Notes under the pieces: model-generated
What the model saw: only the letters and a program-made list of their open reading frames with translations
Databases searched by the model: none
What the model was told of the DNA's origin: nothing
Program-made: the position numbers and the translations under genes
Shown: positions 1 through 64,000 of the stretch, in pieces
Numbering within the stretch: position 1 is the first letter of the stretch
How the letters are laid out: every line of letters begins with the position of its first letter
From: Candidatus Krumholzibacteriia bacterium
GTDB lineage: Bacteria > Krumholzibacteriota > Krumholzibacteriia > Krumholzibacteriales > Krumholzibacteriaceae
Direction of reading: 5' to 3'
Length of the DNA stretch: 64,000 bases
NCBI GenBank assembly: GCA_963836185.1
Contig: CAWIIQ010000001.1
Location: forward strand, 1,952,001 to 2,016,000

Positions 1-2991
1 CTTTCCCGCTCGATTCCCGTCCTCATCGCCGCCGCGGCGGTCTTTCTCGTTCCGCAGCGGGTATCGGGCCAGGACGAATATGTACAGTCAAAGCCTTACC
101 AGCTCAAATACAGGGCCTACGAGACAGAGGACCTCAGGATCTTCTACTTTTATCGCGAGCAGGAGTATGTCATAGAGCACGTGGCTCGCTGCTTCGAGAA
201 CGCGTTCCGGTATCACCAGAAGTTCTTCGATTACACGCCGAGTGGCGAGGTCACGGTCTATTTCAATGACGACGATGACTACGGATACGCCGGCACCACT
301 GTCATCCCGAACAACTGGATCACCCTCGGCATCGAGCCGTTCGAGTATGTATACGACACATGCCCGACTAACGAGCGGATGAACTGGGTGATGAACCACG
401 AGCTCGTCCACGTCACCGCCTCCGACCAGGCTACCGGGTGGGACTCGAGGTTCAGGAAGCTCTTCTTCGGAAAGGTCCACCCTGTCGCGGAGGATCCCGT
501 CTCTATATTCTACGCATACCTCACTACGCCCCGACTCTACTCTCCGCGCTGGTACCATGAGGGTATCGCAGTATTCATGGAGACATGGATGGCAGGCGGT
601 ATCGGACGATCGCTGACTGGTTACGACGAGATGACCTTCAGGGCGATGGTCCGCGACAGCATGCAGTTCCATACCGTCGTCGGACTCGAATCGGAAGGGA
701 CGGCGAAGGATTTCCAGATCGGCCAGGTGTCGTATCTCTACGGCACGAGGTTCTTCAGTTATCTCTCACTTATGCACGGTCCGGAATCCGTCATCGAATG
801 GGTGCGCCGCAACGAGGGAAGCGGCGCCTATTTTTCGACACAGTTCCGGAATGTCTACGGCGCCTCGATCTACGAGAAATGGGACGAATGGATAGAATTC
901 GAGAAGGAGTGGCAGACGACCAACCTCGACGATTCTATCCGGCAGTATCCCGTCACTCCTTCCAGGCAACTCTGTGAGCGGCCTCTCGGCTCGGTATCGA
1001 GGGAGTTCTTCGATCCCGGAGAAACGAAAACTGTACACAGCGGTAAACTATCCCGGCGAGTTCTCCCACATCGCCGAGATAGATATCGATTCGGGAAAGA
1101 TGCGCAAGATCTGCGAGATAGAGACCCCGGCCCTCTACTACGTCACCGGACTCGCCCACGACCCGGAGAGCGGCACTCTCTTCTTCACCACCGATAACAG
1201 CAGGGGCTTCCGCGACGTTAACTCGGTCGATATAGAGACAGGGAAGACGAAGTCGCTCTGCAAGGATATCCGAACCGGCGACCTCGTCTACTGCCGGGCC
1301 GATTCGACGCTCTGGGGCATCATGCACAATGAGGGATTCTCCAGCATCGTGATGTTCGTTCCTCCCATACAATGACGGATACGAGCTCATCAAGCTCAGG
1401 TACGGGATCGACCTGTTCGATATCGATATCTCGCCGGACGGCAAGTATCTGACCGGCACGATGACAGACATAAGCGGCCGGCAGAGGCTCATCAGGATGG
1501 AGACGGAAAGACTGATGTTCGGGGACGGTACCTGGGAGCTGATCCACGAGTTCGCGGACAATAACGCGGCCAATTTCGTTCACTCGCCCGACGGGCGGTA
1601 CCTTTACGGGACATCGTACGTGACCGGCGTATCGAATATATTCAGGTTCGATCTCGAGCAGTGGAAGCTCGAGGCGATGAGCAACTTCGAGATCGGGGGC
1701 TTCCGCCCCCTTCCCGTATCGGACGATTCGCTGATAACATTCACTTACACCGGGAGAAGGCTTCGAGCCTGTGATGATACCGGTAAAACCGATCGAGGAC
1801 GTTGCAGTCGATAAGGTATCTCGGCCAGGCGGTCATACTGGAGCACCCCGTCCTCGACGGACTGGAAGCTCTCGTCGCCGAAGCAGATCGAGATCGACTC
1901 AATGATGACATACGAGGGCGAGTACAGCCCGACAAAGAACCTGCGGGTGACCTCCCTCTACCCGATCGTCGAGGGGTACAAGGAATACGGTACGATCGGG
2001 CTGCGGTTCAACATGATGGACCCGGTCGGGATAAACGCTCTCGACATGGCCGCCTCATACACACCGAACACGAACCTGCCGGAGAACGAACGGGCCCACT
2101 TCAGGTTCAAGTTCTCGAGGGGCACGATGGGGGGCGACAGGGTATTACAACCGCGCCGACTTCTACGACCTCTTCGGCCCGACGAAGGTGAGCAGGAAGG
2201 GACATTCGCTCGCCCTCGATTACGACTACGGATTCGTCGTCGACAGGCCGAAGAGGCTCGGCCTGAACGTCCGCGCCGCCGCCTACGGCAACCTCGAGTA
2301 TCTCCCCCACTACCAGAACGTGCAGGCGACGATAAAGGATTTCTACACTCTCGAGGGGTCCCTCCACTTCAGGCACACAAGGGGAACGATCGGCGGGATA
2401 CAGGCGGAGAAGGGGATGCTCTTCTCCCTGAACAGTTATAACTCCCTGGTCAACGGCGACCTCTACCCCCTCTTCTACGGGCACCCTGGATTACGGTGTC
2501 CTGCTTCCATGGGACCATTCGTCGATATGGCTCAGGACATCGGGCGGCTTCTCCTTTGGAGACAGGGATGAATCGAACTCGTACTTCTTCTTCGGGGGAT
2601 TCGGGAACAACTGGGTCGACCACAAGAGGGTCAACAGGTACAGGGAGTTTTACGCCTTCCCCGGCGTCGAGCTCAACGAGATCGGCGGCACGAACTTCCT
2701 CAAGGGGATGGTCGAATGGACGCTGCCGCCCCTGAGGTTCTCCTCCTTCGGAAAGCCGTCGCTCTATGCCAACTGGGCGAGCCTCGCCTTCTTCGGATCG
2801 GTCATCGCGACCAATGTCGATGCCGGACTACGAAGGGGTCGAGGTGGCAAATGCGGGCACACAGCTGAACCTGAAGATCGTATTCTTCTCGTCGCTGCAG
2901 ACGACCTTCTCGGCCGGTTACGCTTTCGCTTTCGAGGAGGGCCGTAGCGCCGAGAGAAGAGTTGATGCTGTCCTTGAAGATATTGAGATAA
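1..2991 (+). CDS. Large exported protein: gluzincin-type metallopeptidase domain, beta-propeller and C-terminal beta-barrel (Omp85/BamA-like). 5'-truncated and split by several frameshifts
   Basis: Frame 1 is open from base 1 with a hydrophobic signal-like stretch (IPVLIAAAAVFLVP). HELVH and PRWYHEGIA form a HExxH+E zinc motif. TolB/PD40-like repeats (DISPDGKYL, VHSPDGRYLY) follow, then alternating beta strands to TAA at 2989-2991. Fragments 181-1197, 974-1375, 1461-1814, 1902-, 2188-, 2708- and 2766- join by frameshifts. Confidence 0.7.
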
Positions 2992-3010
2992 ACAGAAGGG
3001 GTATTGTGAG

Positions 3011-4111
3011 TTGAACTACCTACTGGCCATCCTCCCCGTCCTCGTCTTCCTCCTCGTCCTCAAGGCGATGGATTCGTTCAAGCTCGTCAGTTTCCGGCAT
3101 GTCGCGGCAAGCCTCGCGGCCGGATTCGCCGCGGCTGTCGCCGCCTTCTTCATCACGAAGCAGCTCATGCCGGCACTCGGTCTCTCCATATACTCCCCGA
3201 TATACTCGAGATATATCGCTCCCGATGCTCGAGGAGGCGCTTAAAGGGGCCTGGATCATCTGGCTGCTCTGACGAGGCGCAGGACAGGATTCATGGTCGA
3301 CACGGCGATACACGGCTTCGCGATAGGTGCCGGGTTCGCAATCGTCGAGAACGTATACTATCTCAATAATATGACAGGGTACGGTATAGCCTTCGGCATA
3401 GTCCGCGGATTCGGACCGGCCCTGATGCACGGCACCTCGACAGCGATCTTCGGGGTCCTCGCGAAGACAGCCTCCGAGCTGCGCGGCTCGGTATCCACCG
3501 CGACGGTGCTTCCCCGCCTTCCTGATAGCCGTTCTGATACATTCGCTGTTCAATCACTTCTTCATCTCCCCCCTGGTCTCGGCCCTGGCCCTGCTCATCG
3601 GCGTCCCGCTGGTGATGACGCTTGTCTTCCAGCCAGAGCGAACGCTCACTGCGCAAGTGGCTCGGGATAGGCTTCGATTCCGACCAGCAGATGCTGGAGA
3701 TGATAACCTCCGGGCGATATCGCGAGCACACCGGTCGGCGAATACCTCATCTCGCTCAAGCGCACCTTCACCGGGGAGACGGTCGCCGACATGCTCTGCT
3801 GCCTCAGGCTGCATCTCGAGCTCTCTATCAGGGCCAAGGGTATCCTGCTGATGAGGGAGAACGGATTCGAGCCTCCTCCCGATCCGGATGTCGAGGAGAT
3901 GTTCAGGGAACTGAAATACCTCGAGGGCCGCATAGGGGTGACGGGCAAACTCGCGCTGCACCCGCTGCTGCGCTGGAGCAGCCGCGATCTCTGGCAGCTT
4001 CACATGCTGTCGGGATTCATGCCGGGGAAGCGACCTCTGATCCCCGAAAAGAGAAGGGCGACCGACTGGCGGCCGCCCTTTGATTCCAAATACTGGCTTA
4101 GCAGGCTCTAG
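3011..4111 (+). CDS. prsW: PrsW-family glutamic intramembrane protease with C-terminal extension (frameshifted; true 3' end uncertain, ~4040-4111)
   Basis: Motifs LEEALKG, GFAIGAGFAIVEN and R-x7-H (VRGFGPALMH) are spread over fragments 3011-3244, 3293-3670, 3622- and 3791-4111. Confidence 0.75.
4047..4081 (-). terminator. Intrinsic terminator downstream of the histone gene (possibly bidirectional)
   Basis: Minus strand reads AAGGGCGGCCG-CCAGT-CGGTCGCCCTT followed by CTCTTTT. Confidence 0.75.
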
Positions 4112-4285
4112 AAATCGAACGGGTAGATGGTCTTGCGCTTGTTGCCCTTCGCCCTCTCGGCGGCGGCCTTTGACCATCTCGGCGATCTGAGCGTTAAGAG
4201 CCTCAGCCGCGTCTCCACTCATCCTGAGACCATGCTTCTTGGCCAGATCCTTGATCCTCGAGGCGTAAACGAAAGTCTCTGCCAT
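4108..4285 (-). CDS. Bacterial histone-fold protein (Bd0055/HBb-like), 58 aa, with one extra base at 4169-4171
   Basis: Removing one A from GTC AAA G gives MAETFVYASRIKDLAKKHGLRMSGDAAEALNAQIAEMVKAAAERAKGNKRKTIYPFDF* (stop at 4108-4110). It carries the RKTIxxxD histone L2-loop motif, a strong RBS (AGAAGGAGGG) and its own terminator. Confidence 0.85.
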
Positions 4286-4386
4286 CTTATCCCTCCTTCT
4301 TTCTGTCGTTTGACAGGCTTAGAGACGAGTTGCTTACCTTTTTACCTGAACGGTAGCCTAAACTGCTTCCATTTGCCTTGTCAACG

Positions 4387-5085
4387 TCAATTGTCACTTT
4401 TTTTAAGGATTATTCTAGCATCGGCGATGACGCATCTTTCCTCCGTACAAAGCACCGGATTGAGATCTATCGATTCAATCTCGTCTGTCATCTCGACGAG
4501 CAGGCTCGAAAAACCGACGACCAGTTCTTTCAGCCTGGCGATATTGACACCGGCCGCTCCGCGGAAGCCGCGCAAGTACGCTCCCCGCCTTTAACTCGTC
4601 TATCATCGACTCGACGATTATCTTCAGTGACAGGCGCCATCCTTATCGCTGTATCCTTGTAGATCTCTACGCCGACACCGCCCATACCGGCCAGCACCAC
4701 AGCTCCGAACTGCTCATCGATCTTTCCGCCGACGATGACCTCTATCCCGGAGAGCATCTCCTCGACGAGGATCCCCTCGAATCCTTCGATCCCGCTGAAC
4801 CGGCCGGCGACCTCCCGCATCGCTTCGGGACCGTCTATACCGACGGCTACGCCCCCGGCAGTCGGACTTGTGGATGACATCGGGCGAAACGATCTTCGCC
4901 ACGACGGGCCAGCCGATCCGTCCGCCCGCCTCGACCGCCTCCTCTTCAGTCCTTACCCATTCGAACCGGGGTACGTCGAAGCCGGCTTCGGCGAAGAGGC
5001 GCTTCGCCTCCGGCTCGAGGACCCAGCCATGTTTCTTCGATTCGTTGAGTATGGCGGCAGCAGTTTCGCTCAGCATGGCTTGCAC
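4387..5085 (-). CDS. Acetate/acyl-CoA ligase (ADP-forming) beta subunit, ATP-grasp (frameshifted)
   Basis: IGWPVVAKIVSPDVIHKSD(A)GGV, GILVEEM, GMGGVGVEIYKD, LRGFRG and SIDLNPV...IADARI occur across fragments 4714-5085, 4530-4880 and 4387-4575. Confidence 0.85.
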
Positions 5086-6437
5086 CTCTTCATCGCCTCG
5101 ACCATCAGGACCGCTCCTTCGATCGAGTGGGAAACTGGAACATTGTTGAGCTGGAAGCCCTCTATGATCATCCTGTATTTCTCTACGTGCGGCACGTAAG
5201 CCACGATCGGTTTACCCTCCTCCTGGTATACCTGGCTGAGCCTCGCCCCCACATCGGAGGTGACCTCGGGGATATATGGCAGGAGAAGCATGATAACGCA
5301 GTCGATGTCGTCAAGCCTGCTCAGCTCACCGGCCGCTATCACAAAATCGTCATCCCGGGCGCTGCCGGTGAGATCTATCGGATTGCCAAGCGAGGCGATA
5401 GGCTGGACGCTCTCTGAGAGACGTCCGCGTATCCTGCTCTGCACCTCTTCGGAGAACTCCGGAACGATGAGGCCCGAAGCCTCGCAGGTATCGACGGCGA
5501 CGGCGCCGTGTCCCCCGCTCGCCGTCACTATCCCGACTCTGCCCTCGATCCCCCTCGGGTAGCAGCTCAGCGATTCACAGAAGGAGACCATCTCGTACTC
5601 GTCCTTCGCCTCGACGATCCCGAACTGGCTCATCACGGAGGAAAATACGTGTAGTCACCCGCGATCGAGGCGGTATGGCTCGATACCGCCCGGCTGCCGG
5701 CCTGGCTCTTGCCGGCCTTCATGATTATGACCGGTTTCGGGCTTCTGCTCGCAGCCAGGACGAACTCCCGTCCCTCACCGGGGCCGAATCCTTCGACATA
5801 GAAAGCGATGACATCCGTCTTCTCGTCCCTCGCGAAGTACTTGAGCAGTTCGAGTTCTCCAACAGCCGCCTTGTTCCCGATACTGACCGCCCTGGAGAGC
5901 CCTATCCCCTGTCCCGCGAATTTCACCATCTGGTCGACGAGTATCCCGCCGCTCTGGCTGACGATGGCTACGTTACCCGCCTCGGGCCTTACCATCCTCT
6001 CGCTCGGCAGGAAAGAGAGAATCGACCAGCCCGGAAGAATATATCCCGAGACAGTTGGGGCCTATTATGGGGAAATCGGCCTCCGCGGCGATCTCTTCGA
6101 ACTGCTGCCGCAGGTCGAGCCTGCCCGTCTCGGCGAATCCTCCCGATATCACGGCTGCCCCGCCGACCCATGCGTCGATGCATTCCCTCAGAACGCCCGG
6201 TACATGCTCGGCCCTCACAGCGATGATAGCCAGGTCGATCTTCTCCGGGATCTCGGAGATCGAGGTGTATATCTTTTCCTTGTGGTACATCCCGCCCTTC
6301 GGATTCACTCCGAAGACCTTCACCGGGTAGCGGAAGAAGTTTTTATTATAGATGATATTGGCGGGGTGTCGCTCATTGCTCAGCGACAGTCCGACAACAG
6401 CCATCGTCTTCGGCTCGAACAGGGTCCTGAAATCCAA
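5070..6437 (-). CDS. Acetate/acyl-CoA ligase (ADP-forming) alpha subunit, CoA-binding (frameshifted)
   Basis: LFEPKTMAVVG, ISGGFAE, IIGPNCLG, VSQSGG, active-site SHTASIAG and NPIDLTG occur across fragments 5973-6437, 5633-5995 and 5070-5636. Confidence 0.88.
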
Positions 6438-6499
6438 GAGTCCTCCTTGTGCGTGCGCTTTACTTCAGGTGTCCAATGTGCAACAGCGAAGCCTCAGTG

Positions 6500-7825
6500 T
6501 CAAGTGCCGAGCGTCTCTTCGCCGCCCTCTGCTTCAAGGATCTCCCGCCTCGCCTTCTCCTCATCGACGAACCAGAGCAGGACCGCGCCCCCGATGAAGA
6601 GGATCGAGACCGATGTGATGCCCAGCCTTGTCGCCGTCTCAGCCCGGGCGCCGAGCGATCTCAGCGCAAGGCCGGTCGCTCCGATCAGTACCGGCCCCAT
6701 GACAGCAGCGAACTTCCCGATCATATTGTAGAATCCGAAATATCTCGCCGACTTCTCCTCGGGTACGATCCCGGCGAAGAGCGATCTGCTCAGGGCCTGT
6801 ATACCTCCCTGCACGAGGCCGACCGATACGGCGAGGACATAGAACTCCTCGCGGCTGTCCATCAGCGCCGCCCATACAGTGACGAAAAGATAGACGCCTA
6901 TCGCTATGAAGATCGCGCGACGGGCTCCGATCCTGGCCCCGATCCGTCCGAAGGCGATCGCCGATGGAAACCCCACAAACTGCGTCACGAGCAGGGCCAG
7001 TATCAGGTCGTCACGCTCGAGGCCGATCGACATACCGTAATCGACGGCCATCCTGACGATCGTGTCGACGCCGTCTATGTAGAGCCAGTAGGCGATCAGA
7101 AACAGTAACAGTGTTTTCATCCTCTTGAGCATCTTGAACGTCCCGAACAGATCAGATAATCCTTCCTCTATCGATCTTCTGATTCCGGCTGTCACTACGG
7201 ACCGCTTTTCCCTGACAAAGAGTATCAGGGGAATCGTAAAAACGGCCCACCAGGCTCCCACCGTGAGGAATGAATACCGCACCGCTTCCTCAGCCCCGGC
7301 GAGCCCGAAGGATGCGGGCCTGAGCGTCATCGCCACATTAAGGGCAAACAGAAGCCCGCCGCCGAGATATCCGAGGCCGTAACCCAGCGCCGATACTCTC
7401 TCCCTCTGCTTCGGCCCGGCGACCGATACAAGAAGCGCATCGCTGAAGACGATGCTTCCGCTGAATCCGATAGAGGCGAGGACGAATACGAGGATCGCCG
7501 CCTTCCAGTCACCGCGCGAGACCATCCAGAGTGACGCCGTCATCAGCGCGCCGAGAAAAGCGAAGAAGACGAGGAACCTTTTCCTTGCCGATCCGCGGTC
7601 GGCTATGGCGCCGAGCACGGGAGCGAGCAGGGCCACGGTGATACCGGCGAGCGAGTTGGCGAGGCCGAGGCGCGCGGTCGAGACTGTCGTATCAGCGCCC
7701 GCGCTCCAGTACTCGTTGAAGAAGACGGGAAAGAATCCGGCCATCACCGTCGTGGCGAAGGCGGAGTTCGCCCAGTCGTACATCGCCCAGGAGAATATCG
7801 CTTTTTTTCCGGAATCGCCTGTCAT
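6500..7825 (-). CDS. MFS transporter, UMF1/ATG22-like family
   Basis: SWAMYDWANSAF, LAPVLGAIAD and QALSRSLFA..PEEKSARYFGFY motifs; about 12 TM segments. Likely start is ATG 7825. Confidence 0.88.
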   Translation of the reverse strand: MTGDSGKKAIFSWAMYDWANSAFATTVMAGFFPVFFNEYWSAGADTTVSTARLGLANSLAGITVALLAPVLGAIADRGSARKRFLVFFAFLGALMTASLWMVSRGDWKAAILVFVLASIGFSGSIVFSDALLVSVAGPKQRERVSALGYGLGYLGGGLLFALNVAMTLRPASFGLAGAEEAVRYSFLTVGAWWAVFTIPLILFVREKRSVVTAGIRRSIEEGLSDLFGTFKMLKRMKTLLLFLIAYWLYIDGVDTIVRMAVDYGMSIGLERDDLILALLVTQFVGFPSAIAFGRIGARIGARRAIFIAIGVYLFVTVWAALMDSREEFYVLAVSVGLVQGGIQALSRSLFAGIVPEEKSARYFGFYNMIGKFAAVMGPVLIGATGLALRSLGARAETATRLGITSVSILFIGGAVLLWFVDEEKARREILEAEGGEETLGT

Positions 7826-7872
7826 TTCATCGATTATATACCACCCGGTCAGTATGGAAACAGAAATCTTCC

Positions 7873-7936
7873 TTGACAACCAATTTACTTCGGAACATAT
7901 TATGTACGATATACGTACAATACTATGTATATCGTA
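7873..7936 (+). promoter_or_regulatory. Sigma70 promoter and candidate TetR operator
   Basis: TTGACA (7873-7878), 17-bp spacer, CATATT. Directly after it is a perfect inverted repeat TACGATATAC-N12-GTATATCGTA (7905-7936), just upstream of the TetR ATG at 7954. Confidence 0.65.
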
Positions 7937-7953
7937 AACTCAAGGGCAGTGCA

Positions 7954-8563
7954 ATGAAGAAGAGCCTGAATGAAAAAAACTCCGTAAAGAGGGATCAGAT
8001 CAGTCTGGACGGGCGACCGCCTCTTCGCTATGTACGGCATCAGGAAGGTCTCCGTCGAGGAGATATGCCGCGAAGCCGGCGTCAGCAAGGTGACCTTCTA
8101 CAAATACTTCCCGAATAAGCTCGAGTTGTTCAAGCATATATGGACCGGATGGAGCGATTCGATATATGAGCGCCTGGTCGAGATGAAAAAAGAAGGTGCC
8201 TCGTTTATGGAGCGGATGCAGGCGATCGTCGAGTTCAAGATGGAACTGCTCTCCAGGATGAATCCGCAGATCGTCGAGGACATCCTGCATTCCGGGCCGG
8301 AACTCGAAGAGTTCATCCATGAGCTGAGAACCCGAAGCATGAAGCGTTTTCTCGATTTTGTCGCCGATGCCAGGAAAAATGGCGAGATGCGCGATGTCAG
8401 GCCGGAGTTCCTTCTGGCGGTTCTCGACAGCCTCGGAAAACTGGTCGAGAACGATGCTCTGCGTAGACTGTACCCTACCGACATGGAGTTCTTCAGAGAA
8501 GTGAACGATTTCTTCTTCTTCGGTATTATGCCTGCAGGCGGGAAGGGGCACGAAATAAAGTGA
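7954..8563 (+). CDS. TetR/AcrR-family transcriptional regulator (extra A at 8002)
   Basis: HTH signature LFAMYGIRKVSVEEICREAGVSKVTFYKYFPNKLEL. The N-terminus MKKSLNEK...RDQI joins after removing one base. Confidence 0.88.
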
Positions 8564-9687
8564 GACTCTCGATCGCATCGGTAATGGTAGCGGCTACCAT
8601 TACGCTACACACTCCCTCCCCCGCCGCCGCAGAGGTCCTTGATTACAGGTTCTCCGGCGAAGCATCGGGATGGGCGCTCGGTGCGCTGGCCGAGAGTGAG
8701 GACACGTGGAGCGCCGGCGTGAGATACATCCCCGCATTCTCGGTCAATACAGAGAGCAGCGGCGGAAACATACTCGACCTCTATATCTATCTCAATGCTT
8801 TCGCCGCCTCCTCCAGCATCGACGACTACGACGATTACAAGCTCGATCTCTACAGGCTTGTCCTGAGGTATGCGACAAACAGGACCGAGACGAGGATCGG
8901 GCTTCAGAAGATAGTATTCGGGCCCGCGATCATACTCAGGTCGCTGATGTGGTTCGACAGCATCGATCCGCGCGATCCCCAGCAGCTGACCGAAGGTGTC
9001 TACGCCCTCAGGTTCAGTTACGACGCGCTCGACAACTCGAGCCTCTGGCTCTGGGGCATCTATCCCGACGGAGAGAGAAAGGGGCTCGAGATAGTGCCGA
9101 GCGAGAAAGGCTACCCCGAGTTTGGAGGCCGTTATCTGCACCCCGTTCCGCGCGGGGAAATGGCGCTGACCTTCAACTCGAGGCAGGCGGAGATCCCCGG
9201 CACCGGCCTCGAATTCAGTGAGAACCGCTTAGCCATCGACGGCAAGTGGGATGTAGAGATCGGGATCTGGTTCGAGGCGGTAATGCAGCACCAGGACGAG
9301 GAGTTCATCCCGCTGCAGTGGCGCAAGATGCTCACGATTGGAACAGACTACACCTTCGGATTAGGCAACGGCCTCTACGTCGTTCTCGAGCATATGGGAA
9401 TATTCATGTCGGCTGACGCATGGGGCAGCGATGAGGATTACCAGACTTCGGCCTGGATGGTGAACTACCCGATCGGTTTTATCGACAATCTCTCAGCGAT
9501 AGGATATTACTCCTGGGAAGCGGAAAAATATTACCAGTACATCGCGTGGCAGCGGACATGGGACAACTGGATGCTGCACATTAGCGCATTCCACTATCCG
9601 GAGACAGATGTCTCGTTCAGCCCGTACGGCGAGGGGCCTCCCCTTGCGGGAACCGGCGGACAGCTATTAATAGTGTTCAATCATTAG
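8560..9687 (+). CDS. Putative outer-membrane beta-barrel protein of the Lol-like cassette
   Basis: Signal peptide, RIGLQKIVFGP and DPRDPQQLTEGVYALRF motifs, aromatic alternating strands, ends LIVFNH. Overlaps the TetR stop codon. Confidence 0.6.
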   Translation: MRLSIASVMVAATITLHTPSPAAAEVLDYRFSGEASGWALGALAESEDTWSAGVRYIPAFSVNTESSGGNILDLYIYLNAFAASSSIDDYDDYKLDLYRLVLRYATNRTETRIGLQKIVFGPAIILRSLMWFDSIDPRDPQQLTEGVYALRFSYDALDNSSLWLWGIYPDGERKGLEIVPSEKGYPEFGGRYLHPVPRGEMALTFNSRQAEIPGTGLEFSENRLAIDGKWDVEIGIWFEAVMQHQDEEFIPLQWRKMLTIGTDYTFGLGNGLYVVLEHMGIFMSADAWGSDEDYQTSAWMVNYPIGFIDNLSAIGYYSWEAEKYYQYIAWQRTWDNWMLHISAFHYPETDVSFSPYGEGPPLAGTGGQLLIVFNH

Positions 9688-9712
9688 ACGAATATCCAAA
9701 GGAAGGTGTTCG

Positions 9713-10435
9713 ATGAAGAACGGAAAACTGATAGAGACGATCGATCTCGTCAAGCAGTTCCCCGTCGGCGGCCGAAAGTTCACCGCGCTCAAGGATATCA
9801 ACCTCGAGGTAGAGCGAGGCGAATTTCTCGGTCTGGTCGGACCGAGCGGCTCGGGGAAGACGACCCTGCTTAACATCATCGGCGCACTCGACAAGCCTAC
9901 GAGCGGCAAGGCTGTCGTGATAGGGTTGGATACTTCGAGACTCAGCAGCAAGGAATCTGCGTTGCTGAGGAGCGAGCATCTCGGATTTATATTCCAGACG
10001 TACAACCTCCTCCCCGTCTACACCGTCTACGAGAACGTCGAGTTCCCACTCCTCCTTCTCAGCATGGAAGAGAAGAAACGGCGTGAGCTGGTAATGTCAG
10101 CTCTCGAGTGGGTCGGGCTCGGTGACAGGGTCAGGTCGAAACCTGCCACCCTCTCGGGAGGCGAGAGCCAGAGAGTGGCGATCGCGAGGGCGATGGTAAA
10201 ACGTCCGAAGCTGGTCCTTGCCGACGAACCGACGGCGAACCTTGACGCGGAGAACTCGTTCAACGTCCTCGATACGATGGTAAATCTCAACGAAGAACTC
10301 GAGACGACATTCGTGTTCGCGACGCACGACGATAAAGTGATCCGCTACCTGCGCCGCAGAATCACACTCAACGACGGTAAGATAGTCGAGGATATCACGA
10401 TGGAACCCTCACGCTCCGGACAGGGAGGTGCGTGA
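9713..10435 (+). CDS. ABC transporter ATP-binding protein (LolD/MacB-like)
   Basis: Walker A GPSGSGKT, signature LSGGESQRVAIARA, LADEPTANLD and ATHD. Confidence 0.93.
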   Translation: MKNGKLIETIDLVKQFPVGGRKFTALKDINLEVERGEFLGLVGPSGSGKTTLLNIIGALDKPTSGKAVVIGLDTSRLSSKESALLRSEHLGFIFQTYNLLPVYTVYENVEFPLLLLSMEEKKRRELVMSALEWVGLGDRVRSKPATLSGGESQRVAIARAMVKRPKLVLADEPTANLDAENSFNVLDTMVNLNEELETTFVFATHDDKVIRYLRRRITLNDGKIVEDITMEPSRSGQGGA

Positions 10436-11610
10436 TGCTCGTCTTCAAACTCGCGATGAGAAACATACTGGGGGCGGGATTGAGGACATGGCTCAACGTC
10501 ATCGTTCTCTCCCTCGCTTTTGTCTTCATTGTCTGGACACAGGGATTCATACAGGGGATGCAGGAGTACTCGCAGAGAGCGCTCATAGAAGCGGAAGTAG
10601 GAGGTGGCCAGTTCTGGCGGCCCGAGTACGACCAGTATGACCCCCTGACGCTCGAGGACAGTCACGCCCCTCTCTCCCCCTCCCTCGAGAAACTCGTGGA
10701 GAAGAGTGACGCGATGGCTGTGCTGATAACTATGGGCACGATATATCCCGAAGGAAGGGCGATGCCGGCACTGCTCAAGGGAATAGATCCGCGGCAGAAG
10801 ACCGTCAACGTCCCGGCGGGTGTCCTCGGCATGGAGAGCGACGGGGAGATCCCCGGGCTGATCGGTACGCGGATGGCAAAGGCGACGGGGCTTCGCAAGG
10901 GCGACTTCGTCACTGTCCGCTGGCGCGACATCGGGGGCACTTTCGACGCAGCTGATATAAGGATCGTGGAGGTGATGGCAGCGGAGATGCCTACCGTCGA
11001 CCAGGGACAGATATGGATACCTCTCGACCGGCTCAGGACTATGATGAACGCTCCCGGCGAGGCCACCATCGTCGTTGTCGACCTGGCAGCGACCATACCG
11101 GAAGCCGGCGGGGGATGGATCTTCAGGGACCAGGAGTTCATGCTCAAGGAGATCGTAGAGATGATCAAATCGAAGATGGTCGGGACCCTATTCATATACA
11201 CGCTCCTGCTGTTTATGGCTCTGATCGCGATCTTCGACACCCAGGTCCTTTCTATATGGAGAAGGCGAAAGGAAATGGGGACGATGATGGCTCTCGGGAT
11301 GGTCAGGACGAAGATCGTCGCTCTCTTTACCCTCGAAGGGGCCCTTCACGGCCTCCTCGCCGTAATCGTCGGGTCGGCGTACGGAATACCCATATTCATC
11401 CTCTCCTACAGGTACGGATTCCCGATGCCCGACGTAGTCGACGACTGGGGATTCGCGATACCGCAGAAACTCTATCCCAGCTACGGCGCGGCCCTCTTTC
11501 TCGGAACTACACTTCTCGTACTCATATCCGTGACTCTGGTGAGCTACATGCCGTCGGCGAAGATCTCTCGGCTCAAGCCGACCGACGCTCTGAGGGGGAA
11601 GATGACATGA
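10432..11610 (+). CDS. FtsX-like ABC permease (LolC/E-like)
   Basis: N-terminal TM, large periplasmic domain, RRKEMGTMMALG, three C-terminal TMs, ISRLKPTDALR. Confidence 0.88.
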   Translation: MMLVFKLAMRNILGAGLRTWLNVIVLSLAFVFIVWTQGFIQGMQEYSQRALIEAEVGGGQFWRPEYDQYDPLTLEDSHAPLSPSLEKLVEKSDAMAVLITMGTIYPEGRAMPALLKGIDPRQKTVNVPAGVLGMESDGEIPGLIGTRMAKATGLRKGDFVTVRWRDIGGTFDAADIRIVEVMAAEMPTVDQGQIWIPLDRLRTMMNAPGEATIVVVDLAATIPEAGGGWIFRDQEFMLKEIVEMIKSKMVGTLFIYTLLLFMALIAIFDTQVLSIWRRRKEMGTMMALGMVRTKIVALFTLEGALHGLLAVIVGSAYGIPIFILSYRYGFPMPDVVDDWGFAIPQKLYPSYGAALFLGTTLLVLISVTLVSYMPSAKISRLKPTDALRGKMT

Positions 11611-12881
11611 TACGGCACCTGATGAAAGGCCTGGTCAGGGACAGGCACAGGAGTCTCTTCCCTGTGATGATAGTAGCTGCCGGCGTCTCGATCTCGATCC
11701 TGATGTTCTGCTTCATGGACGGGATGCTCGACGACATGATACGGAGCAGTGCACGTCTGGATACCGGGCACCTGAAGGTCGTCACTAAAGGATATAACGA
11801 GCTGATCTCTCAGCTGCCGAACGACCTTGCTGTCAGGGACTCCGACTCGCTGATCGGGCAGCTTCGCCGGGAATACCCCGGCATGGAGTGGACGGGCAGG
11901 ATAAAGTTCGGCGGGCTGCTCGACTTTCCCGACGAGAACGGAGAGACCAGGGCGCAGGGACCGGCCATGGGATTCGCTGCTGATCTGATCGGAGAGGGAT
12001 CGAAGGAGCCCGGAAGACTCCACCTCGAAAGCGCGCTCGTGCGGGGACGTCTCCCCTCCTCTCCAGGCGAGATCCTCGTAAGCGAGGAATTCGCTTCACG
12101 ACTCGGAGTGGAGACCGGGGAGACCGCGACACTCATCGGCTCTACAGCATACGGGAGCATGGCGGTGCACAACTTCGTGCTCGTCGGAACGGTCCGATTC
12201 GGGATCGCGCCTCTCGACCGCAACACGATAATAGCCGACATATCGGACGTGCAGTACGCTCTCGACATGGAGGGCGCCGTATCCGAGATACTTGGTTTCT
12301 ACCCCAATATGATATTCAACTCAGGAGACGCAACGGCGATGGCGAAGGCATTCAACGCGAAACAGGAAGATCAGGACGGCGAGATGACACCTGTCATGCT
12401 GACTCTCAGAGACCAGAACGGGCTCGGGATGATGCTCGACCTGGGGAAGATGAGATCGACGATAATAATTGCGATATTCATCTTCGTAATGTCGATAGTG
12501 CTATGGAACACGGGGCTCATGTCGGGAATAAGGCGGTACGGTGAATTCGGCGTACGCCTCGCTATCGGGGAATCGAAACGGCATGTTTACCTCACGCTCA
12601 TCGGCGAGGCGGTCCTCGTCGGCCTGACAGGCACCGCCATAGGAACGGTGACAGGACTCTCCTTCTCGTATTTCCTCCAGGAAGTCGGCTGGGATATCTC
12701 GGGGATGCTGCAGGGCTCATCTGTGATGATGTCGAACGTGATGCGAGCGAGGGTCTCCCTCGCCGGCGGTTTGATAGGCCTTATACCAGGGCTGGCCGCT
12801 ACGATCCTAGGAGCGTCCTTCTCGGGAGCGAATATATTCAGGAGACAGACCTCACAGCTTTTCAAAGAACTTGAGGTATAG
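11607..12881 (+). CDS. FtsX-like ABC permease (LolC/E-like), second subunit
   Basis: Likely start is ATG 11607 (MIRHLMKG), overlapping the previous stop. Contains RRYGEFGVRLAIG and FtsX topology. Confidence 0.88.
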   Translation: MIRHLMKGLVRDRHRSLFPVMIVAAGVSISILMFCFMDGMLDDMIRSSARLDTGHLKVVTKGYNELISQLPNDLAVRDSDSLIGQLRREYPGMEWTGRIKFGGLLDFPDENGETRAQGPAMGFAADLIGEGSKEPGRLHLESALVRGRLPSSPGEILVSEEFASRLGVETGETATLIGSTAYGSMAVHNFVLVGTVRFGIAPLDRNTIIADISDVQYALDMEGAVSEILGFYPNMIFNSGDATAMAKAFNAKQEDQDGEMTPVMLTLRDQNGLGMMLDLGKMRSTIIIAIFIFVMSIVLWNTGLMSGIRRYGEFGVRLAIGESKRHVYLTLIGEAVLVGLTGTAIGTVTGLSFSYFLQEVGWDISGMLQGSSVMMSNVMRARVSLAGGLIGLIPGLAATILGASFSGANIFRRQTSQLFKELEV

Positions 12882-12914
12882 CCCATAACTGCCTGTAATA
12901 CAAGGAGTGCGGCG

Positions 12915-13664
12915 ATGTACAGATTAGCAGCATGGATTCTCTTGATACTTGCGATACCATGCGCCTCGCCTGCGGAGGAATACCCCGACGGCAGAGAAGT
13001 CCTGAGAAAAGTCGATGAAAACCTCGTTCTCGACCAGGCGACCGGGGTCTCTATAATGGTTATTCACGCCCGCAGTGGAACGCGCACTGTCAAGTCGCGG
13101 TTCTGGGTCAGGGGACAGGACGAATCTTATGTCGAATACCTCTCCCCCGCTCGGGAACGCGGCAAGAAGATGCTCAAGCTCAGCGACAAGCTCTGGACCT
13201 ATGCTCCCGAACCGGCCGACAGGATCATCACCATCTCGGGGCATCTTCTCCGCCAATCGGTGATGGGATCGGATCTATCGTACGAGGACATGATGGAGAA
13301 CAACAGGCTCGAAGAGCTGTACGATGCGGAAGTAACAGGAGTCGAAGAGATCGATGGAAGGGAATGCTGGGTCATCACGATGGTAGCAAAGGGCGAAGAT
13401 GTCGCCTATCACTCGCGGAAAGTCTGGGTAGACAGAAATCGGTATCTCCCTCTGAGAGAGGAACGCTTCGCGAAGAGCGGGCGCCTGCTCAAGACGACTG
13501 AGATCAAGGAAGCTCTGCAGGTCGAAGACAGATGGTACATGAAGAGAGCGGTCTTCAAGGATATGCTCTCAAGCGGTGAAGGGACCGAGTATATCATCGA
13601 AGAGATCGATTTCGACGTGGATATCCCAGATCACGTCTTCACGAGGGCCTCACTCAGGAAGTAG
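12915..13664 (+). CDS. Outer-membrane lipoprotein-sorting protein (LolA-like)
   Basis: Signal peptide; YLSPARERGKKMLK and RQSVMGSDLSYEDM motifs; C-terminal DIPDHVFTRASLR. Confidence 0.85.
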   Translation: MYRLAAWILLILAIPCASPAEEYPDGREVLRKVDENLVLDQATGVSIMVIHARSGTRTVKSRFWVRGQDESYVEYLSPARERGKKMLKLSDKLWTYAPEPADRIITISGHLLRQSVMGSDLSYEDMMENNRLEELYDAEVTGVEEIDGRECWVITMVAKGEDVAYHSRKVWVDRNRYLPLREERFAKSGRLLKTTEIKEALQVEDRWYMKRAVFKDMLSSGEGTEYIIEEIDFDVDIPDHVFTRASLRK

Positions 13665-15001
13665 GTTTGTCGACTGTCCTGACCCAGAGATAGTAGACCG
13701 GTATCCCGGCCGCGACAGTCACGATAGCGGCCGACGACTCCATCGGCCTGTTGATGAAGGCGACCACCATCAGCGCGAGTGTGAAAACGAGGAAGAAGAG
13801 CGGCAGGAAAGGATAACCCGGCACTTTCACCACACCCTGCTCTCCTACCGACCTTCTCCTCGCAATAAAGAGACCCGCTACAGCGAGCCACGGGAATATA
13901 CCGAGCGCGTACCCCAGGTACAGCAGAAGCTGCTCGAAAGAACCGATTGCGACCATCAGTACAGCCAGTGCGCCCTGTATCAGGATCGACCTTCCCGGTA
14001 CTCCGTACTTCGGGTGGACCTTCGCCGCAAAGGGAAGAAAGAGCCTGTCCCTGGCCATGGCGAAATAGACGCGCGGCCCGACGATGATATAGGCGCTCAG
14101 AGATGAAAGAAGGGCCAGGCCGACCATGATGCTCAGCCCCCGCCCCATCCACTCTCCGAAAGTCCTCACTGACGCCTTCTCCACGATGGCTATCGTGCCC
14201 TGTACCTCCGAGAAAGGCAGTGCGTGGAGGATAAAGGTATTTACCAGCAGATACAGGACTATCACTATCCCGGTCCCCACAGCCAGCGAGAGAGGCAGCG
14301 TCCTTTTCGGGTCGCGGACTTCTCCGGCCACATATGAAGTGGCGTTCCACCCGCTGTATGAAAACATCACGAGCATCATCGCGGTCCCCACCCCGAGCCA
14401 GCCTCCGCTCGAGATCCCGCTGCCGAGCAGTCCACTCCCCGCCTCCACCCAGGGCGATGCCTGTCGCAGCAAGTCCGGCGACAATGACGACCTTTATCAC
14501 GGTCAGGATATTCTGGACCTTGCCGCCCTTCTTCAGGCCGAAATAGTGAAGCGCTGTAAATAGGACGATGACGGCTGCCGCCGAGCCTTTTTTCATCATG
14601 GTGAAGATCGCCGGATCGACCGCTTCGAAACGTCCATTGAGGCCGGCGAATATATACTCCGAGAATCCCATCGCCGAAGCGGCGATCGCGGCAGTGAAGC
14701 CGACGAAGAAACTCGTCCAGCCGGTAAGGAACCCGAGCGATGGATGGAAGAGCCTGCTGAGGTAGAGGTACTCCCCTCCCTCATCCGGCATCCTCGTGGC
14801 AAGTTCGGCGTAACAGAGGGCTCCGGCCATCGCGATCATGCCTCCGAGGACCCAGCACCCAAGTACCCACCCGGGGCCGGGCAGGAAGCCCGAAATGATC
14901 CCGGACGCGGTGAATATCCCGGCGCCTACCATGTTCGCAACGACTATGCTCGTCGCTGTGAACAGTCCCATCTCCCGCCGTACCTTTATTCCGTTCTGCA
15001 T
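13654..15001 (-). CDS. APC-family amino acid permease (extra base at 14429)
   Basis: VVANMVGAGIF, CYAELATRMPDEGGEY, FSYSGWN...AGEVRDPKRTLP and GPRVYFAMARD, in two frames. Confidence 0.9.
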
Positions 15002-15013
15002 ATGTTCCTGTTC

Positions 15014-15665
15014 TTAAAACCTGTTTCTCGGGATGAAGATGTTTATGTTGTCCTTCTCGAGGAAGGTCTCGATGCCGACAAGGTAGAATCCACCTCTGTA
15101 CGCCTCGTCTATCAGCTCGTTCTGATGCTTGCAGTGCCACTGCGCTTCTTCGCCGTACTTGTCCCAGTCGTGCTCTATTATGACGAGCCTGCCGTCCGGC
15201 TTCAGGCTTGGGATCACATTCTTCAGCAGAGCGACCGGATCCTCGAAATGATGATACGAATTGATCACGTAGACTGAGATCGAACTTGCCTTCCGGAAGG
15301 CGGGGATCGGTCACCTCGCCGAGAATCGTCTCGATATTGCCGATACCGTCCCGCTCGCACCTCTCGCGCAGGTAGGCGAGATCATCGGCGGAGATGTCGT
15401 TGGCGTAGACCCTGCCCTTTTCCCCGACGCGCTCTGCCATCTGAACGGCATACCTGCCGCGGCCCGCGCCTATCTCGGCGATCGTCATCCCGGGGACCAC
15501 ACCTATTGCGTCCATCACCTTGTCGGCAGGCTGCGCTTTGTTGTGCCGCTCCTCCCACTTGTCCTCCTCGTGATACTGGCAGTACGCCGGGGGCGCGGCT
15601 GCTGAGAGAATCACAGATACCGTGATCACGGCGAGGGCCGCGGTAAATATCGATCTTCTCATCAT
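15014..15665 (-). CDS. Class I SAM-dependent methyltransferase with N-terminal signal peptide (extra base at 15275)
   Basis: IAEIGAGRG, VYANDI, FDL(V)YVINSYHH and LKPDGRLVIIE; hydrophobic leader MMRRSIFTAALAVITVSVILSAAA. Confidence 0.85.
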
Positions 15666-15818
15666 CTCGTCTCCTTCCCGGGGTCAGTTATGTTATTCAT
15701 TATAACGTCGCAGTGCGAATAATGTTCCTTTCTGTTTGATTATTGATTTTTTTCAGGAACAGTTTTGTCTTCTTGTGCGTAACATATTCTGGTCACTGTC
15801 TTACCGAAAGGAGACCCG

Positions 15819-16772
15819 ATGTCGAAGATCGCAGTCCTGGCCCTTACCCTCCTGATGCTTTTACCCCTCTCCGGAGCATGGGCGCAGGAGGAAGAGATCC
15901 CCGATCCATCCGCGTATCTCGAGATGAAAGAGAAATTCGACGCGGAGATGAAATCGCAGGATTATGCAGCGGCGCTCAAGACCGCCGAAGAGATAAACGA
16001 GGTCGTCTGGCCCGTCCAGTGGGAGGCGATGTACAACACGGCAAGGGCGTACAGTCTCGCCGGCGACAGGCGGAAGGCGTACGAGTACCTTTACTGGGCG
16101 ATCGATTCGGGATACTGGGACGCGAGGACGATGATGGAGGACGAGGCCTTTGCCGGCATCAGGGAGGAAAAGCTCTTCAAAAAGCTCGCCCGTTCGGCTC
16201 GAGCGAACGGCTATATCTGGATGCTCGAGCGAGAGGGCCGCGAGGAGTTCCAGAAACCTCAGCAGGTCATGGATGCATTCGAGCTAAGGCCCGGGATGAA
16301 GGTAGCGGACGTCGGATGCGGCTCGGGATATTTCACCGTCAAGATAGCCGGCGAGATCGGCCCCGAAGGCAAGGTATGGGCTATCGACGCATGGCAGGAT
16401 ATGCTCGACTACCTCGACAGAAGGGTCCAGATAGAAGGGCTCGAGAATGTCGAGCTGATCAAGGTCGAGCGGGACGACCCGCAGATACCTGAAGGCAGCG
16501 CCGACCTGATCCTTATGGTCGACGTCTATCATTATATCAAGGAAAGGGTGGCCTACGGCGAGCAGCTCCTGAAAGGGCTCGCGCCCGGCGGCCGTCTCAT
16601 AGTACTCGATTACATCCCCAAATCACTCGAAGAGCGCCCCTGGGGACCTCCTCCGAGCCAGCATATGTCCGAGGAGGAGCTGACCGCAGATCTCGAGAAA
16701 GCCGGATTCAGGAAGGTCAAGCAGCACGACTTCCTGCCCGAGCAGTATTTCGTCATTTACGAGGCAAAATAA
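15819..16772 (+). CDS. Class I SAM-dependent methyltransferase with signal peptide and TPR-like N-terminal domain
   Basis: Signal ending AWA-Q; TPR-like AMYNTARAYSLAGDRRKAYEYL; VADVGCGSGYF, VWAID, DVYH and LAPGGRLIVLD. Confidence 0.88.
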   Translation: MSKIAVLALTLLMLLPLSGAWAQEEEIPDPSAYLEMKEKFDAEMKSQDYAAALKTAEEINEVVWPVQWEAMYNTARAYSLAGDRRKAYEYLYWAIDSGYWDARTMMEDEAFAGIREEKLFKKLARSARANGYIWMLEREGREEFQKPQQVMDAFELRPGMKVADVGCGSGYFTVKIAGEIGPEGKVWAIDAWQDMLDYLDRRVQIEGLENVELIKVERDDPQIPEGSADLILMVDVYHYIKERVAYGEQLLKGLAPGGRLIVLDYIPKSLEERPWGPPPSQHMSEEELTADLEKAGFRKVKQHDFLPEQYFVIYEAK

Positions 16773-16797
16773 GTCAATTCAGGATAAGTGATCGATG

Positions 16798-16829
16798 ATG
16801 GAGCGGCCGCCCGGTGCCGCTCCATTTTT
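16798..16829 (+). terminator. Intrinsic terminator
   Basis: ATGGAGCGGC-N8-GCCGCTCCAT followed by TTTT. Confidence 0.8.
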
Positions 16830-16938
16830 GTCATGTTTATTCTTGCGCAGTTCCGGATATCGGGGTAAACTCCCGGCAAGTTGAATCCGCTCCGGCATCA
16901 GCCGGGGAAAAAGAACAATAATCGATGAAAGCTTCGAG

Positions 16939-19900
16939 ATGCGCCGGATAGCACTCCTTATCCTGCTCTTTTCTATTTTCGCCGCACTGGTGCTGGCCAG
17001 GCCGTTCAATACACCTGTTATCGACGGGACCATCACGGGCGACGGCATCGACTGGGAAGCCGACGAACTTCAGGTCGACGACCCCCCTGTCGGCGCGGAC
17101 TGGGGCCCCAACCAGATCGAACAACTCTGGGTCACATACGACTCCCTCGCCCTCTATATAGGGGTCAACTACGAAGTCAGCGATAACGCGATGGTCGTCT
17201 ACATCGCCGCCGGTACAGGGACCGGAGCGCAGGACGTCAGCGGGATCGACTGGTACGCGAGAAACTTCGATTTCTCCGACGGCGTCCTGGCCGACTTCCT
17301 GATTGCGGGCTGGAACGGGAGCGATCTCGGGATAAGAAGGATCCTCGACCCGGCCACTACCGATGACATAACGAGCCTCTGCGAGAACGCCAATCTCAGG
17401 CAGAGCCCAACCGGTTTCTTCTACAACGGCGAGATAAGGATCCCCTGGGACGTGATCTACGGCAGCGATCCGGGAACGGTCCCGGCAGGGTCAGAGATCA
17501 GGATCGTCGCTGTCATCGCGGGCGGTGACGGCTGGAACGGCCCGAGTTCCGCACCGTATAATGACGGGATGGACGGCTCGGGAGCCAAGACTACACTGAT
17601 CAACATGCATACCGTGTATGTCGACATGAACGGCGACGGTATCCCCGACGCCGGCGAGGGCACGATATCCGGAGATGTACAGCTCGAAGACGCGGGCGAC
17701 CTGACGACAGTCAGCCTCCGTCGAGCTCTTCAGTGAATTCAACGACATGCGGATCGACTCTACCGCCACCGCGCCTGGCGGAGGGGCGTATATCTTCGAA
17801 AAACTGGTGGACGGCGATTACCGGGTCGAGGCATCGGCTCCCGGATACGCCAGGATCAAGCAGCCGGGCGTTATCGTCGAGGACGGCGCGAACGTGGCCG
17901 GCGTTGACATTCTTCTGACAAGGGCCGGAAAGATCACTGGTACTGTCTTATACACAGACGGCCCTGGTGTCGAAGGTATAGTCGCTGCCTATGACTCTGT
18001 GACCGGCATACTCGCCGGCGATGGAGAGAAGGATATCCCTCCCGCTGGAGGCCCCTTCGAGATCCAGGTCCCGGACGGGACCTACTACGTCATAGCCGAA
18101 GGTACGGGATACATATCCGATACACTCTCGGTAGTAATCACTGACAGCGACAGCATACATGTCGGCGACATCTCTCTCAGTTCGGTCAAGGCTACCAAGC
18201 TCGTGCTGATCGATCCTCTCGGCAGCGAGCTGGAGAGCGTCAACACAACTGTCAGCTTCCCCGACTCAGGGATCTTCTTCTACGCTTCGGCCCTGATAGA
18301 GGCGCGTGACGATCTGGACAGGCGCGACTGGTACGATGTAGACGGGTATCTGCAGCAGGTAGAGCTCCGGGCCACAAAACTGAACAACACTACGCCTCCC
18401 AGAGGGAACGTCAACTTCTATGATCCGGCCGATACGACGGAGATCACAAACCTCGCTCTTGTGGATGGCCGTGGAAACTTCCTTATCAACGATGACGCTA
18501 TAGAAGTGCTGAGAATATTCACCGAAGCACCCGCAGGCGCTGCCGATACTATCAGCGGCAGGTTCAAGTTCGGCATCAGGTCGGCTGAGCCCGAGTTCTT
18601 CGCGATCGAGATCCTCGACACGATGCTCGTCGCCGATGGTGTCGAAGAGATAACGGTATACGGAAGGCTCCTCGATGTGAGCGGCAACCCCGTACTCCTT
18701 CCTCTGGTCGGGGTAAGCTTCCTGCTCAAGGATACTTCGACCGGTGATGGAGCCTTTACAATCCCTTCAGTGGTAACCAACGCCGATGGTGAAGCGACTA
18801 CCACGATGACAGCTACTGGCGCCGGAATACTGGACGTTACCGCTGCAGTGACCTGGCAGAACAAGGAACTCGTCATCCTCGGGAAAGATGAGACAGACTT
18901 CGTGCCGGTGACGGCCCTTCCGGGACCTGCGGCAGCTATACAGCTGTCGCTGCCGGCGGACGTCGTAGGGTTCGGCGAGGATCTCGAAGTCGTGGCCCAG
19001 CTCGTCGACCAGTTCGGAAACAGCGTCTCTGAATCAGGGTACAACATCGCCTTTACCGCAGCTCCCATGGATGCGGGAACGGTAGCGCCGGAGTTCGTCG
19101 ATCTCGATGAGACAGGGCGGGGAGTCACAGTGTTCACCGCCGGCGACAGCAGGGATATCGTCAGGATATCAGCCGTCTCTACTCCTTCGCTCCCGATCAA
19201 TGACGTCTCGTTCATCATCGATCAGATAACGACCATTTCAGATCCACCGTTCCCCGAGCCCGACCCGGCCCACCAGTCCCTCGAGGCTATGGACCTGACC
19301 AAGGTACTCGTCAGCAACGACGCGGAAGCCCTGCAGTTCCAGATCCGCTTCAATACCGGGTGGGATGGCGCGCACCTGGTCCTCCTTATCGAGACAGGAA
19401 ACGACGCGGCGGGATCTACAATAGATCCGTTTGAGTTCCCCGTGACCTATGCCCATGACCTGCTGCCCGAATACGCGTTCACCTTCAAGTATTCCTCTGA
19501 CGATTACTCCGACATGAGGCGCTGGTCCGGCAGTGAATGGGAGTGGTGGGACGCGGACGGAAAGGCCTGGATCCCTACATCGGGCACCTGGGTCGAAGGC
19601 ATAAATGTGCAGGGCGACTGGACCGAAAAGGGAGCGGACTGGGTGATCTTCACCATCCCGTACGATTTTCTCGAAGGAAACATCCCTTCGACGATGCGGT
19701 TCCAGGTATACCTCACTCAGGATGCGGATGTAAAAAGGTCGGCATTCGATTCGGCGCCTCACGACTCGACGCTGAATCTCGATTTTGATCCGGACAACCC
19801 GGATATCGACTGGACGATAGCGGAGCAGAACATCGACCTGCATCACTACTCCGCCGACTACGTCATCCAGGGCGACTTCCCCCCCGCTCCTCTTCTCTCG

Positions 19901-22264
19901 AATCCGACGGCCGAGCCTGATGAAGTCGACGCGGGCGGAACCGTGACATTCACGGTCGATGTAACAGACAACGGCGGGGGGATCGGCGGCGTACTGATAG
20001 ACCTCGCTCCAATAGGCGGCTCGACGTACCAGTTCATGTACGACGATGCGACAAATGGAGACCAGGCCGCCGGCGACGGCACATACAGCTACCTTCATCT
20101 CGTCGATCCGGGGATAGCGAGCGGCCGATACGACCTGGTCGTATCGGCGAGAGACTCGATGAATATCTCCGGTATCGACTCGACCTTGTCACTTACCGTT
20201 CAGGGAACGGTCGAGCCGATACGGATACTGACCGACGAGTTGAATGACGATTTCGGCCCGAACCAGTTCGGCCGGGAGGGTCTCTATTACCTCTATCCGA
20301 CAAACCAGGTCTTCGCCAAACGGGCTTTCGATCTCGAGTCTATGACGATATTCGAGACATCGAAGATCGTCAGCGGGGAGATCATCCCCAGCCTCGCCTT
20401 CGAGGTCAAGATGGGTCAGGTCCCCGACCCGAGCCTCGAGGGGAACGCCAACTGGAACCCGCCCTACGCCGACATCAATATCCAGAAGATCGATATCATG
20501 ATCGACGCCTTCAAGGGCGGTGCGACCGAGGGGCTGCCCAACAGGCAGAACGATTTCGCAAGCTGGGACGCCTGGGATTACGCGGTCGTGATGGAGGGCT
20601 GGTACAAGGCTGTGCTTACCTCGAACAACCAGAACACCCCTTCTGCGTGGTCACAGACTGTCGCGAAGAGCGACAGGGCAATAGTACTTCTTACCGATTT
20701 CGTAAATAATACGATCACGAGTGTAGTCTCCATGGAATCCCTGGGAAATCCCACGCCTGACGATATAATGAAGTGGGACATCACGGTAGTGATGACGAGC
20801 CATGACGGGAACAGTGACGACAATAACTTCGGAGATACTCGGTGGGTAAACGCCAGCGTCAGCGAGTGGCAGATCGGAGGCGGTGACAACAGCGACCGTG
20901 ATCCGAACATAATGGACCTGATCATCTCCCCCGGAACGGGCAAGACGATCGGCAGGACCCAGAGCGAGATACTCGACTGGAAGACGGCCGAGTCCTCCGA
21001 CAGGGTCAATAACGGCCTGACGCCGTGCTACATAGACATGACGACATTCGAGGACCAGGGGCCTCCTGCCATCGACGTCGGCGAAAAGGTATCCGAAACG
21101 GTCCCGTTCCAGCCGCTCGTCAACGCGCCGCTGTATTACACGGCGATCATCGTAGACGACGACCAGGTCTCGAGATCGGTCTTCCGGTGGCGCCCCGACT
21201 CGACCTCGACGGATACCTGGTTTGAAGAGCTTCCGATGGGATACGCCGGCGGGGATATCTGGAGTGTCGACCTTCCCGTAGAGGATATGCTGCAGAACGT
21301 CATCCTCGCCCCTCTCGACAGCACGTGGAACATCGAGTTCGAGATCGAGGCTGCCGACCGCTCCGGCAACGTCACGATCACGCCGCTCCAGACGATGGAG
21401 ATCAATCTTCCGATCGAGACTTTCGTCGTAGCCGATATCGACATGAGCGAGGACTTCGAGGTAAGGGCTCCCGAGGGCACACTTATAAAGATCCCCACGA
21501 CAGCCGTACAGCAGGATGCCCTCGACGTCAGGTACAACTTCAAGCTCACATCGGAGTATGCCGATGAATATGAGCCGGAACCGCCCGGCGCGACTCCCGT
21601 TAACGTCTACAGGAAGGTCGAGTTCGAAGCTGTGTTCAGGATGGTCGAAGAAGGTGGAGATACCGTCAACGTGACTCTTCCAGTTCCTGAGTTCGAGGAC
21701 AAGATCAGCATCAGCTTCCATTACCCTGAATACAGCATCCAGAATATCGACGAGGACCTGATCGGCGTCTACGAGTATACGGCTTCGACCGGAATATGGG
21801 TCTATATAGGTGGAACGGTCAATCCCTACGGAAACCTCGTCACCGTCGATGTATCAAGGCCGGGGACCTACGCTCTCTTCTATAATCCGGAGTTCAAGTA
21901 CAGCCCGGGAGAAGTATTCTCCGGTGTCGTATTCTCGCCCAATCCCTTCTCTCCCAACGGCGACGGCCTCTACGAAGAAACCGAGATCAGCTTCTTCCTG
22001 CAGTCGGAAGCGACCGTCACGATAGAGATCTACGATATGGACGGGAACAGGAAGAGGATACTCGAGCGGAATTTCTCGATAACGGCCGAGGACACACCCG
22101 ACGCGGTGCCGAGAAGGGTGACCGGATTCACCTGGGACGGCAGGGACAACTCAGGCTACATGGTGCCGTACGGTATCTATATATTCAGGTTTACCGTGAC
22201 CTACCAGCAGGCGGCCGGACAGAGGACGATCCGGTACAATGACGCCGTGGCGGTCATCAAATAG
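16939..22264 (+). CDS. ~1770-aa secreted multidomain carbohydrate-binding surface protein (DOMON/CBM9-like, carboxypeptidase-regulatory, Big-1 Ig, choice-of-anchor X, glucodextranase-C DOMON, CHU_C/FlgD-like tail); extra A at 17713
   Basis: Signal peptide. Big-1-like LVADGVEEITVYGRLLDVSGNPV; MYDDATNGDQAAGDGTYS; glucodextranase-C-like DDFGP...YLYPTNQVF..RAFDL, WDYAVVMEGW and WQIGGG..DPNIMDL; tail FSPNPFSPNGDG...FTWDGRD..G.MVPYGIY. Confidence 0.8.
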
Positions 22265-22280
22265 GAAGGTGCCGACCCGG

Positions 22281-23153
22281 ATGAGACGGACAGTGGCGGC
22301 GATCATCATCCTCACAGCGCTCTCAGGAGCAGCAAGGGCCGATTTCCGTCATGTGCGTATGGGTCCGCGCCCCCGGGCGATGGGGTCGGCTTTCGTCGGT
22401 GTGGCCGACGATGCAAACTCGATCTACTGGAACGCCGCAGGAATGATCATGGTCGAAAAGTTCGAGCTCACCGGCTGCGGATCGAGTCTCTACGATGTCT
22501 CCGCTCTCTCAAATAACTATGTCGCCGGCGTCTACAATTTCAACAGCCGCATCGCCGTCGGCGCCAGCTGGACGAGGCTTGAGCTCAAGGACCTCTACCA
22601 CGAAGATACGATCAACCTCGGGATCGCGGCTGCGATCCCCCGCTTCGATGATTTCTCGTTCGGAGCTGCCCTGAAGATCTTCACTCTCGGCGCCCCCGGA
22701 TACGAGAAGTACAACGACCCGGCATATGAGGGTAGCGTCAACAAGGCGAGCCTTGATCTCGGTCTTTACTATCACTCCCCTAGCCAGGTGTGGTCGGCGG
22801 GATTCGTCGTATACAACGTCAACGAGCCTGGCCTTCAACTACTGACGACGACCAGCACTCCCGATCCGGTCTACCGGGACTTCGCCCTCGGCGCGAGCTA
22901 CATGTTCAGCGGACTGCTTCTCGTCTCGTACGACATCAAGACAAGATATGGAGAATTTGACAATATCATCGGGCGGCTGGGCAGCGAGATCTGGTTCTTC
23001 GACGTGGTCGCCCTGCGCGGCGGATTCGAGAGGGAAAACCTTTCCGCCGGATTCGGGCTCAAGGGCAAAAGGTGGGAGATCGACCTGGCGCTCGAGACAC
23101 ATTACGACCTTGGCAACTCTTACCTGTTCGGGCTTACTATAATGCTCCCGTGA
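22281..23153 (+). CDS. PorV/PorQ-like (FadL-fold) outer-membrane beta-barrel
   Basis: GPRPRAMGSAFVGVADDANSIYWNAAG is the N-terminal PorV/FadL signature. Signal peptide starts at ATG 22281. Confidence 0.8.
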   Translation: MRRTVAAIIILTALSGAARADFRHVRMGPRPRAMGSAFVGVADDANSIYWNAAGMIMVEKFELTGCGSSLYDVSALSNNYVAGVYNFNSRIAVGASWTRLELKDLYHEDTINLGIAAAIPRFDDFSFGAALKIFTLGAPGYEKYNDPAYEGSVNKASLDLGLYYHSPSQVWSAGFVVYNVNEPGLQLLTTTSTPDPVYRDFALGASYMFSGLLLVSYDIKTRYGEFDNIIGRLGSEIWFFDVVALRGGFERENLSAGFGLKGKRWEIDLALETHYDLGNSYLFGLTIMLP

Positions 23154-23172
23154 TGAGGGAGCGGGTAAAACG

Positions 23173-24780
23173 ATGGCGATGATGAAAAGGATATCGATCA
23201 TCACTCTCATATCGGCAGCCGTGCTCTCGGCCGCGGCGCCGTCATCTGCCGTCAACAAGCTCGAAGGGTTTTACGAGGTCGAAGCCTCCTTCCAGCGCCA
23301 GCAGAAGATCTGGCGATTCGGGCCTCCAGGCGGCGAAGGGATGCCCAGGCACTATCTCGAGCTTAAGTGGCTCAGCTGGCCTTCGGACAAGCTCGAGATG
23401 TACTACAAGCTCCGCGCCCAGTCTAACCGGGACGACGGCCTGACCCAGGAAGTCGAGTACAAGCGGCCCGAATACCTGTCAGCCGAAGGCCACATAAAGC
23501 TTCACGGCGATCTCTGGGAGACATACATCTTCGCCAGGGAGAACAGGTTCTGGATCAATGACGATCCCCTCCTCAAACTTGTCGACCAGAACAAGCTTAA
23601 GAACGACAACTGGGGGCCGCAGTCGAGCGGGATCAGGGCCGATTTCTGGAACAGCAATGTCGGTCCGGTACACGGCCTTAACGGAACGCTTATCTACAGT
23701 GATGACGGCGGAACATATAACTGGTCGGACGATCAAACAGAGACGGTTGCCAACGGCACGGATAACTTTATCGCGAGACTCCAGAAGAACTCGTTCAACA
23801 GCAGGCTCGAGATCGGCGCGATGTTCCTGAGGAAGGACTGGACCAACACAAGCGCGGACCGGCAGTACACGAACCTCCAATACAACCAGGTCGGGGCGAT
23901 CGACGTCTCCTTCTACCCGAGGGATTTTGTTTCCACCGGCCTCTCACTTGGCCCCGTTAACCTCGAGAATACGAGCTGGATCGTCCAGTACGCACTCAGC
24001 GACGATCCCTACGTGATAGAAACGAGCGATATCAGAACGGATGAGAACAAGTACGCATTCTCTGCCGAAATAAGAAATATCCGGATAAGAGATTTCACAT
24101 TCCACACCTGGTACAACGATTTCGGAGAGAATTTCAGGGACTATATGTCTTACAGGTTCGATGATGCCCGCGAATACAACCGTGAGCAGGTTCACGCCGA
24201 GGCGATCTTCCAGGTACCTAAAAAAGCTGTCACGGCTACTCTCTCGTACGACTATTACCAGAAGAAGATCGTAGACGAGGAAGGCGGAGGCCTGCGTCCG
24301 ACTACAAACTGGTACGGCGACATCTACATCGAGTTTATAAAAGGATTCAAGGCGAGACTCGCCTACCAGAGCTGGCACGGGTTCGACGCTTCGGGCGAGG
24401 TATATGATTTCACTACATATCCGAACTGGTACGCCGACCTCTCCGTCGAGAACAGGCTCGTCAAGGTCAGGGTCCAGGGAAGGATCAGGGACTGGAACAC
24501 CTTCAGGCAGGTGTGGGCATTCGGTTACGACATGGAATTCAACGCGACGGGAAAACTGAAGGGTTACTTCAGGATACTCAATGTAAACGAGCAGACCGAG
24601 GCACGCTCCACCCTCTTCGCGCAGATAAGATACGATATCGGGTACGGCGCCGAATTTTTCCTCGAGTACGGCAACGGCGGACAGAGCGAGCACCTCGTCA
24701 GAACGGACTATTTCGTCAACGAGGGCAGCAGTGACAGGCTCGATCATGTGCTCAAGGCATTTATGAAGCTTTATTTCTGA
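23173..24780 (+). CDS. Putative outer-membrane beta-barrel protein, unknown family
   Basis: Signal peptide, Tyr/Trp/Phe-rich amphipathic strands, BAM-type C-terminal signal KAFMKLYF. Confidence 0.65.
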   Translation: MAMMKRISIITLISAAVLSAAAPSSAVNKLEGFYEVEASFQRQQKIWRFGPPGGEGMPRHYLELKWLSWPSDKLEMYYKLRAQSNRDDGLTQEVEYKRPEYLSAEGHIKLHGDLWETYIFARENRFWINDDPLLKLVDQNKLKNDNWGPQSSGIRADFWNSNVGPVHGLNGTLIYSDDGGTYNWSDDQTETVANGTDNFIARLQKNSFNSRLEIGAMFLRKDWTNTSADRQYTNLQYNQVGAIDVSFYPRDFVSTGLSLGPVNLENTSWIVQYALSDDPYVIETSDIRTDENKYAFSAEIRNIRIRDFTFHTWYNDFGENFRDYMSYRFDDAREYNREQVHAEAIFQVPKKAVTATLSYDYYQKKIVDEEGGGLRPTTNWYGDIYIEFIKGFKARLAYQSWHGFDASGEVYDFTTYPNWYADLSVENRLVKVRVQGRIRDWNTFRQVWAFGYDMEFNATGKLKGYFRILNVNEQTEARSTLFAQIRYDIGYGAEFFLEYGNGGQSEHLVRTDYFVNEGSSDRLDHVLKAFMKLYF

Positions 24781-24783
24781 TAG

Positions 24784-26964
24784 ATGAGAGAGGAAACGAT
24801 GTTTCCAGTATTCGCAGCAAGGAGACTGACAGTGAAGACAATCGAAAGGCGCGGCCCCGGTATCACCGGATCCGGCAGGTGCGCGCGTGATCGAAGGACC
24901 GCATCGGGGAGGAACAAGACCTTCACGGCTATTGCGTCGGTGGCGGCATCGCTTCTGGTAATGCTGATGCTGCTGTCGGCGATATCCGGTCCGGCCCTGG
25001 CGTCCGTTGAAAAGGGTGACGGCGGAACGAAGTTCTCCTACAACGATCCCGAAGCGGGAGCCGTCTTCCTCGCCGGTACGTTCAACGGATGGAACGCCAC
25101 ATCACACCCGATGGAAAAGCTCAAGTCGGGGACGTGGGTCATCACTGTCGAGCTGGGGCCTGGAACGCACGACTACAAGTTCGTCGTCGACGGGGCCTGG
25201 ATCACAGACTTCGAGAACCCATCAAGCGCCCCTGATCCATATGGCGGGGTGAACTCGATCGTAACGCTCGATAACGAGGGCAATATCCTGGTCGATGCAG
25301 GCAGTGAGGAAAAGAAGATCGCCAACACCGCTTTCAGCCCGAGGGTAAATTTCAACGGCTTCTTCCTCTTCCGCGCGCCGATATACAAGAACTTCGACGG
25401 CGACGATCGCTGGAGGATGTTCAGGCCTGAGTACGGTTTCGACCTCAACTCGATCATAACGATCAACGAGCAGGTCGAAGGATACGCGAGACTGAGGGTA
25501 GATTCCCCCAGCAACCTCGCTAATGTAAACGCCGTATCTGCCTGGCTCAACGAGGCGCATATCAAGATCACGCCTCCCGGGATCATGGACCTTAACGGTT
25601 ACTACAACATGGAGGTCCTCTGGTCCGAAGATCCCCTGACACTTTTTGGCGATGAGGATCTCGAGGGAACGATATTCGACGATCATCTCAAGATAGGAAA
25701 AGGAACCGCCGGCATCGTCTTCAACAGCGACTGGCCGAAATTCGAGTTCAGGTCTTTCGCGGCAAACACGCATGACGATGATATCTACAACGATCCCGAC
25801 CTGTACGATAACACTGGTACGGACCAGGTGACCCTCCGCGGCTCGCGAAGGTTCGGATGGTTCAGGCCGGGGATCGACTACTTCCTCGAACAGAACATCT
25901 GGTGGCTTGACATGACCGACAGGATCGGAAGCACACCGTCGAATACGGGCATCCCGCGGCTCGATGAATATATAGACGCAAGCGGGGACCCGAGCGACTG
26001 GTATGAGTTCCAGGGGAAAACGTGGTATGTCGGCATCGACGCCTACCTTTATTTCCTCGACGACAAGTTTGTTCCCGGCATACAGTACATGCGCGGTGAA
26101 GCTGGACAGGGATTCGTGACGAGCAACAGCTCAGGGCTCGATTTCGAGAACGGCCCTATCGACGTACCCATAGCGGACAGGGATGCCACGATATATCACG
26201 TGGAAATGCCTTTCAGGGGCATTGAGAACCTTTTCCTTAACGCCGAGTACAATCGCCGCGAACTTCTCGGAGTGGATTCCGACGAATCCCTTATCACGCC
26301 CGTATTCCTCCCCAATGACGAAGCTAACAAGCAGATCTATTTCGACGTCGACCAGAACCCTCCCGCGTACACCCGTGATTACGGCGAGTTCGAGGCAAGA
26401 TGGACTAAGGACGGCCTCGACGCAAGGCTCTGGGTAGAGCGTGAGATGGAAAAGTATGACCGTGCGGACGAGGATCTCAGCGCTTACCAGTACAGGCTGT
26501 CCGTTTCTCCTGGAATCAAGCTAACCCTCTGGGATGCTTTTGATCTCGGGTTCGAAGGGAAGTTCTCCAATCTCGACGGCTCGAAAGAATTCGATATGGA
26601 CGGCAACACCTACGAAGGGATATTCAGGGGAGCCTGGTGGTTGACAAGCAAGTTTGCCTTCATGTGCGATGTAAGGATAATCAATTACTCGCTCGATGAG
26701 ACCGAGACTCGGGGAGACTTCAGCGATACCTTCTATAATCCTTTCGTGGGATTCGAGTACCGCTTCCTCAAAAAGGTAAACCTCGTCTTCGCATACGGCG
26801 TCGATCCTGTCACCTTCGACAGGGATTACGGCGGAAGGCAGACTGGAAGATGGGACTTCAGACAGGCCTACATGTGGGAGAACCCGGACGCCACGACGGT
26901 AGACGCGGAAAACGCTCTTAACGATGTTCAGGCATTCACACTCAGAGCGACATTCCGCTTCTAG
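24784..26964 (+). CDS. CBM48/AMPK-type glycogen-binding domain fused to a putative outer-membrane beta-barrel
   Basis: After the signal: AVFLAGTFNGWN...LGPGTHDYKFVVDGAWITD..NP...PDPYGGVNS. Then about 500 aa of barrel-like strands ending LRATFRF. The exact start codon is uncertain. Confidence 0.75.
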   Translation: MREETMFPVFAARRLTVKTIERRGPGITGSGRCARDRRTASGRNKTFTAIASVAASLLVMLMLLSAISGPALASVEKGDGGTKFSYNDPEAGAVFLAGTFNGWNATSHPMEKLKSGTWVITVELGPGTHDYKFVVDGAWITDFENPSSAPDPYGGVNSIVTLDNEGNILVDAGSEEKKIANTAFSPRVNFNGFFLFRAPIYKNFDGDDRWRMFRPEYGFDLNSIITINEQVEGYARLRVDSPSNLANVNAVSAWLNEAHIKITPPGIMDLNGYYNMEVLWSEDPLTLFGDEDLEGTIFDDHLKIGKGTAGIVFNSDWPKFEFRSFAANTHDDDIYNDPDLYDNTGTDQVTLRGSRRFGWFRPGIDYFLEQNIWWLDMTDRIGSTPSNTGIPRLDEYIDASGDPSDWYEFQGKTWYVGIDAYLYFLDDKFVPGIQYMRGEAGQGFVTSNSSGLDFENGPIDVPIADRDATIYHVEMPFRGIENLFLNAEYNRRELLGVDSDESLITPVFLPNDEANKQIYFDVDQNPPAYTRDYGEFEARWTKDGLDARLWVEREMEKYDRADEDLSAYQYRLSVSPGIKLTLWDAFDLGFEGKFSNLDGSKEFDMDGNTYEGIFRGAWWLTSKFAFMCDVRIINYSLDETETRGDFSDTFYNPFVGFEYRFLKKVNLVFAYGVDPVTFDRDYGGRQTGRWDFRQAYMWENPDATTVDAENALNDVQAFTLRATFRF

Positions 26965-26982
26965 TCCGGAGAGAGAATCGAC

Positions 26983-27402
26983 ATGATGTTGAAGAATATA
27001 TCAAGAAGGACGATTATTGCGGCGGCATCAGCGACACTGCTCATGATGACCGTATCCGGCTGTTTCATGACCGACATGATCCGTAACCGTCTTCCGGCCC
27101 CACACTCAACCGACAAGGGGATCTTCTTCCAGTATGATGCGCCATCGGCCAAATCCGTCAACCTCGCCGGTAACTTCAATAACTGGGCCGGCACCCAGGG
27201 CTCCGGAAGGTTCGACCCTACGATCGATCCGATGACCGACGAGGATGGAGACGGGATCTGGGAGATCTACAAGGAGCTCAGACCTGGCCGATACCAGTAC
27301 AAGTACGTGATCGACAACGGCACCAGGTGGGTGCTCGATCCGAGCAATCCGGACCAGGGCGAGGAAGGCGGATTCGTCAACTCGCTGATAATCGTCAAGT
27401 AG
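26983..27402 (+). CDS. Lipoprotein consisting of a CBM48/glycogen-binding domain
   Basis: Lipobox VSG-C; AKSVNLAGNFNNW...MTDEDGDGIWEI..ELRPGRYQYKYVID..RWVLDPSNP...GGFVNS. Confidence 0.85.
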   Translation: MMLKNISRRTIIAAASATLLMMTVSGCFMTDMIRNRLPAPHSTDKGIFFQYDAPSAKSVNLAGNFNNWAGTQGSGRFDPTIDPMTDEDGDGIWEIYKELRPGRYQYKYVIDNGTRWVLDPSNPDQGEEGGFVNSLIIVK

Positions 27403-27422
27403 ATCACTTTAAAAGTGTAGAT

Positions 27423-27462
27423 AAAGAGGCCGCACCGTCTATGACGATACGGCCTCTTTTTT
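27423..27462. terminator. Bidirectional intrinsic terminator between the convergent arms of the alpha-glucan locus
   Basis: AAAGAGGCCG...CGGCCTCTTT followed by TTT. Confidence 0.75.
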
Positions 27463-27478
27463 ATCTTATCAAGCAGTT

Positions 27479-30400
27479 CTACTGCAGGACCAGTATCGCG
27501 CCTGAGAGCTGTTCGATTCCTATATCGAGAACTCCGCCTGTGACTGTGTAGCTCCCGCCTCCTAGTTTGTCGACCAGCGTCGCTCCATCGGCGAATCCGA
27601 ACCCTCCGAGATCTAGCTTTACCGTCGCCTTCGCGCCGCTGTTGTTCAGGGCTACGACGATCCTGTTCGCTTCGTCTTCCCTGATGAAGGAGTAGAGTTT
27701 GCCGTCGGCCAGTACCGTCTGGAAAGTACCGGTTCGCAGAGCGGGATACTCTTTCCTGATCCCAATGACCTTGCGATAGAAATCATGTACCTTTACTCGC
27801 CTGGGGCTCTCTTCCCAGTTCCACGGGAAGGTGCGCCTGCAGTCGGGGTCCTTGCCGCCTCTCATACCCACCTCGTCTCCGTAGTAGATCTGCGGGAATA
27901 CCGACGTAAGTCATCTGGAAGAGTGTCGCGAGCATCAGCCTCTCCGACTTGTTACCGGCGGTCGTCAGGAAGCGCTCCGTGTCATGGCTGTCGACCAGGT
28001 TCATCATCACCTGTGTCGCCTGGAGAGGATAGAGAGAACGTCCGGGAGCGAGCTCGTTGTCGAGCTGAGCCGCCGAGCCATGTCCCTGAGCGAAGAACTT
28101 CAGAACGGGGTCGCGGAAATACTTGTAGTTCATCGTCGAATGGAAGCCGTGAGGACCCATCCACGGCATCGCGTTCCCCCATATCTCACCGATCAGGAAG
28201 GCGTCAGGCTTGACCTCGTCGACTACCGTGCGGAACTCCTTCCAGAACCAGAAGGGGACCTCGTTCGGAACATCGAGCCTGAAGCCGTCGATGTCGAGTT
28301 CGCCGAGCCAGTATCTCGCTACCTCCCTGAGGTACTCGACGAGGGGCTCGTTCACCTTCGCCTCGCTGATATCGGTTATCGCGTTCTCCTGGGCATTGGG
28401 CCTCGAGAGATCGAAGTTGAGGTTGGGGTGGATACCGAATCCCCACCAGCAGTCGTAATAGTCGAGGGGGTTGGGAATATCTCCCTCGGGAAGGGGCCAG
28501 CGCTTGAACTCGTACCAGTTCCAGTATTCCGACTCGCGTCCCTTCTCGACCGCGTCGAGGAAGGCGAAGAAATAGTTGCCCGTATGGTTGAATGCCTTAT
28601 CGACGATGATTCGGATACCGTTATCGTGGGCCTTCTTGACGAACTCCTTGAAGGTCGCCTCATCGGCGAAGTGCGGATCGAGCTTCTTGTAGTCCATCGG
28701 GTCGTACTTGTGATTCGACCTCGCTTCGTTGAGAGGGTTGAAATAGATGATCGTCACGCCGAGGTCAGCGAGGTAAGGTATCTTCTCCATGACGCCGGCT
28801 ATGTCACCGCCGTAGAACGAGTAGTAGTCCGGCTTGCCGTCTGTCCTGTAAGGGCTGCGGGTAAGGCCGCTCACATCGTACCAGTTCTGAACGAAGTGGA
28901 AATACTCGCCGTTGGTCTGGCCCGACTCGGGAAGCTCGGTCACATCCTTATAGTAGAACTCCTTGAAATCCGGGTCGTTCGACTTGTCGCCGTTGGCGAA
29001 ACGTTCTGGGAATATCTGGTAGAAGACTCCATCCTTGGCCCAGTCAGGTGTAAAGAAGGGAGGAACTTTCTCTGAATCGTAATGGAACATCTCTCCTTCA
29101 GCCTGCCTCTCCCCCACGAAACCCTTAGGGGTGGCGAAGAAGAGCTCACCGCCGTCGGCGAAGACGAACATAAAAGAGACCTTCTTGCTGGCAGGGACCT
29201 CGAGGACATGCCTGTAGTACTGGAAGACGACGTCCTCGCCATATGGAGTCATCTCTACGATATCCTCAGCCCCATCGACTACGTAGAGCATCTGAACGGT
29301 CTCTACATCGCCCAGGTGCGCACGGGTCTTGAACTCTATGGCGTTCTCCGAGAGCGGGTTGACCATCGAATAGTCCATAACGAGGGAAATATCCTTGTTC
29401 ATCATCTCGCCGTCGCCCAGTTCGGTCTTTATATCGTCGTAACGGTCATCGACGACGATGACCGAGTTCTTTCCGCCGAATCCATCGTCCTCGAAATCAT
29501 CGGCCCCTTCATCGGTCATCCAGTTCCCGTCGACGACGAACTTATACTGGTGCCTGCCTACGGGAAGCATCAGCGTGGCCTCGTAGGCGCCGTCGCCGTC
29601 ATCGTCGGTCATCCTCGTCTTTGAATCGTTCCAGTCATTGAACGTACCTGCGAGGAATATATTGGTCACGCCGCTGATCACCGGCTGGAACCTGAAGGTG
29701 ACCTCCTTCATCCCCTGCCCAGCCGCAGCCGCGCCGGCTCCGGCAGCACCCGCCGCGGCGGGCACTACACCCTCGATCCCGTCGGGGACCTTCGAGTACA
29801 TACCGACTATCATCGGTGTGCCGGCCACCACGGTTAGGACCGAGTTCTGTCCCCCGAAACCGTCATCGACGAAACTGGCAGCGTTCTCGTCTGTAAGCCA
29901 GTTGCCGTTATCGACGAACTTGTAGTGGTACTCTCCCGGCGCCATATTCTTGACGAGGACATGGATCCCGTCTCCGTCATCATCGCTCATCATCTCGGCG
30001 GTCGGGTCCCAGCCGTTGAACGAGCCTGCCACGAATACCTGTGAGGTCTTGCCCTCCCCTACCTCGAAGAGGAATGTGACCCTGACTTCGCCTCCAGACG
30101 CGGGCTCTGCCGCAGGTTTCGCGGCAGTTTTCGCGGCGACCGCCCCTCCACCCGCGGCGATTCCGACGACCAGCGCTTTCCCGTCGGCAGGAACGTCGAC
30201 TACCGAATTCTTGCCGCCATATCCGTCGTCAGTCTCTGCCGCCGCTGCGGGGTCGGCCTGCCAGCTGCCATCGACGACGAACTTATACTGGTACTGGCCC
30301 GGCGCCAGTTTCAGCGTCATCTCATAAATACCGTCCTTGTCGTCATCCTTCATCAGGTCCTTGTCGGAGCTCCAACTGTTGAACGAGCCGGCGAGGTAGA

Positions 30401-30521
30401 CCGCTCCAGGCGACCCGCCGGGCTGAAAGGTGAATGTCACCTCGGCATCGGCGGCGCTGACGGCGGAGGCGGATAACACAAAGGCCAGAAGCAGTATAAT
30501 CGTATTGAAAGAACGGAACAT
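27479..30521 (-). CDS. GH13 neopullulanase/cyclomaltodextrinase-like alpha-amylase with signal peptide and three tandem CBM48 modules (frameshift ~27892)
   Basis: FYQIFPERFANGD, GGDIAGV and SNHKYD; conserved regions DKAFNH, GFRLDV, GEIW and LVDSHD; C-terminal GGKDPDCRRTFPW. Three LAG(S/T)FNxW...YKFV(V)DG repeats. Confidence 0.92.
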
Positions 30522-30577
30522 GACTCTCCTCCAGTCTGAGTTTCATTGAATAGAATGCGGATTCATGTGACATGGGG

Positions 30578-30606
30578 ATTATCGGCTATAAATTTGTCTG
30601 ATTCAA
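30578..30606 (-). promoter_or_regulatory. Candidate sigma70 promoter of the GH13 gene
   Basis: Minus strand TTGAAT, 17-bp spacer, GATAAT, in an AT-rich stretch about 55 bp upstream of the ATG. Confidence 0.4.
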
Positions 30607-30735
30607 GTTAAAAGGATTATTAAGGAGAATCCTCTCGAACTGATGTGGGCTCCCGGGGTGGTAAATTTCCCACCGCCACCGGTGGCGGTAAAAATCCTGC
30701 CACTTCGGGAGAATCCAGATCATAGCATATATATC

Positions 30736-30777
30736 AAAAGACCCGGCCGAAGAGCCTTAGAGCTCAACGGCCGGGTC
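30736..30777 (-). terminator. Intrinsic terminator
   Basis: Minus strand GACCCGGCCG...CGGCCGGGTC followed by TTTT. Confidence 0.8.
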
Positions 30778-30811
30778 ACAGTCGATCAAGACTGCTTAAT
30801 GGAACTGCGTC

Positions 30812-33241
30812 CTACCTCAGAAGGATCATCTTACGGCTCATCTCGAGATCTCCTACCATGAGACGGTAGAAGTAGACTCCGCTCGATATCTGCCTTCCGT
30901 GCATGTCCGTCGCGTCCCACGTGACACTGACTTCACCCGCGGCTACTACGTCGTCGACGAGCGTCTGAACGAGCTCACCCTTGACGTTGTAGACGTTCAG
31001 GACGGCCCTGCCCCTCTCCGGCACGCTGAATGTGATCGTCGTGACTGGGTTGAAGGGATTGGGGAAGTTCTGCTTGAGAGCGAACGGGATCGTCGGGGTC
31101 TCCTCGGTTACATCGATCCAGCACGTGTTGAAATATGCCAGGTCGAGTATCTGTGGACTCCCCAGATCGTCGTACGCCTCGTCGAGATAGAAGCTCCTGT
31201 TCGCCTGCGTGGAGCACTCGTATGTAGAGTTCATCAGGTACTTGAACTCTACGAACTTGCCTGACGAGTCGGGGAAAATAATCGATGTCGCGTAGATACC
31301 GTCGCCCGCTGTATCGTCCGGCCCGGTCCCGTCATCGGCCATAGGATTGATCGAGGGGATCGCCCAGCTGAGCACGAGCGGAAGCTGGTTGTTCTCGTTG
31401 CCGTTTACCGCGATCGTATCGCCCGCTCCCGGCTTGACCCACCTCGTGTCGACCTTGAAGACGACCTCGATCGCTTTTCCGATCGTGCTGCAGCGATCGT
31501 AGTACTGCAGGGGCATCACGATCGGGCCCATTGTTCCGCCTATCGTATCGAACTCGGCGTCGTTGAGCCATACGTTCCTGTCGCCCTCGAGCTGACACTC
31601 GTAAACGTCGTTATAGACATACTTGTACCCGACGTTCTTCGGAGAAAGGGGACCGAACCTGACAACGAGGGAATAGATGCCGTCAGCTGCCGTGGCATCG
31701 GGATAGATCCCGTCGTCGGCCATCTCGTTGAGAGAGGGTACGTCGAAGCTCAGCGGCGCGGCGTTTCCGTTAATCGCCATGATGCTGTCGAGAGTCGCGC
31801 CGTAAGTGTTGGCATCGACTGTAAAGACCACGTCGATGGCGTGGGCGGTAAAGCTGCCCGCGTCCTCATCGTGCCACCAGTACTCGAGTGTATCCCACGG
31901 GCTGTCATCAGTGATCAGGTGGGTCCTGTTCGCTGCGAAGGGCTCGTACTCCGAGCACTGGTGCGCGAACTTCCACTCGAGGGTGGTGTCTGGCTACTAC
32001 CCACGAAGATCCCTGCTCTTCTCCGAGAAGGGAGAACGAGGCATAGCCCACATAGATGCTGTCGCTGTTGTCTGCAAGGAACATGTTGTCACAGAGCCCG
32101 AATGTCAGCGGAGCGAGGCTGCCCTCCACGGTAAAGGTATCGACCGCCGGAGCGACCGAATGCTGCCTCATGTGAAGGCCCATAAAACCCTTCCACATCA
32201 GGCCCTTGTAGAAGAACGCACCCATGTTTGTCAGGCCGACTGGATCGTGGACGATCGGGTTGCCCGCGAGATCCTCCACGTTGGAGACGATGACGGAATA
32301 GCTGGCATATGCAGGTGATATCGAGGCATCGAGCTGGATAGTCACCCTGTCGGGGAATGTCGCGTTCCTCGTCACGCTCGTGATACTCGCAGAGGTACCA
32401 CTGATCGAATAGTTAGTTGTCGTCTCAGCGGTTGTCTCGTCTACAGGTTCGCTGAACTTAACGACGAGAAGATCGGTGCTGAGGTCCCCGCTCGCCTGGC
32501 CCTGTTTGCCCTCGGCGTAAAAAGCGTCTACTGTCGGGGCGATATTGTCCGCCGACGACTGGATGATATACATGAACATCGAGTCGAGTTCGACAGGTGC
32601 CGTACGTCCATACCGTGGGGCCGCCTGCTACGCTGAGCTGGTCATCGTCCCCCGCCATCAGGTCCAGGGGACCCTTGGTCGATCCGTCCTGTGTCGAGAT
32701 CACCTCGAAGTAGATCGTATCGCCCGGAGCCAGCCCCAGGTCGCTGAGGTTGAGGCCGAACTCCTCGAATCCTGTGTTGTTGACCCAGCCAAGCGAGCCT
32801 GTTCCGGCATAGACAGCCGGGTCCCAGGTTGAACCGGTGTCGTCCCAGTGCCTCAGCTCCTGCCACAAGTTGTCCAGGTTGACGTACGCGTAGAAATCCG
32901 GTTTGTGAGGAGCGTTCGTCCAGGCTATCGCCCGTCCCCACGGATCGGTTGTGCCTCCAGGTTCGCCCGTCGAGATGGCGATCCCGACCTGGTTGGTCGT
33001 CCAGCTGCCCTTGTCATACTTAATACCGAAATATAAGCTTGTTCGTGTCGTTCGTCACGAAGATCGAGTCGAGGTCGAGCTCGGCGAACTCAGTATCGCC
33101 GCCGTCCGCGTCGATGAGATTACCAACGAGGAAATCGTTTGCCCCGTCGACGACGATCGTCTGCGGAGTCGCCGCCAGGACCAGTCCAGCCATGACGAGC
33201 GCCGCGAGAAACATGAATCCGAGATGTTTTCTATAATTCAT
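30812..33241 (-). CDS. Secreted non-catalytic protein: DOMON-like, SbsA/Big-5 Ig, three CBM20-like repeats (two with choice-of-anchor X) and FlgD/T9SS type-A tail (multiple frameshifts)
   Basis: Fragments 33020-33241, 32458-32868, 31908-32579 and 30812-31831. Motifs VKFSEPVDETTAETTTNY, MADDG..PD..A.DGIY (twice), EFKY...YEC...NR, and tail KQNFPNPFNP...SRKMILLR. Confidence 0.72.
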
Positions 33242-33294
33242 CTCTTTCCGCCTCCTCCTTTCAAGAGTCCCTTGACCCTGCTGAAACTCGTCTC

Positions 33295-36200
33295 TTATCT
33301 CAATAGCACCATCTTGCGTGTCTGGAGCTGCTCACCCGTTATCATCCTGAGAAAATATATCCCCGAGGATACCGCGATCCCGTTCTCGCTCATCCCGTCC
33401 CAGGTCACTTCCGCCGGACCGGCCGGCATCGAACTGTCGACCAGTCTCTTTACCAGGCTGCCGCGGACATCGTAGATGTTTATCACTACCCTCGCGCTTG
33501 TCGAGCCGCTCCCCTCTGCCCTGCCCGGCACGTCGAATCTTATCACAGTCGAAGGGTTGAACGGGTTGGGGAAATTCTGGTAGAGACGGGCAGGGTACTT
33601 GACGGTCCTGCCGTCATCCCCGGTGGTCGAACCGCGGATCATGAAGGTGCTGCCCGGAATTATCTCGTTCCTGTAGCACGAAACATCCGTCACGCCGCTG
33701 ACTGAGACAGAGTATCCGTAATCGATATCGTACCCCAGTGCGAGCTGGACGGTCTTGCCGTCGGGCTGGAGTGTCGCGGAAAGTACCGGCACCGTGTTGG
33801 ACGGGACCGATGGTCTGGTAGACAGTGTAGTTGGCGACATTCTCCGCGCCCTGTCTCCTCGACTTCCTCACTGAACAGTACGTTCACAAGGCTGTCGGCG
33901 GCAGCGTCCCTGCTCGCATATTCGATGAGTCGGGGATACGAGATCGTCCGCCTCGTCGGGAACGCCGTCGCTGTTGCCGTCGACCGTGAATGTATACACA
34001 TTATCGATCGTCGGAAGAAGGGCCGATATATTGTTTGGCGCCGAATCCCCGCCGAGCTCGCCGTCAGGCTCGGGATCCCAGCAGATCGAGGCCACTATCG
34101 ATATCGAGGCGCCGGCCGGTACGGTGTTGTGCCCGAGTCCGAAGAGGATATCCCACGGGATAGCCAGCTCGCTCCCGCCGAGGTCCCCGTTGATGTGCTG
34201 CGAATCGAAATCTGAGAATATCGAATCAGACAGCGATGCCGTGGTCGTGGCGCTCTCTATCCTCTCGAACGAGTCCCCGTCGTACTGACCCTGGTGCTGG
34301 TAGCAGCCGTACTGGAAGTCGGCCCTGAAACCGGAGGCTGTGAAGGCCGCGCCCCTCTCCCAGCTGTCGATCGCCGTAAGGTCGGTCTGGCCGTTCGGGC
34401 CGCCCGGATCGGTGTCGAAGTAGATCAGCCAGCTGTTGCCGGTGACTACACCGTCGAGTGCCACGTAGAGGTATGTCGAATCCCACGTGACATAGAGTGC
34501 GTCGATCTCGTTCGCCGCGGTCCACTCCGAGTCGTTCGAATCGGCGACGGCCATGCGGCATTCGTTCCATTCATCAGTATCGATAAAGCCGTCGATCGTC
34601 ACCATGGTCTCGGGTCCGTAATAGACGGGGATGTCATCCACGCTGGTAATCGCGTTGTTAGGATTACCGTTCATATCGAATGCCGTGGAGGATGCCATCA
34701 TCAGCTCCATCGCACCGGTATCGAGCGCCTCCAGGGCGGCAGCGTCCGGGGAGGTCAACTGCAGCGTCAGCTGGAAAGAGCTCAGAAGTCTCGATGACCG
34801 TCAGTCCCCGACGAAAGGGTCAGCTCGGGGATACCGTCATCGTCATCATCGATCGAGACACCAGTCACGACGAACGTCGAATGATCGGTCACCTGGTTGA
34901 ACTCTAGCTTGAGCTTGTCAGAACCCGGGAAGTATGTCGCGGATAACGGAGCGGGGCCGATCGTATCGGCCAGTCCCGCAAGGGCACGCAACTCGGCTAT
35001 CTCGCCGGTGCCGTCCGGCGCGCTTGTCGTTCCCGCGTAGAAAAGGAATTCGAAGACTCCGCTGCCGTAGAACTCGTCGCCCTTCATGATCCTGCCGGAG
35101 AAATCGAAGTTGTGCGATGTCCCCGCCTGTCCGGCGATGATCGCGGCGGTAGCGCCATTGTTCGGGTTGCGCTGGCCGTAGTAGGCTGTGTCACTTACCC
35201 AGACGCGGTCCATCTGCGCGTTCCAGAGCAGATCAACAAGCCCCGGGGAGTATCCGTTCTTGATATACTGCGTCGTGCGTCCGACCTCGTAAATAACGTC
35301 AAGGTAAGGCTGTCCGGCTGTCAGCTTGACCAGCTTGCGAACTCCCTGGTGGGTCATCTCGACCTCGACGGTCGTGCCTGTAGGCTGGATGATCGTCATG
35401 TCGTACTGGTTGTGCTGGTAGTCGGGTCCGACGTCGCTGAGCAGGCCGACATGGTTGACGTCGTTGTAGTCGCCCTCCGTTCCGGCCCAGTACGCGACGT
35501 CCACACCGATGACGGAAAAGTCGTAGCCGGGACCCTTGGCGAATAGGTTCGTCGCCCGGCCGCCCGTACCCTCGAATACGGCGAAGAGGCGGTCGTTGTG
35601 CATGACGAGCTCGTTCCATCCGTCGTTGTCCATGTCGGCGAAGTACGCTCCCGTAGTGGCGGCATACTCGCCGTTCGCCCAGTGCGCCGCCTCGGCGTAC
35701 ATGTTCGTGTTCTTGATATGGCCCGAATAGAGGAGCTGCCAGCCGCTTATATCCCCGCCGAGGCCGTCGTGCCAGCCGGTCTCATGGAGGTTCATCATCA
35801 GCGTGTACCAGCCGCCCTGCGAGATGTTGTTGTCAGGTGCGGACAGGAGGGCGTTGTACGCGTCGTTCCATATCGTTCCGTGGTCCTTGCAGTTGCCTCC
35901 GCGGCCCGCGTCGCAGAGCCCGCTGCCGTCGCCGCCGGAGGAATACGGGATATACCCCGCGTAGTGTGTGTACCAGCCGTTGTTCCCGCCGCCGTACCCG
36001 GCGGTCCCGCCGATCTCGGTATATGTGCCGTATGTGACGTTGAATGATGAACTGCCGTTGAAGTTCGGGTTGGTCACCGCGTCGGCGACTTTCCATACCG
36101 AGATCCAGGCGCTTTCCTCTGAGCATTTGCCTATGAACCAGTCGTAGGTCTCCTTGGCGTTCGGGGTCGAGGTCGCCCAGCTCCCCATCTCGGCGGCAGC

Positions 36201-37584
36201 TTCCCAGTCCTCGGCGTACAGGGCGATGCGGTAGTCCCCAAACCCAGAGTTGTGAAGGTCGGTCAGTATCTGCAGGGCCGCCGCACCGTTTCCGCCGACG
36301 ATGTTCCCGGTGAAGCTGCGGTCCCGCGGGATGACCTTCAAGGTGCTCCCGCTGAACTGGTGTATCTGGTGATTATCGTAGCCCTGGCAGTGAACATCGT
36401 CATCGAGGATGACTGCCCAGATGCCATGACTCTCCCAGTTGTCGATCAGGTTGTCGATCACCCCCGCATCGGGATAGGCGCCCGGATCGAGCCATACCCT
36501 CTCCGGAACCCATGCGACGCGCGGGTAATATCCGTATCTCGTATTGGTCATCTGAGTCTGGACATTGACGGCCCAGTCGTTCATCGAGTTATGAACGAAC
36601 GGCATCATGTGCTGGCCCCATGCCGAGCTGACCATCCCGGCCCAGCCAGCCGTGACGCCCGAGGCGAGCCACGCGTTGAAATCGCCGGGATCGCCGTTGT
36701 TCGCGTCCCACTCGGCCGAGGTCTGAAGCGGTCCGCAGAGATGGAAGTTTCCGGGGATCGATGTCGCCTCGTGGACCTGGAGCTGCCTCGTCGAAACCGC
36801 TGCCCTCGGGATCGTCGTACCTGCCCCAGAAGACATCGCTGTATGCGAGCCCCTGGTTCCCGTGATGGACGAAAGCGCAGTTGGCGCCTGGCGACAGCGG
36901 AGACATCGAGTCGGCGGAGAGCCTGTCGACCACCTTCCCGCCTGATACCGAGATCACCTCGAATGTGACCGGAGTCCCTGACGGGGCCGACGGCAATTTC
37001 GATGCTCGCAACGCGGCGTCAGAGAACGACCGCGAGACAGCGACCGCTCCCTCGAGATACTCCCCCTTGTGATTTACCAGCGCCCTGGTGAGAACCGGGG
37101 CAGGGCCTGCCAGATCAGTGGCGAACGACAACGCCCTTGAAGCTGTGTCCTTTGAAAGGGGAGAGAGGACGACCGCCTCGTCCCAGTCTATCGACGCGGA
37201 ACCTGGAAGTCCCGCCGGAAGGGTGGATCCTCCACCGTCCTGGTAATCTATCAGGACGATGATCCCGGGCTCATCCCTGCTGAAGAGGTCCACTCCGCCG
37301 GCAGGATCTATCATGCGCGCCATGCTGACCCTGAAGACGAGCTCCTCTCCCGCCTCGTGGAAATAGAAGGCGAGGATATCGGCTCCTTCGGATCCCGAGG
37401 GTACGTCGAGGACGTCGTCCACTGCCCTGACGTGATCACGCCCCCAGCTGAACAGTGGCAGGCCCTCGGAACTGCCGAGCAGATCGACAGTGGCCGGGTT
37501 CCGTGCTGCGGGTGCCGGACCGGAGAGCAGAAAGAGTATTACTGGTACAGCGAGAAGACAGGTGATAGGTGACCTGGGACTCAT
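33295..37584 (-). CDS. Secreted GH57 glycoside hydrolase (4-alpha-glucanotransferase/amylopullulanase-like) with DOMON-like and Ig domains and FlgD/T9SS type-A tail (frameshifted)
   Basis: Signal peptide; FVHHGNQ, HLCGPL, WVPERVW (nucleophile) and YAEDWE (acid/base); DUF1926-like DMDNDGWNELV...GGR; tail YQNFPNPFNP...TRKMVLLR. Fragments 36589-37584, 34782-36836, 33868-34758, 33690-34001 and 33295-33840. Confidence 0.8.
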
Positions 37585-37747
37585 CGTTCCTCCAGACAGG
37601 CTCTGCCGGGCCCGGCGCTCAGCTTCGCTTCGGGCACGTCGATGTCAAAAAGGCGGTCCGGATGCAGGATAGTCCACCGGAAGCTGCAAGCCGCCGGCAA
37701 CACTTCCGGCCGCCTCAAAAACTCGCATCAAAACGTGTTAAAAACAG

Positions 37748-37791
37748 AAAAGGGGATATCTTCAGCCGGTAATTGACAGAAGATATCCCCT
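37748..37791 (-). terminator. Intrinsic terminator
   Basis: Inverted repeat AGGGGATATCTTC...GAAGATATCCCCT with a T tail on the minus strand. Confidence 0.8.
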
Positions 37792-37808
37792 CGACGATCA
37801 GTGTGACC

Positions 37809-38657
37809 CTAGTTATGGATCTTCTTGATCGCACCCCATGTCGACTCTTCTGTGCCTATTCCGCACAGAGGACAGTCGTCCCCTACGTAATTGTTCCAGT
37901 GGTCAACCCACGGAATAATGTAGACAGGACCGGAATCGTCGATGGTGACCATTCTGTTACCACCCGGCTCCCAGTCAACACAGTCATGAATCTTGTACTT
38001 CCACTCGATAGCAGGATTGCCGCCTGAAGCAAAGAGAATACCGACCTCGTAATAGAGCGGGCTGGCTCCCAGACAGGGCTGAACCATGGGAACACCGGCG
38101 CCCCAGGCTGTCAGCTCAGCAGCACTTCCTACTACACACACGCCGCCGGGAGCGGGGTCATAGCTCTCGTCTCCCTCCGGGGGCAGGCAGATTCGGAAAT
38201 ATACCATCACGTCCTGGCCGAGGGCCGCGGTGATGTTGAGCTTGAACGGAGGATCGTTGCTGTTCTGGTCCTGGGCACTGGCGGTCGAGCCGTCGGTCCC
38301 GTCATAGACTTCGCAGTAGAACCAGATCTCCGAGTTGCCCTCGAGAGCGGCAGCGGGGATATCTCCCTTGTACTCGTCATTGTTTCCTACGTCACCCCAG
38401 TAGCCCATCGCTACTTCAGTGTAAGGGCCGCCGAACGGGCCATAGAAAAGACTCGCGGAGAGTGAGTCACCCTGTCCCTCGGCGTCGGTGAAGCCTTCCT
38501 TCCAGATCTGGACGTAGACTCCGACGTCAGCGCCCTCGGTCACGGTATAATCGTGAGTGGGCCATACGTTCCCGGACCAGCCGACTGCCGCCATGGAGGC
38601 ACCTGAAAGGGCCATCAAGACTGTAGCGGCTACGATGCACGTTAGCACCTTTTTCAT
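37809..38657 (-). CDS. Secreted protein with a CBM20-like starch-binding domain and C-terminal TWGAIK motif
   Basis: Signal peptide; VGNNDEY motif; CBM20-like VCVVGSAAELTAW...IEWKY...WEPGGNR; ends GTEESTWGAIKKIHN. RBS AAGGAGG. Confidence 0.75.
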   Translation of the reverse strand: MKKVLTCIVAATVLMALSGASMAAVGWSGNVWPTHDYTVTEGADVGVYVQIWKEGFTDAEGQGDSLSASLFYGPFGGPYTEVAMGYWGDVGNNDEYKGDIPAAALEGNSEIWFYCEVYDGTDGSTASAQDQNSNDPPFKLNITAALGQDVMVYFRICLPPEGDESYDPAPGGVCVVGSAAELTAWGAGVPMVQPCLGASPLYYEVGILFASGGNPAIEWKYKIHDCVDWEPGGNRMVTIDDSGPVYIIPWVDHWNNYVGDDCPLCGIGTEESTWGAIKKIHN

Positions 38658-38767
38658 ATTGTCCTCCTTCGGCAGATGCCGATAAGACTAACAACTGAAA
38701 GTGAATTTATTAAATGCACTGCTCCGAAAACCCTCATGAAATTTCAGAGGGAATTCAGTCAAGCCAT

Positions 38768-38796
38768 ATTGTACCATAAAGTTGCGCAAAAGTCAA
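38768..38796 (-). promoter_or_regulatory. Strong sigma70 promoter of the leftward alpha-glucan arm
   Basis: Minus strand TTGACT (38791-38796), 17-bp spacer, extended -10 TGG-TACAAT (38768-38776). Palindrome TTGCGCAA lies in the spacer. Confidence 0.7.
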
Positions 38797-38949
38797 TTGG
38801 AAAGAATCATTCTTGATTAGCATGCATCATAGCTGATCTGTTCTTTTGATGGAATTGAGGGCCCGTTCGGCTGTAAAATCAAATATGGACCCCGTCAATC
38901 ACTTATAGCAGTGTCAGTTCCACATTCTCTCTGACAATGGAGGAATACT

Positions 38950-40164
38950 ATGAAGACCTTCCCGCGAACCGCCTTGCTGCTTCTCCTGGTTATCTCCACC
39001 CTCTCGATCCTCTTTTCCTGCGCTGAGACAGAAACTGAGACCGTCCCCTGGAGCACCGGCTCCCTTACCGCTGGGTATAACACATTCGGTATAGGACTCT
39101 TCTTGAGCGAGGTATCAGGCGGCAACGGCGAGAACGTCTTCGTCTCCCCTGTCAGCGTCGCCCTCTGCCTCGGCATGGCATACAACGGTGCATCCGGATC
39201 GACGGCATCAGAGATGGCTCTACTGCTCGGCGCCGGGGGGATCACCGTTGAGGGATTCAACTCCGCTAATGAAACTCTCATCAAAGGGCTCTCGGATACG
39301 GGCACCGGCATCACACTTTCGATCGCCAACTCGCTATGGCTGAAGGATGGGTTCCCCTTCAGGAAGGAATTCGTCAAACGGAATGAAAAATCTTTCGGCG
39401 CCGGCGTGTTTCAACTCAATACGGAGAAGGAGATCAACGACTGGGTGAAGAAAAGGACCGAACAGATGATCCCGTCGATCATCGATTCAGTCGATCCCGC
39501 TGATATCGCGATCCTCGTGAACGCGATCTTCTTCAAGGGTGAATGGACCGTCGAATTTGACGAGGATAATACCCGGGACAAACCTTTCCATTCGCCGAAG
39601 GGTGAGAAGACTGTTCCCATGATGAAGCGTACGGGAGATCTCATCTGTCACGGCAACGAACTCTTCCAGGCAGTCAGGCTTCCGTACGGGAAGGACGGCG
39701 GGACCTCGATGCTTGTCCTCCTCCCCGCCGCCGGGACCACACTGTCCAGCCTGGTCGAGAAACTGACTCTCGAAAGCTGGGCGACATGGACATCCGCGCT
39801 GACAAAACGCGAGGGCACTATCGAAATGCCGCGCTTCAGGGCGGAATACTTCTCGCAGCTCAACGGGACACTCTCCGGTATGGGGATGAAAGAGGCGTTC
39901 AAGCGCAGCGCCGACTTCAGCAACCTCTGCGAATGCGCGCCCGGGGACGTCTATATAAGCGACGTGCTGCACAAGGCTGTCATAGAGGTCAACGAGAAAG
40001 GAACGGAAGCTGCAGCGGCGACGTCGATCACGATGAGGCTCACATCAGCGATGCCGACAGAGGATCCCTTCCACATGATCGTGGACAGGCCGTTCTTGAT
40101 CGCTATCGTCGACGACGATACTGGACTGATACTGTTCATGGGCGGGATAAACGATCCGGAATAA
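38950..40164 (+). CDS. Serpin-family protease inhibitor, lipoprotein
   Basis: Lipobox LFS-C; NVFVSPVS, LVNAIFFKGEW, hinge/RCL VNEKGTEAAAAT and DRPF...ILFMG. Confidence 0.93.
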   Translation: MKTFPRTALLLLLVISTLSILFSCAETETETVPWSTGSLTAGYNTFGIGLFLSEVSGGNGENVFVSPVSVALCLGMAYNGASGSTASEMALLLGAGGITVEGFNSANETLIKGLSDTGTGITLSIANSLWLKDGFPFRKEFVKRNEKSFGAGVFQLNTEKEINDWVKKRTEQMIPSIIDSVDPADIAILVNAIFFKGEWTVEFDEDNTRDKPFHSPKGEKTVPMMKRTGDLICHGNELFQAVRLPYGKDGGTSMLVLLPAAGTTLSSLVEKLTLESWATWTSALTKREGTIEMPRFRAEYFSQLNGTLSGMGMKEAFKRSADFSNLCECAPGDVYISDVLHKAVIEVNEKGTEAAAATSITMRLTSAMPTEDPFHMIVDRPFLIAIVDDDTGLILFMGGINDPE

Positions 40165-40170
40165 GGGGCG

Positions 40171-41175
40171 CTACTCGTCCTCGGACTTCTCCGCCTCGAT
40201 AACGGCGGTATAGAGCTCTCGCATCAGCTCGTCGAGGCCCATACGCGCCAGGGCCGAGATGACATGCATCCTCTCTTCACCCTCAGGGCTGAATTCCACA
40301 TCATCCCTGCCTCCCGGGAGCAGGTCGACCTTGTTGAGGGCGACGAAGCGCGGCCTCTCGAGGAGAGCCGCGCTGTACTGCCCCAGCTCCGAGAGAAGCT
40401 GGCGGTACGCTTCATCGGCCGAAGCCTCGTGGGAAGCGGTATCGAGTATGAAACAGAGCACCCTGCACCTCTCGACGTGGCGGAGGAACTCGAGGCCAAG
40501 ACCCTTCCCCTCGTGCGCTCCCTCTATCAGGCCGGGGATGTCTACCATGCAGAAGGAGGCCATCTCGTCTATCTTCACGATGCCGAGGTTCGGCGAGGTG
40601 GTCGAGAAGGGATACTCCGCCACGACAGGGTTCGCCTCGCTCACCGAGCGAAGCAGCGTCGACTTGCCGGCGTTTGGAAGGCCGACCAGCCCGACATCGG
40701 CGATCAGCTTGAGCGTCAACCTGAGGTTTCTCTCATCGCCCGGAGCGCCCGGTATCGCCCTCAGCGGCGCCTGGTCGGTCGCGGTCCTGAAGTGCCAGTT
40801 ACCCTGCCCGCCCCTTCCGCCGGTGACAATCGTTATCTCGTCATGATCCCCTGTAAGGTCGGCTATCATCTCGCCCGTGTCTTTGTCCTCGACCAGTGTT
40901 CCGGGCGGGACCTTGATGATCACAGGCGGGGAGCTCTTTCCTGTCTTCCGGGCGCCCTCTCCCGGCCTGCCGTTCTTCGCCACGTATTCACGCCTGTACC
41001 TCAGGTCGAGCAGCGTCCTCATCTGCGGCTGCACCCTGATTATGACATCGCCGCCCCTGCCGCCGTCCCCGCCGTCGGGGCCTCCGCGGGGCACGAACTT
41101 CTCCCTGCGGAAGGATACGCATCCGTTTCCCCCGTTACCAGACCTGACCCTGAGCTCCACCCTGTCAATGAACAT
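40171..41175 (-). CDS. obgE: GTPase ObgE/CgtA
   Basis: MFIDRV..GNGGNG..FRREKFVPRGGPDGGDGG, GLPNAGKSTL, DIPGLIEGAHEGKGLG and NKVD. Confidence 0.97.
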   Translation of the reverse strand: MFIDRVELRVRSGNGGNGCVSFRREKFVPRGGPDGGDGGRGGDVIIRVQPQMRTLLDLRYRREYVAKNGRPGEGARKTGKSSPPVIIKVPPGTLVEDKDTGEMIADLTGDHDEITIVTGGRGGQGNWHFRTATDQAPLRAIPGAPGDERNLRLTLKLIADVGLVGLPNAGKSTLLRSVSEANPVVAEYPFSTTSPNLGIVKIDEMASFCMVDIPGLIEGAHEGKGLGLEFLRHVERCRVLCFILDTASHEASADEAYRQLLSELGQYSAALLERPRFVALNKVDLLPGGRDDVEFSPEGEERMHVISALARMGLDELMRELYTAVIEAEKSEDE

Positions 41176-42535
41176 CGATCTGCTCCTCCCGGTCGAAATA
41201 CTTGCCGGGATTGAATATATTGTCCGGATCCATCGCCTTCATTATCCGGTACTGAAGCTCGAGCTCGGCCGGCGAACAGACCATGCCGAGGAATTCCTTC
41301 TTCGTCATCCCGATCCCGTGCTCTCCACTGAGCGTCCCGCCCATCCCGGCGACGTGGCTGAAGAGGCGCTCGACAAATACCATCGCCCTCTCCATCTCCT
41401 CAGTGCGGCGCCTGTCGGTCATGATATTGACATGCAGGTTTCCGTCCCCGCAGTGTCCGAAGACATAGCAGTCGAGACTGAGATCCGTTGCCATGTCGTG
41501 TATCCAGGAGACCGCTTCTCCCAGCCTGCCAAGGGGAAGCGAGACATCTTCATTGACCTTGGTGATCCCCATTCGCGCCAGGCTCGGGCTCACCGACCTT
41601 CGCAGCTCCCAGAGGATCTCCCTCTCCTCATCGTCACGGGCCGTCAGCATTTCGAGACCCTTTTCCACGCAGAAGGAAGAGAGAAGGGCATACTGCACCT
41701 CCACCTCTTCAGGAGAGCCGTCCATCTCGAAAAAGAGATAACTGCTCCCGTCGACCGTTCCGGAGAGCTCCCTGTACTCGCTCACACATCGCATCGTCTT
41801 CGAGTCTATGAACTCGAGCACGCTCGGCGTGAACCCTGTCGCGAGAAGCGTGGAGGCCATGTTCATCGCCTCACCGTCGTCACCGGTAGCCACGAGCGCG
41901 GTCCTGAACGACTCAGGCCTCGGCAGCACCCGCATAGTAGCGGAATATATCGCCCCGAGAGTCCCCTCGGCCCCTATGAGAAGTGCGCCGGGGCCGCTCG
42001 GCTCCGATTCTATGATATCTCCATCAGCATCGATCCAGACCATCGACTTTACGTAACGTCTAGTCACACCGTACTTGTAAGCCCTCGGGCCGCCTGCGTT
42101 CTCCGCGATGTTGCCGCCGATCGTGGATACCCTGAAACTCGCCGGGTCAGGGGGATAGAACAATCCGTGCCCGCCGAGATACTCCTGGAGATCGTTGTTG
42201 ACGATCCCTGATTCGACCGTCACGGTACACGCCGAGGTGTCGAGGCCGAGCACCCGGTTCATCTTCTCTGTCGAGACGACGATCCCTCCGGCGGGGACCG
42301 AGCCCCCTGAGAAGCCGGTGCCGGCCCCTCTCATGAAAAGAGGCATGCCAGAGCGGCGCGCCTCGATCACTGTCTTCCTGAGATCATCGAGAGACTGCGG
42401 GAAGACGACGGCATCACACCGTCCCCGCCTGCCGGTGGCATCGAAACCGTACGAAACTGTATAGCGGGCCTCTCTACGGAAAGGAATACCCTGCAGCCTG
42501 TTACCTAATTCTTTTATTCTGCTTTCGAGCTCCAT
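41165..42535 (-). CDS. FAD-linked oxidase, GlcD/D-lactate dehydrogenase-like
   Basis: RGAGTGFSGG, YPPDPAS..STIGGNIAENAGG..KYGVT, GHCGDGNLH, SGEHGIG and DPDNIFNPGK. Confidence 0.9.
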   Translation of the reverse strand: MELESRIKELGNRLQGIPFRREARYTVSYGFDATGRRGRCDAVVFPQSLDDLRKTVIEARRSGMPLFMRGAGTGFSGGSVPAGGIVVSTEKMNRVLGLDTSACTVTVESGIVNNDLQEYLGGHGLFYPPDPASFRVSTIGGNIAENAGGPRAYKYGVTRRYVKSMVWIDADGDIIESEPSGPGALLIGAEGTLGAIYSATMRVLPRPESFRTALVATGDDGEAMNMASTLLATGFTPSVLEFIDSKTMRCVSEYRELSGTVDGSSYLFFEMDGSPEEVEVQYALLSSFCVEKGLEMLTARDDEEREILWELRRSVSPSLARMGITKVNEDVSLPLGRLGEAVSWIHDMATDLSLDCYVFGHCGDGNLHVNIMTDRRRTEEMERAMVFVERLFSHVAGMGGTLSGEHGIGMTKKEFLGMVCSPAELELQYRIMKAMDPDNIFNPGKYFDREEQIDVH

Positions 42536-43726
42536 TTACGAATAGTCGCTTACGAAGCTCTCGAACCTGTCGAGAGCCGCCGTCAGCGTTTCCTCACTCG
42601 CAGCGAACGAGAAGCGGATCATATTATCGAGCCCGAACGGCCCGCCCGGGATCACGAGCAGACCCTTCTCCTTGAGGAGCTTCTCGCAGAACTCGGCACT
42701 GCCGCTCACCCCGCATGCAGGATAGAGCGACGAGACGTCGGTAAGGAAATAGAATGCGCCGCCCGGTTCGGGAAAGCTGATCCCGGGAATCGCGGCGAGG
42801 CGCTCTCCGAACATCTTCTTGCGCTTCTCGAATTCATCGCGCATGCGATCGCGGTCGGCAGCGCCTTTTTTAACCGCCTCGAGGGCCGCGATCTGGGAAA
42901 TCGCGTTGGGGCATCCCGTCGCGTGTGCCTGGTACGCTCCCATCCTGAAGGCGAGGTCTTCTTCTGCCAGAGCAAAACCTATCCTCCAGCCCGTCATCGC
43001 GTAACTTTTCGAGACCCCGGTGACTACGACCGCCTGATCCTTCAGGGCCGGCAGCAGCTTGACAGGGGAGTGATGCTCTACTCCATCGAATGTCAGGAAC
43101 TCGTATATCTCATCGCTTATCAGCGCGATCCCCTCTTCGAGCAGGACATTGCCGATAGCGGTAAGTTCTTCCTTAGTGTAAACGATCCCAGCCGGATTGT
43201 TAGGCGAGTTGAAAAGGAGCGCCTTCGGCTTTCCCTTCGCGATCTCTTCCTTCAGCATCTCTACTGTCATCTTGTAGCCGGTACCGGCGTCTGTCTCGAC
43301 GATCCTGGGCACTGCCCCGACGAGCTTTACCATCTCGGGATAGCTGACCCAGTATGGCGTGACGAACATCACCTCGTCGCCCGGATCCGTGAGGGCGTAA
43401 AGAGCGTTGAAGATAGAATGCTTCGCGCCGTGCGAGATGACTACGTTCTTCCACTGGTAATCGACGCCCAGGATCCCGGAATACTCGGCTGCTACAGCCT
43501 CGCGAAGCGGCTTTATCCCTGCCGCGGGTGTGTAGCGGGTCTTTCCTTCCCTGATAGCCCTGATACCGGCCTCTTTTATCACATCCGGCGTCTCGAAATC
43601 AGGTTCTCCGGCGGCCAGCCCTACGACGTCCTCGCCCGCTTCCTTCAGGGCGTTAGCCTTCGTATTGAGGCTCAGTGTGATCGAAGGTTCGATTCCGGCT
43701 GCTCTTTTACTGATAAATCCTGACAA
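42536..43726 (-). CDS. aspC: PLP-dependent aminotransferase class I (aspartate aminotransferase)
   Basis: AGEPDFETP, NSPNNPAG, ISDEIY and SKSYAMTGWRIG. Confidence 0.9.
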   Translation of the reverse strand: MSGFISKRAAGIEPSITLSLNTKANALKEAGEDVVGLAAGEPDFETPDVIKEAGIRAIREGKTRYTPAAGIKPLREAVAAEYSGILGVDYQWKNVVISHGAKHSIFNALYALTDPGDEVMFVTPYWVSYPEMVKLVGAVPRIVETDAGTGYKMTVEMLKEEIAKGKPKALLFNSPNNPAGIVYTKEELTAIGNVLLEEGIALISDEIYEFLTFDGVEHHSPVKLLPALKDQAVVVTGVSKSYAMTGWRIGFALAEEDLAFRMGAYQAHATGCPNAISQIAALEAVKKGAADRDRMRDEFEKRKKMFGERLAAIPGISFPEPGGAFYFLTDVSSLYPACGVSGSAEFCEKLLKEKGLLVIPGGPFGLDNMIRFSFAASEETLTAALDRFESFVSDYS

Positions 43727-43742
43727 GAGGTCCCTCCCGGTG

Positions 43743-44237
43743 TTACCCGCTCTGTAGCGGTTTCCACTCTTCCAGTCTCTTTACCATCGCTTCCGGAACG
43801 AGGCAGGTGATATCTCCGCCGAGCCTGTAGATCTCCTTTACAAGCGAACTGTGCAGGTAGATATACTTCTCGCTCGGCATGAGAAAAACGGTCTCGAATT
43901 CCGGCTGAAGCTTCCTGTTCATAAGAGCGATCATCAGCTCGTACTCGAAGTCCGAAACTGCCCGAAGGCCCCTGATGACCACGTCCACATCCCTTTTCCT
44001 GAATTCGTCGACGAGCAGCCCCTCGAATGTGATGACCTCGACCTTTTCGATCCCGGCGAGGCTTTCCCTTACCCCCGTCTCGCGCTGCTCGAGGGTAAGC
44101 AGCGGATCCTTGTGATAGCCTGCCGCCACAGCCACGATGACCTTGTCGAAGAGTCTCGACATCCTTTTAACGAGATCTACGTGGCCGTTCGTGATCGGAT
44201 CGAATGTACCCGGATAAAGGGCTGTCTTTCCTTTCAC
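43743..44237 (-). CDS. coaD: Phosphopantetheine adenylyltransferase
   Basis: YPGTFDPITNGH, IRGLRAVSDFEYE and SSLVKE. Confidence 0.97.
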   Translation of the reverse strand: MKGKTALYPGTFDPITNGHVDLVKRMSRLFDKVIVAVAAGYHKDPLLTLEQRETGVRESLAGIEKVEVITFEGLLVDEFRKRDVDVVIRGLRAVSDFEYELMIALMNRKLQPEFETVFLMPSEKYIYLHSSLVKEIYRLGGDITCLVPEAMVKRLEEWKPLQSG

Positions 44238-44794
44238 TACTTTCCCTCCGCTTTATATTCAAGATAAGTGACTATCGTCTGTCCGAATTTCCTCGTCCTT
44301 ACCTTTTCGAGGGAGCCTTCCGGCGGGATATCATATTCCTCGCCGCTCTCCGTTATAAGAAGATCGCAGACCTTCCTCTTAGCTGAGCTTATCGCGATGG
44401 CGATCTCGCGCGAGAGGCTTGAAGCGTAAGGCGGATCGGCGAAGATGATCTCGAATGTCTTTTTCGACCGGATAACGCGCTCGAGGTATTTCATCGCGTC
44501 GCCCCTGACCATCTCGGCCTGATCGGCGACCTTGCACCTGTCGAGGTTGGTCTTGAGCGCCCTGAGGATCTTCGGGTCCTGCTCTACGAAGACGGCGCTT
44601 GCCGCTCCCCTGCTGAGAGCCTCTATACCTATCGAGCCTGAACCGGCAAAAAGATCGAGGACGGCGGCATCCTGCACCCTGCCGTACAGGGTATCGAATA
44701 CCGAGCCCTTGACGACCTGCGCCGTCGGTCTGAACTGGGGTCCGTGACCGCCCCTCAGGGCGATGCCCCTGCATCTGCCGGCTATTACTCTCAT
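44237..44794 (-). CDS. rsmD: 16S rRNA m2G966 methyltransferase
   Basis: MRVIAG..RG, LDLFAGSGSIGIEALSRGA and FADPPY; conserved rsmD-coaD pair. Confidence 0.95.
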   Translation of the reverse strand: MRVIAGRCRGIALRGGHGPQFRPTAQVVKGSVFDTLYGRVQDAAVLDLFAGSGSIGIEALSRGAASAVFVEQDPKILRALKTNLDRCKVADQAEMVRGDAMKYLERVIRSKKTFEIIFADPPYASSLSREIAIAISSAKRKVCDLLITESGEEYDIPPEGSLEKVRTRKFGQTIVTYLEYKAEGK

Positions 44795-44862
44795 AAGGCA
44801 ATTCAGGATAAATAATCAGAGGGCGGGCGGCAAGGAAAAAGGGGTCTCAGGCTGGAATGGAC

Positions 44863-44900
44863 AAAAAAAGCCCCCGGGGGTCAGGGAAACACCCGGGGGC
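44863..44900 (-). terminator. Intrinsic terminator after pilQ
   Basis: GCCCCCGGG...CCCGGGGGC followed by T7 on the minus strand. Confidence 0.8.
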
Positions 44901-44925
44901 GCGACGTGCTAGTGGAGGGGCAAGA

Positions 44926-46821
44926 TTATTCCACTATCGTCGGGGTTACAAAGATCACGAGTTCCTGCTGCTTCGTCGTCTTCGATTTCGAAGAGAAGAA
45001 CCAGCCGATACCCGGAACATCCTTGAGAATGGGAACACCGCTGATGTACTCGCTCTCGATCTCCTTGATCAGTCCACCGATCACAGCCGTCTCTCCGTCA
45101 CCTACTATTACCCTGGTGTCGGCTTCGGATGTAGCGATGATCACTCCGCCCTGGGCCGTAGCCTCGGACTGGAGGTCGCTGACCTCGGGATGCATGTCGA
45201 GTGTGATTGTCCGGTCGGCGTTCACGTGAGGGATGACCCTGAGCATGATACCGATCTTGGTAAGCTCGGTGATCGGGTTACCAGCCTCATCCGCTACGAT
45301 AAGAGGGATCTCCTTACCGACCAGGATGCTCGCTTCGCGGTTATCCATCGTGGTTATCCGCGGGTTTGAGATAAGACTCGCCTTGTTGCTCTTCTCGAGA
45401 GCCTTGAAGATGGCGGAGAACTCACCCCAGGACTGGATCGTCCCGACTGACAGCTGGGTAGCCGACTGCGCAATATTCGATGTCACGGCGGCGTTTCCTA
45501 CCGCGTCCAGGGTGGACGAGGACAGGTTCATCAGTGCCCAGTCGATTCCGAGCTCTCTCGAGGCCTCGACATCGATCTCAACGAGCTTGGCGTTGATATC
45601 GACCTGGTAGGTCCTCTTGTCGAGCTCGCGCACCATTCCTTCTATCTTCTCTATGTTCTTTTCAATATCGTTGATGATAAGGGAGTTGCTTCCCTCGTCA
45701 ACGGCGATCATTCCGCGCTGGCTCACTATGTTCTCGAGCGCCATGCGCAGTTCCTCGGCATTGGAGTTGTTGACGAAGATGATCTTGGTCACGAGAGGCA
45801 GGAGATCGTCCTGCTTCCTCTCGGCCGTCTTCTGGTCCAGTTCCTCTTTCATCAGGGCCGTCATCTCGGCAACCCTGATCATGCCGAACTCCTCGCGATA
45901 GCCGTAGCCATACGCCTTGAGAAGGATATCAAGCGCCTCTTCCCACGGCGTGTCCTTGATATGGACGTAGACCTCGCCCTCGACATCCGCGCCGGAGACG
46001 ATATTCACACCTGAGAAATCCGAGATCGTACGAAGGACCGTCTTGATGTCCGCGCCCTGCGCGTCCAGTGTGATCTTCCGCTGGCCCATGGCAAGGCCGC
46101 CGCCCGCGGCAGGCGCGCCACGCACGTAGTTCTGGGTCCAGTCGGTCGTCGTTTTGGCCCTGGCCGCTCTCTCGGGAGCAGAGTTGATCTCGGGCTTGAC
46201 TTCTTCCGGCTCGACCTTGACCCACGGATCCTCTTCCTTGGGCTCTTCGTTCTTCTTCTCGGTCTGCTGCACGGTGACCGGCTTCTCTTCAGGAGTAGTC
46301 ATCGGCAGGACGGGACCCATCTCGGCCCCTGCGATCAGCATTTTCTTCGGCTCAGCGGGAGCCGGTTTCGCGACAGGCTTGACCTCGAGGGTCGGAGCGG
46401 CGTCGGCTGACGCTGTCTGGACCGTTCCCCGGGGCGTAAGCTCGACGATCTGGAAATCGCCGTCGTCATATATCTTCCAGTCGACCTTCGTCTTCAGGTC
46501 GACGACGACCCTGCTGATCAGCGTCGGATCGTTCTGATACTGGCTTGTTCTGACATTTCTGACTATTCCGTTTTCCGGATAATCCTCGACGTTTCTAACG
46601 TCATACATTGCGCCTAAGCAATCCACTACGAGCCTGTCAGGATCGCTCATAGTGAAGGCCTTGAACTGGATGTCCCCGACCTTGCTTATCTCGAGCCTGA
46701 CCTTTTCACCCTCTGGAACGACCTTAACGCCGTTGATCTCTGATACAGCGGCGAGACCGAGACCGGGCAGGACAAGACCCGCGATGATTACCAGGGCGAA
46801 TCTGCGGATACTCATCATCAT
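44926..46821 (-). CDS. pilQ: Type IV pilus secretin with AMIN domain
   Basis: AMIN (FTMSDPDRLVVD, VRTSQY..SRVVVDL), secretin N domains, C-terminal GVPILKDVPGIGWFF...ELVIFVTP. Confidence 0.95.
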   Translation of the reverse strand: MMMSIRRFALVIIAGLVLPGLGLAAVSEINGVKVVPEGEKVRLEISKVGDIQFKAFTMSDPDRLVVDCLGAMYDVRNVEDYPENGIVRNVRTSQYQNDPTLISRVVVDLKTKVDWKIYDDGDFQIVELTPRGTVQTASADAAPTLEVKPVAKPAPAEPKKMLIAGAEMGPVLPMTTPEEKPVTVQQTEKKNEEPKEEDPWVKVEPEEVKPEINSAPERAARAKTTTDWTQNYVRGAPAAGGGLAMGQRKITLDAQGADIKTVLRTISDFSGVNIVSGADVEGEVYVHIKDTPWEEALDILLKAYGYGYREEFGMIRVAEMTALMKEELDQKTAERKQDDLLPLVTKIIFVNNSNAEELRMALENIVSQRGMIAVDEGSNSLIINDIEKNIEKIEGMVRELDKRTYQVDINAKLVEIDVEASRELGIDWALMNLSSSTLDAVGNAAVTSNIAQSATQLSVGTIQSWGEFSAIFKALEKSNKASLISNPRITTMDNREASILVGKEIPLIVADEAGNPITELTKIGIMLRVIPHVNADRTITLDMHPEVSDLQSEATAQGGVIIATSEADTRVIVGDGETAVIGGLIKEIESEYISGVPILKDVPGIGWFFSSKSKTTKQQELVIFVTPTIVE

Positions 46822-47285
46822 GATTCTCCTTTGCTCTTACTACTGCCCTCTATATTGAGGGTTACACTGGTCGTCTGTCCGAACATCGAGATCCTCGCGA
46901 CTACCGACCGTTCACCGACGGAAACAACGCTTCCGTTGCGGACCGGGTCGCCGGCCTTGAGGATATAGGCAAATCCATTGCTGTCCTCGAGCATCGCGTA
47001 CTTATCCATGCCGCCGGAAAGGATTCCGACGAGTGACACGGCGTTGATATCGACGAGCTCGAACTCAGACTGCTCGTATTCTCCGACGATGAGGCTCTGG
47101 AAAGGGTCTCTCCGGTTGAACGCCTGGTAGTAATACCTCTTCTCGCGGATGATCTTGCCTTCCTCAGTCTTCCCATCCTGCGCGAGGACCATGGAGACCG
47201 GTAAGGCGGAAAGGAGAAGAGCGGCGCCCGTAAACATCCAGATCGCCTTCCAGGCTTTCTTATGAACTCTTCTTGACGCTCTCAT
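46818..47285 (-). CDS. pilP: PilP-like pilus assembly protein
   Basis: RRDPFQSL and LVGIL...AMLEDSNG motifs; lies between pilO and pilQ. No lipobox Cys. Confidence 0.7.
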   Translation of the reverse strand: MRASRRVHKKAWKAIWMFTGAALLLSALPVSMVLAQDGKTEEGKIIREKRYYYQAFNRRDPFQSLIVGEYEQSEFELVDINAVSLVGILSGGMDKYAMLEDSNGFAYILKAGDPVRNGSVVSVGERSVVARISMFGQTTSVTLNIEGSSKSKGES

Positions 47286-47865
47286 CTGTCACCTCCCCAC
47301 TTTTGTTCATCGTGAACGCGGTCATGGTCATCACGGCTTCAACGGTGAACCCGGCGCTGTCCTTTTCCTTGTAGGGCTGCACATTGAGGTCGGTCACATT
47401 TATGATCCTGTCGAGGTTTGCCACCTTCGAAAGGAATACTCCGACCTCGTGATATTCGCCCCGGACCTTCACCTTGACGGGATTCTCCGTTATGAATTCC
47501 TTGCTTACAGGAAGCTGCGGCTCGAAGAGCTCGAACTGGATGCCTGCCTGGCTTCCGGCCCGTGTCACCTTGCGAAGCAGCTGCGCCACTTCCTTGTCCA
47601 GAGGAAGAAGGCTCTGCGCGGCGACCCACTTCTCATGAAGCCGCTCGTACTCTTCCTCGAGTCTTGCAAGACTGTTCACTGTCTTCCTGGCTTTCTCCAG
47701 CTCCGCGCTTATCTTGTCGTACTCGGAATCGAGCACAGTGACACGCGCCTTCTGCGGCTGAAAGAAGAAAGGCATGAAAGACGTGAAGAAGTACACGTAC
47801 CCGACTATGACGAGGAGTATCGCCACAATCAGTGTCTTCTGTACCTTGGGATCCTTAAAATCCAT
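47260..47865 (-). CDS. pilO: Type IVa pilus biogenesis protein PilO
   Basis: TM plus coiled coil; LPLDKEVAQLL and GEYHEVGVFLSKVANLDRII. Confidence 0.92.
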   Translation of the reverse strand: MDFKDPKVQKTLIVAILLVIVGYVYFFTSFMPFFFQPQKARVTVLDSEYDKISAELEKARKTVNSLARLEEEYERLHEKWVAAQSLLPLDKEVAQLLRKVTRAGSQAGIQFELFEPQLPVSKEFITENPVKVKVRGEYHEVGVFLSKVANLDRIINVTDLNVQPYKEKDSAGFTVEAVMTMTAFTMNKSGEVTDESVKKSS

Positions 47866-47882
47866 TCCTCTACCTCTCTTCC

Positions 47883-48437
47883 CTACTGAGGCATCACATT
47901 GGCGCTCAGGCTGAATTTCATCACTTCACGCTTCTTGATCTGCCCCCGCTCCGCAACCTTCAGATCGACACTCGTCACGAGAGTCGAATTCTCCAGGTTG
48001 GACATCATGTCGGCGACTGTGAAGTTGGAAAACGTTATTCCATCTATTGAGAAATTATTCGGTGACTGCTCCTTGATCTCAGTCAGCCAGCAGTTGGCCG
48101 GCAGCTTGTAGCTGATATCGTTGAGCAGCTTCACACGGTAGTACCTGTGTCTGTCGAGCGAAGTGATGAGGCTGAGCCTTCTGTTGACTTCCTCGCGCTC
48201 TTTCGTGATCTGCTTGATCTTGGCCAGCTGGGGAGCGAGTTTCCTTGACTCCTCCTTGGCGACCTCGATCTTCTTCTCGAGGCTTCTGACCCTGTGCCGC
48301 TGGACCGTACTGGTCACTGCGATCGCGGCGACGAAGATAACGACCGCGGCTACAAGGTACACCGTCGACATCTCGGGAAGATGCAGTTCCTTTTTCTTGG
48401 CCCTGTCTTCCGCTGGAAGTAGATTGATCCGTATCAT
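47883..48437 (-). CDS. pilN: Type IVa pilus protein PilN
   Basis: MIRINLLP motif, TM and coiled coil. Confidence 0.92.
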   Translation of the reverse strand: MIRINLLPAEDRAKKKELHLPEMSTVYLVAAVVIFVAAIAVTSTVQRHRVRSLEKKIEVAKEESRKLAPQLAKIKQITKEREEVNRRLSLITSLDRHRYYRVKLLNDISYKLPANCWLTEIKEQSPNNFSIDGITFSNFTVADMMSNLENSTLVTSVDLKVAERGQIKKREVMKFSLSANVMPQ

Positions 48438-49561
48438 TACTTGCCCGCCTTTCTCAGAGCGAGACCGATGCCGACAGTCAGCAGCGGCGCCAGGCTGTCG
48501 AGGTCCTCTTCGAATTCGCCGAATATGCCTTCATCCCATTCGACAGCGTCGAGAGGATTGTGTATGGAGAATTCCATTCCGTGCTTCTCGGAGAGGATCT
48601 CCCTGAGGTAAGGAATGTGCGCTCCGCCACCGCTCAACGCGGCCTCATCGATCTTCTCGGTATCGCCGGCCGCCTTCAGGAATGAAAGGCTTCGTTCGAT
48701 CCCGAGCGATAGATCATCGGAACGCTTCTTTATGATTTCCCTTATCTTCGAACCGTCCAGTTCACCTATATCACCGTGGACGACCTTCTGGGCCTCTTCG
48801 TAGTCGAGTCCGAGCTCCTTCTGGAGTGACTCGACGAACTGATCGGTGCCGACGCTGATGTCCCTGGTAAACTGCGGGCTGTCTCCCTGTATGATATTGA
48901 TGTTGGTGACATCGCTTCCGATGTTGATCAGGCCTATCACCTGCCTGTGACCTCTACCCGCCGGCTCATCGAATTCTTCATCGTCCGACTCATCCATGGA
49001 GCTCACCATGCCGTTCCTGCTCGACTCGAAGCAGTTCTGAACGGCGAACGAATCGACATCGATGATCTCCGGGTTGAGACCGGCGTCTCTTATCAGGCTG
49101 GCGTGGACATTGACCATGTCCTTCTTGGCCGCGACCAGCAGGACTTCCATCTGATTCGCTCCGATGTCGTCATTGAGGATCTGGAAATCAAGGCAGACAT
49201 CATCGATATCGAACGGTACGTGCTGCTCCGCCTCCCAGAAGATAGCCTCCTGCGCATCCTCGGGAGTCATCTTGTCCATGATGACTTTCTTGACGATGAC
49301 AGCGCGTCCCGACACAGCAGAGACGACACTATCCGTATCTATCCCCGACTGTTCAACGCACTCCATGATTCCATCGATCACCAGCCCCCTGTCCATGATC
49401 TCGCCCTCGACGATGGCCTCGGGCAGGAGCCTCGTGCAGCCGAAATGAACGATCTTCGGCATACCGCCGGAGTGATCGATCTCGACGATCTTGATCAGGC
49501 TCGAACCGATGTCGAGTCCGACAGTCGAGGATTTCTTGCTGAGAAATGGTAATGAGATCAT
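48437..49561 (-). CDS. pilM: Type IV pilus assembly protein PilM
   Basis: VGLDIGSSLIK, EAEQHVPF, VLLVAAKK, LSGGGA and GIGLALR. Confidence 0.95.
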   Translation of the reverse strand: MISLPFLSKKSSTVGLDIGSSLIKIVEIDHSGGMPKIVHFGCTRLLPEAIVEGEIMDRGLVIDGIMECVEQSGIDTDSVVSAVSGRAVIVKKVIMDKMTPEDAQEAIFWEAEQHVPFDIDDVCLDFQILNDDIGANQMEVLLVAAKKDMVNVHASLIRDAGLNPEIIDVDSFAVQNCFESSRNGMVSSMDESDDEEFDEPAGRGHRQVIGLINIGSDVTNINIIQGDSPQFTRDISVGTDQFVESLQKELGLDYEEAQKVVHGDIGELDGSKIREIIKKRSDDLSLGIERSLSFLKAAGDTEKIDEAALSGGGAHIPYLREILSEKHGMEFSIHNPLDAVEWDEGIFGEFEEDLDSLAPLLTVGIGLALRKAGK

Positions 49562-49692
49562 TCTCGCACCAGCCTTTTAAAATTCCTCTCAACAGGGATG
49601 AACAGGACCGCGCCTGTCACCCCTTTCGGCGCATCTGTAGCGCCGGAACCAATTGAGATAAATCGATAGTTTCTTCCTCGAGTGCTCGATAA

Positions 49693-49709
49693 CGCAACAA
49701 ATGTGCCAA
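49693..49709 (-). promoter_or_regulatory. Sigma54 (-24/-12) promoter of pilMNOPQ
   Basis: Minus strand TTGGCACATTTGTTGCG matches TGGCAC-N5-TTGC. Confidence 0.8.
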
Positions 49710-49948
49710 CAGGACATTACCCCGGCACTGGTTAATTTACGTATTACCAGCATGTTACAAACACCTCTCCAGAACACTTATCTCGGCTCCCCCGGTAACT
49801 GCAATAAATCCATGCAATTCGCCTGAACCCCGCAATACCCGTGTAAACCACTATGGACGATTTTGAGGAAACAGCCGGATCATGGAGACAGGAGGTGTAA
49901 AACATTGTGTGGAGCCGGGATTTTCGATGAATAAAAACCCGGTCTGAC

Positions 49949-50713
49949 TCAAAAGCGGCCGAAATACCAGGCGAGCAGGGCCGGACCGAATACCATGCAA
50001 AATGCGGCTGCCGGGGCAAGAAACGACCCGAACGCAACCGCGGTCTGCCCGTCTCCTCCCCTGCGCATCAGCGAGATGCCGTATATCGAACCTAGCAGAG
50101 AGGCGATGACGATCACCGGCAGTATCAGCCCTATACCGAGAAAGGCACCTATCATCGCCATCAGTTTCACGTCGCCGCCACCCATGCCGTCCGCTTTCCT
50201 CACCTTCTTGTAGATAAATCCGACGAGCCAGAGGCTGCCGCCGCCGGCGAGAGCTCCCGCCGCGGAAGATATCAGGCTGAGATCCGGGTTGAAGAAGGAC
50301 CAGGCGAGCCCGGCTGCTATAAAGGAGAGGCTTATCTCGTCGGGTATGATGCGATGATCCCAGTCGATCATCGTTATCGCGAGCAACGCCATCAGGAACG
50401 CATACGCGAATCCGGCATTGACAAAGTCGCCGTATAGATGAACGGCCAGAACTGCGAGCATCCCGCCGAGCAGCTCGACCGCCGGGTAACGCGGGGATAT
50501 CGCCGCGCCGCAGCCGCGGCACTTTCCTCGAAGGATCAGCCAGCTCAGGACCGGGATGTTCTCGTACCAGGCGATCGTCTTCCCGCATCCCGGGCAGAAC
50601 GACCTCGGCTTGACCACCGACTTGCCGAGCGGCAGGCGATATATGACAACGTTTAGGAAACTGCCCACCATCAGGCCGAAGACGAAGGCCGGGATATCGA
50701 TAATCCAGTTCAT
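49949..50713 (-). CDS. pilD: Prepilin peptidase
   Basis: GSFLNVVIYRLP, SFCPGC, ENIPVLSW..LRGKCRGC and GMGGGDVKL. Confidence 0.96.
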   Translation of the reverse strand: MNWIIDIPAFVFGLMVGSFLNVVIYRLPLGKSVVKPRSFCPGCGKTIAWYENIPVLSWLILRGKCRGCGAAISPRYPAVELLGGMLAVLAVHLYGDFVNAGFAYAFLMALLAITMIDWDHRIIPDEISLSFIAAGLAWSFFNPDLSLISSAAGALAGGGSLWLVGFIYKKVRKADGMGGGDVKLMAMIGAFLGIGLILPVIVIASLLGSIYGISLMRRGGDGQTAVAFGSFLAPAAAFCMVFGPALLAWYFGRF

Positions 50714-51390
50714 ATCGCTCCTCTTTCCTGATGCTTACCCTGCGCTTCGAGTTTCTCGATATATCTCTCGGCCAGCTCACGGATGTGCTTGCTGTCCGAA
50801 TTTTCAGCCAATTCTCTCCATAGAGCTATGCTCGCTTCGACATTGCCACCCTTTGACGCCGCATCAGCGGCAAACCTGGCTGCCCTGCTGCCATCCGTGT
50901 TGGGGATGGTAGCCGCCACGCGGAAGTACTTCTCGGCTTCCCTGTAATCCCTGCCCGCGAAATAGTGGAGGAATCCCATCTCGAAGGTGAGCCAGTAATC
51001 GTCCGGGTTGTTTTTCAGGCCCTTTTCCATCAGGTTCTTCGCCGCTGCGAAATTACCCAGGTCCTCCGTTATCACGAGAGCGCTCAGCTTGTATGCGCCG
51101 AGAAAATTCGGGTCGAGGTCGGTTATCATCTCGGCGAGGTGATTGAAAAGGTGAATATCGTTCTGGCTGAGCCTGTACCCTCCGTAATACTGCACGGCCT
51201 TGAACCAGTAGAGGTCGGCGGCCAGTTCCCTGTACCCCAGGGACGCGAACTTCATGAAATCACTCGAAGGGAGATACGAGACCTCGTTGTTTGCCTTGCC
51301 CTCGAGGACAGGCTCGACCATATTCGCGAGGAACACGATAGCGGAGATAGCCGCGGCGAAGAAGAATATCCTGGCAAGTCTGCGTATCAT
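50710..51390 (-). CDS. TPR-containing pilus accessory protein (myxobacterial PilG-like)
   Basis: LGYRELAADLYWFKAVQYYG, ITDLDPNF and TPR-like helices; lies between the ABC permease and pilD. Confidence 0.7.
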   Translation of the reverse strand: MIRRLARIFFFAAAISAIVFLANMVEPVLEGKANNEVSYLPSSDFMKFASLGYRELAADLYWFKAVQYYGGYRLSQNDIHLFNHLAEMITDLDPNFLGAYKLSALVITEDLGNFAAAKNLMEKGLKNNPDDYWLTFEMGFLHYFAGRDYREAEKYFRVAATIPNTDGSRAARFAADAASKGGNVEASIALWRELAENSDSKHIRELAERYIEKLEAQGKHQERGAI

Positions 51391-51391
51391 C

Positions 51392-52162
51392 TCAGCTGAA
51401 CTCCCTGCGCCTGAATACGAGCCATGCGAAATAGAGCATTGCGGCCGTATATACTATCCCGTACGCGGCGGGCAGGAGGATCTCGACGGACGAGTACCTG
51501 AGCCCGTGAACCGCTTCGTGACGGAGATTAAAGACCTTAAGATTTGGAAGAGTGAAATAGATCGCGTCCATCACGTGATTCATCATCTTCCCGCCGAACT
51601 TCTGGGCGAAGAGTCTCAGGTCGCCGCTCAGGCTCCCCGCAACGAATATGCATATCGTAAAGAACGAAGTCAGAAGAGGCGTCGTGAATGTGCTGAAAAA
51701 TATCATCACTGCGATTATCAATCCTATCTCGATCAGGGACAGGCCGATCGCCATGAAGACCACAGGGGTAAGCGATGCCCCGCCTACGAGCATCATCACT
51801 ACGAGGACAGATGTCATGATCCCGATAAGGACCAGAAGGGACAGGGCGACCCCGCTGAATTTGCCGATAAGATACTCGGCCCGCGACACTGGCCTCGTGA
51901 GCACCATAAGGACGGCCTTCTTGTCCACTTCCTTGTGAACGAGGCTGCTGCCTACGATTATCGCCGTCAGAATCCCCAGGATCGAGATTCCAGCCAGCCC
52001 GACATCTGTCACGATCTTTCCCTTTGCCGCTCCGACAGAAAGAGGAGAGAGTATGAACACGCTGACGATGAGAGCCAGCGCGTATATGATCACAAGGTAC
52101 AGTAGCTTCTCCCTGACCGATTCCCTGAAGGTGTTCAGCGCGACGCTCATAATCTTCCTCAC
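51392..52162 (-). CDS. ABC transporter permease (myxobacterial PilI-like)
   Basis: ALNTFRESVREK, KEVDKK...LTRPVSRAEYLIGKF and a C-terminal FRRREF. Confidence 0.85.
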   Translation of the reverse strand: MRKIMSVALNTFRESVREKLLYLVIIYALALIVSVFILSPLSVGAAKGKIVTDVGLAGISILGILTAIIVGSSLVHKEVDKKAVLMVLTRPVSRAEYLIGKFSGVALSLLVLIGIMTSVLVVMMLVGGASLTPVVFMAIGLSLIEIGLIIAVMIFFSTFTTPLLTSFFTICIFVAGSLSGDLRLFAQKFGGKMMNHVMDAIYFTLPNLKVFNLRHEAVHGLRYSSVEILLPAAYGIVYTAAMLYFAWLVFRRREFS

Positions 52163-53151
52163 TGCGCATCACCACCCGTCGTCTGTCCGGCGTAGTGTTT
52201 CTTCGCAGCTGGTTCCTTCACTATATTCTCATTTCCGTTCATCTCGCCCATGAAGACATCCTCGAGTGATGGATGGTGATTCGCTACCTTTAGGACTTCA
52301 GCTCCGCTGTTGTAAAGATGCTGTATCACTGTACGGACGAGTTCCTGATTCTTCACGATGAGGAATACCTCTTCGCCGTTGACGGCGACCGAATCAATGT
52401 ATCCCGATACCGGATCGAGATCGGAGACCGAACATCCTCTTGCGGTGATCTCGACCTTCCCCTCACCTATCCTGAAGACCTCGGACAATCCTACGGTCCT
52501 GATAACGGTTCCCCCCTTTATGATGCATGCCCTGTCGCACAGTGCTTCCATATCGGGAAGGATATGAGATGAGAAAAAGATCGTCTTCCCCCTGCTCTTC
52601 AGGTCGAGGAGGATATCCTTTACCGTCTTCCTGCCGATCGGATCGAGCCCCGAGAAAGGCTCGTCGAGGATCAGGAGATCCGGATCGTGAAGGATAGCCT
52701 GAGCGAGCCCCGCCCGCTGAAGCATCCCCTTCGAGAATCCCTTCGTCCTCCTCCTGGAGTGTTCCTCCAGCCCGACCCGCTCTATGGACTCCCTGACTCT
52801 CGCTACCGCCGCGTTCGACGGTACTTCACTCAGATCCGCGCAGAACCTGAGAAACTCTGTCAGCGTCAGATGCGGATATATGTATGGATTCTCGGGGAGG
52901 TATCCCACCCTCTTCATGACCGACATATCACCCTGAGATCTTCCGAAAAGCTGTACAGAGCCCGACTCGGGCCTGAGAAGGCCGAGTATGATCTTGATCG
53001 TAGTCGTTTTGCCTGCGCCGTTCGGACCGAGGAATCCGAGGATCTCGCCCGCTCCGGCCGAGAACGAGACGCCGTGAAGGACCTCGAGCGCGGTAAACGA
53101 CATGTCGCCGCGGAACGATTTCTTCACTCCGTCGACCTGCAGAACTTCCAT
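52159..53151 (-). CDS. ABC transporter ATP-binding protein (myxobacterial PilH-like)
   Basis: GPNGAGKTT, FSKGMLQRAGLAQA, LDEPFSGLD and SSH. Likely start is ATG 53151. Confidence 0.9.
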   Translation of the reverse strand: MEVLQVDGVKKSFRGDMSFTALEVLHGVSFSAGAGEILGFLGPNGAGKTTTIKIILGLLRPESGSVQLFGRSQGDMSVMKRVGYLPENPYIYPHLTLTEFLRFCADLSEVPSNAAVARVRESIERVGLEEHSRRRTKGFSKGMLQRAGLAQAILHDPDLLILDEPFSGLDPIGRKTVKDILLDLKSRGKTIFFSSHILPDMEALCDRACIIKGGTVIRTVGLSEVFRIGEGKVEITARGCSVSDLDPVSGYIDSVAVNGEEVFLIVKNQELVRTVIQHLYNSGAEVLKVANHHPSLEDVFMGEMNGNENIVKEPAAKKHYAGQTTGGDAQ

Positions 53152-53275
53152 TATAATGCCCCTTTGCTGCCTGTAACCGGCAGAAAACGTACCACCGGAT
53201 GTCCCGTATCCGGACATCCAGGCCCTTGATTACCTTCTTGAGCATGTAAATGCAGATATCGTACCGGATGGGCAT

Positions 53276-53309
53276 AAAGAAAGGGGGCGGCCCGTGCGGG
53301 CCGCCCCCT
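53276..53309 (-). terminator. Intrinsic terminator after pilA
   Basis: AGGGGGCGGCCCG/CGGGCCGCCCCCT stem followed by TTCTTT on the minus strand. Confidence 0.85.
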
Positions 53310-53333
53310 GGAACTTACTGGTTCTAACGATCT

Positions 53334-53768
53334 CTACTGACCGGAGGTCAGCGTGATGACCGTGCTGCCGTCTTCCTTACCGCAACCGGTAATCGTGTAG
53401 CCAATGTTGACAGCGCCGAGAACGACCGGAGCATAACCGGTCTGACCGGATGTACCGGCAGCGCCATCGATGGGCTCAGTGTCACCCTTGGTGAACGGAT
53501 TCTCAAGAAGAGCTCCGCCGGGCAGCATATCGACAATGCTGTCACCAGAGTTAGGATTGGCTTCAGCCACGGTGCCGGCATATACGCCGTCAGCCTGGAC
53601 CGCGAAATCCTCGGCGGCAAGCTGTACAGTGTGGCAATTCGACTTGACGGAGGCTTCCTTGGCCCTCGACTGCATATTGATGAAGTTCGGAATAGCGATA
53701 GCAGCGAGGATACCGATGATGACCACAACGATCATCAGCTCGATAAGGGTGAAACCCTTGTTATTCAT
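53334..53768 (-). CDS. pilA: Type IVa major pilin, 144-aa prepilin
   Basis: MNNKG/FTLIELMIVVVIIGILAAIAIPNF; RBS GGGAGG; own sigma54 promoter and terminator. Confidence 0.93.
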   Translation of the reverse strand: MNNKGFTLIELMIVVVIIGILAAIAIPNFINMQSRAKEASVKSNCHTVQLAAEDFAVQADGVYAGTVAEANPNSGDSIVDMLPGGALLENPFTKGDTEPIDGAAGTSGQTGYAPVVLGAVNIGYTITGCGKEDGSTVITLTSGQ

Positions 53769-53892
53769 CTTGCACCTCCCGGTACAATCTAATGGAGCCT
53801 TCCGGCTCCGGTCCATCGGTCTTACAGTCCGTGAGGACTGCTGATCTCGTCCTTTGCGCCCCGCCATCGGTTCGGGGCTCGGGGAACATCTT

Positions 53893-53909
53893 TGCATCTT
53901 CTGTGCCAA
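53893..53909 (-). promoter_or_regulatory. Sigma54 promoter of pilA
   Basis: Minus strand TTGGCACAGAAGATGCA (GG-N10-GC). Confidence 0.8.
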
Positions 53910-54076
53910 CCCTCAGTCAGCGAGTCACTTACGTAATCGGCTTTTTTACAGCGAGTTACGGCCTCCTACCGTATCCTGTAAAGGGGCGTTGACATGCGCA
54001 AGCGCCCGATTCCGTTTCAATCTGCAAGAATTCAACTGTTTCAACTTTCCCTTTCAGAACGCCTGTGAAGGACGTT

Positions 54077-55453
54077 CTAGGCCTTCATCATCATTTCACG
54101 CTCCAGGCCGTATCTCTGGATCTTCCTGTAAAGGGTCGAAGCATTGATGCCGAGGATCGAGCTGGCCTTCTTCTTCTGCCAGTTCGTCTCCTCCAGCACC
54201 GATATAAGGTACTCCTTCTCCAGTTCCTCGAGTGTCATCTGGGTCTTGTCTAGGCTCAGGCTGCGCCTGCTGCATGTGCGCGACCTCACCTTGTCGGGAA
54301 GGTCCTCGACGTCGACCTGCTCGCCCTCCTGCAGGATGACGGCTCTTTCCATTATGTTCTCGAGCTCACGGACGTTTCCGGGGAACTCGTATTCTGTCAG
54401 GAGGTTCATCGCCTCCTTCGTTATATTCTTCTTCTCCCCCGTCTTGATCGATACCTTCTCGAGGAAATGCTCCACGAGCAGGGGTATATCGTCGCGCCTG
54501 TGACGCAGCGGCGGGATCACGATGGGAATCACGTTGAGCCTGTAGTAGAGGTCGGCCCTGAAGGTATCCTCCTGAACGGCTCTCTCAAGATCAGCGTTAG
54601 TTGCCGCTATCAGCCTGGCGTTTACCTTTATCGGGGATGTCCCGCCGACGGGGATGATCTCTCTCTCCTGAAGGACCCTGAGCAGCTTGACCTGGATCGC
54701 CGGCGAGGTCTCGCCGACCTCGTCGAGGAAGAAGGTCCCCCCGCTGGCCACCTTGAAGAGGCCGTCCTTGTCCTTGATAGCGCCGGTAAAGCTCCCCTTG
54801 ACGTGCCCGAAGAGCTCGCTCTCGAGGAGGTTCTCGGGCAGAGCGCCGCAGTTTATCGACACGAACGGACTCGATGCGCGCGTCGACCTGTAATGTATCG
54901 CCCTGGCAATAAGCTCCTTGCCCGTTCCGCTCTCACCGCAGACGAGGATGGTGCTGTCAGTGTCCGCGACCTTGTCGACAAGCGTGAAGACTTTCCGGAT
55001 CTCTTCGCTCTTGCCGATGATCTCCTTGAAATCGTCCTTGTTCCTCAGCTGCTTCTTGAGGAATTTGTTCTCGCTCTTGACGCGATGGACGTCAAGCGCA
55101 TTACGGATGACCATCTTGATCTGGTCGTTCTTGGCCGCCCTCTTTACCAGGTAGTGGAAGGCGCCGTTGTTGAGAGCCTCAATGGCGGTCTTCTGTGAGG
55201 CGTAAGCCGTCATTATGATGACGGGGATGCTCGGATCGATCTCCTTGACGGCGGTGAGAACCTCTATACCGTCCATGCCCTCCATCCGGATATCGGTGAT
55301 CACAGCATCGTAGTTCGAGTCACTCACCTCCTTGACAGCCTTGCTGCCGTTCGAGGCGGTCTTTACCTCGTACCCCTCCTTCTTGAGCATGATCGAAAGG
55401 TACTGGCACATACTCTTCTCGTCGTCGACAATCAGGATCTTTTCACCCGCCAT
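54077..55453 (-). CDS. pilR: NtrC-type sigma54 response regulator PilR
   Basis: Receiver domain (VDDE, TDIRM), GESGTGKE, ESELFGHVKGSFTGA and Fis HTH; adjacent to pilA. Confidence 0.9.
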   Translation of the reverse strand: MAGEKILIVDDEKSMCQYLSIMLKKEGYEVKTASNGSKAVKEVSDSNYDAVITDIRMEGMDGIEVLTAVKEIDPSIPVIIMTAYASQKTAIEALNNGAFHYLVKRAAKNDQIKMVIRNALDVHRVKSENKFLKKQLRNKDDFKEIIGKSEEIRKVFTLVDKVADTDSTILVCGESGTGKELIARAIHYRSTRASSPFVSINCGALPENLLESELFGHVKGSFTGAIKDKDGLFKVASGGTFFLDEVGETSPAIQVKLLRVLQEREIIPVGGTSPIKVNARLIAATNADLERAVQEDTFRADLYYRLNVIPIVIPPLRHRRDDIPLLVEHFLEKVSIKTGEKKNITKEAMNLLTEYEFPGNVRELENIMERAVILQEGEQVDVEDLPDKVRSRTCSRRSLSLDKTQMTLEELEKEYLISVLEETNWQKKKASSILGINASTLYRKIQRYGLEREMMMKA

Positions 55454-55502
55454 TAATCACTAACCCCCGGTTTGAGCGATTCGGTCATCCGCCGGCAGCG
55501 GA

Positions 55503-57252
55503 TCAGACCATCGCGAACTCTTCCTCGTTTATTATCTCTTCTTCGTTGTCATCGATCTCGTCGCGCCTCACGGGCAGGATGACGATAAATTCCGTCCCTC
55601 CGTCTTCCGAGCTGCGGACATCTATAAGACCGGAATGGCTCTCGACGATTCGCGCGGCGATCGCGAGGCCCAGTCCGGTTCCTCCCTGTCTCGTGGTAAA
55701 AAACGGCTCGAAGACATGCGGCAGCACGTCCTCCGGAATAGCCGGTCCATCGTTATGGAAACGTATCTCGACGCATTCCTCGTCGGTCTTCTCCTCGGAG
55801 AGTCGGCGCACGACGCTGCAGACGGAGAGAGTCAGTTTTCCGCCGCCGCTCATCGCCTCACATGCGTTATTGCCCAGATTGAGCAAGACCTGCCTGATCT
55901 GTTCGTCGTCGGCAGCTATCCTGGAACATGCCGAATCACTGTCGATCGTTATCTCTACTCCTTCTCCTGATGGAGTCGCGTTCCTCAGGAGCATGGCGAT
56001 CTCTCCTACACACCTGTCGATATCCGACGGCGTGAAAGAGGGCTTGCGCAGCCTCGCATACTCGAGAAAATCGGATATGATCCTGTCGAGCCTCTCTGAC
56101 TCCCTTATGATTAGGTCCATCAATTCGGCGTTGTCGCCGGTAAGGTCATTGATCTCTCCCTTGAGCATGTCGATCGAACCGCTGATCGAGGCCAGTGGAG
56201 CGCGGACCTCGTGAGCAATCGCTGCTGACAGTTCACCGACGGCGGCCATCCTGTCGGCCTGCCTGATCCTCTCACGCATCTCCTTGACCTCGGAAAGGTC
56301 TTGGAAGATGGCGATTACACCCTTTGTCTCGTCCTGTTCATCTTTCAGCAGCGATATACTTATCCCGAGCTGCGCCACTGTGCCGTCAGCCTTTACGACA
56401 TCTGATCTCGTGACGCTGCCTCGCCCTTCCGCTTTGCAGCGCGAGCGAGAGTTCCTCAGCGAGGACGGGCATATGGGGAAAAGCGTTGTTGACCGGCTGA
56501 CCGTCGAGTTCTTTCCTTCCATCAAGGCCGAGAATCGATTCAGCCGCGGGATTCACCGTCATTACGCATCCATCGGGATCGGTCACAATAAGTCCGCTGC
56601 TCATATTCTCGAGGATGCTGTCGGTATCGAGTCTGATCTGCCTGATCTCTTTCTCCTTGTCGGCTATCTCATCGTGCTTGTTCTGAAGACGGTAGGAGAC
56701 ATACCCGCTGACCAGGCCGGTAAAGACGAAGACTGCCATGTGGAGATAGCCGCGAAGGATCACCCTAGCGATACCACGCGACGAGACGTCAGCGACCCAT
56801 CCCCCGCCTACCGGGTCTACGTAACCGCCTATCTCAAGGAGTATGTATGTGATGTAGGCAGATGTCGCGAGCAGAGCCGTTACGAGCCCGCCCGAGACCT
56901 TGAAATACTCTCCGCCCACAATGATCGGCAATATATAAAGGATGGAGAAGAACGAGCCGGACCCACCGCTGAAGTGTGCGAGCACCGTCAATACCGTGAT
57001 GTCCACCGCGACGAGGACCCTGACTATTATCTTCAGGTCGACGCCCGCCCTGTAGGTCAGGTAGATGGCGCCGGCGCTGAGATAGATGACGCCGAGGAGT
57101 CCGTACATCACAGCCACGGAGACGGCACGGTCCTCCATCTGCAGCACCATGATCGCCGCACCGACCATCAGGGTCGAAACGACCAGCCGCAGGTAGACCA
57201 GCCTCCTGGCACTGGACTCGTCAGAATGTGAGAGTGCACGCGGTTTAAACAT
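55503..57252 (-). CDS. pilS: Sensor histidine kinase PilS (extra base at 56403)
   Basis: Six-TM N-terminus, PAS domain, AAIAHEVRAPL, N box NLGNNA and FEPFFTT..GGTGLGL. Confidence 0.88.
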
Positions 57253-57283
57253 CTTCTCCCCCCGGAGACCGGGGTCGCCGGGA

Positions 57284-58492
57284 TCAGCCGGCGACGACAG
57301 TAACGAGCTTGAACATCGGGAGATACATGGCTATAAGCATGCCTCCGACTACAGCACCCATTACAACGATCATAATCGGCTCGATGGCCGCGGTAAGCGC
57401 CTCGACAGCCGCATCGACCTCGTCGTCATAGAAATCTGCGATCTTGTCGAGCATCTCGTCGAGGGCACCTGTCTGCTCTCCTACGGAGATCATCTGGACC
57501 ACCATGGGAGGGAAAACGCCGCAGGACTTAAGCGGATCAGCTATCGTGTTACCCTCGCTGATACTCTGTCTCGTCTCCATGATCGCCTTCTCGAGGACCT
57601 TGTTTCCGGCCGTCCTGGCCGTGATCTCCAGTCCGTTGAGGATCGGCACACCACTGGCGATGAGGGTTCCGAGCGTACGGGTGAACCTCGCTACGGCTCC
57701 CTTACGGACGACGTTACCGAGGATCGGGAAGTTAAGAAGGATCTTGTCCATCCTGTAATGTCCGCCTTCAGTCGCGTAGTACCTCTTAAAGGCAACAACA
57801 CTGCCTACCAGGAGCCCGGCGAGCAGCCACCAGTTTGCTCGAAGGAAATCACTGAGCATCATCACGATCTTTGTCGGTAGCGGAAGGTCTCCACCGAAGT
57901 CGGTGAACATCTTCGCGAATGTTGGAATGATGACCATCAGCATGAAGACCGTCGCGCCTGTGGCGACACAGAATACGATAGTCGGATAGGTCAGGGCGCC
58001 CTTTACCTTTCGCCTCAGCGCGTCGGCCTTCTCGAGATAGACAGCCAGACGGTTGAGGATAAGATCGAGGATACCGCCGGCCTCGCCGGCATCGATCATG
58101 TTTACGAACAGTTCACCGAAACACTTATGCTTGCGCATCGCGTCGGCAAGTGTCGAGCCTGATTCGACGTCCGACATGACTTCCGTGACGATCGCCTTGA
58201 AGTTCGGCTTCTCGATCTGGCTCGAAAGGATATCGAGACACTGGACCATCGGCAATCCCGCGTTGATCATCGTCGCGAACTGCCTCGTGAAGATCCCCAT
58301 GTCCTTGACCGTGATCTTGTTGCCGATCCCGAAGTTGATCTGGATATCCTTCGGCTTGTGGCGGATAGACGTGATTATGATCTTCCGCTTACGCAGGTGA
58401 TTGATCAGCTCCTGCTTGTTTTCGCACTCATAGTCGCCGGAAAGGACTTCGCCCGTCGGCGTTCTTCCTTTCCAAAGGAATGTAGTCGCCAT
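57284..58492 (-). CDS. pilC: Type IV pilus platform protein PilC (T2SS F family)
   Basis: FTRQFATMINAGLP, GEAGGILD and GEQTGALDEML..IEP. Confidence 0.95.
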   Translation of the reverse strand: MATTFLWKGRTPTGEVLSGDYECENKQELINHLRKRKIIITSIRHKPKDIQINFGIGNKITVKDMGIFTRQFATMINAGLPMVQCLDILSSQIEKPNFKAIVTEVMSDVESGSTLADAMRKHKCFGELFVNMIDAGEAGGILDLILNRLAVYLEKADALRRKVKGALTYPTIVFCVATGATVFMLMVIIPTFAKMFTDFGGDLPLPTKIVMMLSDFLRANWWLLAGLLVGSVVAFKRYYATEGGHYRMDKILLNFPILGNVVRKGAVARFTRTLGTLIASGVPILNGLEITARTAGNKVLEKAIMETRQSISEGNTIADPLKSCGVFPPMVVQMISVGEQTGALDEMLDKIADFYDDEVDAAVEALTAAIEPIMIVVMGAVVGGMLIAMYLPMFKLVTVVAG

Positions 58493-58510
58493 CGGTTTCC
58501 CCCTTAAAGA

Positions 58511-59620
58511 TTACTTCTTGAACTGATAGTCGTGGGTACGATGATCCGTGCCGGAGTTCGGCCCTTCACCCATCATCTGCTGGAGCTCGACAGGATCGCT
58601 GCTCCTTCTGAGAGATTCTTCCTTCGTGATCTTCCTGTCGCAGAAGGCCTGGAACAAAGCCTGGTTCATCGTCTGCATCCCGAATTTATGTCCGGCCTGC
58701 ATCAGGCCATATATCTGATGTACTTTATCGTCCCGGATCGTCGCGCGTATCGCGGGCGTGCACACCATGACCTCGCAGACCATCGCCCTGCCCTTACCCG
58801 AGGCATGCGGAATGAGCTGCTGAGTCAATACGCCCTCGAGGACGAACGCGAGTTGGGCGCGGACCTGTCCCTGCTGGCTTGCGGGGAAGGTGTCGACTAT
58901 CCTGTTTATAGATTCAAAGGTCGAGTTGGTATGCAGTGTCGCAAGAGCGAGATGGCCGGTCTCGGCGATAGTGAGTGCTGCCGCCATCGTCTCGTTGTCG
59001 CGCATCTCACCGATGAGGATGACATCGGGATCCTGCCTCAATACGTGCTTGAGAGCTGTGGCAAAGTTGTCAGTATCAGCCTTGACCTCGCGCTGATTCA
59101 CGATGCAGTTCTTGTGCTGATGGATATACTCGATCGGGTCCTCGATAGTGATAACATGGGCGTAGCGTTCCCTGTTGATTTTGTCGATCAGGCTGGCGAG
59201 AGTCGTCGATTTACCTGAGCCCGTCGGGCCTGTGACCAGGACGAGTCCCTTCTGTTTCTCAGCGAATGACTTCACGACGGGAGGAAGGCCGAGATCGTCG
59301 AATCCCAGGATCTCAAACGGGATCTGCCGGATAGCGACGCTTGTTACGCCTCTCTGCTGGAATACATTCGCACGGAATCGCGACAGGCCCTGGACCCCGA
59401 ACGAGAAATCGAGTTCCTTGTCATTCTCGAATCTTTTCTGCTGTTCATCGGTAAGGACGCTGTATGCGATCTGCTTGCTGAACTCAGGAGTCACAACGGG
59501 ATGCGAAGTCGCGTGCATCACACCGTCTACTCTCAGCATCGGCGGGACTCCCGCCGTAATGTGAAGATCGCTCGCATTCTTGTCTATCATCTCCTGTAAC
59601 AGGTCTCTGAGATTCAGCAT
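58511..59620 (-). CDS. pilT: Twitching motility retraction ATPase PilT
   Basis: ASDLHIT, GPTGSGKSTT, TIEDPIE, ETGHL and AIRATIRDDK (AIRNLIRE-like). Confidence 0.95.
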   Translation of the reverse strand: MLNLRDLLQEMIDKNASDLHITAGVPPMLRVDGVMHATSHPVVTPEFSKQIAYSVLTDEQQKRFENDKELDFSFGVQGLSRFRANVFQQRGVTSVAIRQIPFEILGFDDLGLPPVVKSFAEKQKGLVLVTGPTGSGKSTTLASLIDKINRERYAHVITIEDPIEYIHQHKNCIVNQREVKADTDNFATALKHVLRQDPDVILIGEMRDNETMAAALTIAETGHLALATLHTNSTFESINRIVDTFPASQQGQVRAQLAFVLEGVLTQQLIPHASGKGRAMVCEVMVCTPAIRATIRDDKVHQIYGLMQAGHKFGMQTMNQALFQAFCDRKITKEESLRRSSDPVELQQMMGEGPNSGTDHRTHDYQFKK

Positions 59621-59635
59621 ATCTTTCCTTCTTCC

Positions 59636-61342
59636 CTACTGATCTGTCGTCTCTCGGAGGACTTCTTCTACCGAGGTCCATCCGGCCTTGAGCTTCTCGA
59701 TGCCGTCTGACCTGAGCGTAAGCATGCCTTCCTTGACCGCCTGCTCCTTGATCTCCATTGACGAACATCTGTTGAGTATCATCTCTCTTATCTCGCTCGA
59801 TATAGGCATGACCTCGTAAAGGCCGGTCCTGCCCTTATACCCGGTGTTGCTGCACTTCGGGCAGCCTACGGGTTCGAATACCTCGAATGGCGGTTCATCA
59901 GGCAAGCCGAGTTCGCGCATCACCTCGGGATGAAGCATTTCTTTTTTCTTGCAGTTCTCACATAGCCGCCTTAGCAGCCTTTGAGCCTGGATCAAGTTCG
60001 TCGAGCTCGCTACGAGGAACGGCTCGACACCCATGTCGATCATTCGGTTGATCGTGCTGGCTGCATCATTCGTATGAAGAGTACTGAGCACAAGGTGACC
60101 TGTGAGCGCCGCCTTGACTGCGATCGATCCTGTCTCGAGGTCACGGACCTCACCGACCATCACGATGTTCGGATCCTGGCGAAGGAACGCCTTCAGCGCG
60201 GACGCGAAGGTCAGCCCGATCTCCTCGTGCACGTTGACCTGGTTGATCCCTTCGAGGTTGTACTCGACCGGGTCCTCGGCGGTCATGATGTTGTGGTGCG
60301 GAAGGTTGATCTTGTGAAGAGCGGAATACAGAGTCGTCGTCTTTCCGCTACCGGTAGGACCGGTCACGAGCACCATTCCGTAAGGCGATTCGATCGCGTA
60401 GAGGAACTTCTCGAGAGCTTCGGGCTGAAACCCCAGCTTCGTGAGATCTATCTGGAGGTTGCTCTTGTCCAGGATTCGCATTACGATCTTCTCGCCGAAG
60501 ATCGTGGGAAGTGTGCTTACACGAAGGTCGATCTTCTTGCTGCCAATCCTGATCTTTATACGGCCATCCTGCGGAACCCTTTTTTCGGCGATGTCCAGCT
60601 CGGCCATGATCTTCAGTCGTGAGGTTATCGCGCCTCTCATCTTTATCGGGGGCGACATCATCTCGTGCAGCTGTCCATCTATCCTGAAGCGCACCCTCAT
60701 CGTTTTCTCGAATGCCTCGACATGGATATCGCTGGCGCCCTTGTTCACCGCGTCCGATATGAGAGAGTTGACAAGCTTGACCACCGGGGCGTCCTCGTTC
60801 TGCGCCTCGGCGAGCCCCATGTCATCATCCATCTCTTCGACTATCTCGAAGTCTTCATCCTCGATGTCACGCATCACTTCGGCCAGAGAGTCGGCCGAAT
60901 CGTAAAAACGGTCGATCGCCCTCTTGATCGCCGTCTCAGTAGCGACTACCGGACGCACTTCAAGACCGGTGATGAACTTGATGTCATCGATAGCGAATAT
61001 GTTGTCGGGATTGGCCATCGCCAGAGTCAGGACCCTGCCCTCCCTGGAAATGGGTACGACCTGGAACTTGGTCGCTACCTCTGACGGGATGAGCTCGACG
61101 GAATGTTCTTCCGCCTCGAGCTCGTCGAGGTCGACCGCGGGTACCTGGTACTGCTGCGAGAGGAACTCGGAGAAAGCTTTCTCCGAAATCGCTCCCGTCT
61201 TTACCAGGTTGTAGCCGAGGCTGCCGCCGGACTGCCCCTGCTCGGAAAGAGCAAGTTCGAGCTGGTCCTGGCTGATAAGACTCGACTCCATCAGCTGGTT
61301 GGCTATATTGTCACTCAAGGACTTCCTCCGCCCGGATTTCAA
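59636..61342 (-). CDS. pilB: Type IV pilus assembly ATPase PilB
   Basis: MshEN-like N-terminus, GASDIHVE, PQDGR, GPTGSGKTTT, LRQDP and tetracysteine motif. The start may be slightly downstream (TTG of LSDNIA). Confidence 0.95.
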   Translation of the reverse strand: MKSGRRKSLSDNIANQLMESSLISQDQLELALSEQGQSGGSLGYNLVKTGAISEKAFSEFLSQQYQVPAVDLDELEAEEHSVELIPSEVATKFQVVPISREGRVLTLAMANPDNIFAIDDIKFITGLEVRPVVATETAIKRAIDRFYDSADSLAEVMRDIEDEDFEIVEEMDDDMGLAEAQNEDAPVVKLVNSLISDAVNKGASDIHVEAFEKTMRVRFRIDGQLHEMMSPPIKMRGAITSRLKIMAELDIAEKRVPQDGRIKIRIGSKKIDLRVSTLPTIFGEKIVMRILDKSNLQIDLTKLGFQPEALEKFLYAIESPYGMVLVTGPTGSGKTTTLYSALHKINLPHHNIMTAEDPVEYNLEGINQVNVHEEIGLTFASALKAFLRQDPNIVMVGEVRDLETGSIAVKAALTGHLVLSTLHTNDAASTINRMIDMGVEPFLVASSTNLIQAQRLLRRLCENCKKKEMLHPEVMRELGLPDEPPFEVFEPVGCPKCSNTGYKGRTGLYEVMPISSEIREMILNRCSSMEIKEQAVKEGMLTLRSDGIEKLKAGWTSVEEVLRETTDQ

Positions 61343-61440
61343 TCCTCACGAACCTGATGCAAATCCTCAACCACTCGATACAGTCGTGAGCGTTATTCTG
61401 CCCTAATAATTACTTCAGCCCTCAATTTCACATCTTTGAC

Positions 61441-61457
61441 CGCAATAAGTATGCCAC
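61441..61457 (-). promoter_or_regulatory. Sigma54 promoter upstream of pilB
   Basis: Minus strand GTGGCATACTTATTGCG (TGGCAT-N5-TTGC). Confidence 0.7.
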
Positions 61458-61769
61458 AGGCAGGCAGGCAGGATAACAGGATGAGAGACAACAGTTTTCA
61501 GGATGAAATCGAAGTGCGGGTCATGCTTGAAAGGATCGATCGCGGAAAATTCGATTCCCCTGAAAAGACCTGTCTACAGCGGCTTACCGAAGAATTCGCC
61601 GACCGGGCCCGAATACGCCGCGGAGGCGCCGGCCTGGTGCAGCATGCAAGGGGATTCGCACAATGCATGGTAGTATTTACAGGAACGAGGCGCTGTACAG
61701 TGTCCAGAATCGTTTACCTCGTGTCGGATTTTCTGCCATCAGAAGAGGTTGCGGAGACGGCCGGATGCG

Positions 61770-63671
61770 TCAGTCGAAAAGACGCCAGTTTATTCCGAAG
61801 CGGTAGTGCGAGCCGGGCATATACATCCCCGGCACAGTCTCGTACTGTTCATCGAGGATATTCTTCATCTCGAATCTCACCACTGCTCCAATCACGGTGA
61901 GCGAAACGGACAGATCGAGAAGCGTATAAGGGGCGAGCTCGACTCCGGAAAAGAGCCGGCTCCCTGTCTCGGAAGCGTAGATCCCGACAGTAAACAGCTC
62001 CGTCTTTTTAAACGACGGCCTGCTCAGCCATAGTCCGGCCCTCGCATAATACTCGGGGACGCCGGGCGTGATCTCTGCCCTGTCGGCGAACCAGTAGCCC
62101 CTGAGCTGCCAGTGGTAACTGAAAGAAGCGATACCTGTCGATCCCCCGCCCTTCAGCGAGGCTCGCAGCCCGATCACATCGTCGCTTCCTTCGGAAATAT
62201 AAACAGCCGGATCTGAACCTTCGAGGATTATCCTGTTTCGCTCGAGCCTCGCGAAGATATCGGTCGTAAACGATGTCCCGTAGCCCAGCCCGAGAGAGAT
62301 CTCGTCTGAGGTCTCATGCCCCAGGCCGGTGTTACCGGCGGTGCTGAACTGATCGCCTCCGGGAAGGTACTCGAGTTCAGGCTGGTAGAGCTCTTCGACG
62401 GTCGGTGTCCTGACACGCCTGGCCACGATAAGGGTCTGGTACAATCCCTTCTCATCTCCATGTGAGAGAGCCGCTTCACCGCCGGCGAAGAAACCCGATC
62501 CGGTCATCGTACCCGCTGAGACCCCGCCTCTCCAGCGCAGTGCTCCGGCATCGCCGCCCAGCGTCAGGCCTGCCTCGGCCCGGTCGACATCCGGTGAGAA
62601 AGGAGTGTTGATGAGCAGGTTCTCGAACGCCGCCCGCTCAGCCGAGACGAATCCTTTCGCGGCGATCGAGCCGGCAAGGCCATGCCACGTGACAGCTCCC
62701 CCGAAGACCAGCCCGGAGGTCATGCCCGTCCTTCTCCGCATCTCGACAAACCGCTGTCTCAGGGAGACCTCGGCGCCGCCCCTGACGTACCTGATCTCCG
62801 AATCGAGGCCATCGTACCTGACACTCTCCGGGGGCTGGGCCGGGTCGCGATAATATGGCCAGGCCCGCGTGCCGTTGTAGGTATCCTCAAACGTCCTCAA
62901 CCGGACCAGCACCCTGTCGCCCGCTTTCCCCCTCAAGGTCAAGTCGAGCATTACTGATCTCGAGTTATATTCGCCAACCAGCGCTGTCTCGTCATCGACC
63001 ACGGTTTCGAAAAAATCCTGCATATATTCATCATATGTGATCGTACCGTTTATAAAGGCGTCGGGTGACGAGAACCAGGCCTTGCGGGATTTCCGTCCGT
63101 TCGCTCCCCAGGTGAAATCACCAGCTGCGAAGGGAGGCTCCCTGCCCCCTTCCTCAAGGACGACATTTATCACTCCACCCGAGGCGGCCCGGCCTGTGAG
63201 CGATGGCGAGCTGCTGTAGATCACCTCTACCCGGCGTACCCTCGACAGGGTCAGAAACCTAGCCAGTGGGTCCTCGTTGTAGGGATCGTTGTACGGTACG
63301 CCGTTGACGAGCAGATTCATCCCCTTGACCGTCCTGCCATCGATCGTGTACAGGGTCCTCGAGCCGGGCGGTCCATCCTGCAGGACGTTTACGCCGGGGA
63401 GATGCTCGATTATATCCTCGATCGTGTTTATGTCGAACCTGGCCAGATCTTCGGCAGTCATTACGAAGACCTCGCCGGGCAGCGCGAGCGTATCACCGGC
63501 GGCGGAAAGGTACGCCCCCCCATACCTCGACGCTTCGCTGCCTGATCCGGTCGCGGGAAAAGTAGCGGCCGCGGTGAGCAATAATAAGAATGACCCTGCG
63601 ATGCGGGGCCGGACAAGATCCTTCAGACGTGTCATATATTGATATTGTGGGGCAGCATGCCCGCCGGTCAA
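61770..63671 (-). CDS. TonB-dependent receptor (plug and barrel)
   Basis: Plug motifs LPGV, LLVNGVP and RVEVIY...GGVINV; C-terminal NILDEQYETVPGMYMPGSHYRFGINWRLFD. Start codon uncertain. Confidence 0.8.
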   Translation of the reverse strand: MTGGHAAPQYQYMTRLKDLVRPRIAGSFLLLLTAAATFPATGSGSEASRYGGAYLSAAGDTLALPGEVFVMTAEDLARFDINTIEDIIEHLPGVNVLQDGPPGSRTLYTIDGRTVKGMNLLVNGVPYNDPYNEDPLARFLTLSRVRRVEVIYSSSPSLTGRAASGGVINVVLEEGGREPPFAAGDFTWGANGRKSRKAWFSSPDAFINGTITYDEYMQDFFETVVDDETALVGEYNSRSVMLDLTLRGKAGDRVLVRLRTFEDTYNGTRAWPYYRDPAQPPESVRYDGLDSEIRYVRGGAEVSLRQRFVEMRRRTGMTSGLVFGGAVTWHGLAGSIAAKGFVSAERAAFENLLINTPFSPDVDRAEAGLTLGGDAGALRWRGGVSAGTMTGSGFFAGGEAALSHGDEKGLYQTLIVARRVRTPTVEELYQPELEYLPGGDQFSTAGNTGLGHETSDEISLGLGYGTSFTTDIFARLERNRIILEGSDPAVYISEGSDDVIGLRASLKGGGSTGIASFSYHWQLRGYWFADRAEITPGVPEYYARAGLWLSRPSFKKTELFTVGIYASETGSRLFSGVELAPYTLLDLSVSLTVIGAVVRFEMKNILDEQYETVPGMYMPGSHYRFGINWRLFD

Positions 63672-64000
63672 GCCGAAAGTCCGGATGCAAGCCTGCGAAG
63701 TTCCCTTACTGAGTCGTACGGCACCGGAATCTCGCCGATAGCGGCCTTTTTTGCCTCTTCAAAATGATAGTCCGATCCGCCGGTGCAGACCAGCCCGTGT
63801 CTGCCGGCCTCGCTGAGCGCGCGTCTCGTAATATCCTCAGAGTGATTGGGGTGCCAGGCTTCGATCCCGGTCACTCCGCTGCTGAAGATCCGGTCGCACA
63901 GCCGCCGCTTTCTTATGTTCGCGCCTGGGTGGGCCCACACGGCGACGCCGCCCGATCCCTTCACTATCGAAACGACATCTTCAAGGGGGAGTACCTTCTT
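63668..64000 (-). CDS. PHP-domain protein (TrpH/YciV-like), partial
   Basis: GGVAVWAHP, GIEAWHPNH and TGGSDYH. The 5' end lies beyond the window. Confidence 0.88.
   Translation of the reverse strand, partial: KKVLPLEDVVSIVKGSGGVAVWAHPGANIRKRRLCDRIFSSGVTGIEAWHPNHSEDITRRALSEAGRHGLVCTGGSDYHFEEAKKAAIGEIPVPYDSVRELRRLASGLSA

Follow-up and report, generated by a model that had tools for sequence, protein, structure and literature searches.

The window analysed here, a 64,000-nucleotide stretch of DNA from a Candidatus Krumholzibacteriia bacterium, in all likelihood encodes a 58-residue histone that is face-to-face (FtF) in type, whose gene is broken by one surplus base that very probably stems from an error of assembly, and whose product is predicted to form a ring-shaped homotetramer wrapping some 60 bp of DNA irrespective of sequence. 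The gene, identified by comparison of reading frame, orthologues and fold, lies on the minus strand at 4108..4285 and consists of 58 codons and a stop, with the one surplus base. It starts with an ATG at 4285 and ends with a TAG at 4110-4108. A single four-letter step at codon 39 gives the 58-residue product P0001; its first 38 residues are read in one frame and its C-terminal part in the next. P0001 ends in KRKTIYPFDF, the motif quoted by the earlier note, and is basic (pI 9.7; K+R 11 vs D+E 7). The locus is single-copy in the genome (92.5% complete), in which no second histone or DUF1931 gene and no match to PF09123 are found.

DNA alignment places the surplus base at 4167..4171 on the minus strand, where any of three A (4169-4171) or of two G (4167-4168) could be the additional one; the same protein results whichever is removed. 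Relatives read AAG GCC (five of six) or AAA GCC (one of six) in this region of the alignment, so the surplus base may be A or G. The deletion of one A that had been proposed does yield a 58-residue basic protein, but the base to be removed may be a G. Downstream of the break, the read-through frame differs from six same-genus genomes at 0-5 of 60 nt and 0-2 of 20 codons; with so few differences, it does not arise by chance. Purifying selection on the histone orthologues is shown by their substitution pattern (mean pN 0.034 vs pS 0.334, 15 pairs).

The frameshift creates a 243-aa ORF (3554..4285, minus strand), in which 38 histone residues are followed by the antisense of a PrsW gene. This ORF had been called meaningless, and that judgement is borne out: it is present, but its product forms a cluster of one member in the protein collection, on a single contig that matches this one in length (2,314,873 bp), and has no family match beyond the histone part in Pfam or NCBIfam. 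Its singleton status and the intact orthologues rule it out as a real protein.

Fold, subfamily and predicted assembly

In Pfam and NCBIfam, P0001 has sub-threshold histone matches only: PF09123 (DUF1931) scores 14 bits against a cut-off of 21.8, and the archaeal histone family NF043032 (archaea_histone) scores 20 bits against a cut-off of 50. The intact orthologue has no histone match at E<=0.001. Among PDB sequences, the best match of P0001 is HLp (9QT0, E 6e-8), with an alignment that is gap-free over residues 3-58; HTkC (0.004) and HBb/Bd0055 (0.005) follow. A profile of 69 sequences gives the same order (HLp 5e-21, HTkC 1e-17, HBb 2e-15), with HMfA at 2e-4.

Structure work was done on the orthologue P0002 from genome G001, which is identical to P0001 at 57 of 58 residues. 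The AlphaFold model of P0002 (pLDDT 81, pTM 0.55) contains helices at 8-17 and 24-47, then a three-residue turn at the C-terminus. It superposes on HLp with a TM score of 0.89-0.90 and an rmsd of 1.0 A, on HBb with 0.86-0.89 and on HTkC with 0.85-0.86; canonical histones give 0.54-0.69. The fold-match check suggested earlier therefore finds an HLp-like histone fold by both PDB sequence search and structure comparison. In alpha3 histones, helix 3 has 3-4 residues (PMC11390915, in part); the model has a helix 3 of this length and a shortened helix 2. The modelled fold places the protein among the alpha3 histones, without choosing between the HLp and HBb subfamilies.

The chain stops one residue past D57 in every intact orthologue. 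Helix 3 had been described as truncated; a short helix 3 is normal for alpha3 histones, and nothing is lost at the C-terminus, because HLp too ends at the matching Phe. Two other histone types were considered and rejected. Firstly, an HMf-type nucleosomal histone has a full helix 3 of about ten residues; here the chain ends after D57 and NF043032 is below its cut-off. Secondly, a DUF1931 pseudodimeric histone has two folds in about 140 residues; this protein has 58 and PF09123 is below its cut-off.

FtF histones are characterised by a predicted ring-shaped tetramer, the motif RxTxxxxD and an Arg and an Asn at the dimer-dimer interface; the interface Arg and Asn are absent from bacterial dimer histones (both from sections of PMC11390915). 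The RxTxxxxD motif, which forms the RD clamp in loop 2, is present here as R50, T52 and D57. The dimer-dimer residues are present as R44 and N48, and the stop follows F58; R44 and N48 occur in 69/69 aligned homologues. The helix-1 DNA-binding lysines of FtF histones are found as K12 and K16: position 12 is K or R in 68/69 homologue rows, and position 16 is K in 58/69.

The suggested AlphaFold comparison of dimer and tetramer was run on P0002. Its four-copy model scores 0.80 against 0.29 for the best control, on a complex score that was calibrated with two copies only and mostly reflects the dimer; the mark is reached by 20/30 solved homodimers and 1/23 single chains. The runs, made with an alignment built in this analysis, agree in at least 98% of contacts, with a partner pLDDT of at least 87. 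Besides the dimer interface, contact to a second dimer is predicted at residues 43-50, 54 and 56-57. The pass may reflect memory of solved complexes like those of HLp and HTkC, and the model points to likeness to such complexes, not to binding.

The protein might instead be a bacterial dimer of the Bd0055/HBb kind, which bends DNA as a dimer and forms no tetramers; we consider this improbable. HBb is matched in sequence (E 0.005) and in fold (TM 0.86-0.89), and K51 creates an RKT motif, which is ascribed to bacterial dimers in parts of PMC11390915. However, the E value of HLp is five orders of magnitude better, R44 and N48 are present here as in all 69 aligned homologues, and the four-copy model makes a confident second-dimer contact on these interface residues. 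Bacterial dimers are defined by the lack of the interface Arg and Asn and of any confident multimer above the dimer; here the two residues are present and a second-dimer contact is confidently modelled. Bd0055/HBb or HMf had been named as nearest kin; the closest are of the tetramer-forming FtF type, HLp and HTkC.

As an FtF histone, the protein should, by prediction, assemble into antiparallel dimers. Two of these would meet face to face through loop 2, the short helix 3 and the last part of helix 2, with R44, N48, R50, D57 and the terminal F58 as predicted contact residues. By analogy with HLp, some 60 bp of DNA would be wrapped by the homotetramer ring, whatever the sequence. S9, R10, K12 and K16 of helix 1 and the loop residues G24, K49, K51 and T52 would bind the phosphate backbone, and binding round the ring would compact the nucleoid. 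In this presumed chromatin role, the histone would work alongside HU/IHF, not in their place. It would be one packer among several, because this genome has three HU/IHF-family genes and such genes are present in 61/61 genomes tested; these counts also rule out replacement of HU by the histone.

Origin of the surplus base

The histone gene is unbroken in 6/6 same-genus genomes (58 codons, 90-98% identical), and it is intact in G008, from a second genus (79% identical). Of the genomes in the DNA alignment, only this one carries the additional base at codon 39; the surplus is seen in 0/7 relatives. The protein collection contains the exact P0001 sequence, which comes from one ENA contig of 1061 bp and belongs to a cluster of 25. 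The proposal that a histone-fold gene is masked by a one-base frameshift is thus upheld by the intact same-genus copies and the HLp-like fold.

Many other genes are broken in this assembly, including rpoB, rpoC, fusA, rpsL and nusG. The rpoB gene is in three pieces here and without frameshift breaks in G001, G003 and G006. Counted against intact G003 genes, the housekeeping genes fusA, rpsL, rpoC, rpoB, rplK and nusG contain 11 frameshifts in 11,688 nt (five of six genes affected, 0.94 per kb); the same six genes of the control genome G006 contain none. Five genes adjoining the histone contain 21 frameshifts in 7,464 nt (four of five affected, 2.8 per kb around the locus). Insertions account for 29 of the 32 counted frameshifts. 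The probability of at least one frameshift in a gene of histone size is 0.39 at the local rate and about 0.15 at the housekeeping rate. Counts of frame changes by tblastn are lower (10 and 3, vs 11 and 21) because single alignments span close shifts. The frameshift load is heavy, biased towards insertions and spread over the whole assembly, with C1:72700-87400 and window positions 1-7900 as examples. Split genes or frameshifts noted in this genome should by default be taken for assembly errors.

A true frameshift, by which this strain would carry a freshly inactivated histone gene, is very unlikely. Source-sample reads are not among the runs found; of the five runs matched, the best contains 0.13 of the words, which points to relatives and not to the source. 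In run X2, a low-depth contig over 4119-4262 has 143 letters for 144 nt, with three mismatches and one gap somewhere within, which speaks for an error. Loss of the histone is tolerated in relatives, since the gene is found in 7/42 genomes of the family and not in most of its genera. Against a true mutation, rpoB is interrupted twice and rpoC five times in this assembly, and a living cell could not carry such breaks. Furthermore, the gene, its RBS, its promoter-like site and its hairpin show no further decay, and the exact read-through protein is found on another contig.

Programmed +1 frameshifting by the ribosome, or slippage of the polymerase, giving the 58-aa histone and a 243-aa extension, would fit the position of the surplus base at a short A run but has a negligible probability and is ruled out by the intact orthologues, as 0/7 relatives have the surplus base and the 243-aa product is a singleton whose tail is antisense to the PrsW gene and has no family match.

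Expression signals and neighbouring genes

On the minus strand, a Shine-Dalgarno sequence, AAGGAGG (4292..4298), lies 6 nt upstream of the ATG and is invariant in 8/8 genomes; the strong RBS noticed earlier is confirmed. Directly upstream of it, an alignment read by eye shows a leader hairpin with a 5-bp stem (4303..4316, minus strand). The stem is kept and the 4-nt loop varies among seven genomes of the genus; the hairpin may protect the message or tune translation.

A promoter-like site with an 18-nt spacer is present at 4355..4384 (minus strand) and is recognised by conservation; a consensus promoter scan gives no sites. It has a perfect -35 box, TTGACA (4384-4379), and a weak -10 box, TAGGCT (4360-4355). 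TTGACA is invariant in 8/8 genomes, G008 included, which supports an own promoter; in G008 the -10 box is TAGTCT and the spacer is unrelated. A terminator-like hairpin of 11 pairs with a U-rich tail is found downstream (4046..4080, minus strand) by scan, fold shuffles and conservation. The scan finds one stem, at 4080-4054, where shuffles give 0.6 +/- 0.7, and is not significant alone; the fold has a z of -2.7, and 2/200 shuffles are equally stable. The hairpin keeps its position in six relatives. An own terminator, as had been proposed, is therefore backed by the hairpin, its U-rich tail and its conserved position, though not by the scan alone. The gene probably has a sigma-70-type promoter of its own, with transcripts ending at this hairpin, which may end both the histone and the PrsW transcripts.

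The gene had also been described as highly expressed and monocistronic. Both descriptions are conjectural. A codon-usage proxy, weak since it rests on 55 codons and a weak bias, gives -0.065 for the histone; three translation genes score +0.02 to +0.04, and five neighbouring genes -0.004 to -0.055. The proxy lends no support to high expression, of which the strong RBS and the conserved promoter-like site may be signs. The scan finds no terminator between the upstream ATP-grasp gene and the histone. The ATP-grasp gene ends 3 nt upstream of the -35 box on the same strand. A contig of run X1, about 95% identical to 4287-5078 on the minus strand, covers the ATP-grasp gene together with the intergenic DNA and stops 2 nt short of the histone ATG, where it has a loose end of 20 nt of poly(A). 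As this is one contig, and its RNA status is a guess, it hints at best that transcription continues into the leader of the histone gene.

The upstream gene (4387..5085, minus strand) encodes the ATP-grasp subunit of an acyl-CoA ligase and has three apparent frameshifts on orthologue comparison. Downstream lies a convergent gene for a PrsW-family membrane protease (3011..4040, plus strand), with six apparent frameshifts relative to its G003 orthologue. ATP-grasp, histone and PrsW genes follow one another in this order in 6/7 histone-positive genomes of the family; G006 has the histone and no PrsW match in the locus. At 21 ATP-grasp loci of histone-negative family members, neither histone nor PrsW is found within up to 1.5 kb downstream. 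The PrsW-family gene is preceded by a gene for a 1028-aa PD40-repeat protein (1-2990, plus strand). Contig C5:1-12503 is a second copy, 90-92% identical, of C1:1943419-1954985, which ends at about position 2985 of the window; in this copy, the large PD40-repeat gene is in one frame. The C5 copy probably comes from another strain or species that shares the bin.

Distribution and comparison with known systems

Matches to the histone profile are found in 139/208 Krumholzibacteriota genomes, including 87/125 of those of high quality. Families f4 (83/91), f5 (7/7), f6 (19/23), f8 (9/10) and f9 (12/13) are rich in matches; f7 (1/12), f1 (7/42), f2 (0/1) and f3 (0/8) have few or none. Within the family of this genome, genera g1 and g3 alone are positive. 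The gene is not found in 44/51 other genomes of the order; consequently, the histone is not needed across the order.

In a tree of 60 rows and 56 columns, the g1/g3 histones form a group of their own (99/93), apart from the main type of the phylum (100/98), a group that was named after the sequences were seen. Nine of 41 phylum rows were left out of the tree: three with a profile match on a tail and six near-duplicates. Grouping g1/g3 with the main type gives an AU test p of 0.08 with P0041 and of 0.25 with two more rows, so that a common origin is not rejected; without P0041 the p is 0.007, which is confounded because P0041 nests in the main type. A horizontal origin of the g1/g3 type is possible. 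A pattern search of the genome contigs gives no confirmed relatives among 598 pattern matches. One tentative scenario, which we hold to be rather doubtful, is that the phylum, so far unlisted as such, is rich in FtF histones beside HU/IHF, with near-universal presence in five families, that this order lost the main type, and that g1/g3 regained a separate type, with its own promoter and terminator, by horizontal transfer. If true, close relatives that have a DNA-wrapping histone could be set against others that lack it, as a comparison provided by nature.

Other histones were observed in the phylum. Four f8 genomes (G055, G050, G060 and G076; loci L011, L021, L022 and L068) have a second FtF-like histone besides the main type, with a long Lys/Arg/Ala-rich N-terminal tail; such tails are common among bacterial FtF histones (PMC11390915, in part). 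The second histone of G048 (L018, G048:C16:52360-52533) looks Bd0055-like and lacks the interface Asn. Among proteins P0015-P0040, most top profile matches are 97-150 aa long with two tandem FtF-like folds (e.g. P0016).

Automatic annotation had been expected to miss the gene. This is true of the present assembly, for which the 243-aa product is on record, and of the Pfam cut-offs; however, JGI names several intact orthologues 'histone H3/H4'. The published passages drawn on here assign FtF histones mainly to Spirochaetota, Planctomycetota, Bdellovibrionota and Myxococcota. A full-text literature search finds no paper joining Krumholzibacter with histone, and a narrow search on histone distribution finds no paper. 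The phylum is not mentioned in the portions used of the supplements of PMC11390915 (main distribution-figure PDF excepted) and PMC12701072. In the tables drawn on from PMC10627809, one Krumholzibacterium genome is present in Table S4 (18,344 assemblies) and none in Table S1 (protein list), although Table S1 includes, under a different name, a protein that has the motif of the main type. Published distribution figures may already show Krumholzibacteriota.

Earlier work has described the FtF family, with its likely mechanism, and has solved structures; the present protein is an ordinary member in a little-studied phylum, and a specialist would not be surprised by it for this reason. With it, the short list of histone-bearing bacteria gains a lineage; the case also shows a histone concealed by an error-rich assembly. 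The more useful result is the distribution: homologues are common in the phylum, present in only two genera of this order, and occur beside HU/IHF. This lets one ask whether FtF histones are main chromosome packers or an add-on. To our knowledge, organisms of this lineage are uncultured.

HMfA and HMfB share the histone fold and the RxTxxxxD motif with this protein, with a weak profile match (E 2e-4); they have a longer helix 2 and a full helix 3, which are absent here. HBb/Bd0055 of Bdellovibrio bacteriovorus (PDB 8FVX, 8CMP, 9EZZ) shares the alpha3 fold and an RKT...D motif. In contrast to the present protein, it has no Arg/Asn at positions 44/48, its chain extends past the motif and it is reported as a DNA-bending dimer. 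HTkC of Thermococcus kodakarensis (PDB 9F2C; PMC11390915, in part) has the same short alpha3 fold in a 59-aa PDB chain (TM 0.85-0.86); it is archaeal, 28% identical, and has Glu-Gly in the solved chain where Gly-Asn48 is found here.

HLp of Leptospira perolatii (PDB 9QT0-9QT2) is closest in sequence and fold, with 38% identity. According to parts of PMC12701072, HLp forms a tetramer of 26 kDa, in which R49, S52, N53, R55, T61 and F63 make the hold, and wraps about 60 bp; Leptospira lacks HU, and hlp is located near smc. Here there are three HU/IHF genes, and the neighbours are the acyl-CoA ligase subunit and PrsW genes. The N-terminal tail of HLp is absent here, and its T61 corresponds to F56. 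HLp numbering is that of this protein plus 5: R49, N53, R55, D62 and F63 correspond to R44, N48, R50, D57 and F58, and both chains stop at that Phe. Among eleven DNA-contact positions named for HLp in the same parts of PMC12701072, T27, T56 and R59 are replaced by M22, K51 and Y54, and K15 by Arg (R10); the remaining seven, A13, S14, K17, K21, G29, K54 and T57, are identical here as A8, S9, K12, K16, G24, K49 and T52.

Follow-up and report, generated by a model that had tools for sequence, protein, structure and literature searches.

The window, i.e., the whole 64,000-nucleotide stretch of Candidatus Krumholzibacteriia DNA that was analysed, harbors nine genes (here A to I) in two convergent arms between positions 16939 and 38657. 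The five-gene arm (16939..27402, forward strand) encodes, in the order A-B-C-D-E, a surface protein, a PorV-like protein, a barrel, a CBM48-barrel fusion and a CBM48 lipoprotein. The opposing arm (27479..38657, reverse strand) comprises F, G, H and I, i.e., a GH13 enzyme, a secreted non-catalytic protein, a GH57-like enzyme and a CBM20-like protein. The gene calls and the layout put forward in an earlier sequence-only reading were borne out: all nine genes are intact single ORFs in a genome of the same genus (G001), with 76–94% identity to the pieces found in the window. As that reading had also stated, an export signal (a signal peptide or a lipobox, judged by eye) is present at the N-terminus of each of the nine proteins. 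Rfam returned no match anywhere in the window.

Seven frame breaks interrupt four of the genes (one in A, one in F, three in G and two in H); they are probably assembly errors, since every gene is intact in the same-genus genome. Taken at face value, the breaks, together with the placement of malE and malFG away from the locus and at separate sites, could mean that the locus is a decaying, non-working remnant in this genome. This is highly improbable: the same breaks occur in unrelated genes (SprA, a second barrel cassette and neighboring ORFs of the window), the broken pieces retain the above identity to their intact counterparts, and the ABC genes are displaced in the genomes G003 and G021 too, where the genes are intact. 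Decay would, moreover, bear on this assembly only and not on the system.

Secreted proteins and enzymes

The arm opens with A (16939..22264, forward strand), a surface protein of ca. 1770 aa with a signal peptide and a frame break near 17714. It combines an unclassified N-terminal domain, Ig, carboxypeptidase-regulatory and Big_1 domains, a DOMON-like Glucodextran_C domain and a type-B-like C-terminal secretion domain (FSPNGDG), so its description as a giant DOMON/Ig protein holds. The N-terminal domain is common to A and H; its profile from A matched nothing in the PDB. The tail resembles CHU_C (E 2e-6 to 0.03 in the homologues), and the FSPNGDG motif occurs once in the genome, vs. 91 occurrences of PNPFNP. 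Secretion tags on the outer proteins, as proposed earlier, were thus found on A and also on G and H, whose tails are type-A-like.

Directly downstream of A lies B (22281..23153, forward strand), a small PorV/PorP-like barrel of 290 aa matching PorV_fam (E 1e-18) better than PorP_fam (E 2e-4), both below the cut-off. A and B adjoin in all 20 loci of the phylum that were picked by hand. In type B cargo/shuttle pairs of type IX secretion, according to excerpts of PMC12618676, the shuttle gene directly follows the cargo gene. By family likeness and gene order, B is likely a dedicated type IX secretion shuttle or anchor for A; the host genome possesses SprA, PorU and PorV-family genes, whereas a GldM search matched neither the genome nor its own control. 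The PorV-like nature of B therefore stands, within the limits of a match below the cut-off, and its supposed role in import probably gives way to that of a shuttle. As a sugar pore, B was rejected because of its secretion-shuttle family and its gene position. The pair resembles type B cargo with a PorP/SprF shuttle as described in the parts of PMC12618676 and PMC9143113 available; unlike in those pairs, B is closer to PorV_fam than to PorP_fam (scoring under both cut-offs), the host does not belong to Bacteroidota and A-B goes together with two large barrels.

In the opposing arm, F (27479..30521, reverse strand; signal peptide; frame break near 27850–27895) carries three CBM48 modules and a GH13 domain of the neopullulanase/cyclomaltodextrinase type with an Alpha-amylase_N match. 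Its Asp-Glu-Asp catalytic motifs are intact: RLDVPNE, GEIW and SHDTER align with alpha-amylase II (PDB 1jf5, E 1e-100). The domains predicted earlier were thus recovered; F lacks a secretion tail and is therefore likely periplasmic. Its neighbor G (30812..33242, reverse strand) is a secreted non-catalytic protein of ca. 808 aa with a Big_5 domain and two choice-of-anchor-X repeats. Secretion of G agrees with the earlier description, but its “CBM20 repeats” show a faint CBM20 likeness: CBM_20 (PF00686) matched in two of ten homologues (best E 0.007), and the repeat profile had no PDB match below E 1.9.

Similarly, H (33295..37584, reverse strand; ca. 1420 aa) is secreted as claimed, but its GH57 affiliation is distant. 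Pfam GH57 gave no match above the cut-off in H; weak matches to PF03065 (E between 5e-6 and 0.1; 0.04 in the G001 orthologue) appear in 20 of the 22 members of the family, and the only PDB match of the family profile is the GH57 structure 1k1w (E 7e-7), a 4-alpha-glucanotransferase of Thermococcus. Glu123 of 1k1w aligns with a Glu conserved in at least 90% of the H family, and the start of the following domain aligns as well, whereas a conserved Asp (EDWE), a candidate acid/base, falls outside the aligned stretch. In GH57, a Glu acts as the nucleophile and an Asp as the acid/base. H differs from 1k1w in its great sequence distance, its first motif (HGNQG), its secretion and its extra domains; it is a distant relative of GH57 with a putative enzymatic activity. 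Finally, I (37809..38657, reverse strand) is an exported protein of 282 aa that has a domain resembling CBM20 and, in its C-terminal part, a short TWGAIK motif. Its CBM20 likeness is weaker than claimed in I itself (E 0.002), and two of three scanned homologues pass the cut-off.

Large barrels and their CBM48 partners

The product of C (23173..24780, forward strand; 535 aa) appears to be an outer-membrane barrel of no described family, with no match in Pfam, NCBIfam or PDB sequences. Its AlphaFold2 model (pLDDT 91.5) consists of a barrel only (residues 27–535), lacking a plug domain, with ca. 24 strands as counted from predicted secondary structure; conserved charged and aromatic residues point into the predicted lumen. 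Usher pores, which are 24-stranded too, took ranks 1–4 in the structure comparison (Z 14.8–16.4, rmsd 4.4–6.3, 363–388 aligned residues, 8–9% identity), the best one at Z 16.4, rmsd 6.3, 370 aligned residues and 8% identity. The internal plug, the periplasmic N- and C-terminal domains and the family match of ushers are all lacking in C.

The next gene, D (24784..26964, forward strand), encodes an N-terminal CBM48 (Pfam) fused to a predicted barrel of ca. 22 strands (AlphaFold2 pLDDT 74.6). D is probably a distant paralogue of C, judging from the profile comparison (hhalign 64%, E 6e-5); a single-protein scan of the named genomes with the D barrel gave no match. It is followed by E (26983..27402, forward strand), a lipoprotein with the lipobox VSGC and a conserved R-L-P-x-P tether after the cysteine. 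CBM48 scored above the cut-off in D, E and F, in keeping with the fusion and the lipoprotein recognized earlier. The Trp and Lys residues of the CBM48 binding site are kept in D.

Could D be a remodelled transporter of the TonB-dependent kind, driven by TonB, with CBM48 in place of the plug and A as a SusD-like lid? It has ca. 22 strands plus an N-terminal domain, and its top matches in Foldseek, the sole method of fold comparison used for D, are TonB-dependent receptors. However, these matches are loose and of a generic barrel kind (TM 0.29–0.41, ca. 10% identity), no Plug or TonB barrel family was matched, D is profile-related to C, which is devoid of an N-terminal domain, and neither tonB nor exbBD is among the nine genes. 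Such a transporter is therefore quite unlikely.

Membership of C and D in the known families was also considered. LamB is an 18-strand barrel; it was rejected in the absence of a PF02264 match in the genome and given the larger predicted strand numbers of C and D (LamB is not among the 50 structural matches listed for C, which carries no evidential weight). SusC, a plugged 22-strand TonB-dependent barrel according to excerpts of PMC13543919, was rejected since neither C nor D has a Plug or TonB barrel match in Pfam or NCBIfam; the strands counted from predicted secondary structure number ca. 22 in D, whose fold matches are loose, and ca. 24 in C. Nor do C and D conform to CymA: its structure aligns with C over only 244 residues at rmsd 10 (Z 10.9), and both barrels are longer than 500 aa vs. 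312 aa in CymA. The view that the barrels are neither SusC nor LamB is thus upheld, and Pfam and NCBIfam agree that no TonB plug, SusD, LamB or MalE is recognizable within the locus.

Co-occurrence, synteny and the ABC importer

Barrel C was found in 64 of 171 Krumholzibacteriota genomes, and its occurrence closely follows that of F: both are present in 61 genomes, C only in three, F only in one and neither in 106, so F is found in 61/64 genomes with C vs. 1/107 without it. C and H occur together in 56 genomes, C without H in eight and H without C in six. A MalF orthologue is present in 61 of the 64 C genomes, and C genomes make up 61 of the 62 strong MalF matches (six weaker matches are left out of this count). 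In all these counts, related genomes are not independent and the E-value thresholds were set by the analyst. When on the same contig, C and F lie within 9.4 kb in 40/42 cases, and C and malF within 12 kb in 40/44. The order A-B-C-D-E is kept in all 20 hand-picked loci of the phylum. Outside it, C-D-E is found in 28 of 35 loci, e.g., in WOR-3 and Eisenbacteria genomes, and C alone in four; loci L078 and L079 have short versions of the WOR-3 type. Neighbors encoding a mal-like ABC importer, GH13 or a GH57-like protein were recorded at 20 of 36 non-phylum loci; at the other 16, none lies within the flank (some contigs are short). Locus L065 also features an alpha-glucan phosphorylase above the cut-off.

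The alpha-glucan link of the locus is thus corroborated by both co-occurrence and synteny. Outcomes by which the sequence-only reading could be refuted in silico, namely barrels folding as ordinary SusC/LamB and barrel genes not co-occurring with GH13/GH57 elsewhere, did not appear.

The same reading had recognized no MalE; as a property of the system, this absence was rejected. In most relatives, a MalEFG-like importer is encoded within the locus; here, its genes lie 24–40 kb upstream (the MalE-like one at 24 kb), with MalE and MalF as the best NCBIfam matches, below the cut-off. A MalK-type ATPase is represented by one match just under the cut-off (C1:1893615). By homology and linkage, the MalE/MalF/MalG-like importer is part of the system. 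LamB (PF02264) and SusD (PF07980) were not found in the genome (92.5% complete; controls positive), so that no susC-susD pair was seen and the importer has no known outer-membrane partner there. The PF00593 search revealed four TonB-dependent receptor genes elsewhere in the genome and none in the locus.

A paralogous B-C-D-E-E cassette, without an adjoining hydrolase, was present in 43/43 other sampled genomes of the order, of which only 10 possess GH13; therefore, the barrels as a family are not confined to starch degradation. Often, a gene for a giant Ig-repeat protein comes after this second, ppdK-linked cassette, which represents a distant branch in the FastTree phylogeny (with long-branch warnings).

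These features invite another explanation, by which C and D form a display or export platform (e.g., a type IX cargo dock or an exit for surface glucan) recruited into the starch locus to hold A and the enzymes on the cell surface, and the sugars use another pore. The fixation of the enzyme-free cassette in this taxonomic order, often with its giant Ig-repeat neighbor, the usher pores heading the matches of C, and the secretion cargo and shuttle that open the cassette are in line with it. Still, the usher match is loose, Pfam and NCBIfam reveal no usher plug, chaperone or pilin domains, CBM48 is kept on D and E in both cassettes and the main cassette and the ABC importer occur in almost exactly the same genomes, so we consider the platform unlikely.

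A putative route for maltodextrins

That the locus serves alpha-glucan use is very likely. It also seems reasonably probable that C and D, as predicted barrels, are a conduit for maltodextrins, and a starch/glycogen utilization system in which these plug-less barrels feed a periplasmic amylase and the MalEFG-like importer is, on sequence evidence, favored to a similar degree. The type IX-like system of the host would carry A, G and H out of the cell; A would remain attached to B at the surface and, together with G and I, grip the polysaccharide, which H may cut or rearrange into oligomers. The latter could diffuse through C and/or D without TonB and be caught on the periplasmic side by the CBM48 modules of D and E, one of which may plug or gate the pore. 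F would then trim the oligomers, and MalE/F/G would move the products across the inner membrane. Beyond C and D, the pathway is best read as an ordinary maltodextrin route.

Several observations count against the conduit: the best fold match of C is an export pore; the four TonB-dependent receptors could import maltodextrins instead; the enzyme-free cassette is universal in its sample; and some non-phylum loci lack mal, GH13 or GH57 neighbors within the flank or carry C alone.

The enterobacterial maltose system (LamB, MalS, MalEFGK) likewise combines a passive outer-membrane step, a periplasmic GH13 and a MalEFG-type importer (PMC13543919, PMC10223318, in part); in contrast, the locus and genome described here have, instead of LamB, two different, larger barrels (ca. 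24 and 22 strands), CBM48 modules that are either part of a fusion or tethered by a lipid, and surface proteins secreted by a type IX system. The Klebsiella oxytoca Cym pathway (CGTase, CymA, CymE, ABC importer) shares the secreted glucan-modifying enzyme, the passive barrel (the cyclodextrin channel CymA), the importer and a cyclomaltodextrinase-type GH13, as outlined in excerpts of PMC10458862. However, CymA is a small barrel with an N-terminal plug segment, and in the present locus the enzyme that is secreted resembles GH57 and the GH13 bears a signal peptide. With CymA already constituting another design, the term “third architecture” used for the locus earlier is not tenable. Bacteroides Sus (SusC/SusD/SusEFG) likewise clusters binding proteins of the cell surface with an outer enzyme, a barrel in the outer membrane and an amylase in the periplasm. 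The present system, however, lacks plug and SusD, has secretion cargo instead of lipoproteins at the surface and uses an ABC importer at the inner membrane.

More tentatively, B-C-D-E(-A) may represent an undescribed class of TonB-independent two-barrel outer-membrane glycan gate (24 + 22 strands), common to at least four uncultured phyla, in which CBM48 would plug or gate the pores and a surface binder anchored via type IX secretion would serve as the lid. Glucans that are long, branched or built as large rings might fit through its pores; the secreted GH57-like transferase could produce them, and the periplasmic enzyme of the cyclomaltodextrinase type could open them. No published account of the cassette was found in open-access text exclusive of supplements, where (or in a MAG paper) a mention could be missed; a 2026 review of glycoside transporters contains neither “CBM48” nor “Krumholzibacter”.

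Predictions of glycan use in diderms mostly look for SusC/D pairs or known porins, and these phyla are therefore scored as having no route of uptake across the outer membrane. If C and D are the conduit, they would provide a marker for starch/glycogen scavenging in Krumholzibacteriota, Eisenbacteria and WOR-3, offer structural work a new family of passive channels of very large size and provide a case outside Bacteroidota in which type IX secretion is linked to sugar uptake. At the same time, the enzyme-free paralogue, kept across the whole order, hints at a second function.

Locus architecture and conservation within the phylum

The locus was judged to be a real, conserved alpha-glucan utilization locus. 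Its nine genes form two arms, as the sequence-only reading had claimed and as the ORF map and a comparison with the same-genus genome G001 bear out: the surface protein A, the PorV-like barrel B, barrel C, the CBM48-barrel D and the lipoprotein E on the plus strand (16939-27402), and the 3xCBM48-GH13 F, the secreted non-catalytic protein G, the GH57-like enzyme H and the exported protein I on the minus strand (27479-38657); signal peptides were called by eye. In all, seven frame breaks interrupt A, F, G and H. Since each of these is a single ORF in G001 and unrelated genes of the same assembly (3.5 Mb, completeness 92.5%) are also broken, assembly error is the likely cause. Immediately upstream of A lie two genes for class I methyltransferases whose N-termini look export-like (14781-15665, minus strand, its frame apparently broken; 15819-16772, plus strand), and a serpin with a lipoprotein-like N-terminus (38950-40164, plus strand) is divergent from I.

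Among 171 genomes of the phylum (completeness ≥80%), C is present in 64, an F orthologue (E ≤1e-100) in 62 and an H orthologue (E ≤1e-8) in 62. C coincides with F in 61 genomes (C without F in three, F without C in one) and with H in 56, in keeping with the barrel-enzyme association suggested earlier. Carriage varies among members of the same family or genus (host family, 9 of 34 genomes; host genus, 3 of 6; a further family, 40 of 70); hence, C and the enzyme genes have been gained or lost jointly, kin genomes not being independent. The synteny proposed for the five-gene arm was found in 20/20 loci, chosen by hand for their long contigs and delimited around known matches: all have A-B-C-D-E plus malE and malF, D being recognized in three by its CBM48 alone. 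According to an excerpt of PMC10936416, starch/glycogen hydrolases ranked as most abundant in one Krumholzibacteriota bin.

A MalF orthologue occurs in 68 genomes of the sample; after exclusion of six weaker matches (45-49% identity), 61 of the remaining 62 also carry C, and where both genes share a contig, malF is no more than 12 kb from C in 40 of 44 cases. In the window's own genome, malE (contig C1:1943424-1944656) is 24 kb and malF-malG (C1:1929115-1930846) about 40 kb upstream of A, with ~12.5 kb of inserted genes between them. The orientation of these genes, facing away from A, is shared with many relatives, and insertions have thus probably split the locus. The claimed absence of MalE holds for the locus itself, not for the genome. 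A second malE copy, 93-95% identical and with the same neighbours, on a small contig (C5:11287-12442) is either a strain variant or a duplication.

Enzymes and surface proteins

The GH13 encoded by F is of neopullulanase/cyclomaltodextrinase type; it has the full set of three catalytic motifs, carries three CBM48 and lacks a secretion tail. H appears, from profile matches, to be a distant GH57 relative, PF03065 being matched by 20 of 22 family members, each weakly. The sole PDB match of the family profile is the 4-alpha-glucanotransferase 1k1w (E 7e-7), whose Glu123 aligns with a conserved Glu of the family. This enzyme is capable of glucan cyclization, which raises the possibility, by analogy, of a Cym-like variant of the pathway. 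The CBM20 assignment fits I, which is CBM20-like; the repeats of G are CBM20-like just faintly.

The genome has a single copy of the A tail motif, FSPNGDG, whereas PNPFNP is present 91 times; A homologues match CHU_C weakly. Directly downstream lies B, a PorV/PorP-like barrel scoring below the cut-off; SprA, PorU and several PorV-family genes are present in the genome. In Bacteroidota, type B cargo rely on a matching PorP/SprF shuttle whose gene follows immediately (excerpt of PMC12618676) and may remain anchored to it (excerpt of PMC9143113). By analogy with this precedent, and given the tail, the gene order and the secretion genes, B is read as a putative shuttle and anchor for A. G and H bear the common type-A-like tail. 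A short [ST]WGxIK-type tail, possibly a sorting signal, ends 28 ORFs genome-wide, as seen in I (37809-37841). The genome also encodes another secreted GH57, from a different subfamily (C4:135000-137800), and a secreted GH13 (C1:1537030-1539519), both with secretion tails; their homologues adjoin the cassette in other genomes.

The two barrels as a candidate conduit

Neither barrel C (535 aa) nor the C-terminal 540 aa of D matched any Pfam or NCBIfam family, and the C profile had zero matches among PDB sequences. The AlphaFold2 models (pLDDT 91.5 for C, 74.6 for D) predict C as a barrel without further domain and D with an N-terminal CBM48 only; about 24 and 22 membrane strands, respectively, were counted from their secondary-structure lists. 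The Foldseek comparison proposed earlier returned generic large barrels (TM ≤0.49 for C, ≤0.41 for D, ~10% identity). In a wide structural search with C, usher pores ranked top (Z 16.4, rmsd 6.3, 370 aligned, 8% identity), a match that agrees with the predicted strand number, yet is not close. The profiles of C and D match weakly over the first third of each (probability 64%, E 6e-5), suggesting an old duplication. The predicted C lumen holds many conserved charged residues and ~11 conserved aromatics, which would suit a sugar channel and a partner-binding surface equally. Since a pore of 24 strands that lacks a plug of its own would need closing, it is an attractive idea that the CBM48 of D or E, a lipoprotein CBM48 whose tether is conserved among 58 aligned sequences, may serve as the plug.

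We lean towards the predicted barrels being a maltodextrin conduit across the outer membrane, a reading held at moderate confidence mainly because of a second, enzyme-free cassette. This paralogue (L042:6797-12031, equivalent to C1 ~1274800-1280030) encodes a PorV-like protein, a barrel, a CBM48-barrel and two CBM48 lipoproteins, and branches off distantly in a quickly built tree. It adjoins ppdK, preceded by this gene and probable CDP-alcohol phosphatidyltransferase-like and DUF4388-like genes (all three named by eye); neither a hydrolase nor A lies beside it in this genome. It occurs in 43/43 other sampled genomes of the order, only 10 of which have F, which implies at least one function of the barrel family for which the starch enzymes are dispensable; for the second cassette, uptake of small alpha-glucosides is one possibility, and display or export another. 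Against the conduit reading, the genome has four TonB-dependent receptors outside the locus, which offer alternative entry routes. Directly after the second cassette lies a protein of >2500 aa with at least 16 near-identical Big_1 repeats (L042:12403-20000).

Known systems and occurrence beyond the phylum

The pathway logic is the same as in the enterobacterial maltose system (excerpt of PMC13543919) and the Klebsiella Cym pathway (excerpt of PMC10458862), and the predicted surface capture is Sus-like. By their membership criteria, the proteins fall outside SusC, SusD, LamB, CymA and the ushers, and a search of open-access literature found no description of the cassette. The outer-membrane module is apparently an undescribed two-barrel family, possibly representing a new transporter class.

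Named homologues of both barrels come from Krumholzibacteriota and Latescibacterota-labelled genomes, which makes Krumholzibacteriota the very likely source of the window. The C profile search gave 123 clusters at 50% identity, one named from Elusimicrobiota; the nearest Atlas clusters are mainly Eisenbacteria and Cloacimonadota. Of 79 candidate stretches, a named-genome scan bore out 35 (10 WOR-3, one Hydrothermota, 10 Eisenbacteria, three Gemmatimonadota-labelled and 11 others), with C-D-E in 28, C-D in three and C alone in four. Together with the metagenomic locus L100, ordered malF-malG-malE-A-B-C-D-E, 20 of 36 loci are flanked by mal-like ABC, GH13 or GH57-like genes, and the other 16 are not, some query sequences for this count deriving from those same loci. 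In L065, the ABC genes and C-D-E form a single run with a CBM48-GH13, an alpha-glucan phosphorylase and a homologue of H.

Several other unusual proteins were noted: two C homologues (P0200 and P0230, one from Elusimicrobiota) with an additional N-terminal domain of ~170 aa; a 900 aa ORF adjoining the cassette in genome G040 (L034:8685-11387), resembling by eye an intein that contains a homing endonuclease; a fusion of CBM48 with a ParA-type ATPase (L044:8282-9562); a glycoside-hydrolase-like gene, probably split, with CBM48 at its end (L043:9149-11831); and an exported protein with many degenerate 12-residue Met/Glu-rich repeats (L041:17891-19858 and L045:117-2080).

What the first reader, a model, noticed from the sequence alone, without database searches (positions are those of the whole stretch)
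24784..26964. Glycogen-binding CBM48 fused to an outer-membrane barrel
Seen: signal peptide, one CBM48/AMPK-beta-like module, then about 500 aa of amphipathic strands ending in the BAM-type signal TFRF. An N-terminal domain on a barrel usually faces the periplasm or acts as a plug. Inference: a channel with a built-in maltodextrin catcher or gate. I know of no characterised porin built this way.
Basis: partly seen in the sequence, partly recalled or inferred. Interest (0 to 1): 0.75.

Follow-up and report, generated by a model that had tools for sequence, protein, structure and literature searches.

The report
Plugless starch-catching outer-membrane barrel
This gene encodes a starch/glycogen-type binding module joined to a predicted 22-stranded outer-membrane barrel of no catalogued family, within a conserved gene set that travels with maltodextrin-uptake genes in uncultured bacteria, so it likely forms part of an undescribed route for bringing starch fragments into the cell.

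Summary
Confirmed. The ORF has a signal peptide, a CBM48 with all four AMPK glucan-binding residues, a floppy linker and a predicted 22-stranded barrel ending in Phe (AlphaFold2 pLDDT 88.8). The barrel matches no Pfam, NCBIfam or PDB sequence family. It has the strand count of TonB-dependent transporters but no plug. Loop alternation puts the CBM48 on the periplasmic side, and two or three tandem copies in 25 of 117 relatives argue against a plug. The gene lies in a conserved run: T9SS surface protein, PorV-like barrel, distantly paralogous 24-stranded barrel, this gene, CBM48 lipoprotein. It faces a signal-peptide GH13 amylase. Orthologues co-occur with a MalE orthologue: 66 of 75 versus 4 of 126 genomes in its own phylum, 8 of 9 versus 0 of 52 in Cloacimonadota. 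The genome shows no LamB or SusD match. Best reading (0.55): a TonB-independent maltodextrin channel with periplasmic catchers. Against it: a ppdK-linked paralogous cassette, with a degenerate CBM in most copies, and WOR-3 copies lack starch neighbours, and no transport, binding or complex was shown. This scan noted the same module before on other genomes; I found no paper on it.

The parts
24799..25002 (+). Likely start (ATG 24799; the ORF can be extended to 24784) and signal peptide ending ALA|S
   Evidence: sequence; N-termini of relatives
25027..25275 (+). CBM48 (AMPK-beta type) with W30, K59, W66, Y80, N84 (mature numbering), matching AMPK W100, K126, W133, (L146, recalled), N150
   Evidence: AMPK residues from passages of PMC4032982
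25276..25344 (+). Linker; pLDDT < 50 at mature 99-113; length varies among relatives
25345..26964 (+). Predicted 22-stranded outer-membrane barrel with no plug domain; long outer loops L3 (33 aa), L5 (29), L7 (32), L11 (44); C-terminal Phe
   Evidence: no family match
23173..24780 (+). Gene C: predicted 24-stranded plugless barrel, distant paralogue of the target barrel over its N-terminal strands
   Evidence: AF2 pLDDT 92.1; best fold matches PapC/FimD Z 16.5/16.3; hhalign P 84%, E 7e-6
26983..27402 (+). Gene E: lipoprotein (Cys at 27061) with a conserved I-K/R-x-R-L-P-x-P segment and a CBM48
22239..23153 (+). Gene B: PorV/PorP-like barrel (likely start 22281)
   Evidence: NF033709 E 1e-18, below cut-off; TIGR03519 E 2e-4
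16939..22264 (+). Gene A: surface protein with an N-terminal CBM9/CBM74-like domain (weak), Ig domains, Glucodextran_C and a type-B-like T9SS C-terminal domain; split by one frameshift near 17715 in this assembly
   Evidence: CHU_C 27 bits, at cut-off
27479..30521 (-). Gene F: signal-peptide GH13 amylase (maltodextrin glucosidase/cyclomaltodextrinase-like) with three CBM48; frameshift near 27880
30812..38657 (-). Upstream of F: two frameshifted T9SS type-A cargo genes and a small protein with a weak CBM20 match

Best explanation
The protein is a CBM48 fused to a predicted 22-stranded, plugless outer-membrane barrel, and it likely works as one subunit of a TonB-independent channel complex that lets starch-derived maltodextrins into the periplasm. 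Proposed steps: (1) the type-B-CTD surface protein A is exported by the genome's T9SS and held on its PorV/PorP-like barrel B (inferred from Bacteroidota type-B pairs), where it would bind alpha-glucan; (2) dextrins diffuse through this barrel and/or the partner 24-stranded barrel C, narrowed by long in-folded loops (inferred; L3 carries conserved acidic residues and strands 1-3 conserved arginines, as in porin constrictions, recalled); (3) the CBM48 on the periplasmic face and the CBM48 of lipoprotein E catch emerging chains and keep the free concentration low (inferred); (4) the periplasmic GH13 trims them and MalEFGK imports the products. Shown here: domain content, conserved binding residues, gene order, co-occurrence with MalE. 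Predicted: barrel size and topology. Not shown: pore, binding, complex formation, direction.
For: Barrel model and topology. No plug: fold matches to TonB-dependent transporters start after their plug (FyuA 136-649, Z 15.9, rmsd 5.6 over 389), and LamB and MtrB tie at Z 15.4. 137 of 142 CBM48 domains in full-length relatives keep W-K-[WY]-[YF]-N. Among 37 related loci with the gene: E follows in 35 of 35 with downstream sequence, C precedes in 34, and a PorV-like gene is present in 30. 27 of 37 loci, and 18 of 20 that are at least 15 kb long, hold a GH13, GH57, debranching or MalE/F/G gene. The co-occurring binding protein's best PDB hit is a maltose/maltodextrin-binding protein (6ffl, E 4e-126). 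In 201 genomes of the own phylum, barrel E<1e-45 versus MalE orthologue gave both 66, barrel only 9, MalE only 4, neither 122, and the split recurs within families (f1 9/1/3/29; f6 42/3/1/41). In Cloacimonadota the MalE orthologue is in 8 of 9 barrel genomes and 0 of 52 others, on the same contig in 7 of 8. The own genome (92.5% complete) has MalE/F/G/K homologues 32-85 kb away and SprA, with no LamB or SusD match.
Against: A paralogous cassette beside ppdK has no starch gene in 9 of 9 fetched 20-kb loci. It is widespread in genomes without the MalE orthologue (64 of 67 weak-hit genomes), so the architecture does not always serve starch import. With a looser threshold (1e-30) the count is 66 of 84. 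In WOR-3, 12 of 61 genomes have the barrel (E<1e-20) and none has the close MalE orthologue; only 4 of the 12 have a distant binding protein at about 1e-24. 3 of 4 WOR-3 loci show no starch gene and the fourth only a MalG-like hit. Co-occurrence may partly reflect one co-transferred island, and kin are not independent. No LamB-like aromatic slide could be assigned. The long loops might close the lumen. The genome has 4 TonB-dependent barrels whose substrates I did not examine.
Confidence: 0.55

Rival explanations
1. Scaffold, not pore: the barrel is sealed by its loops and organises a surface-to-periplasm platform that holds protein A/PorV-like B, lipoprotein E and glucan-binding modules. Sugar crosses through partner barrel C or elsewhere, and the same scaffold serves adhesins in the ppdK-linked cassette.
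For: Four outer loops of 29-44 aa. Family-wide conserved residues cluster on strands 1-8 and 19-22 plus the last loop, which looks like an interface. ppdK-linked copies keep the gene order without starch genes, often beside giant Ig-repeat proteins.
Against: Near-complete retention of the binding residues in starch-linked copies and their erosion in most ppdK-linked copies. No other recognisable maltodextrin pore (LamB, SusCD) in the genome. Conserved lumen-facing Arg/Asp/Glu columns.
Confidence: 0.2
2. Gated or energised transporter: the CBM48 sits in or against the lumen as a plug that opens on ligand binding or on pulling by a TonB-like motor.
For: The 22-strand size equals that of TonB-dependent transporters. 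The partner's 24-strand size equals that of ushers, which have a beta-sandwich plug (plug recalled). The linker is short (median 9 aa beyond the domain edges).
Against: No Plug or TonB-barrel Pfam match. Two or three tandem CBM48s in 25 of 117 relatives. Low-confidence linker. No TonB/ExbBD among the 49 neighbour proteins scanned (not all neighbours were scanned).
Confidence: 0.1
3. T9SS accessory: the two barrels and the CBM48-fold domains help export or display the cognate surface protein, with the CBM48 fold used structurally as in the T9SS Plug protein.
For: Tight linkage to a PorV-like gene and a type-B-CTD cargo. NF052315 T9SS_plug weakly matches CBM48s in this family and neighbourhood (E 0.005 for L072 D; E 1e-13 for gene F).
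Against: SprA is encoded elsewhere in the genome. The four WOR-3 loci keep the barrel and lipoprotein without an adjacent PorV-like gene. Glucan-binding residues are conserved. The gene tracks MalE, not T9SS.
Confidence: 0.08
4. Export pore for a secreted alpha-glucan, analogous to AlgE/PelB/BcsC, with the CBM48s guiding the chain outward.
For: Polysaccharide secretins are among the lower fold matches (AlgE Z 13.8 to C, PelB Z 12.2 to D). The ppdK-linked cassette lies beside a DUF4388/c-di-GMP-motif gene.
Against: Neighbours of the starch-linked type are hydrolases and an importer; no glycosyltransferase family recurred among the 49 neighbours scanned.
Confidence: 0.07

Closest known systems
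Maltoporin LamB / CymA (TonB-independent alpha-glucan channels feeding MalEFGK)
   Same: Outer-membrane barrel without a plug, genetically tied to MalE/F/G/K and a periplasmic GH13; LamB is among the top fold matches (1mpr Z 15.4, rmsd 6.8 over 307).
   Different: 22 strands against 18 (LamB) or 14 (CymA) (strand numbers recalled); no PF02264 match; fused periplasmic CBM48(s); obligate-looking CBM48 lipoprotein, second barrel and T9SS-anchored surface protein.
Bacteroides SusC/SusD utilisome and TonB-dependent transporters
   Same: 22-stranded barrel; clustered with surface glycan-binding proteins and amylases in a starch locus.
   Different: No plug domain and no PF00593/PF07715 match; no SusD in the own genome or in 5 other cassette genomes; the surface partner is a T9SS cargo rather than a lipoprotein lid; the CBMs lie on the periplasmic side.
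T9SS type-B cargo with cognate PorP/SprF-like shuttle (abstracts of PMC9143113 and PMC12618676)
   Same: Gene A ends in a CHU_C domain and is followed by a PorV/PorP-like barrel gene.
   Different: Those pairs are not described with two large barrels and CBM48 modules; matches of B are below the curated cut-offs.
AMPK beta-subunit CBM48
   Same: W100, K126, W133, N150 equivalents conserved.
   Different: Here it is exported and fused to a membrane barrel.

Membership tests
CBM48 (AMPK-beta type) | Profile match above cut-off and CBM48 fold | tested here: met
CBM48 (AMPK-beta type) | Glucan-binding residues W100/K126/W133/N150 | tested here: met
   W30/K59/W66/N84
CBM48 (AMPK-beta type) | Measured alpha-glucan binding | not testable with these tools
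   needs ITC or similar
Outer-membrane beta-barrel | Signal peptide, even number of amphipathic strands, long/short loop alternation, C-terminal aromatic residue | tested here: met
   (prediction, not a solved structure)
TonB-dependent transporter / SusC | 22-stranded barrel | tested here: met
TonB-dependent transporter / SusC | N-terminal plug domain inside the barrel | tested here: not met
   Only a CBM48 and a ~20-aa linker precede strand 1; no Plug match at E 0.01; alignments to transporters begin after their plugs
TonB-dependent transporter / SusC | Sequence match to PF00593 or SusC models | tested here: not met
   0 of 35 barrel sequences at E 0.1
TonB-dependent transporter / SusC | TonB box | tested here: inconclusive
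   The mature N-terminus runs straight into the CBM48; judged by eye only
SusCD utilisome | SusD lid lipoprotein | tested here: not met
   PF07980 not found in G000 (92.5% complete) or in 5 other cassette genomes; lipoprotein E is a CBM48
LamB maltoporin | 18 strands and PF02264 match | tested here: not met
   22 strands; no match
LamB maltoporin | Aromatic 'greasy slide' in the lumen | tested here: inconclusive
   A few conserved aromatic columns on the polar face (Y161, Y200, W477), but orientation was inferred from alternation only
LamB maltoporin | Trimer and maltodextrin-blocked conductance | not testable with these tools
T9SS type-B cargo/shuttle pair (genes A, B) | Type-B CTD followed by a PorP/SprF-like gene, T9SS translocon in the genome | tested here: inconclusive
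   CHU_C at cut-off, TIGR04131 and PorV/PorP models below cut-off, SprA over cut-off

The most novel reading that the evidence does not exclude
A third way of taking glycans across the outer membrane, neither LamB-type porin nor SusCD: a TonB-independent 'utilisome' built from a 22- plus 24-stranded plugless barrel pair, a T9SS-delivered surface lid held on a PorV-like barrel, and periplasmic CBM48 catchers that ratchet long alpha-glucan chains inward. It is spread over several uncultured phyla, and a paralogous copy has been repurposed beside ppdK and giant adhesins.
Probability: 0.3. Interest if true: 0.85.

Novelty: new variant of a known kind. Interest (0 to 1): 0.62.

Why it matters
Outer-membrane glycan uptake is known mainly as small passive porins (LamB, CymA) or plugged, energised SusCD transporters. 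A transporter-sized barrel with no plug and a sugar-binding module on its inner face would be a different design. It would explain how sediment and sludge phyla without SusD or LamB (Krumholzibacteriota-like, Eisenbacteria, Cloacimonadota) feed on starch and glycogen, and it gives a marker gene for that lifestyle. Both barrels belong to families absent from Pfam, NCBIfam and the PDB sequence set, and the claim can be tested directly in bilayers or in a lamB-null laboratory strain.

Tried and rejected
BLASTP of the two barrels found nothing; only profile comparison linked them. Barrel profile against PDB sequences: 0 hits at E 10. Pfam on 35 barrel sequences: four single weak hits at E 0.02-0.09, not accepted. 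Atlas search of the barrel returned unnamed clusters plus MOSP and DUF6029 look-alikes at 0.93-0.95; no alignment, so taken as generic barrel likeness. Foldseek gave TM-scores of only 0.3-0.43 to MOMP and TonB-dependent transporters. Complex prediction of D with lipoprotein E was not available, so no statement on binding is made. Model coordinates could not be viewed, so lumen size and CBM position were not measured. Promoter/terminator scan was at chance level (10 v 7.0±3.0; 13 v 10.0±3.3). GH57 identity of the cargo at 34782-37584 was suspected from recalled motifs, but Pfam, PDB and BLAST to a GH57 gave no support. The N-terminal domain of gene A matched CBM74 only at E 0.017 and the Atlas at 0.79-0.80: a lead only. 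The barrel tree is the quick tree only (43 rows, all included; careful search unfinished): 6 ppdK-linked copies form a supported group, and two others (L087, L088) lie apart with weak backbone support, so no order of events is claimed. Literature searches (listings only) showed no paper on this fusion or cassette; subscription journals and supplements were not covered, so a mention there cannot be excluded.

Full report
Observation. The ORF at 24784-26964 (+) is intact. The ATG at 24799 is the likelier start, and the signal region ends ALA|S, so mature residue 1 is at 25003. Pfam finds one CBM48 (PF16561 E 7e-14, PF02922 E 1e-10) and nothing in the remaining ~560 residues; NCBIfam matches only the CBM. 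AlphaFold2 on a 75-sequence alignment gives pLDDT 88.8 and pTM 0.79: a CBM48, a linker with pLDDT below 50 (mature 99-113), and a barrel in which I count 22 membrane strands from 115 to 652. Gaps before even strands are 7-44 aa and before odd strands 2-9 aa. The long loops therefore face out and both termini lie on the short-turn, periplasmic side (standard barrel topology, my knowledge). The protein ends ATFRF.

The CBM looks functional. Alignment to AMPK beta CBMs places W30, K59, W66 and N84 on W100, K126, W133 and N150, which passages of PMC4032982 name as the critical glucan contacts. Of 355 proteins fetched, 130 hit the barrel profile and 117 cover it fully. Of these 117, 91 have one CBM48, 24 two, 1 three and 1 none (truncated); 137 of their 142 CBMs keep W-K-[WY]-[YF]-N. 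Tandem copies and a floppy linker fit a tethered periplasmic domain better than a plug.

The barrel belongs to no catalogued family. It has no PDB sequence hit at E 10 and no credible Pfam hit in 35 members. Fold searches return barrels generically: FyuA Z 15.9 (aligned from residue 136, after its plug), LamB 15.4, MtrB 15.4, PiuA 15.3. It has the size of a TonB-dependent transporter without the plug that defines those proteins (abstract line and passages of PMC11658791). It is also not LamB.

Surroundings. On the same strand, with gaps of 3-20 bases, lie five genes. A (16939-22264; one frameshift near 17715 relative to an intact relative) has Ig domains, Glucodextran_C and a CHU_C tail. B is PorV/PorP-like. 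C is predicted as a plugless 24-stranded barrel (pLDDT 92.1; best matches PapC and FimD) and is distantly paralogous to the target (hhalign 84%, E 7e-6). The target follows, then E, a CBM48 lipoprotein with an invariant Arg and Pro just after the lipid-bearing Cys. Facing them is a signal-peptide GH13 with three CBM48; its catalytic motifs look intact by eye (family knowledge). Type-B T9SS cargos are anchored by cognate PorP-like barrels in Bacteroidota (abstracts of PMC9143113 and PMC12618676, plus passages of the latter), and the genome has SprA. So A is probably displayed on B.

Conservation. One of them (L023) was assigned by position and C-terminal Phe, without a barrel-profile hit. E follows in 35 of 35 with downstream sequence. 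C precedes in 34 (absent in L013 and L072; no upstream DNA in L018). A PorV-like gene is present in 30 (absent in four WOR-3 loci and L013; no DNA in two). Record titles include Krumholzibacteriota, Eisenbacteria, Cloacimonadota, WOR-3 and Elusimicrobia; some other labels fall among Krumholzibacteria rows in the tree and may be mislabelled. Named protein relatives are Krumholzibacteriota/Latescibacterota. 27 of 37 loci, and 18 of 20 that are at least 15 kb, carry a GH13, GH57, debranching enzyme or MalE/F/G gene. The binding protein's best PDB hit is a maltose/maltodextrin-binding protein at E 4e-126.

Co-occurrence. Of 201 genomes of the own phylum, 142 match the barrel profile and 70 have the MalE orthologue. 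With a threshold chosen after seeing the scores (E<1e-45) the counts are both 66, barrel only 9, MalE only 4, neither 122. At 1e-30 they are 66, 18, 4, 113. The pattern repeats inside families where both are patchy (f1 9/1/3/29; f6 42/3/1/41; f4 5/0/0/7; f8 6/0/0/3). Five of the nine exceptions are family f5; the two fetched are ppdK-linked. In 61 Cloacimonadota genomes, 9 have the barrel, 8 of these have the MalE orthologue (7 on the same contig), and none of the other 52 does (three have distant hits at 1e-35 to 1e-42). Kin are not independent and the genes are often linked, so this shows that they travel together, not what the barrel does. The own genome has MalE, MalF/G, MalK and a debranching enzyme 32-85 kb upstream, four TonB-dependent barrels, and no LamB or SusD match.

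Results against. A second cassette of the same plan lies at G000:C1 about 1274.8-1280.0 kb (L080), after ppdK, a CDP-alcohol transferase and a DUF4388 gene and before a giant repeat protein. All 9 such loci fetched have ppdK and no starch gene within about 20 kb. In 7 of these 9 the fused CBM fails to align over the last binding residues, and in 4 of 9 it has lost the second Trp. All 7 first lipoproteins deviate, while all 6 second lipoproteins keep W-K-W-F-N. 64 of 67 genomes with only weak barrel hits lack the MalE orthologue. In WOR-3, 12 of 61 genomes have the barrel without the close MalE orthologue. So the module is older or broader than starch import. The erosion of binding residues where starch genes are absent fits a glucan role for the intact type, but leaves the other type unexplained.

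Verdict. The finding is real and larger than reported: one gene of a conserved five-gene outer-membrane module with two uncatalogued giant barrels. The most likely function of this copy is TonB-independent maltodextrin entry with periplasmic CBM48 capture (0.55). Scaffold-only (0.2), gated or energised (0.1), T9SS accessory (0.08) and glucan export (0.07) remain open. It works like LamB in the mal system and is laid out like a Sus locus, but it fails membership of both. Seven paper searches (listings only) found no description. This scan had noted the same module on seven other DNA stretches; those are unchecked AI notes and not independent support.

Noticed in passing
L080:8797-14031 (G000:C1 about 1274800-1280030): Second, paralogous cassette (PorV-like, barrel, CBM48-barrel, two CBM48 lipoproteins) after ppdK/CDP-alcohol transferase/DUF4388 and before a giant Ig-repeat protein; no starch genes; fused CBM degenerate. 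Widespread in related families; function unexplained.
   Followed up: partly
window 16939-17736; L011:6212-7330; L016:4579-6132: An uncatalogued ~240-aa domain (weakly CBM74/CBM9-like) accompanies the cassette in most loci, sometimes as the whole cargo; it may be the surface lid or sugar binder.
   Followed up: partly
window 33295-37584 (-): Large frameshifted T9SS type-A cargo with motifs recalling GH57 hydrolases (recalled) but no Pfam, PDB or BLAST support; a relative sits upstream of the cassette in L012. Possible new secreted glucanase.
   Followed up: partly
window-wide, e.g. 17715, 27880, 32000-33200; L080: Many genes are frameshifted relative to intact relatives; probably assembly errors rather than pseudogenes, not checked with reads.
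   Followed up: no
window 38950-40164 (+): Serpin (PF00079 E 2e-103) with a lipoprotein-like signal peptide next to the amylolytic cluster.
   Followed up: no
L016, L026, L059, L072 (WOR-3); L023 (Elusimicrobia): Shorter barrel domains (about 470-530 aa); the WOR-3 cassettes lack an adjacent PorV-like gene, and L072 and L013 lack the partner barrel, so barrel plus lipoprotein looks like the minimal unit.
   Followed up: partly
L011:1128-3389: MalE-like binding protein fused to a MalF-like permease in Cloacimonadota loci.
   Followed up: no
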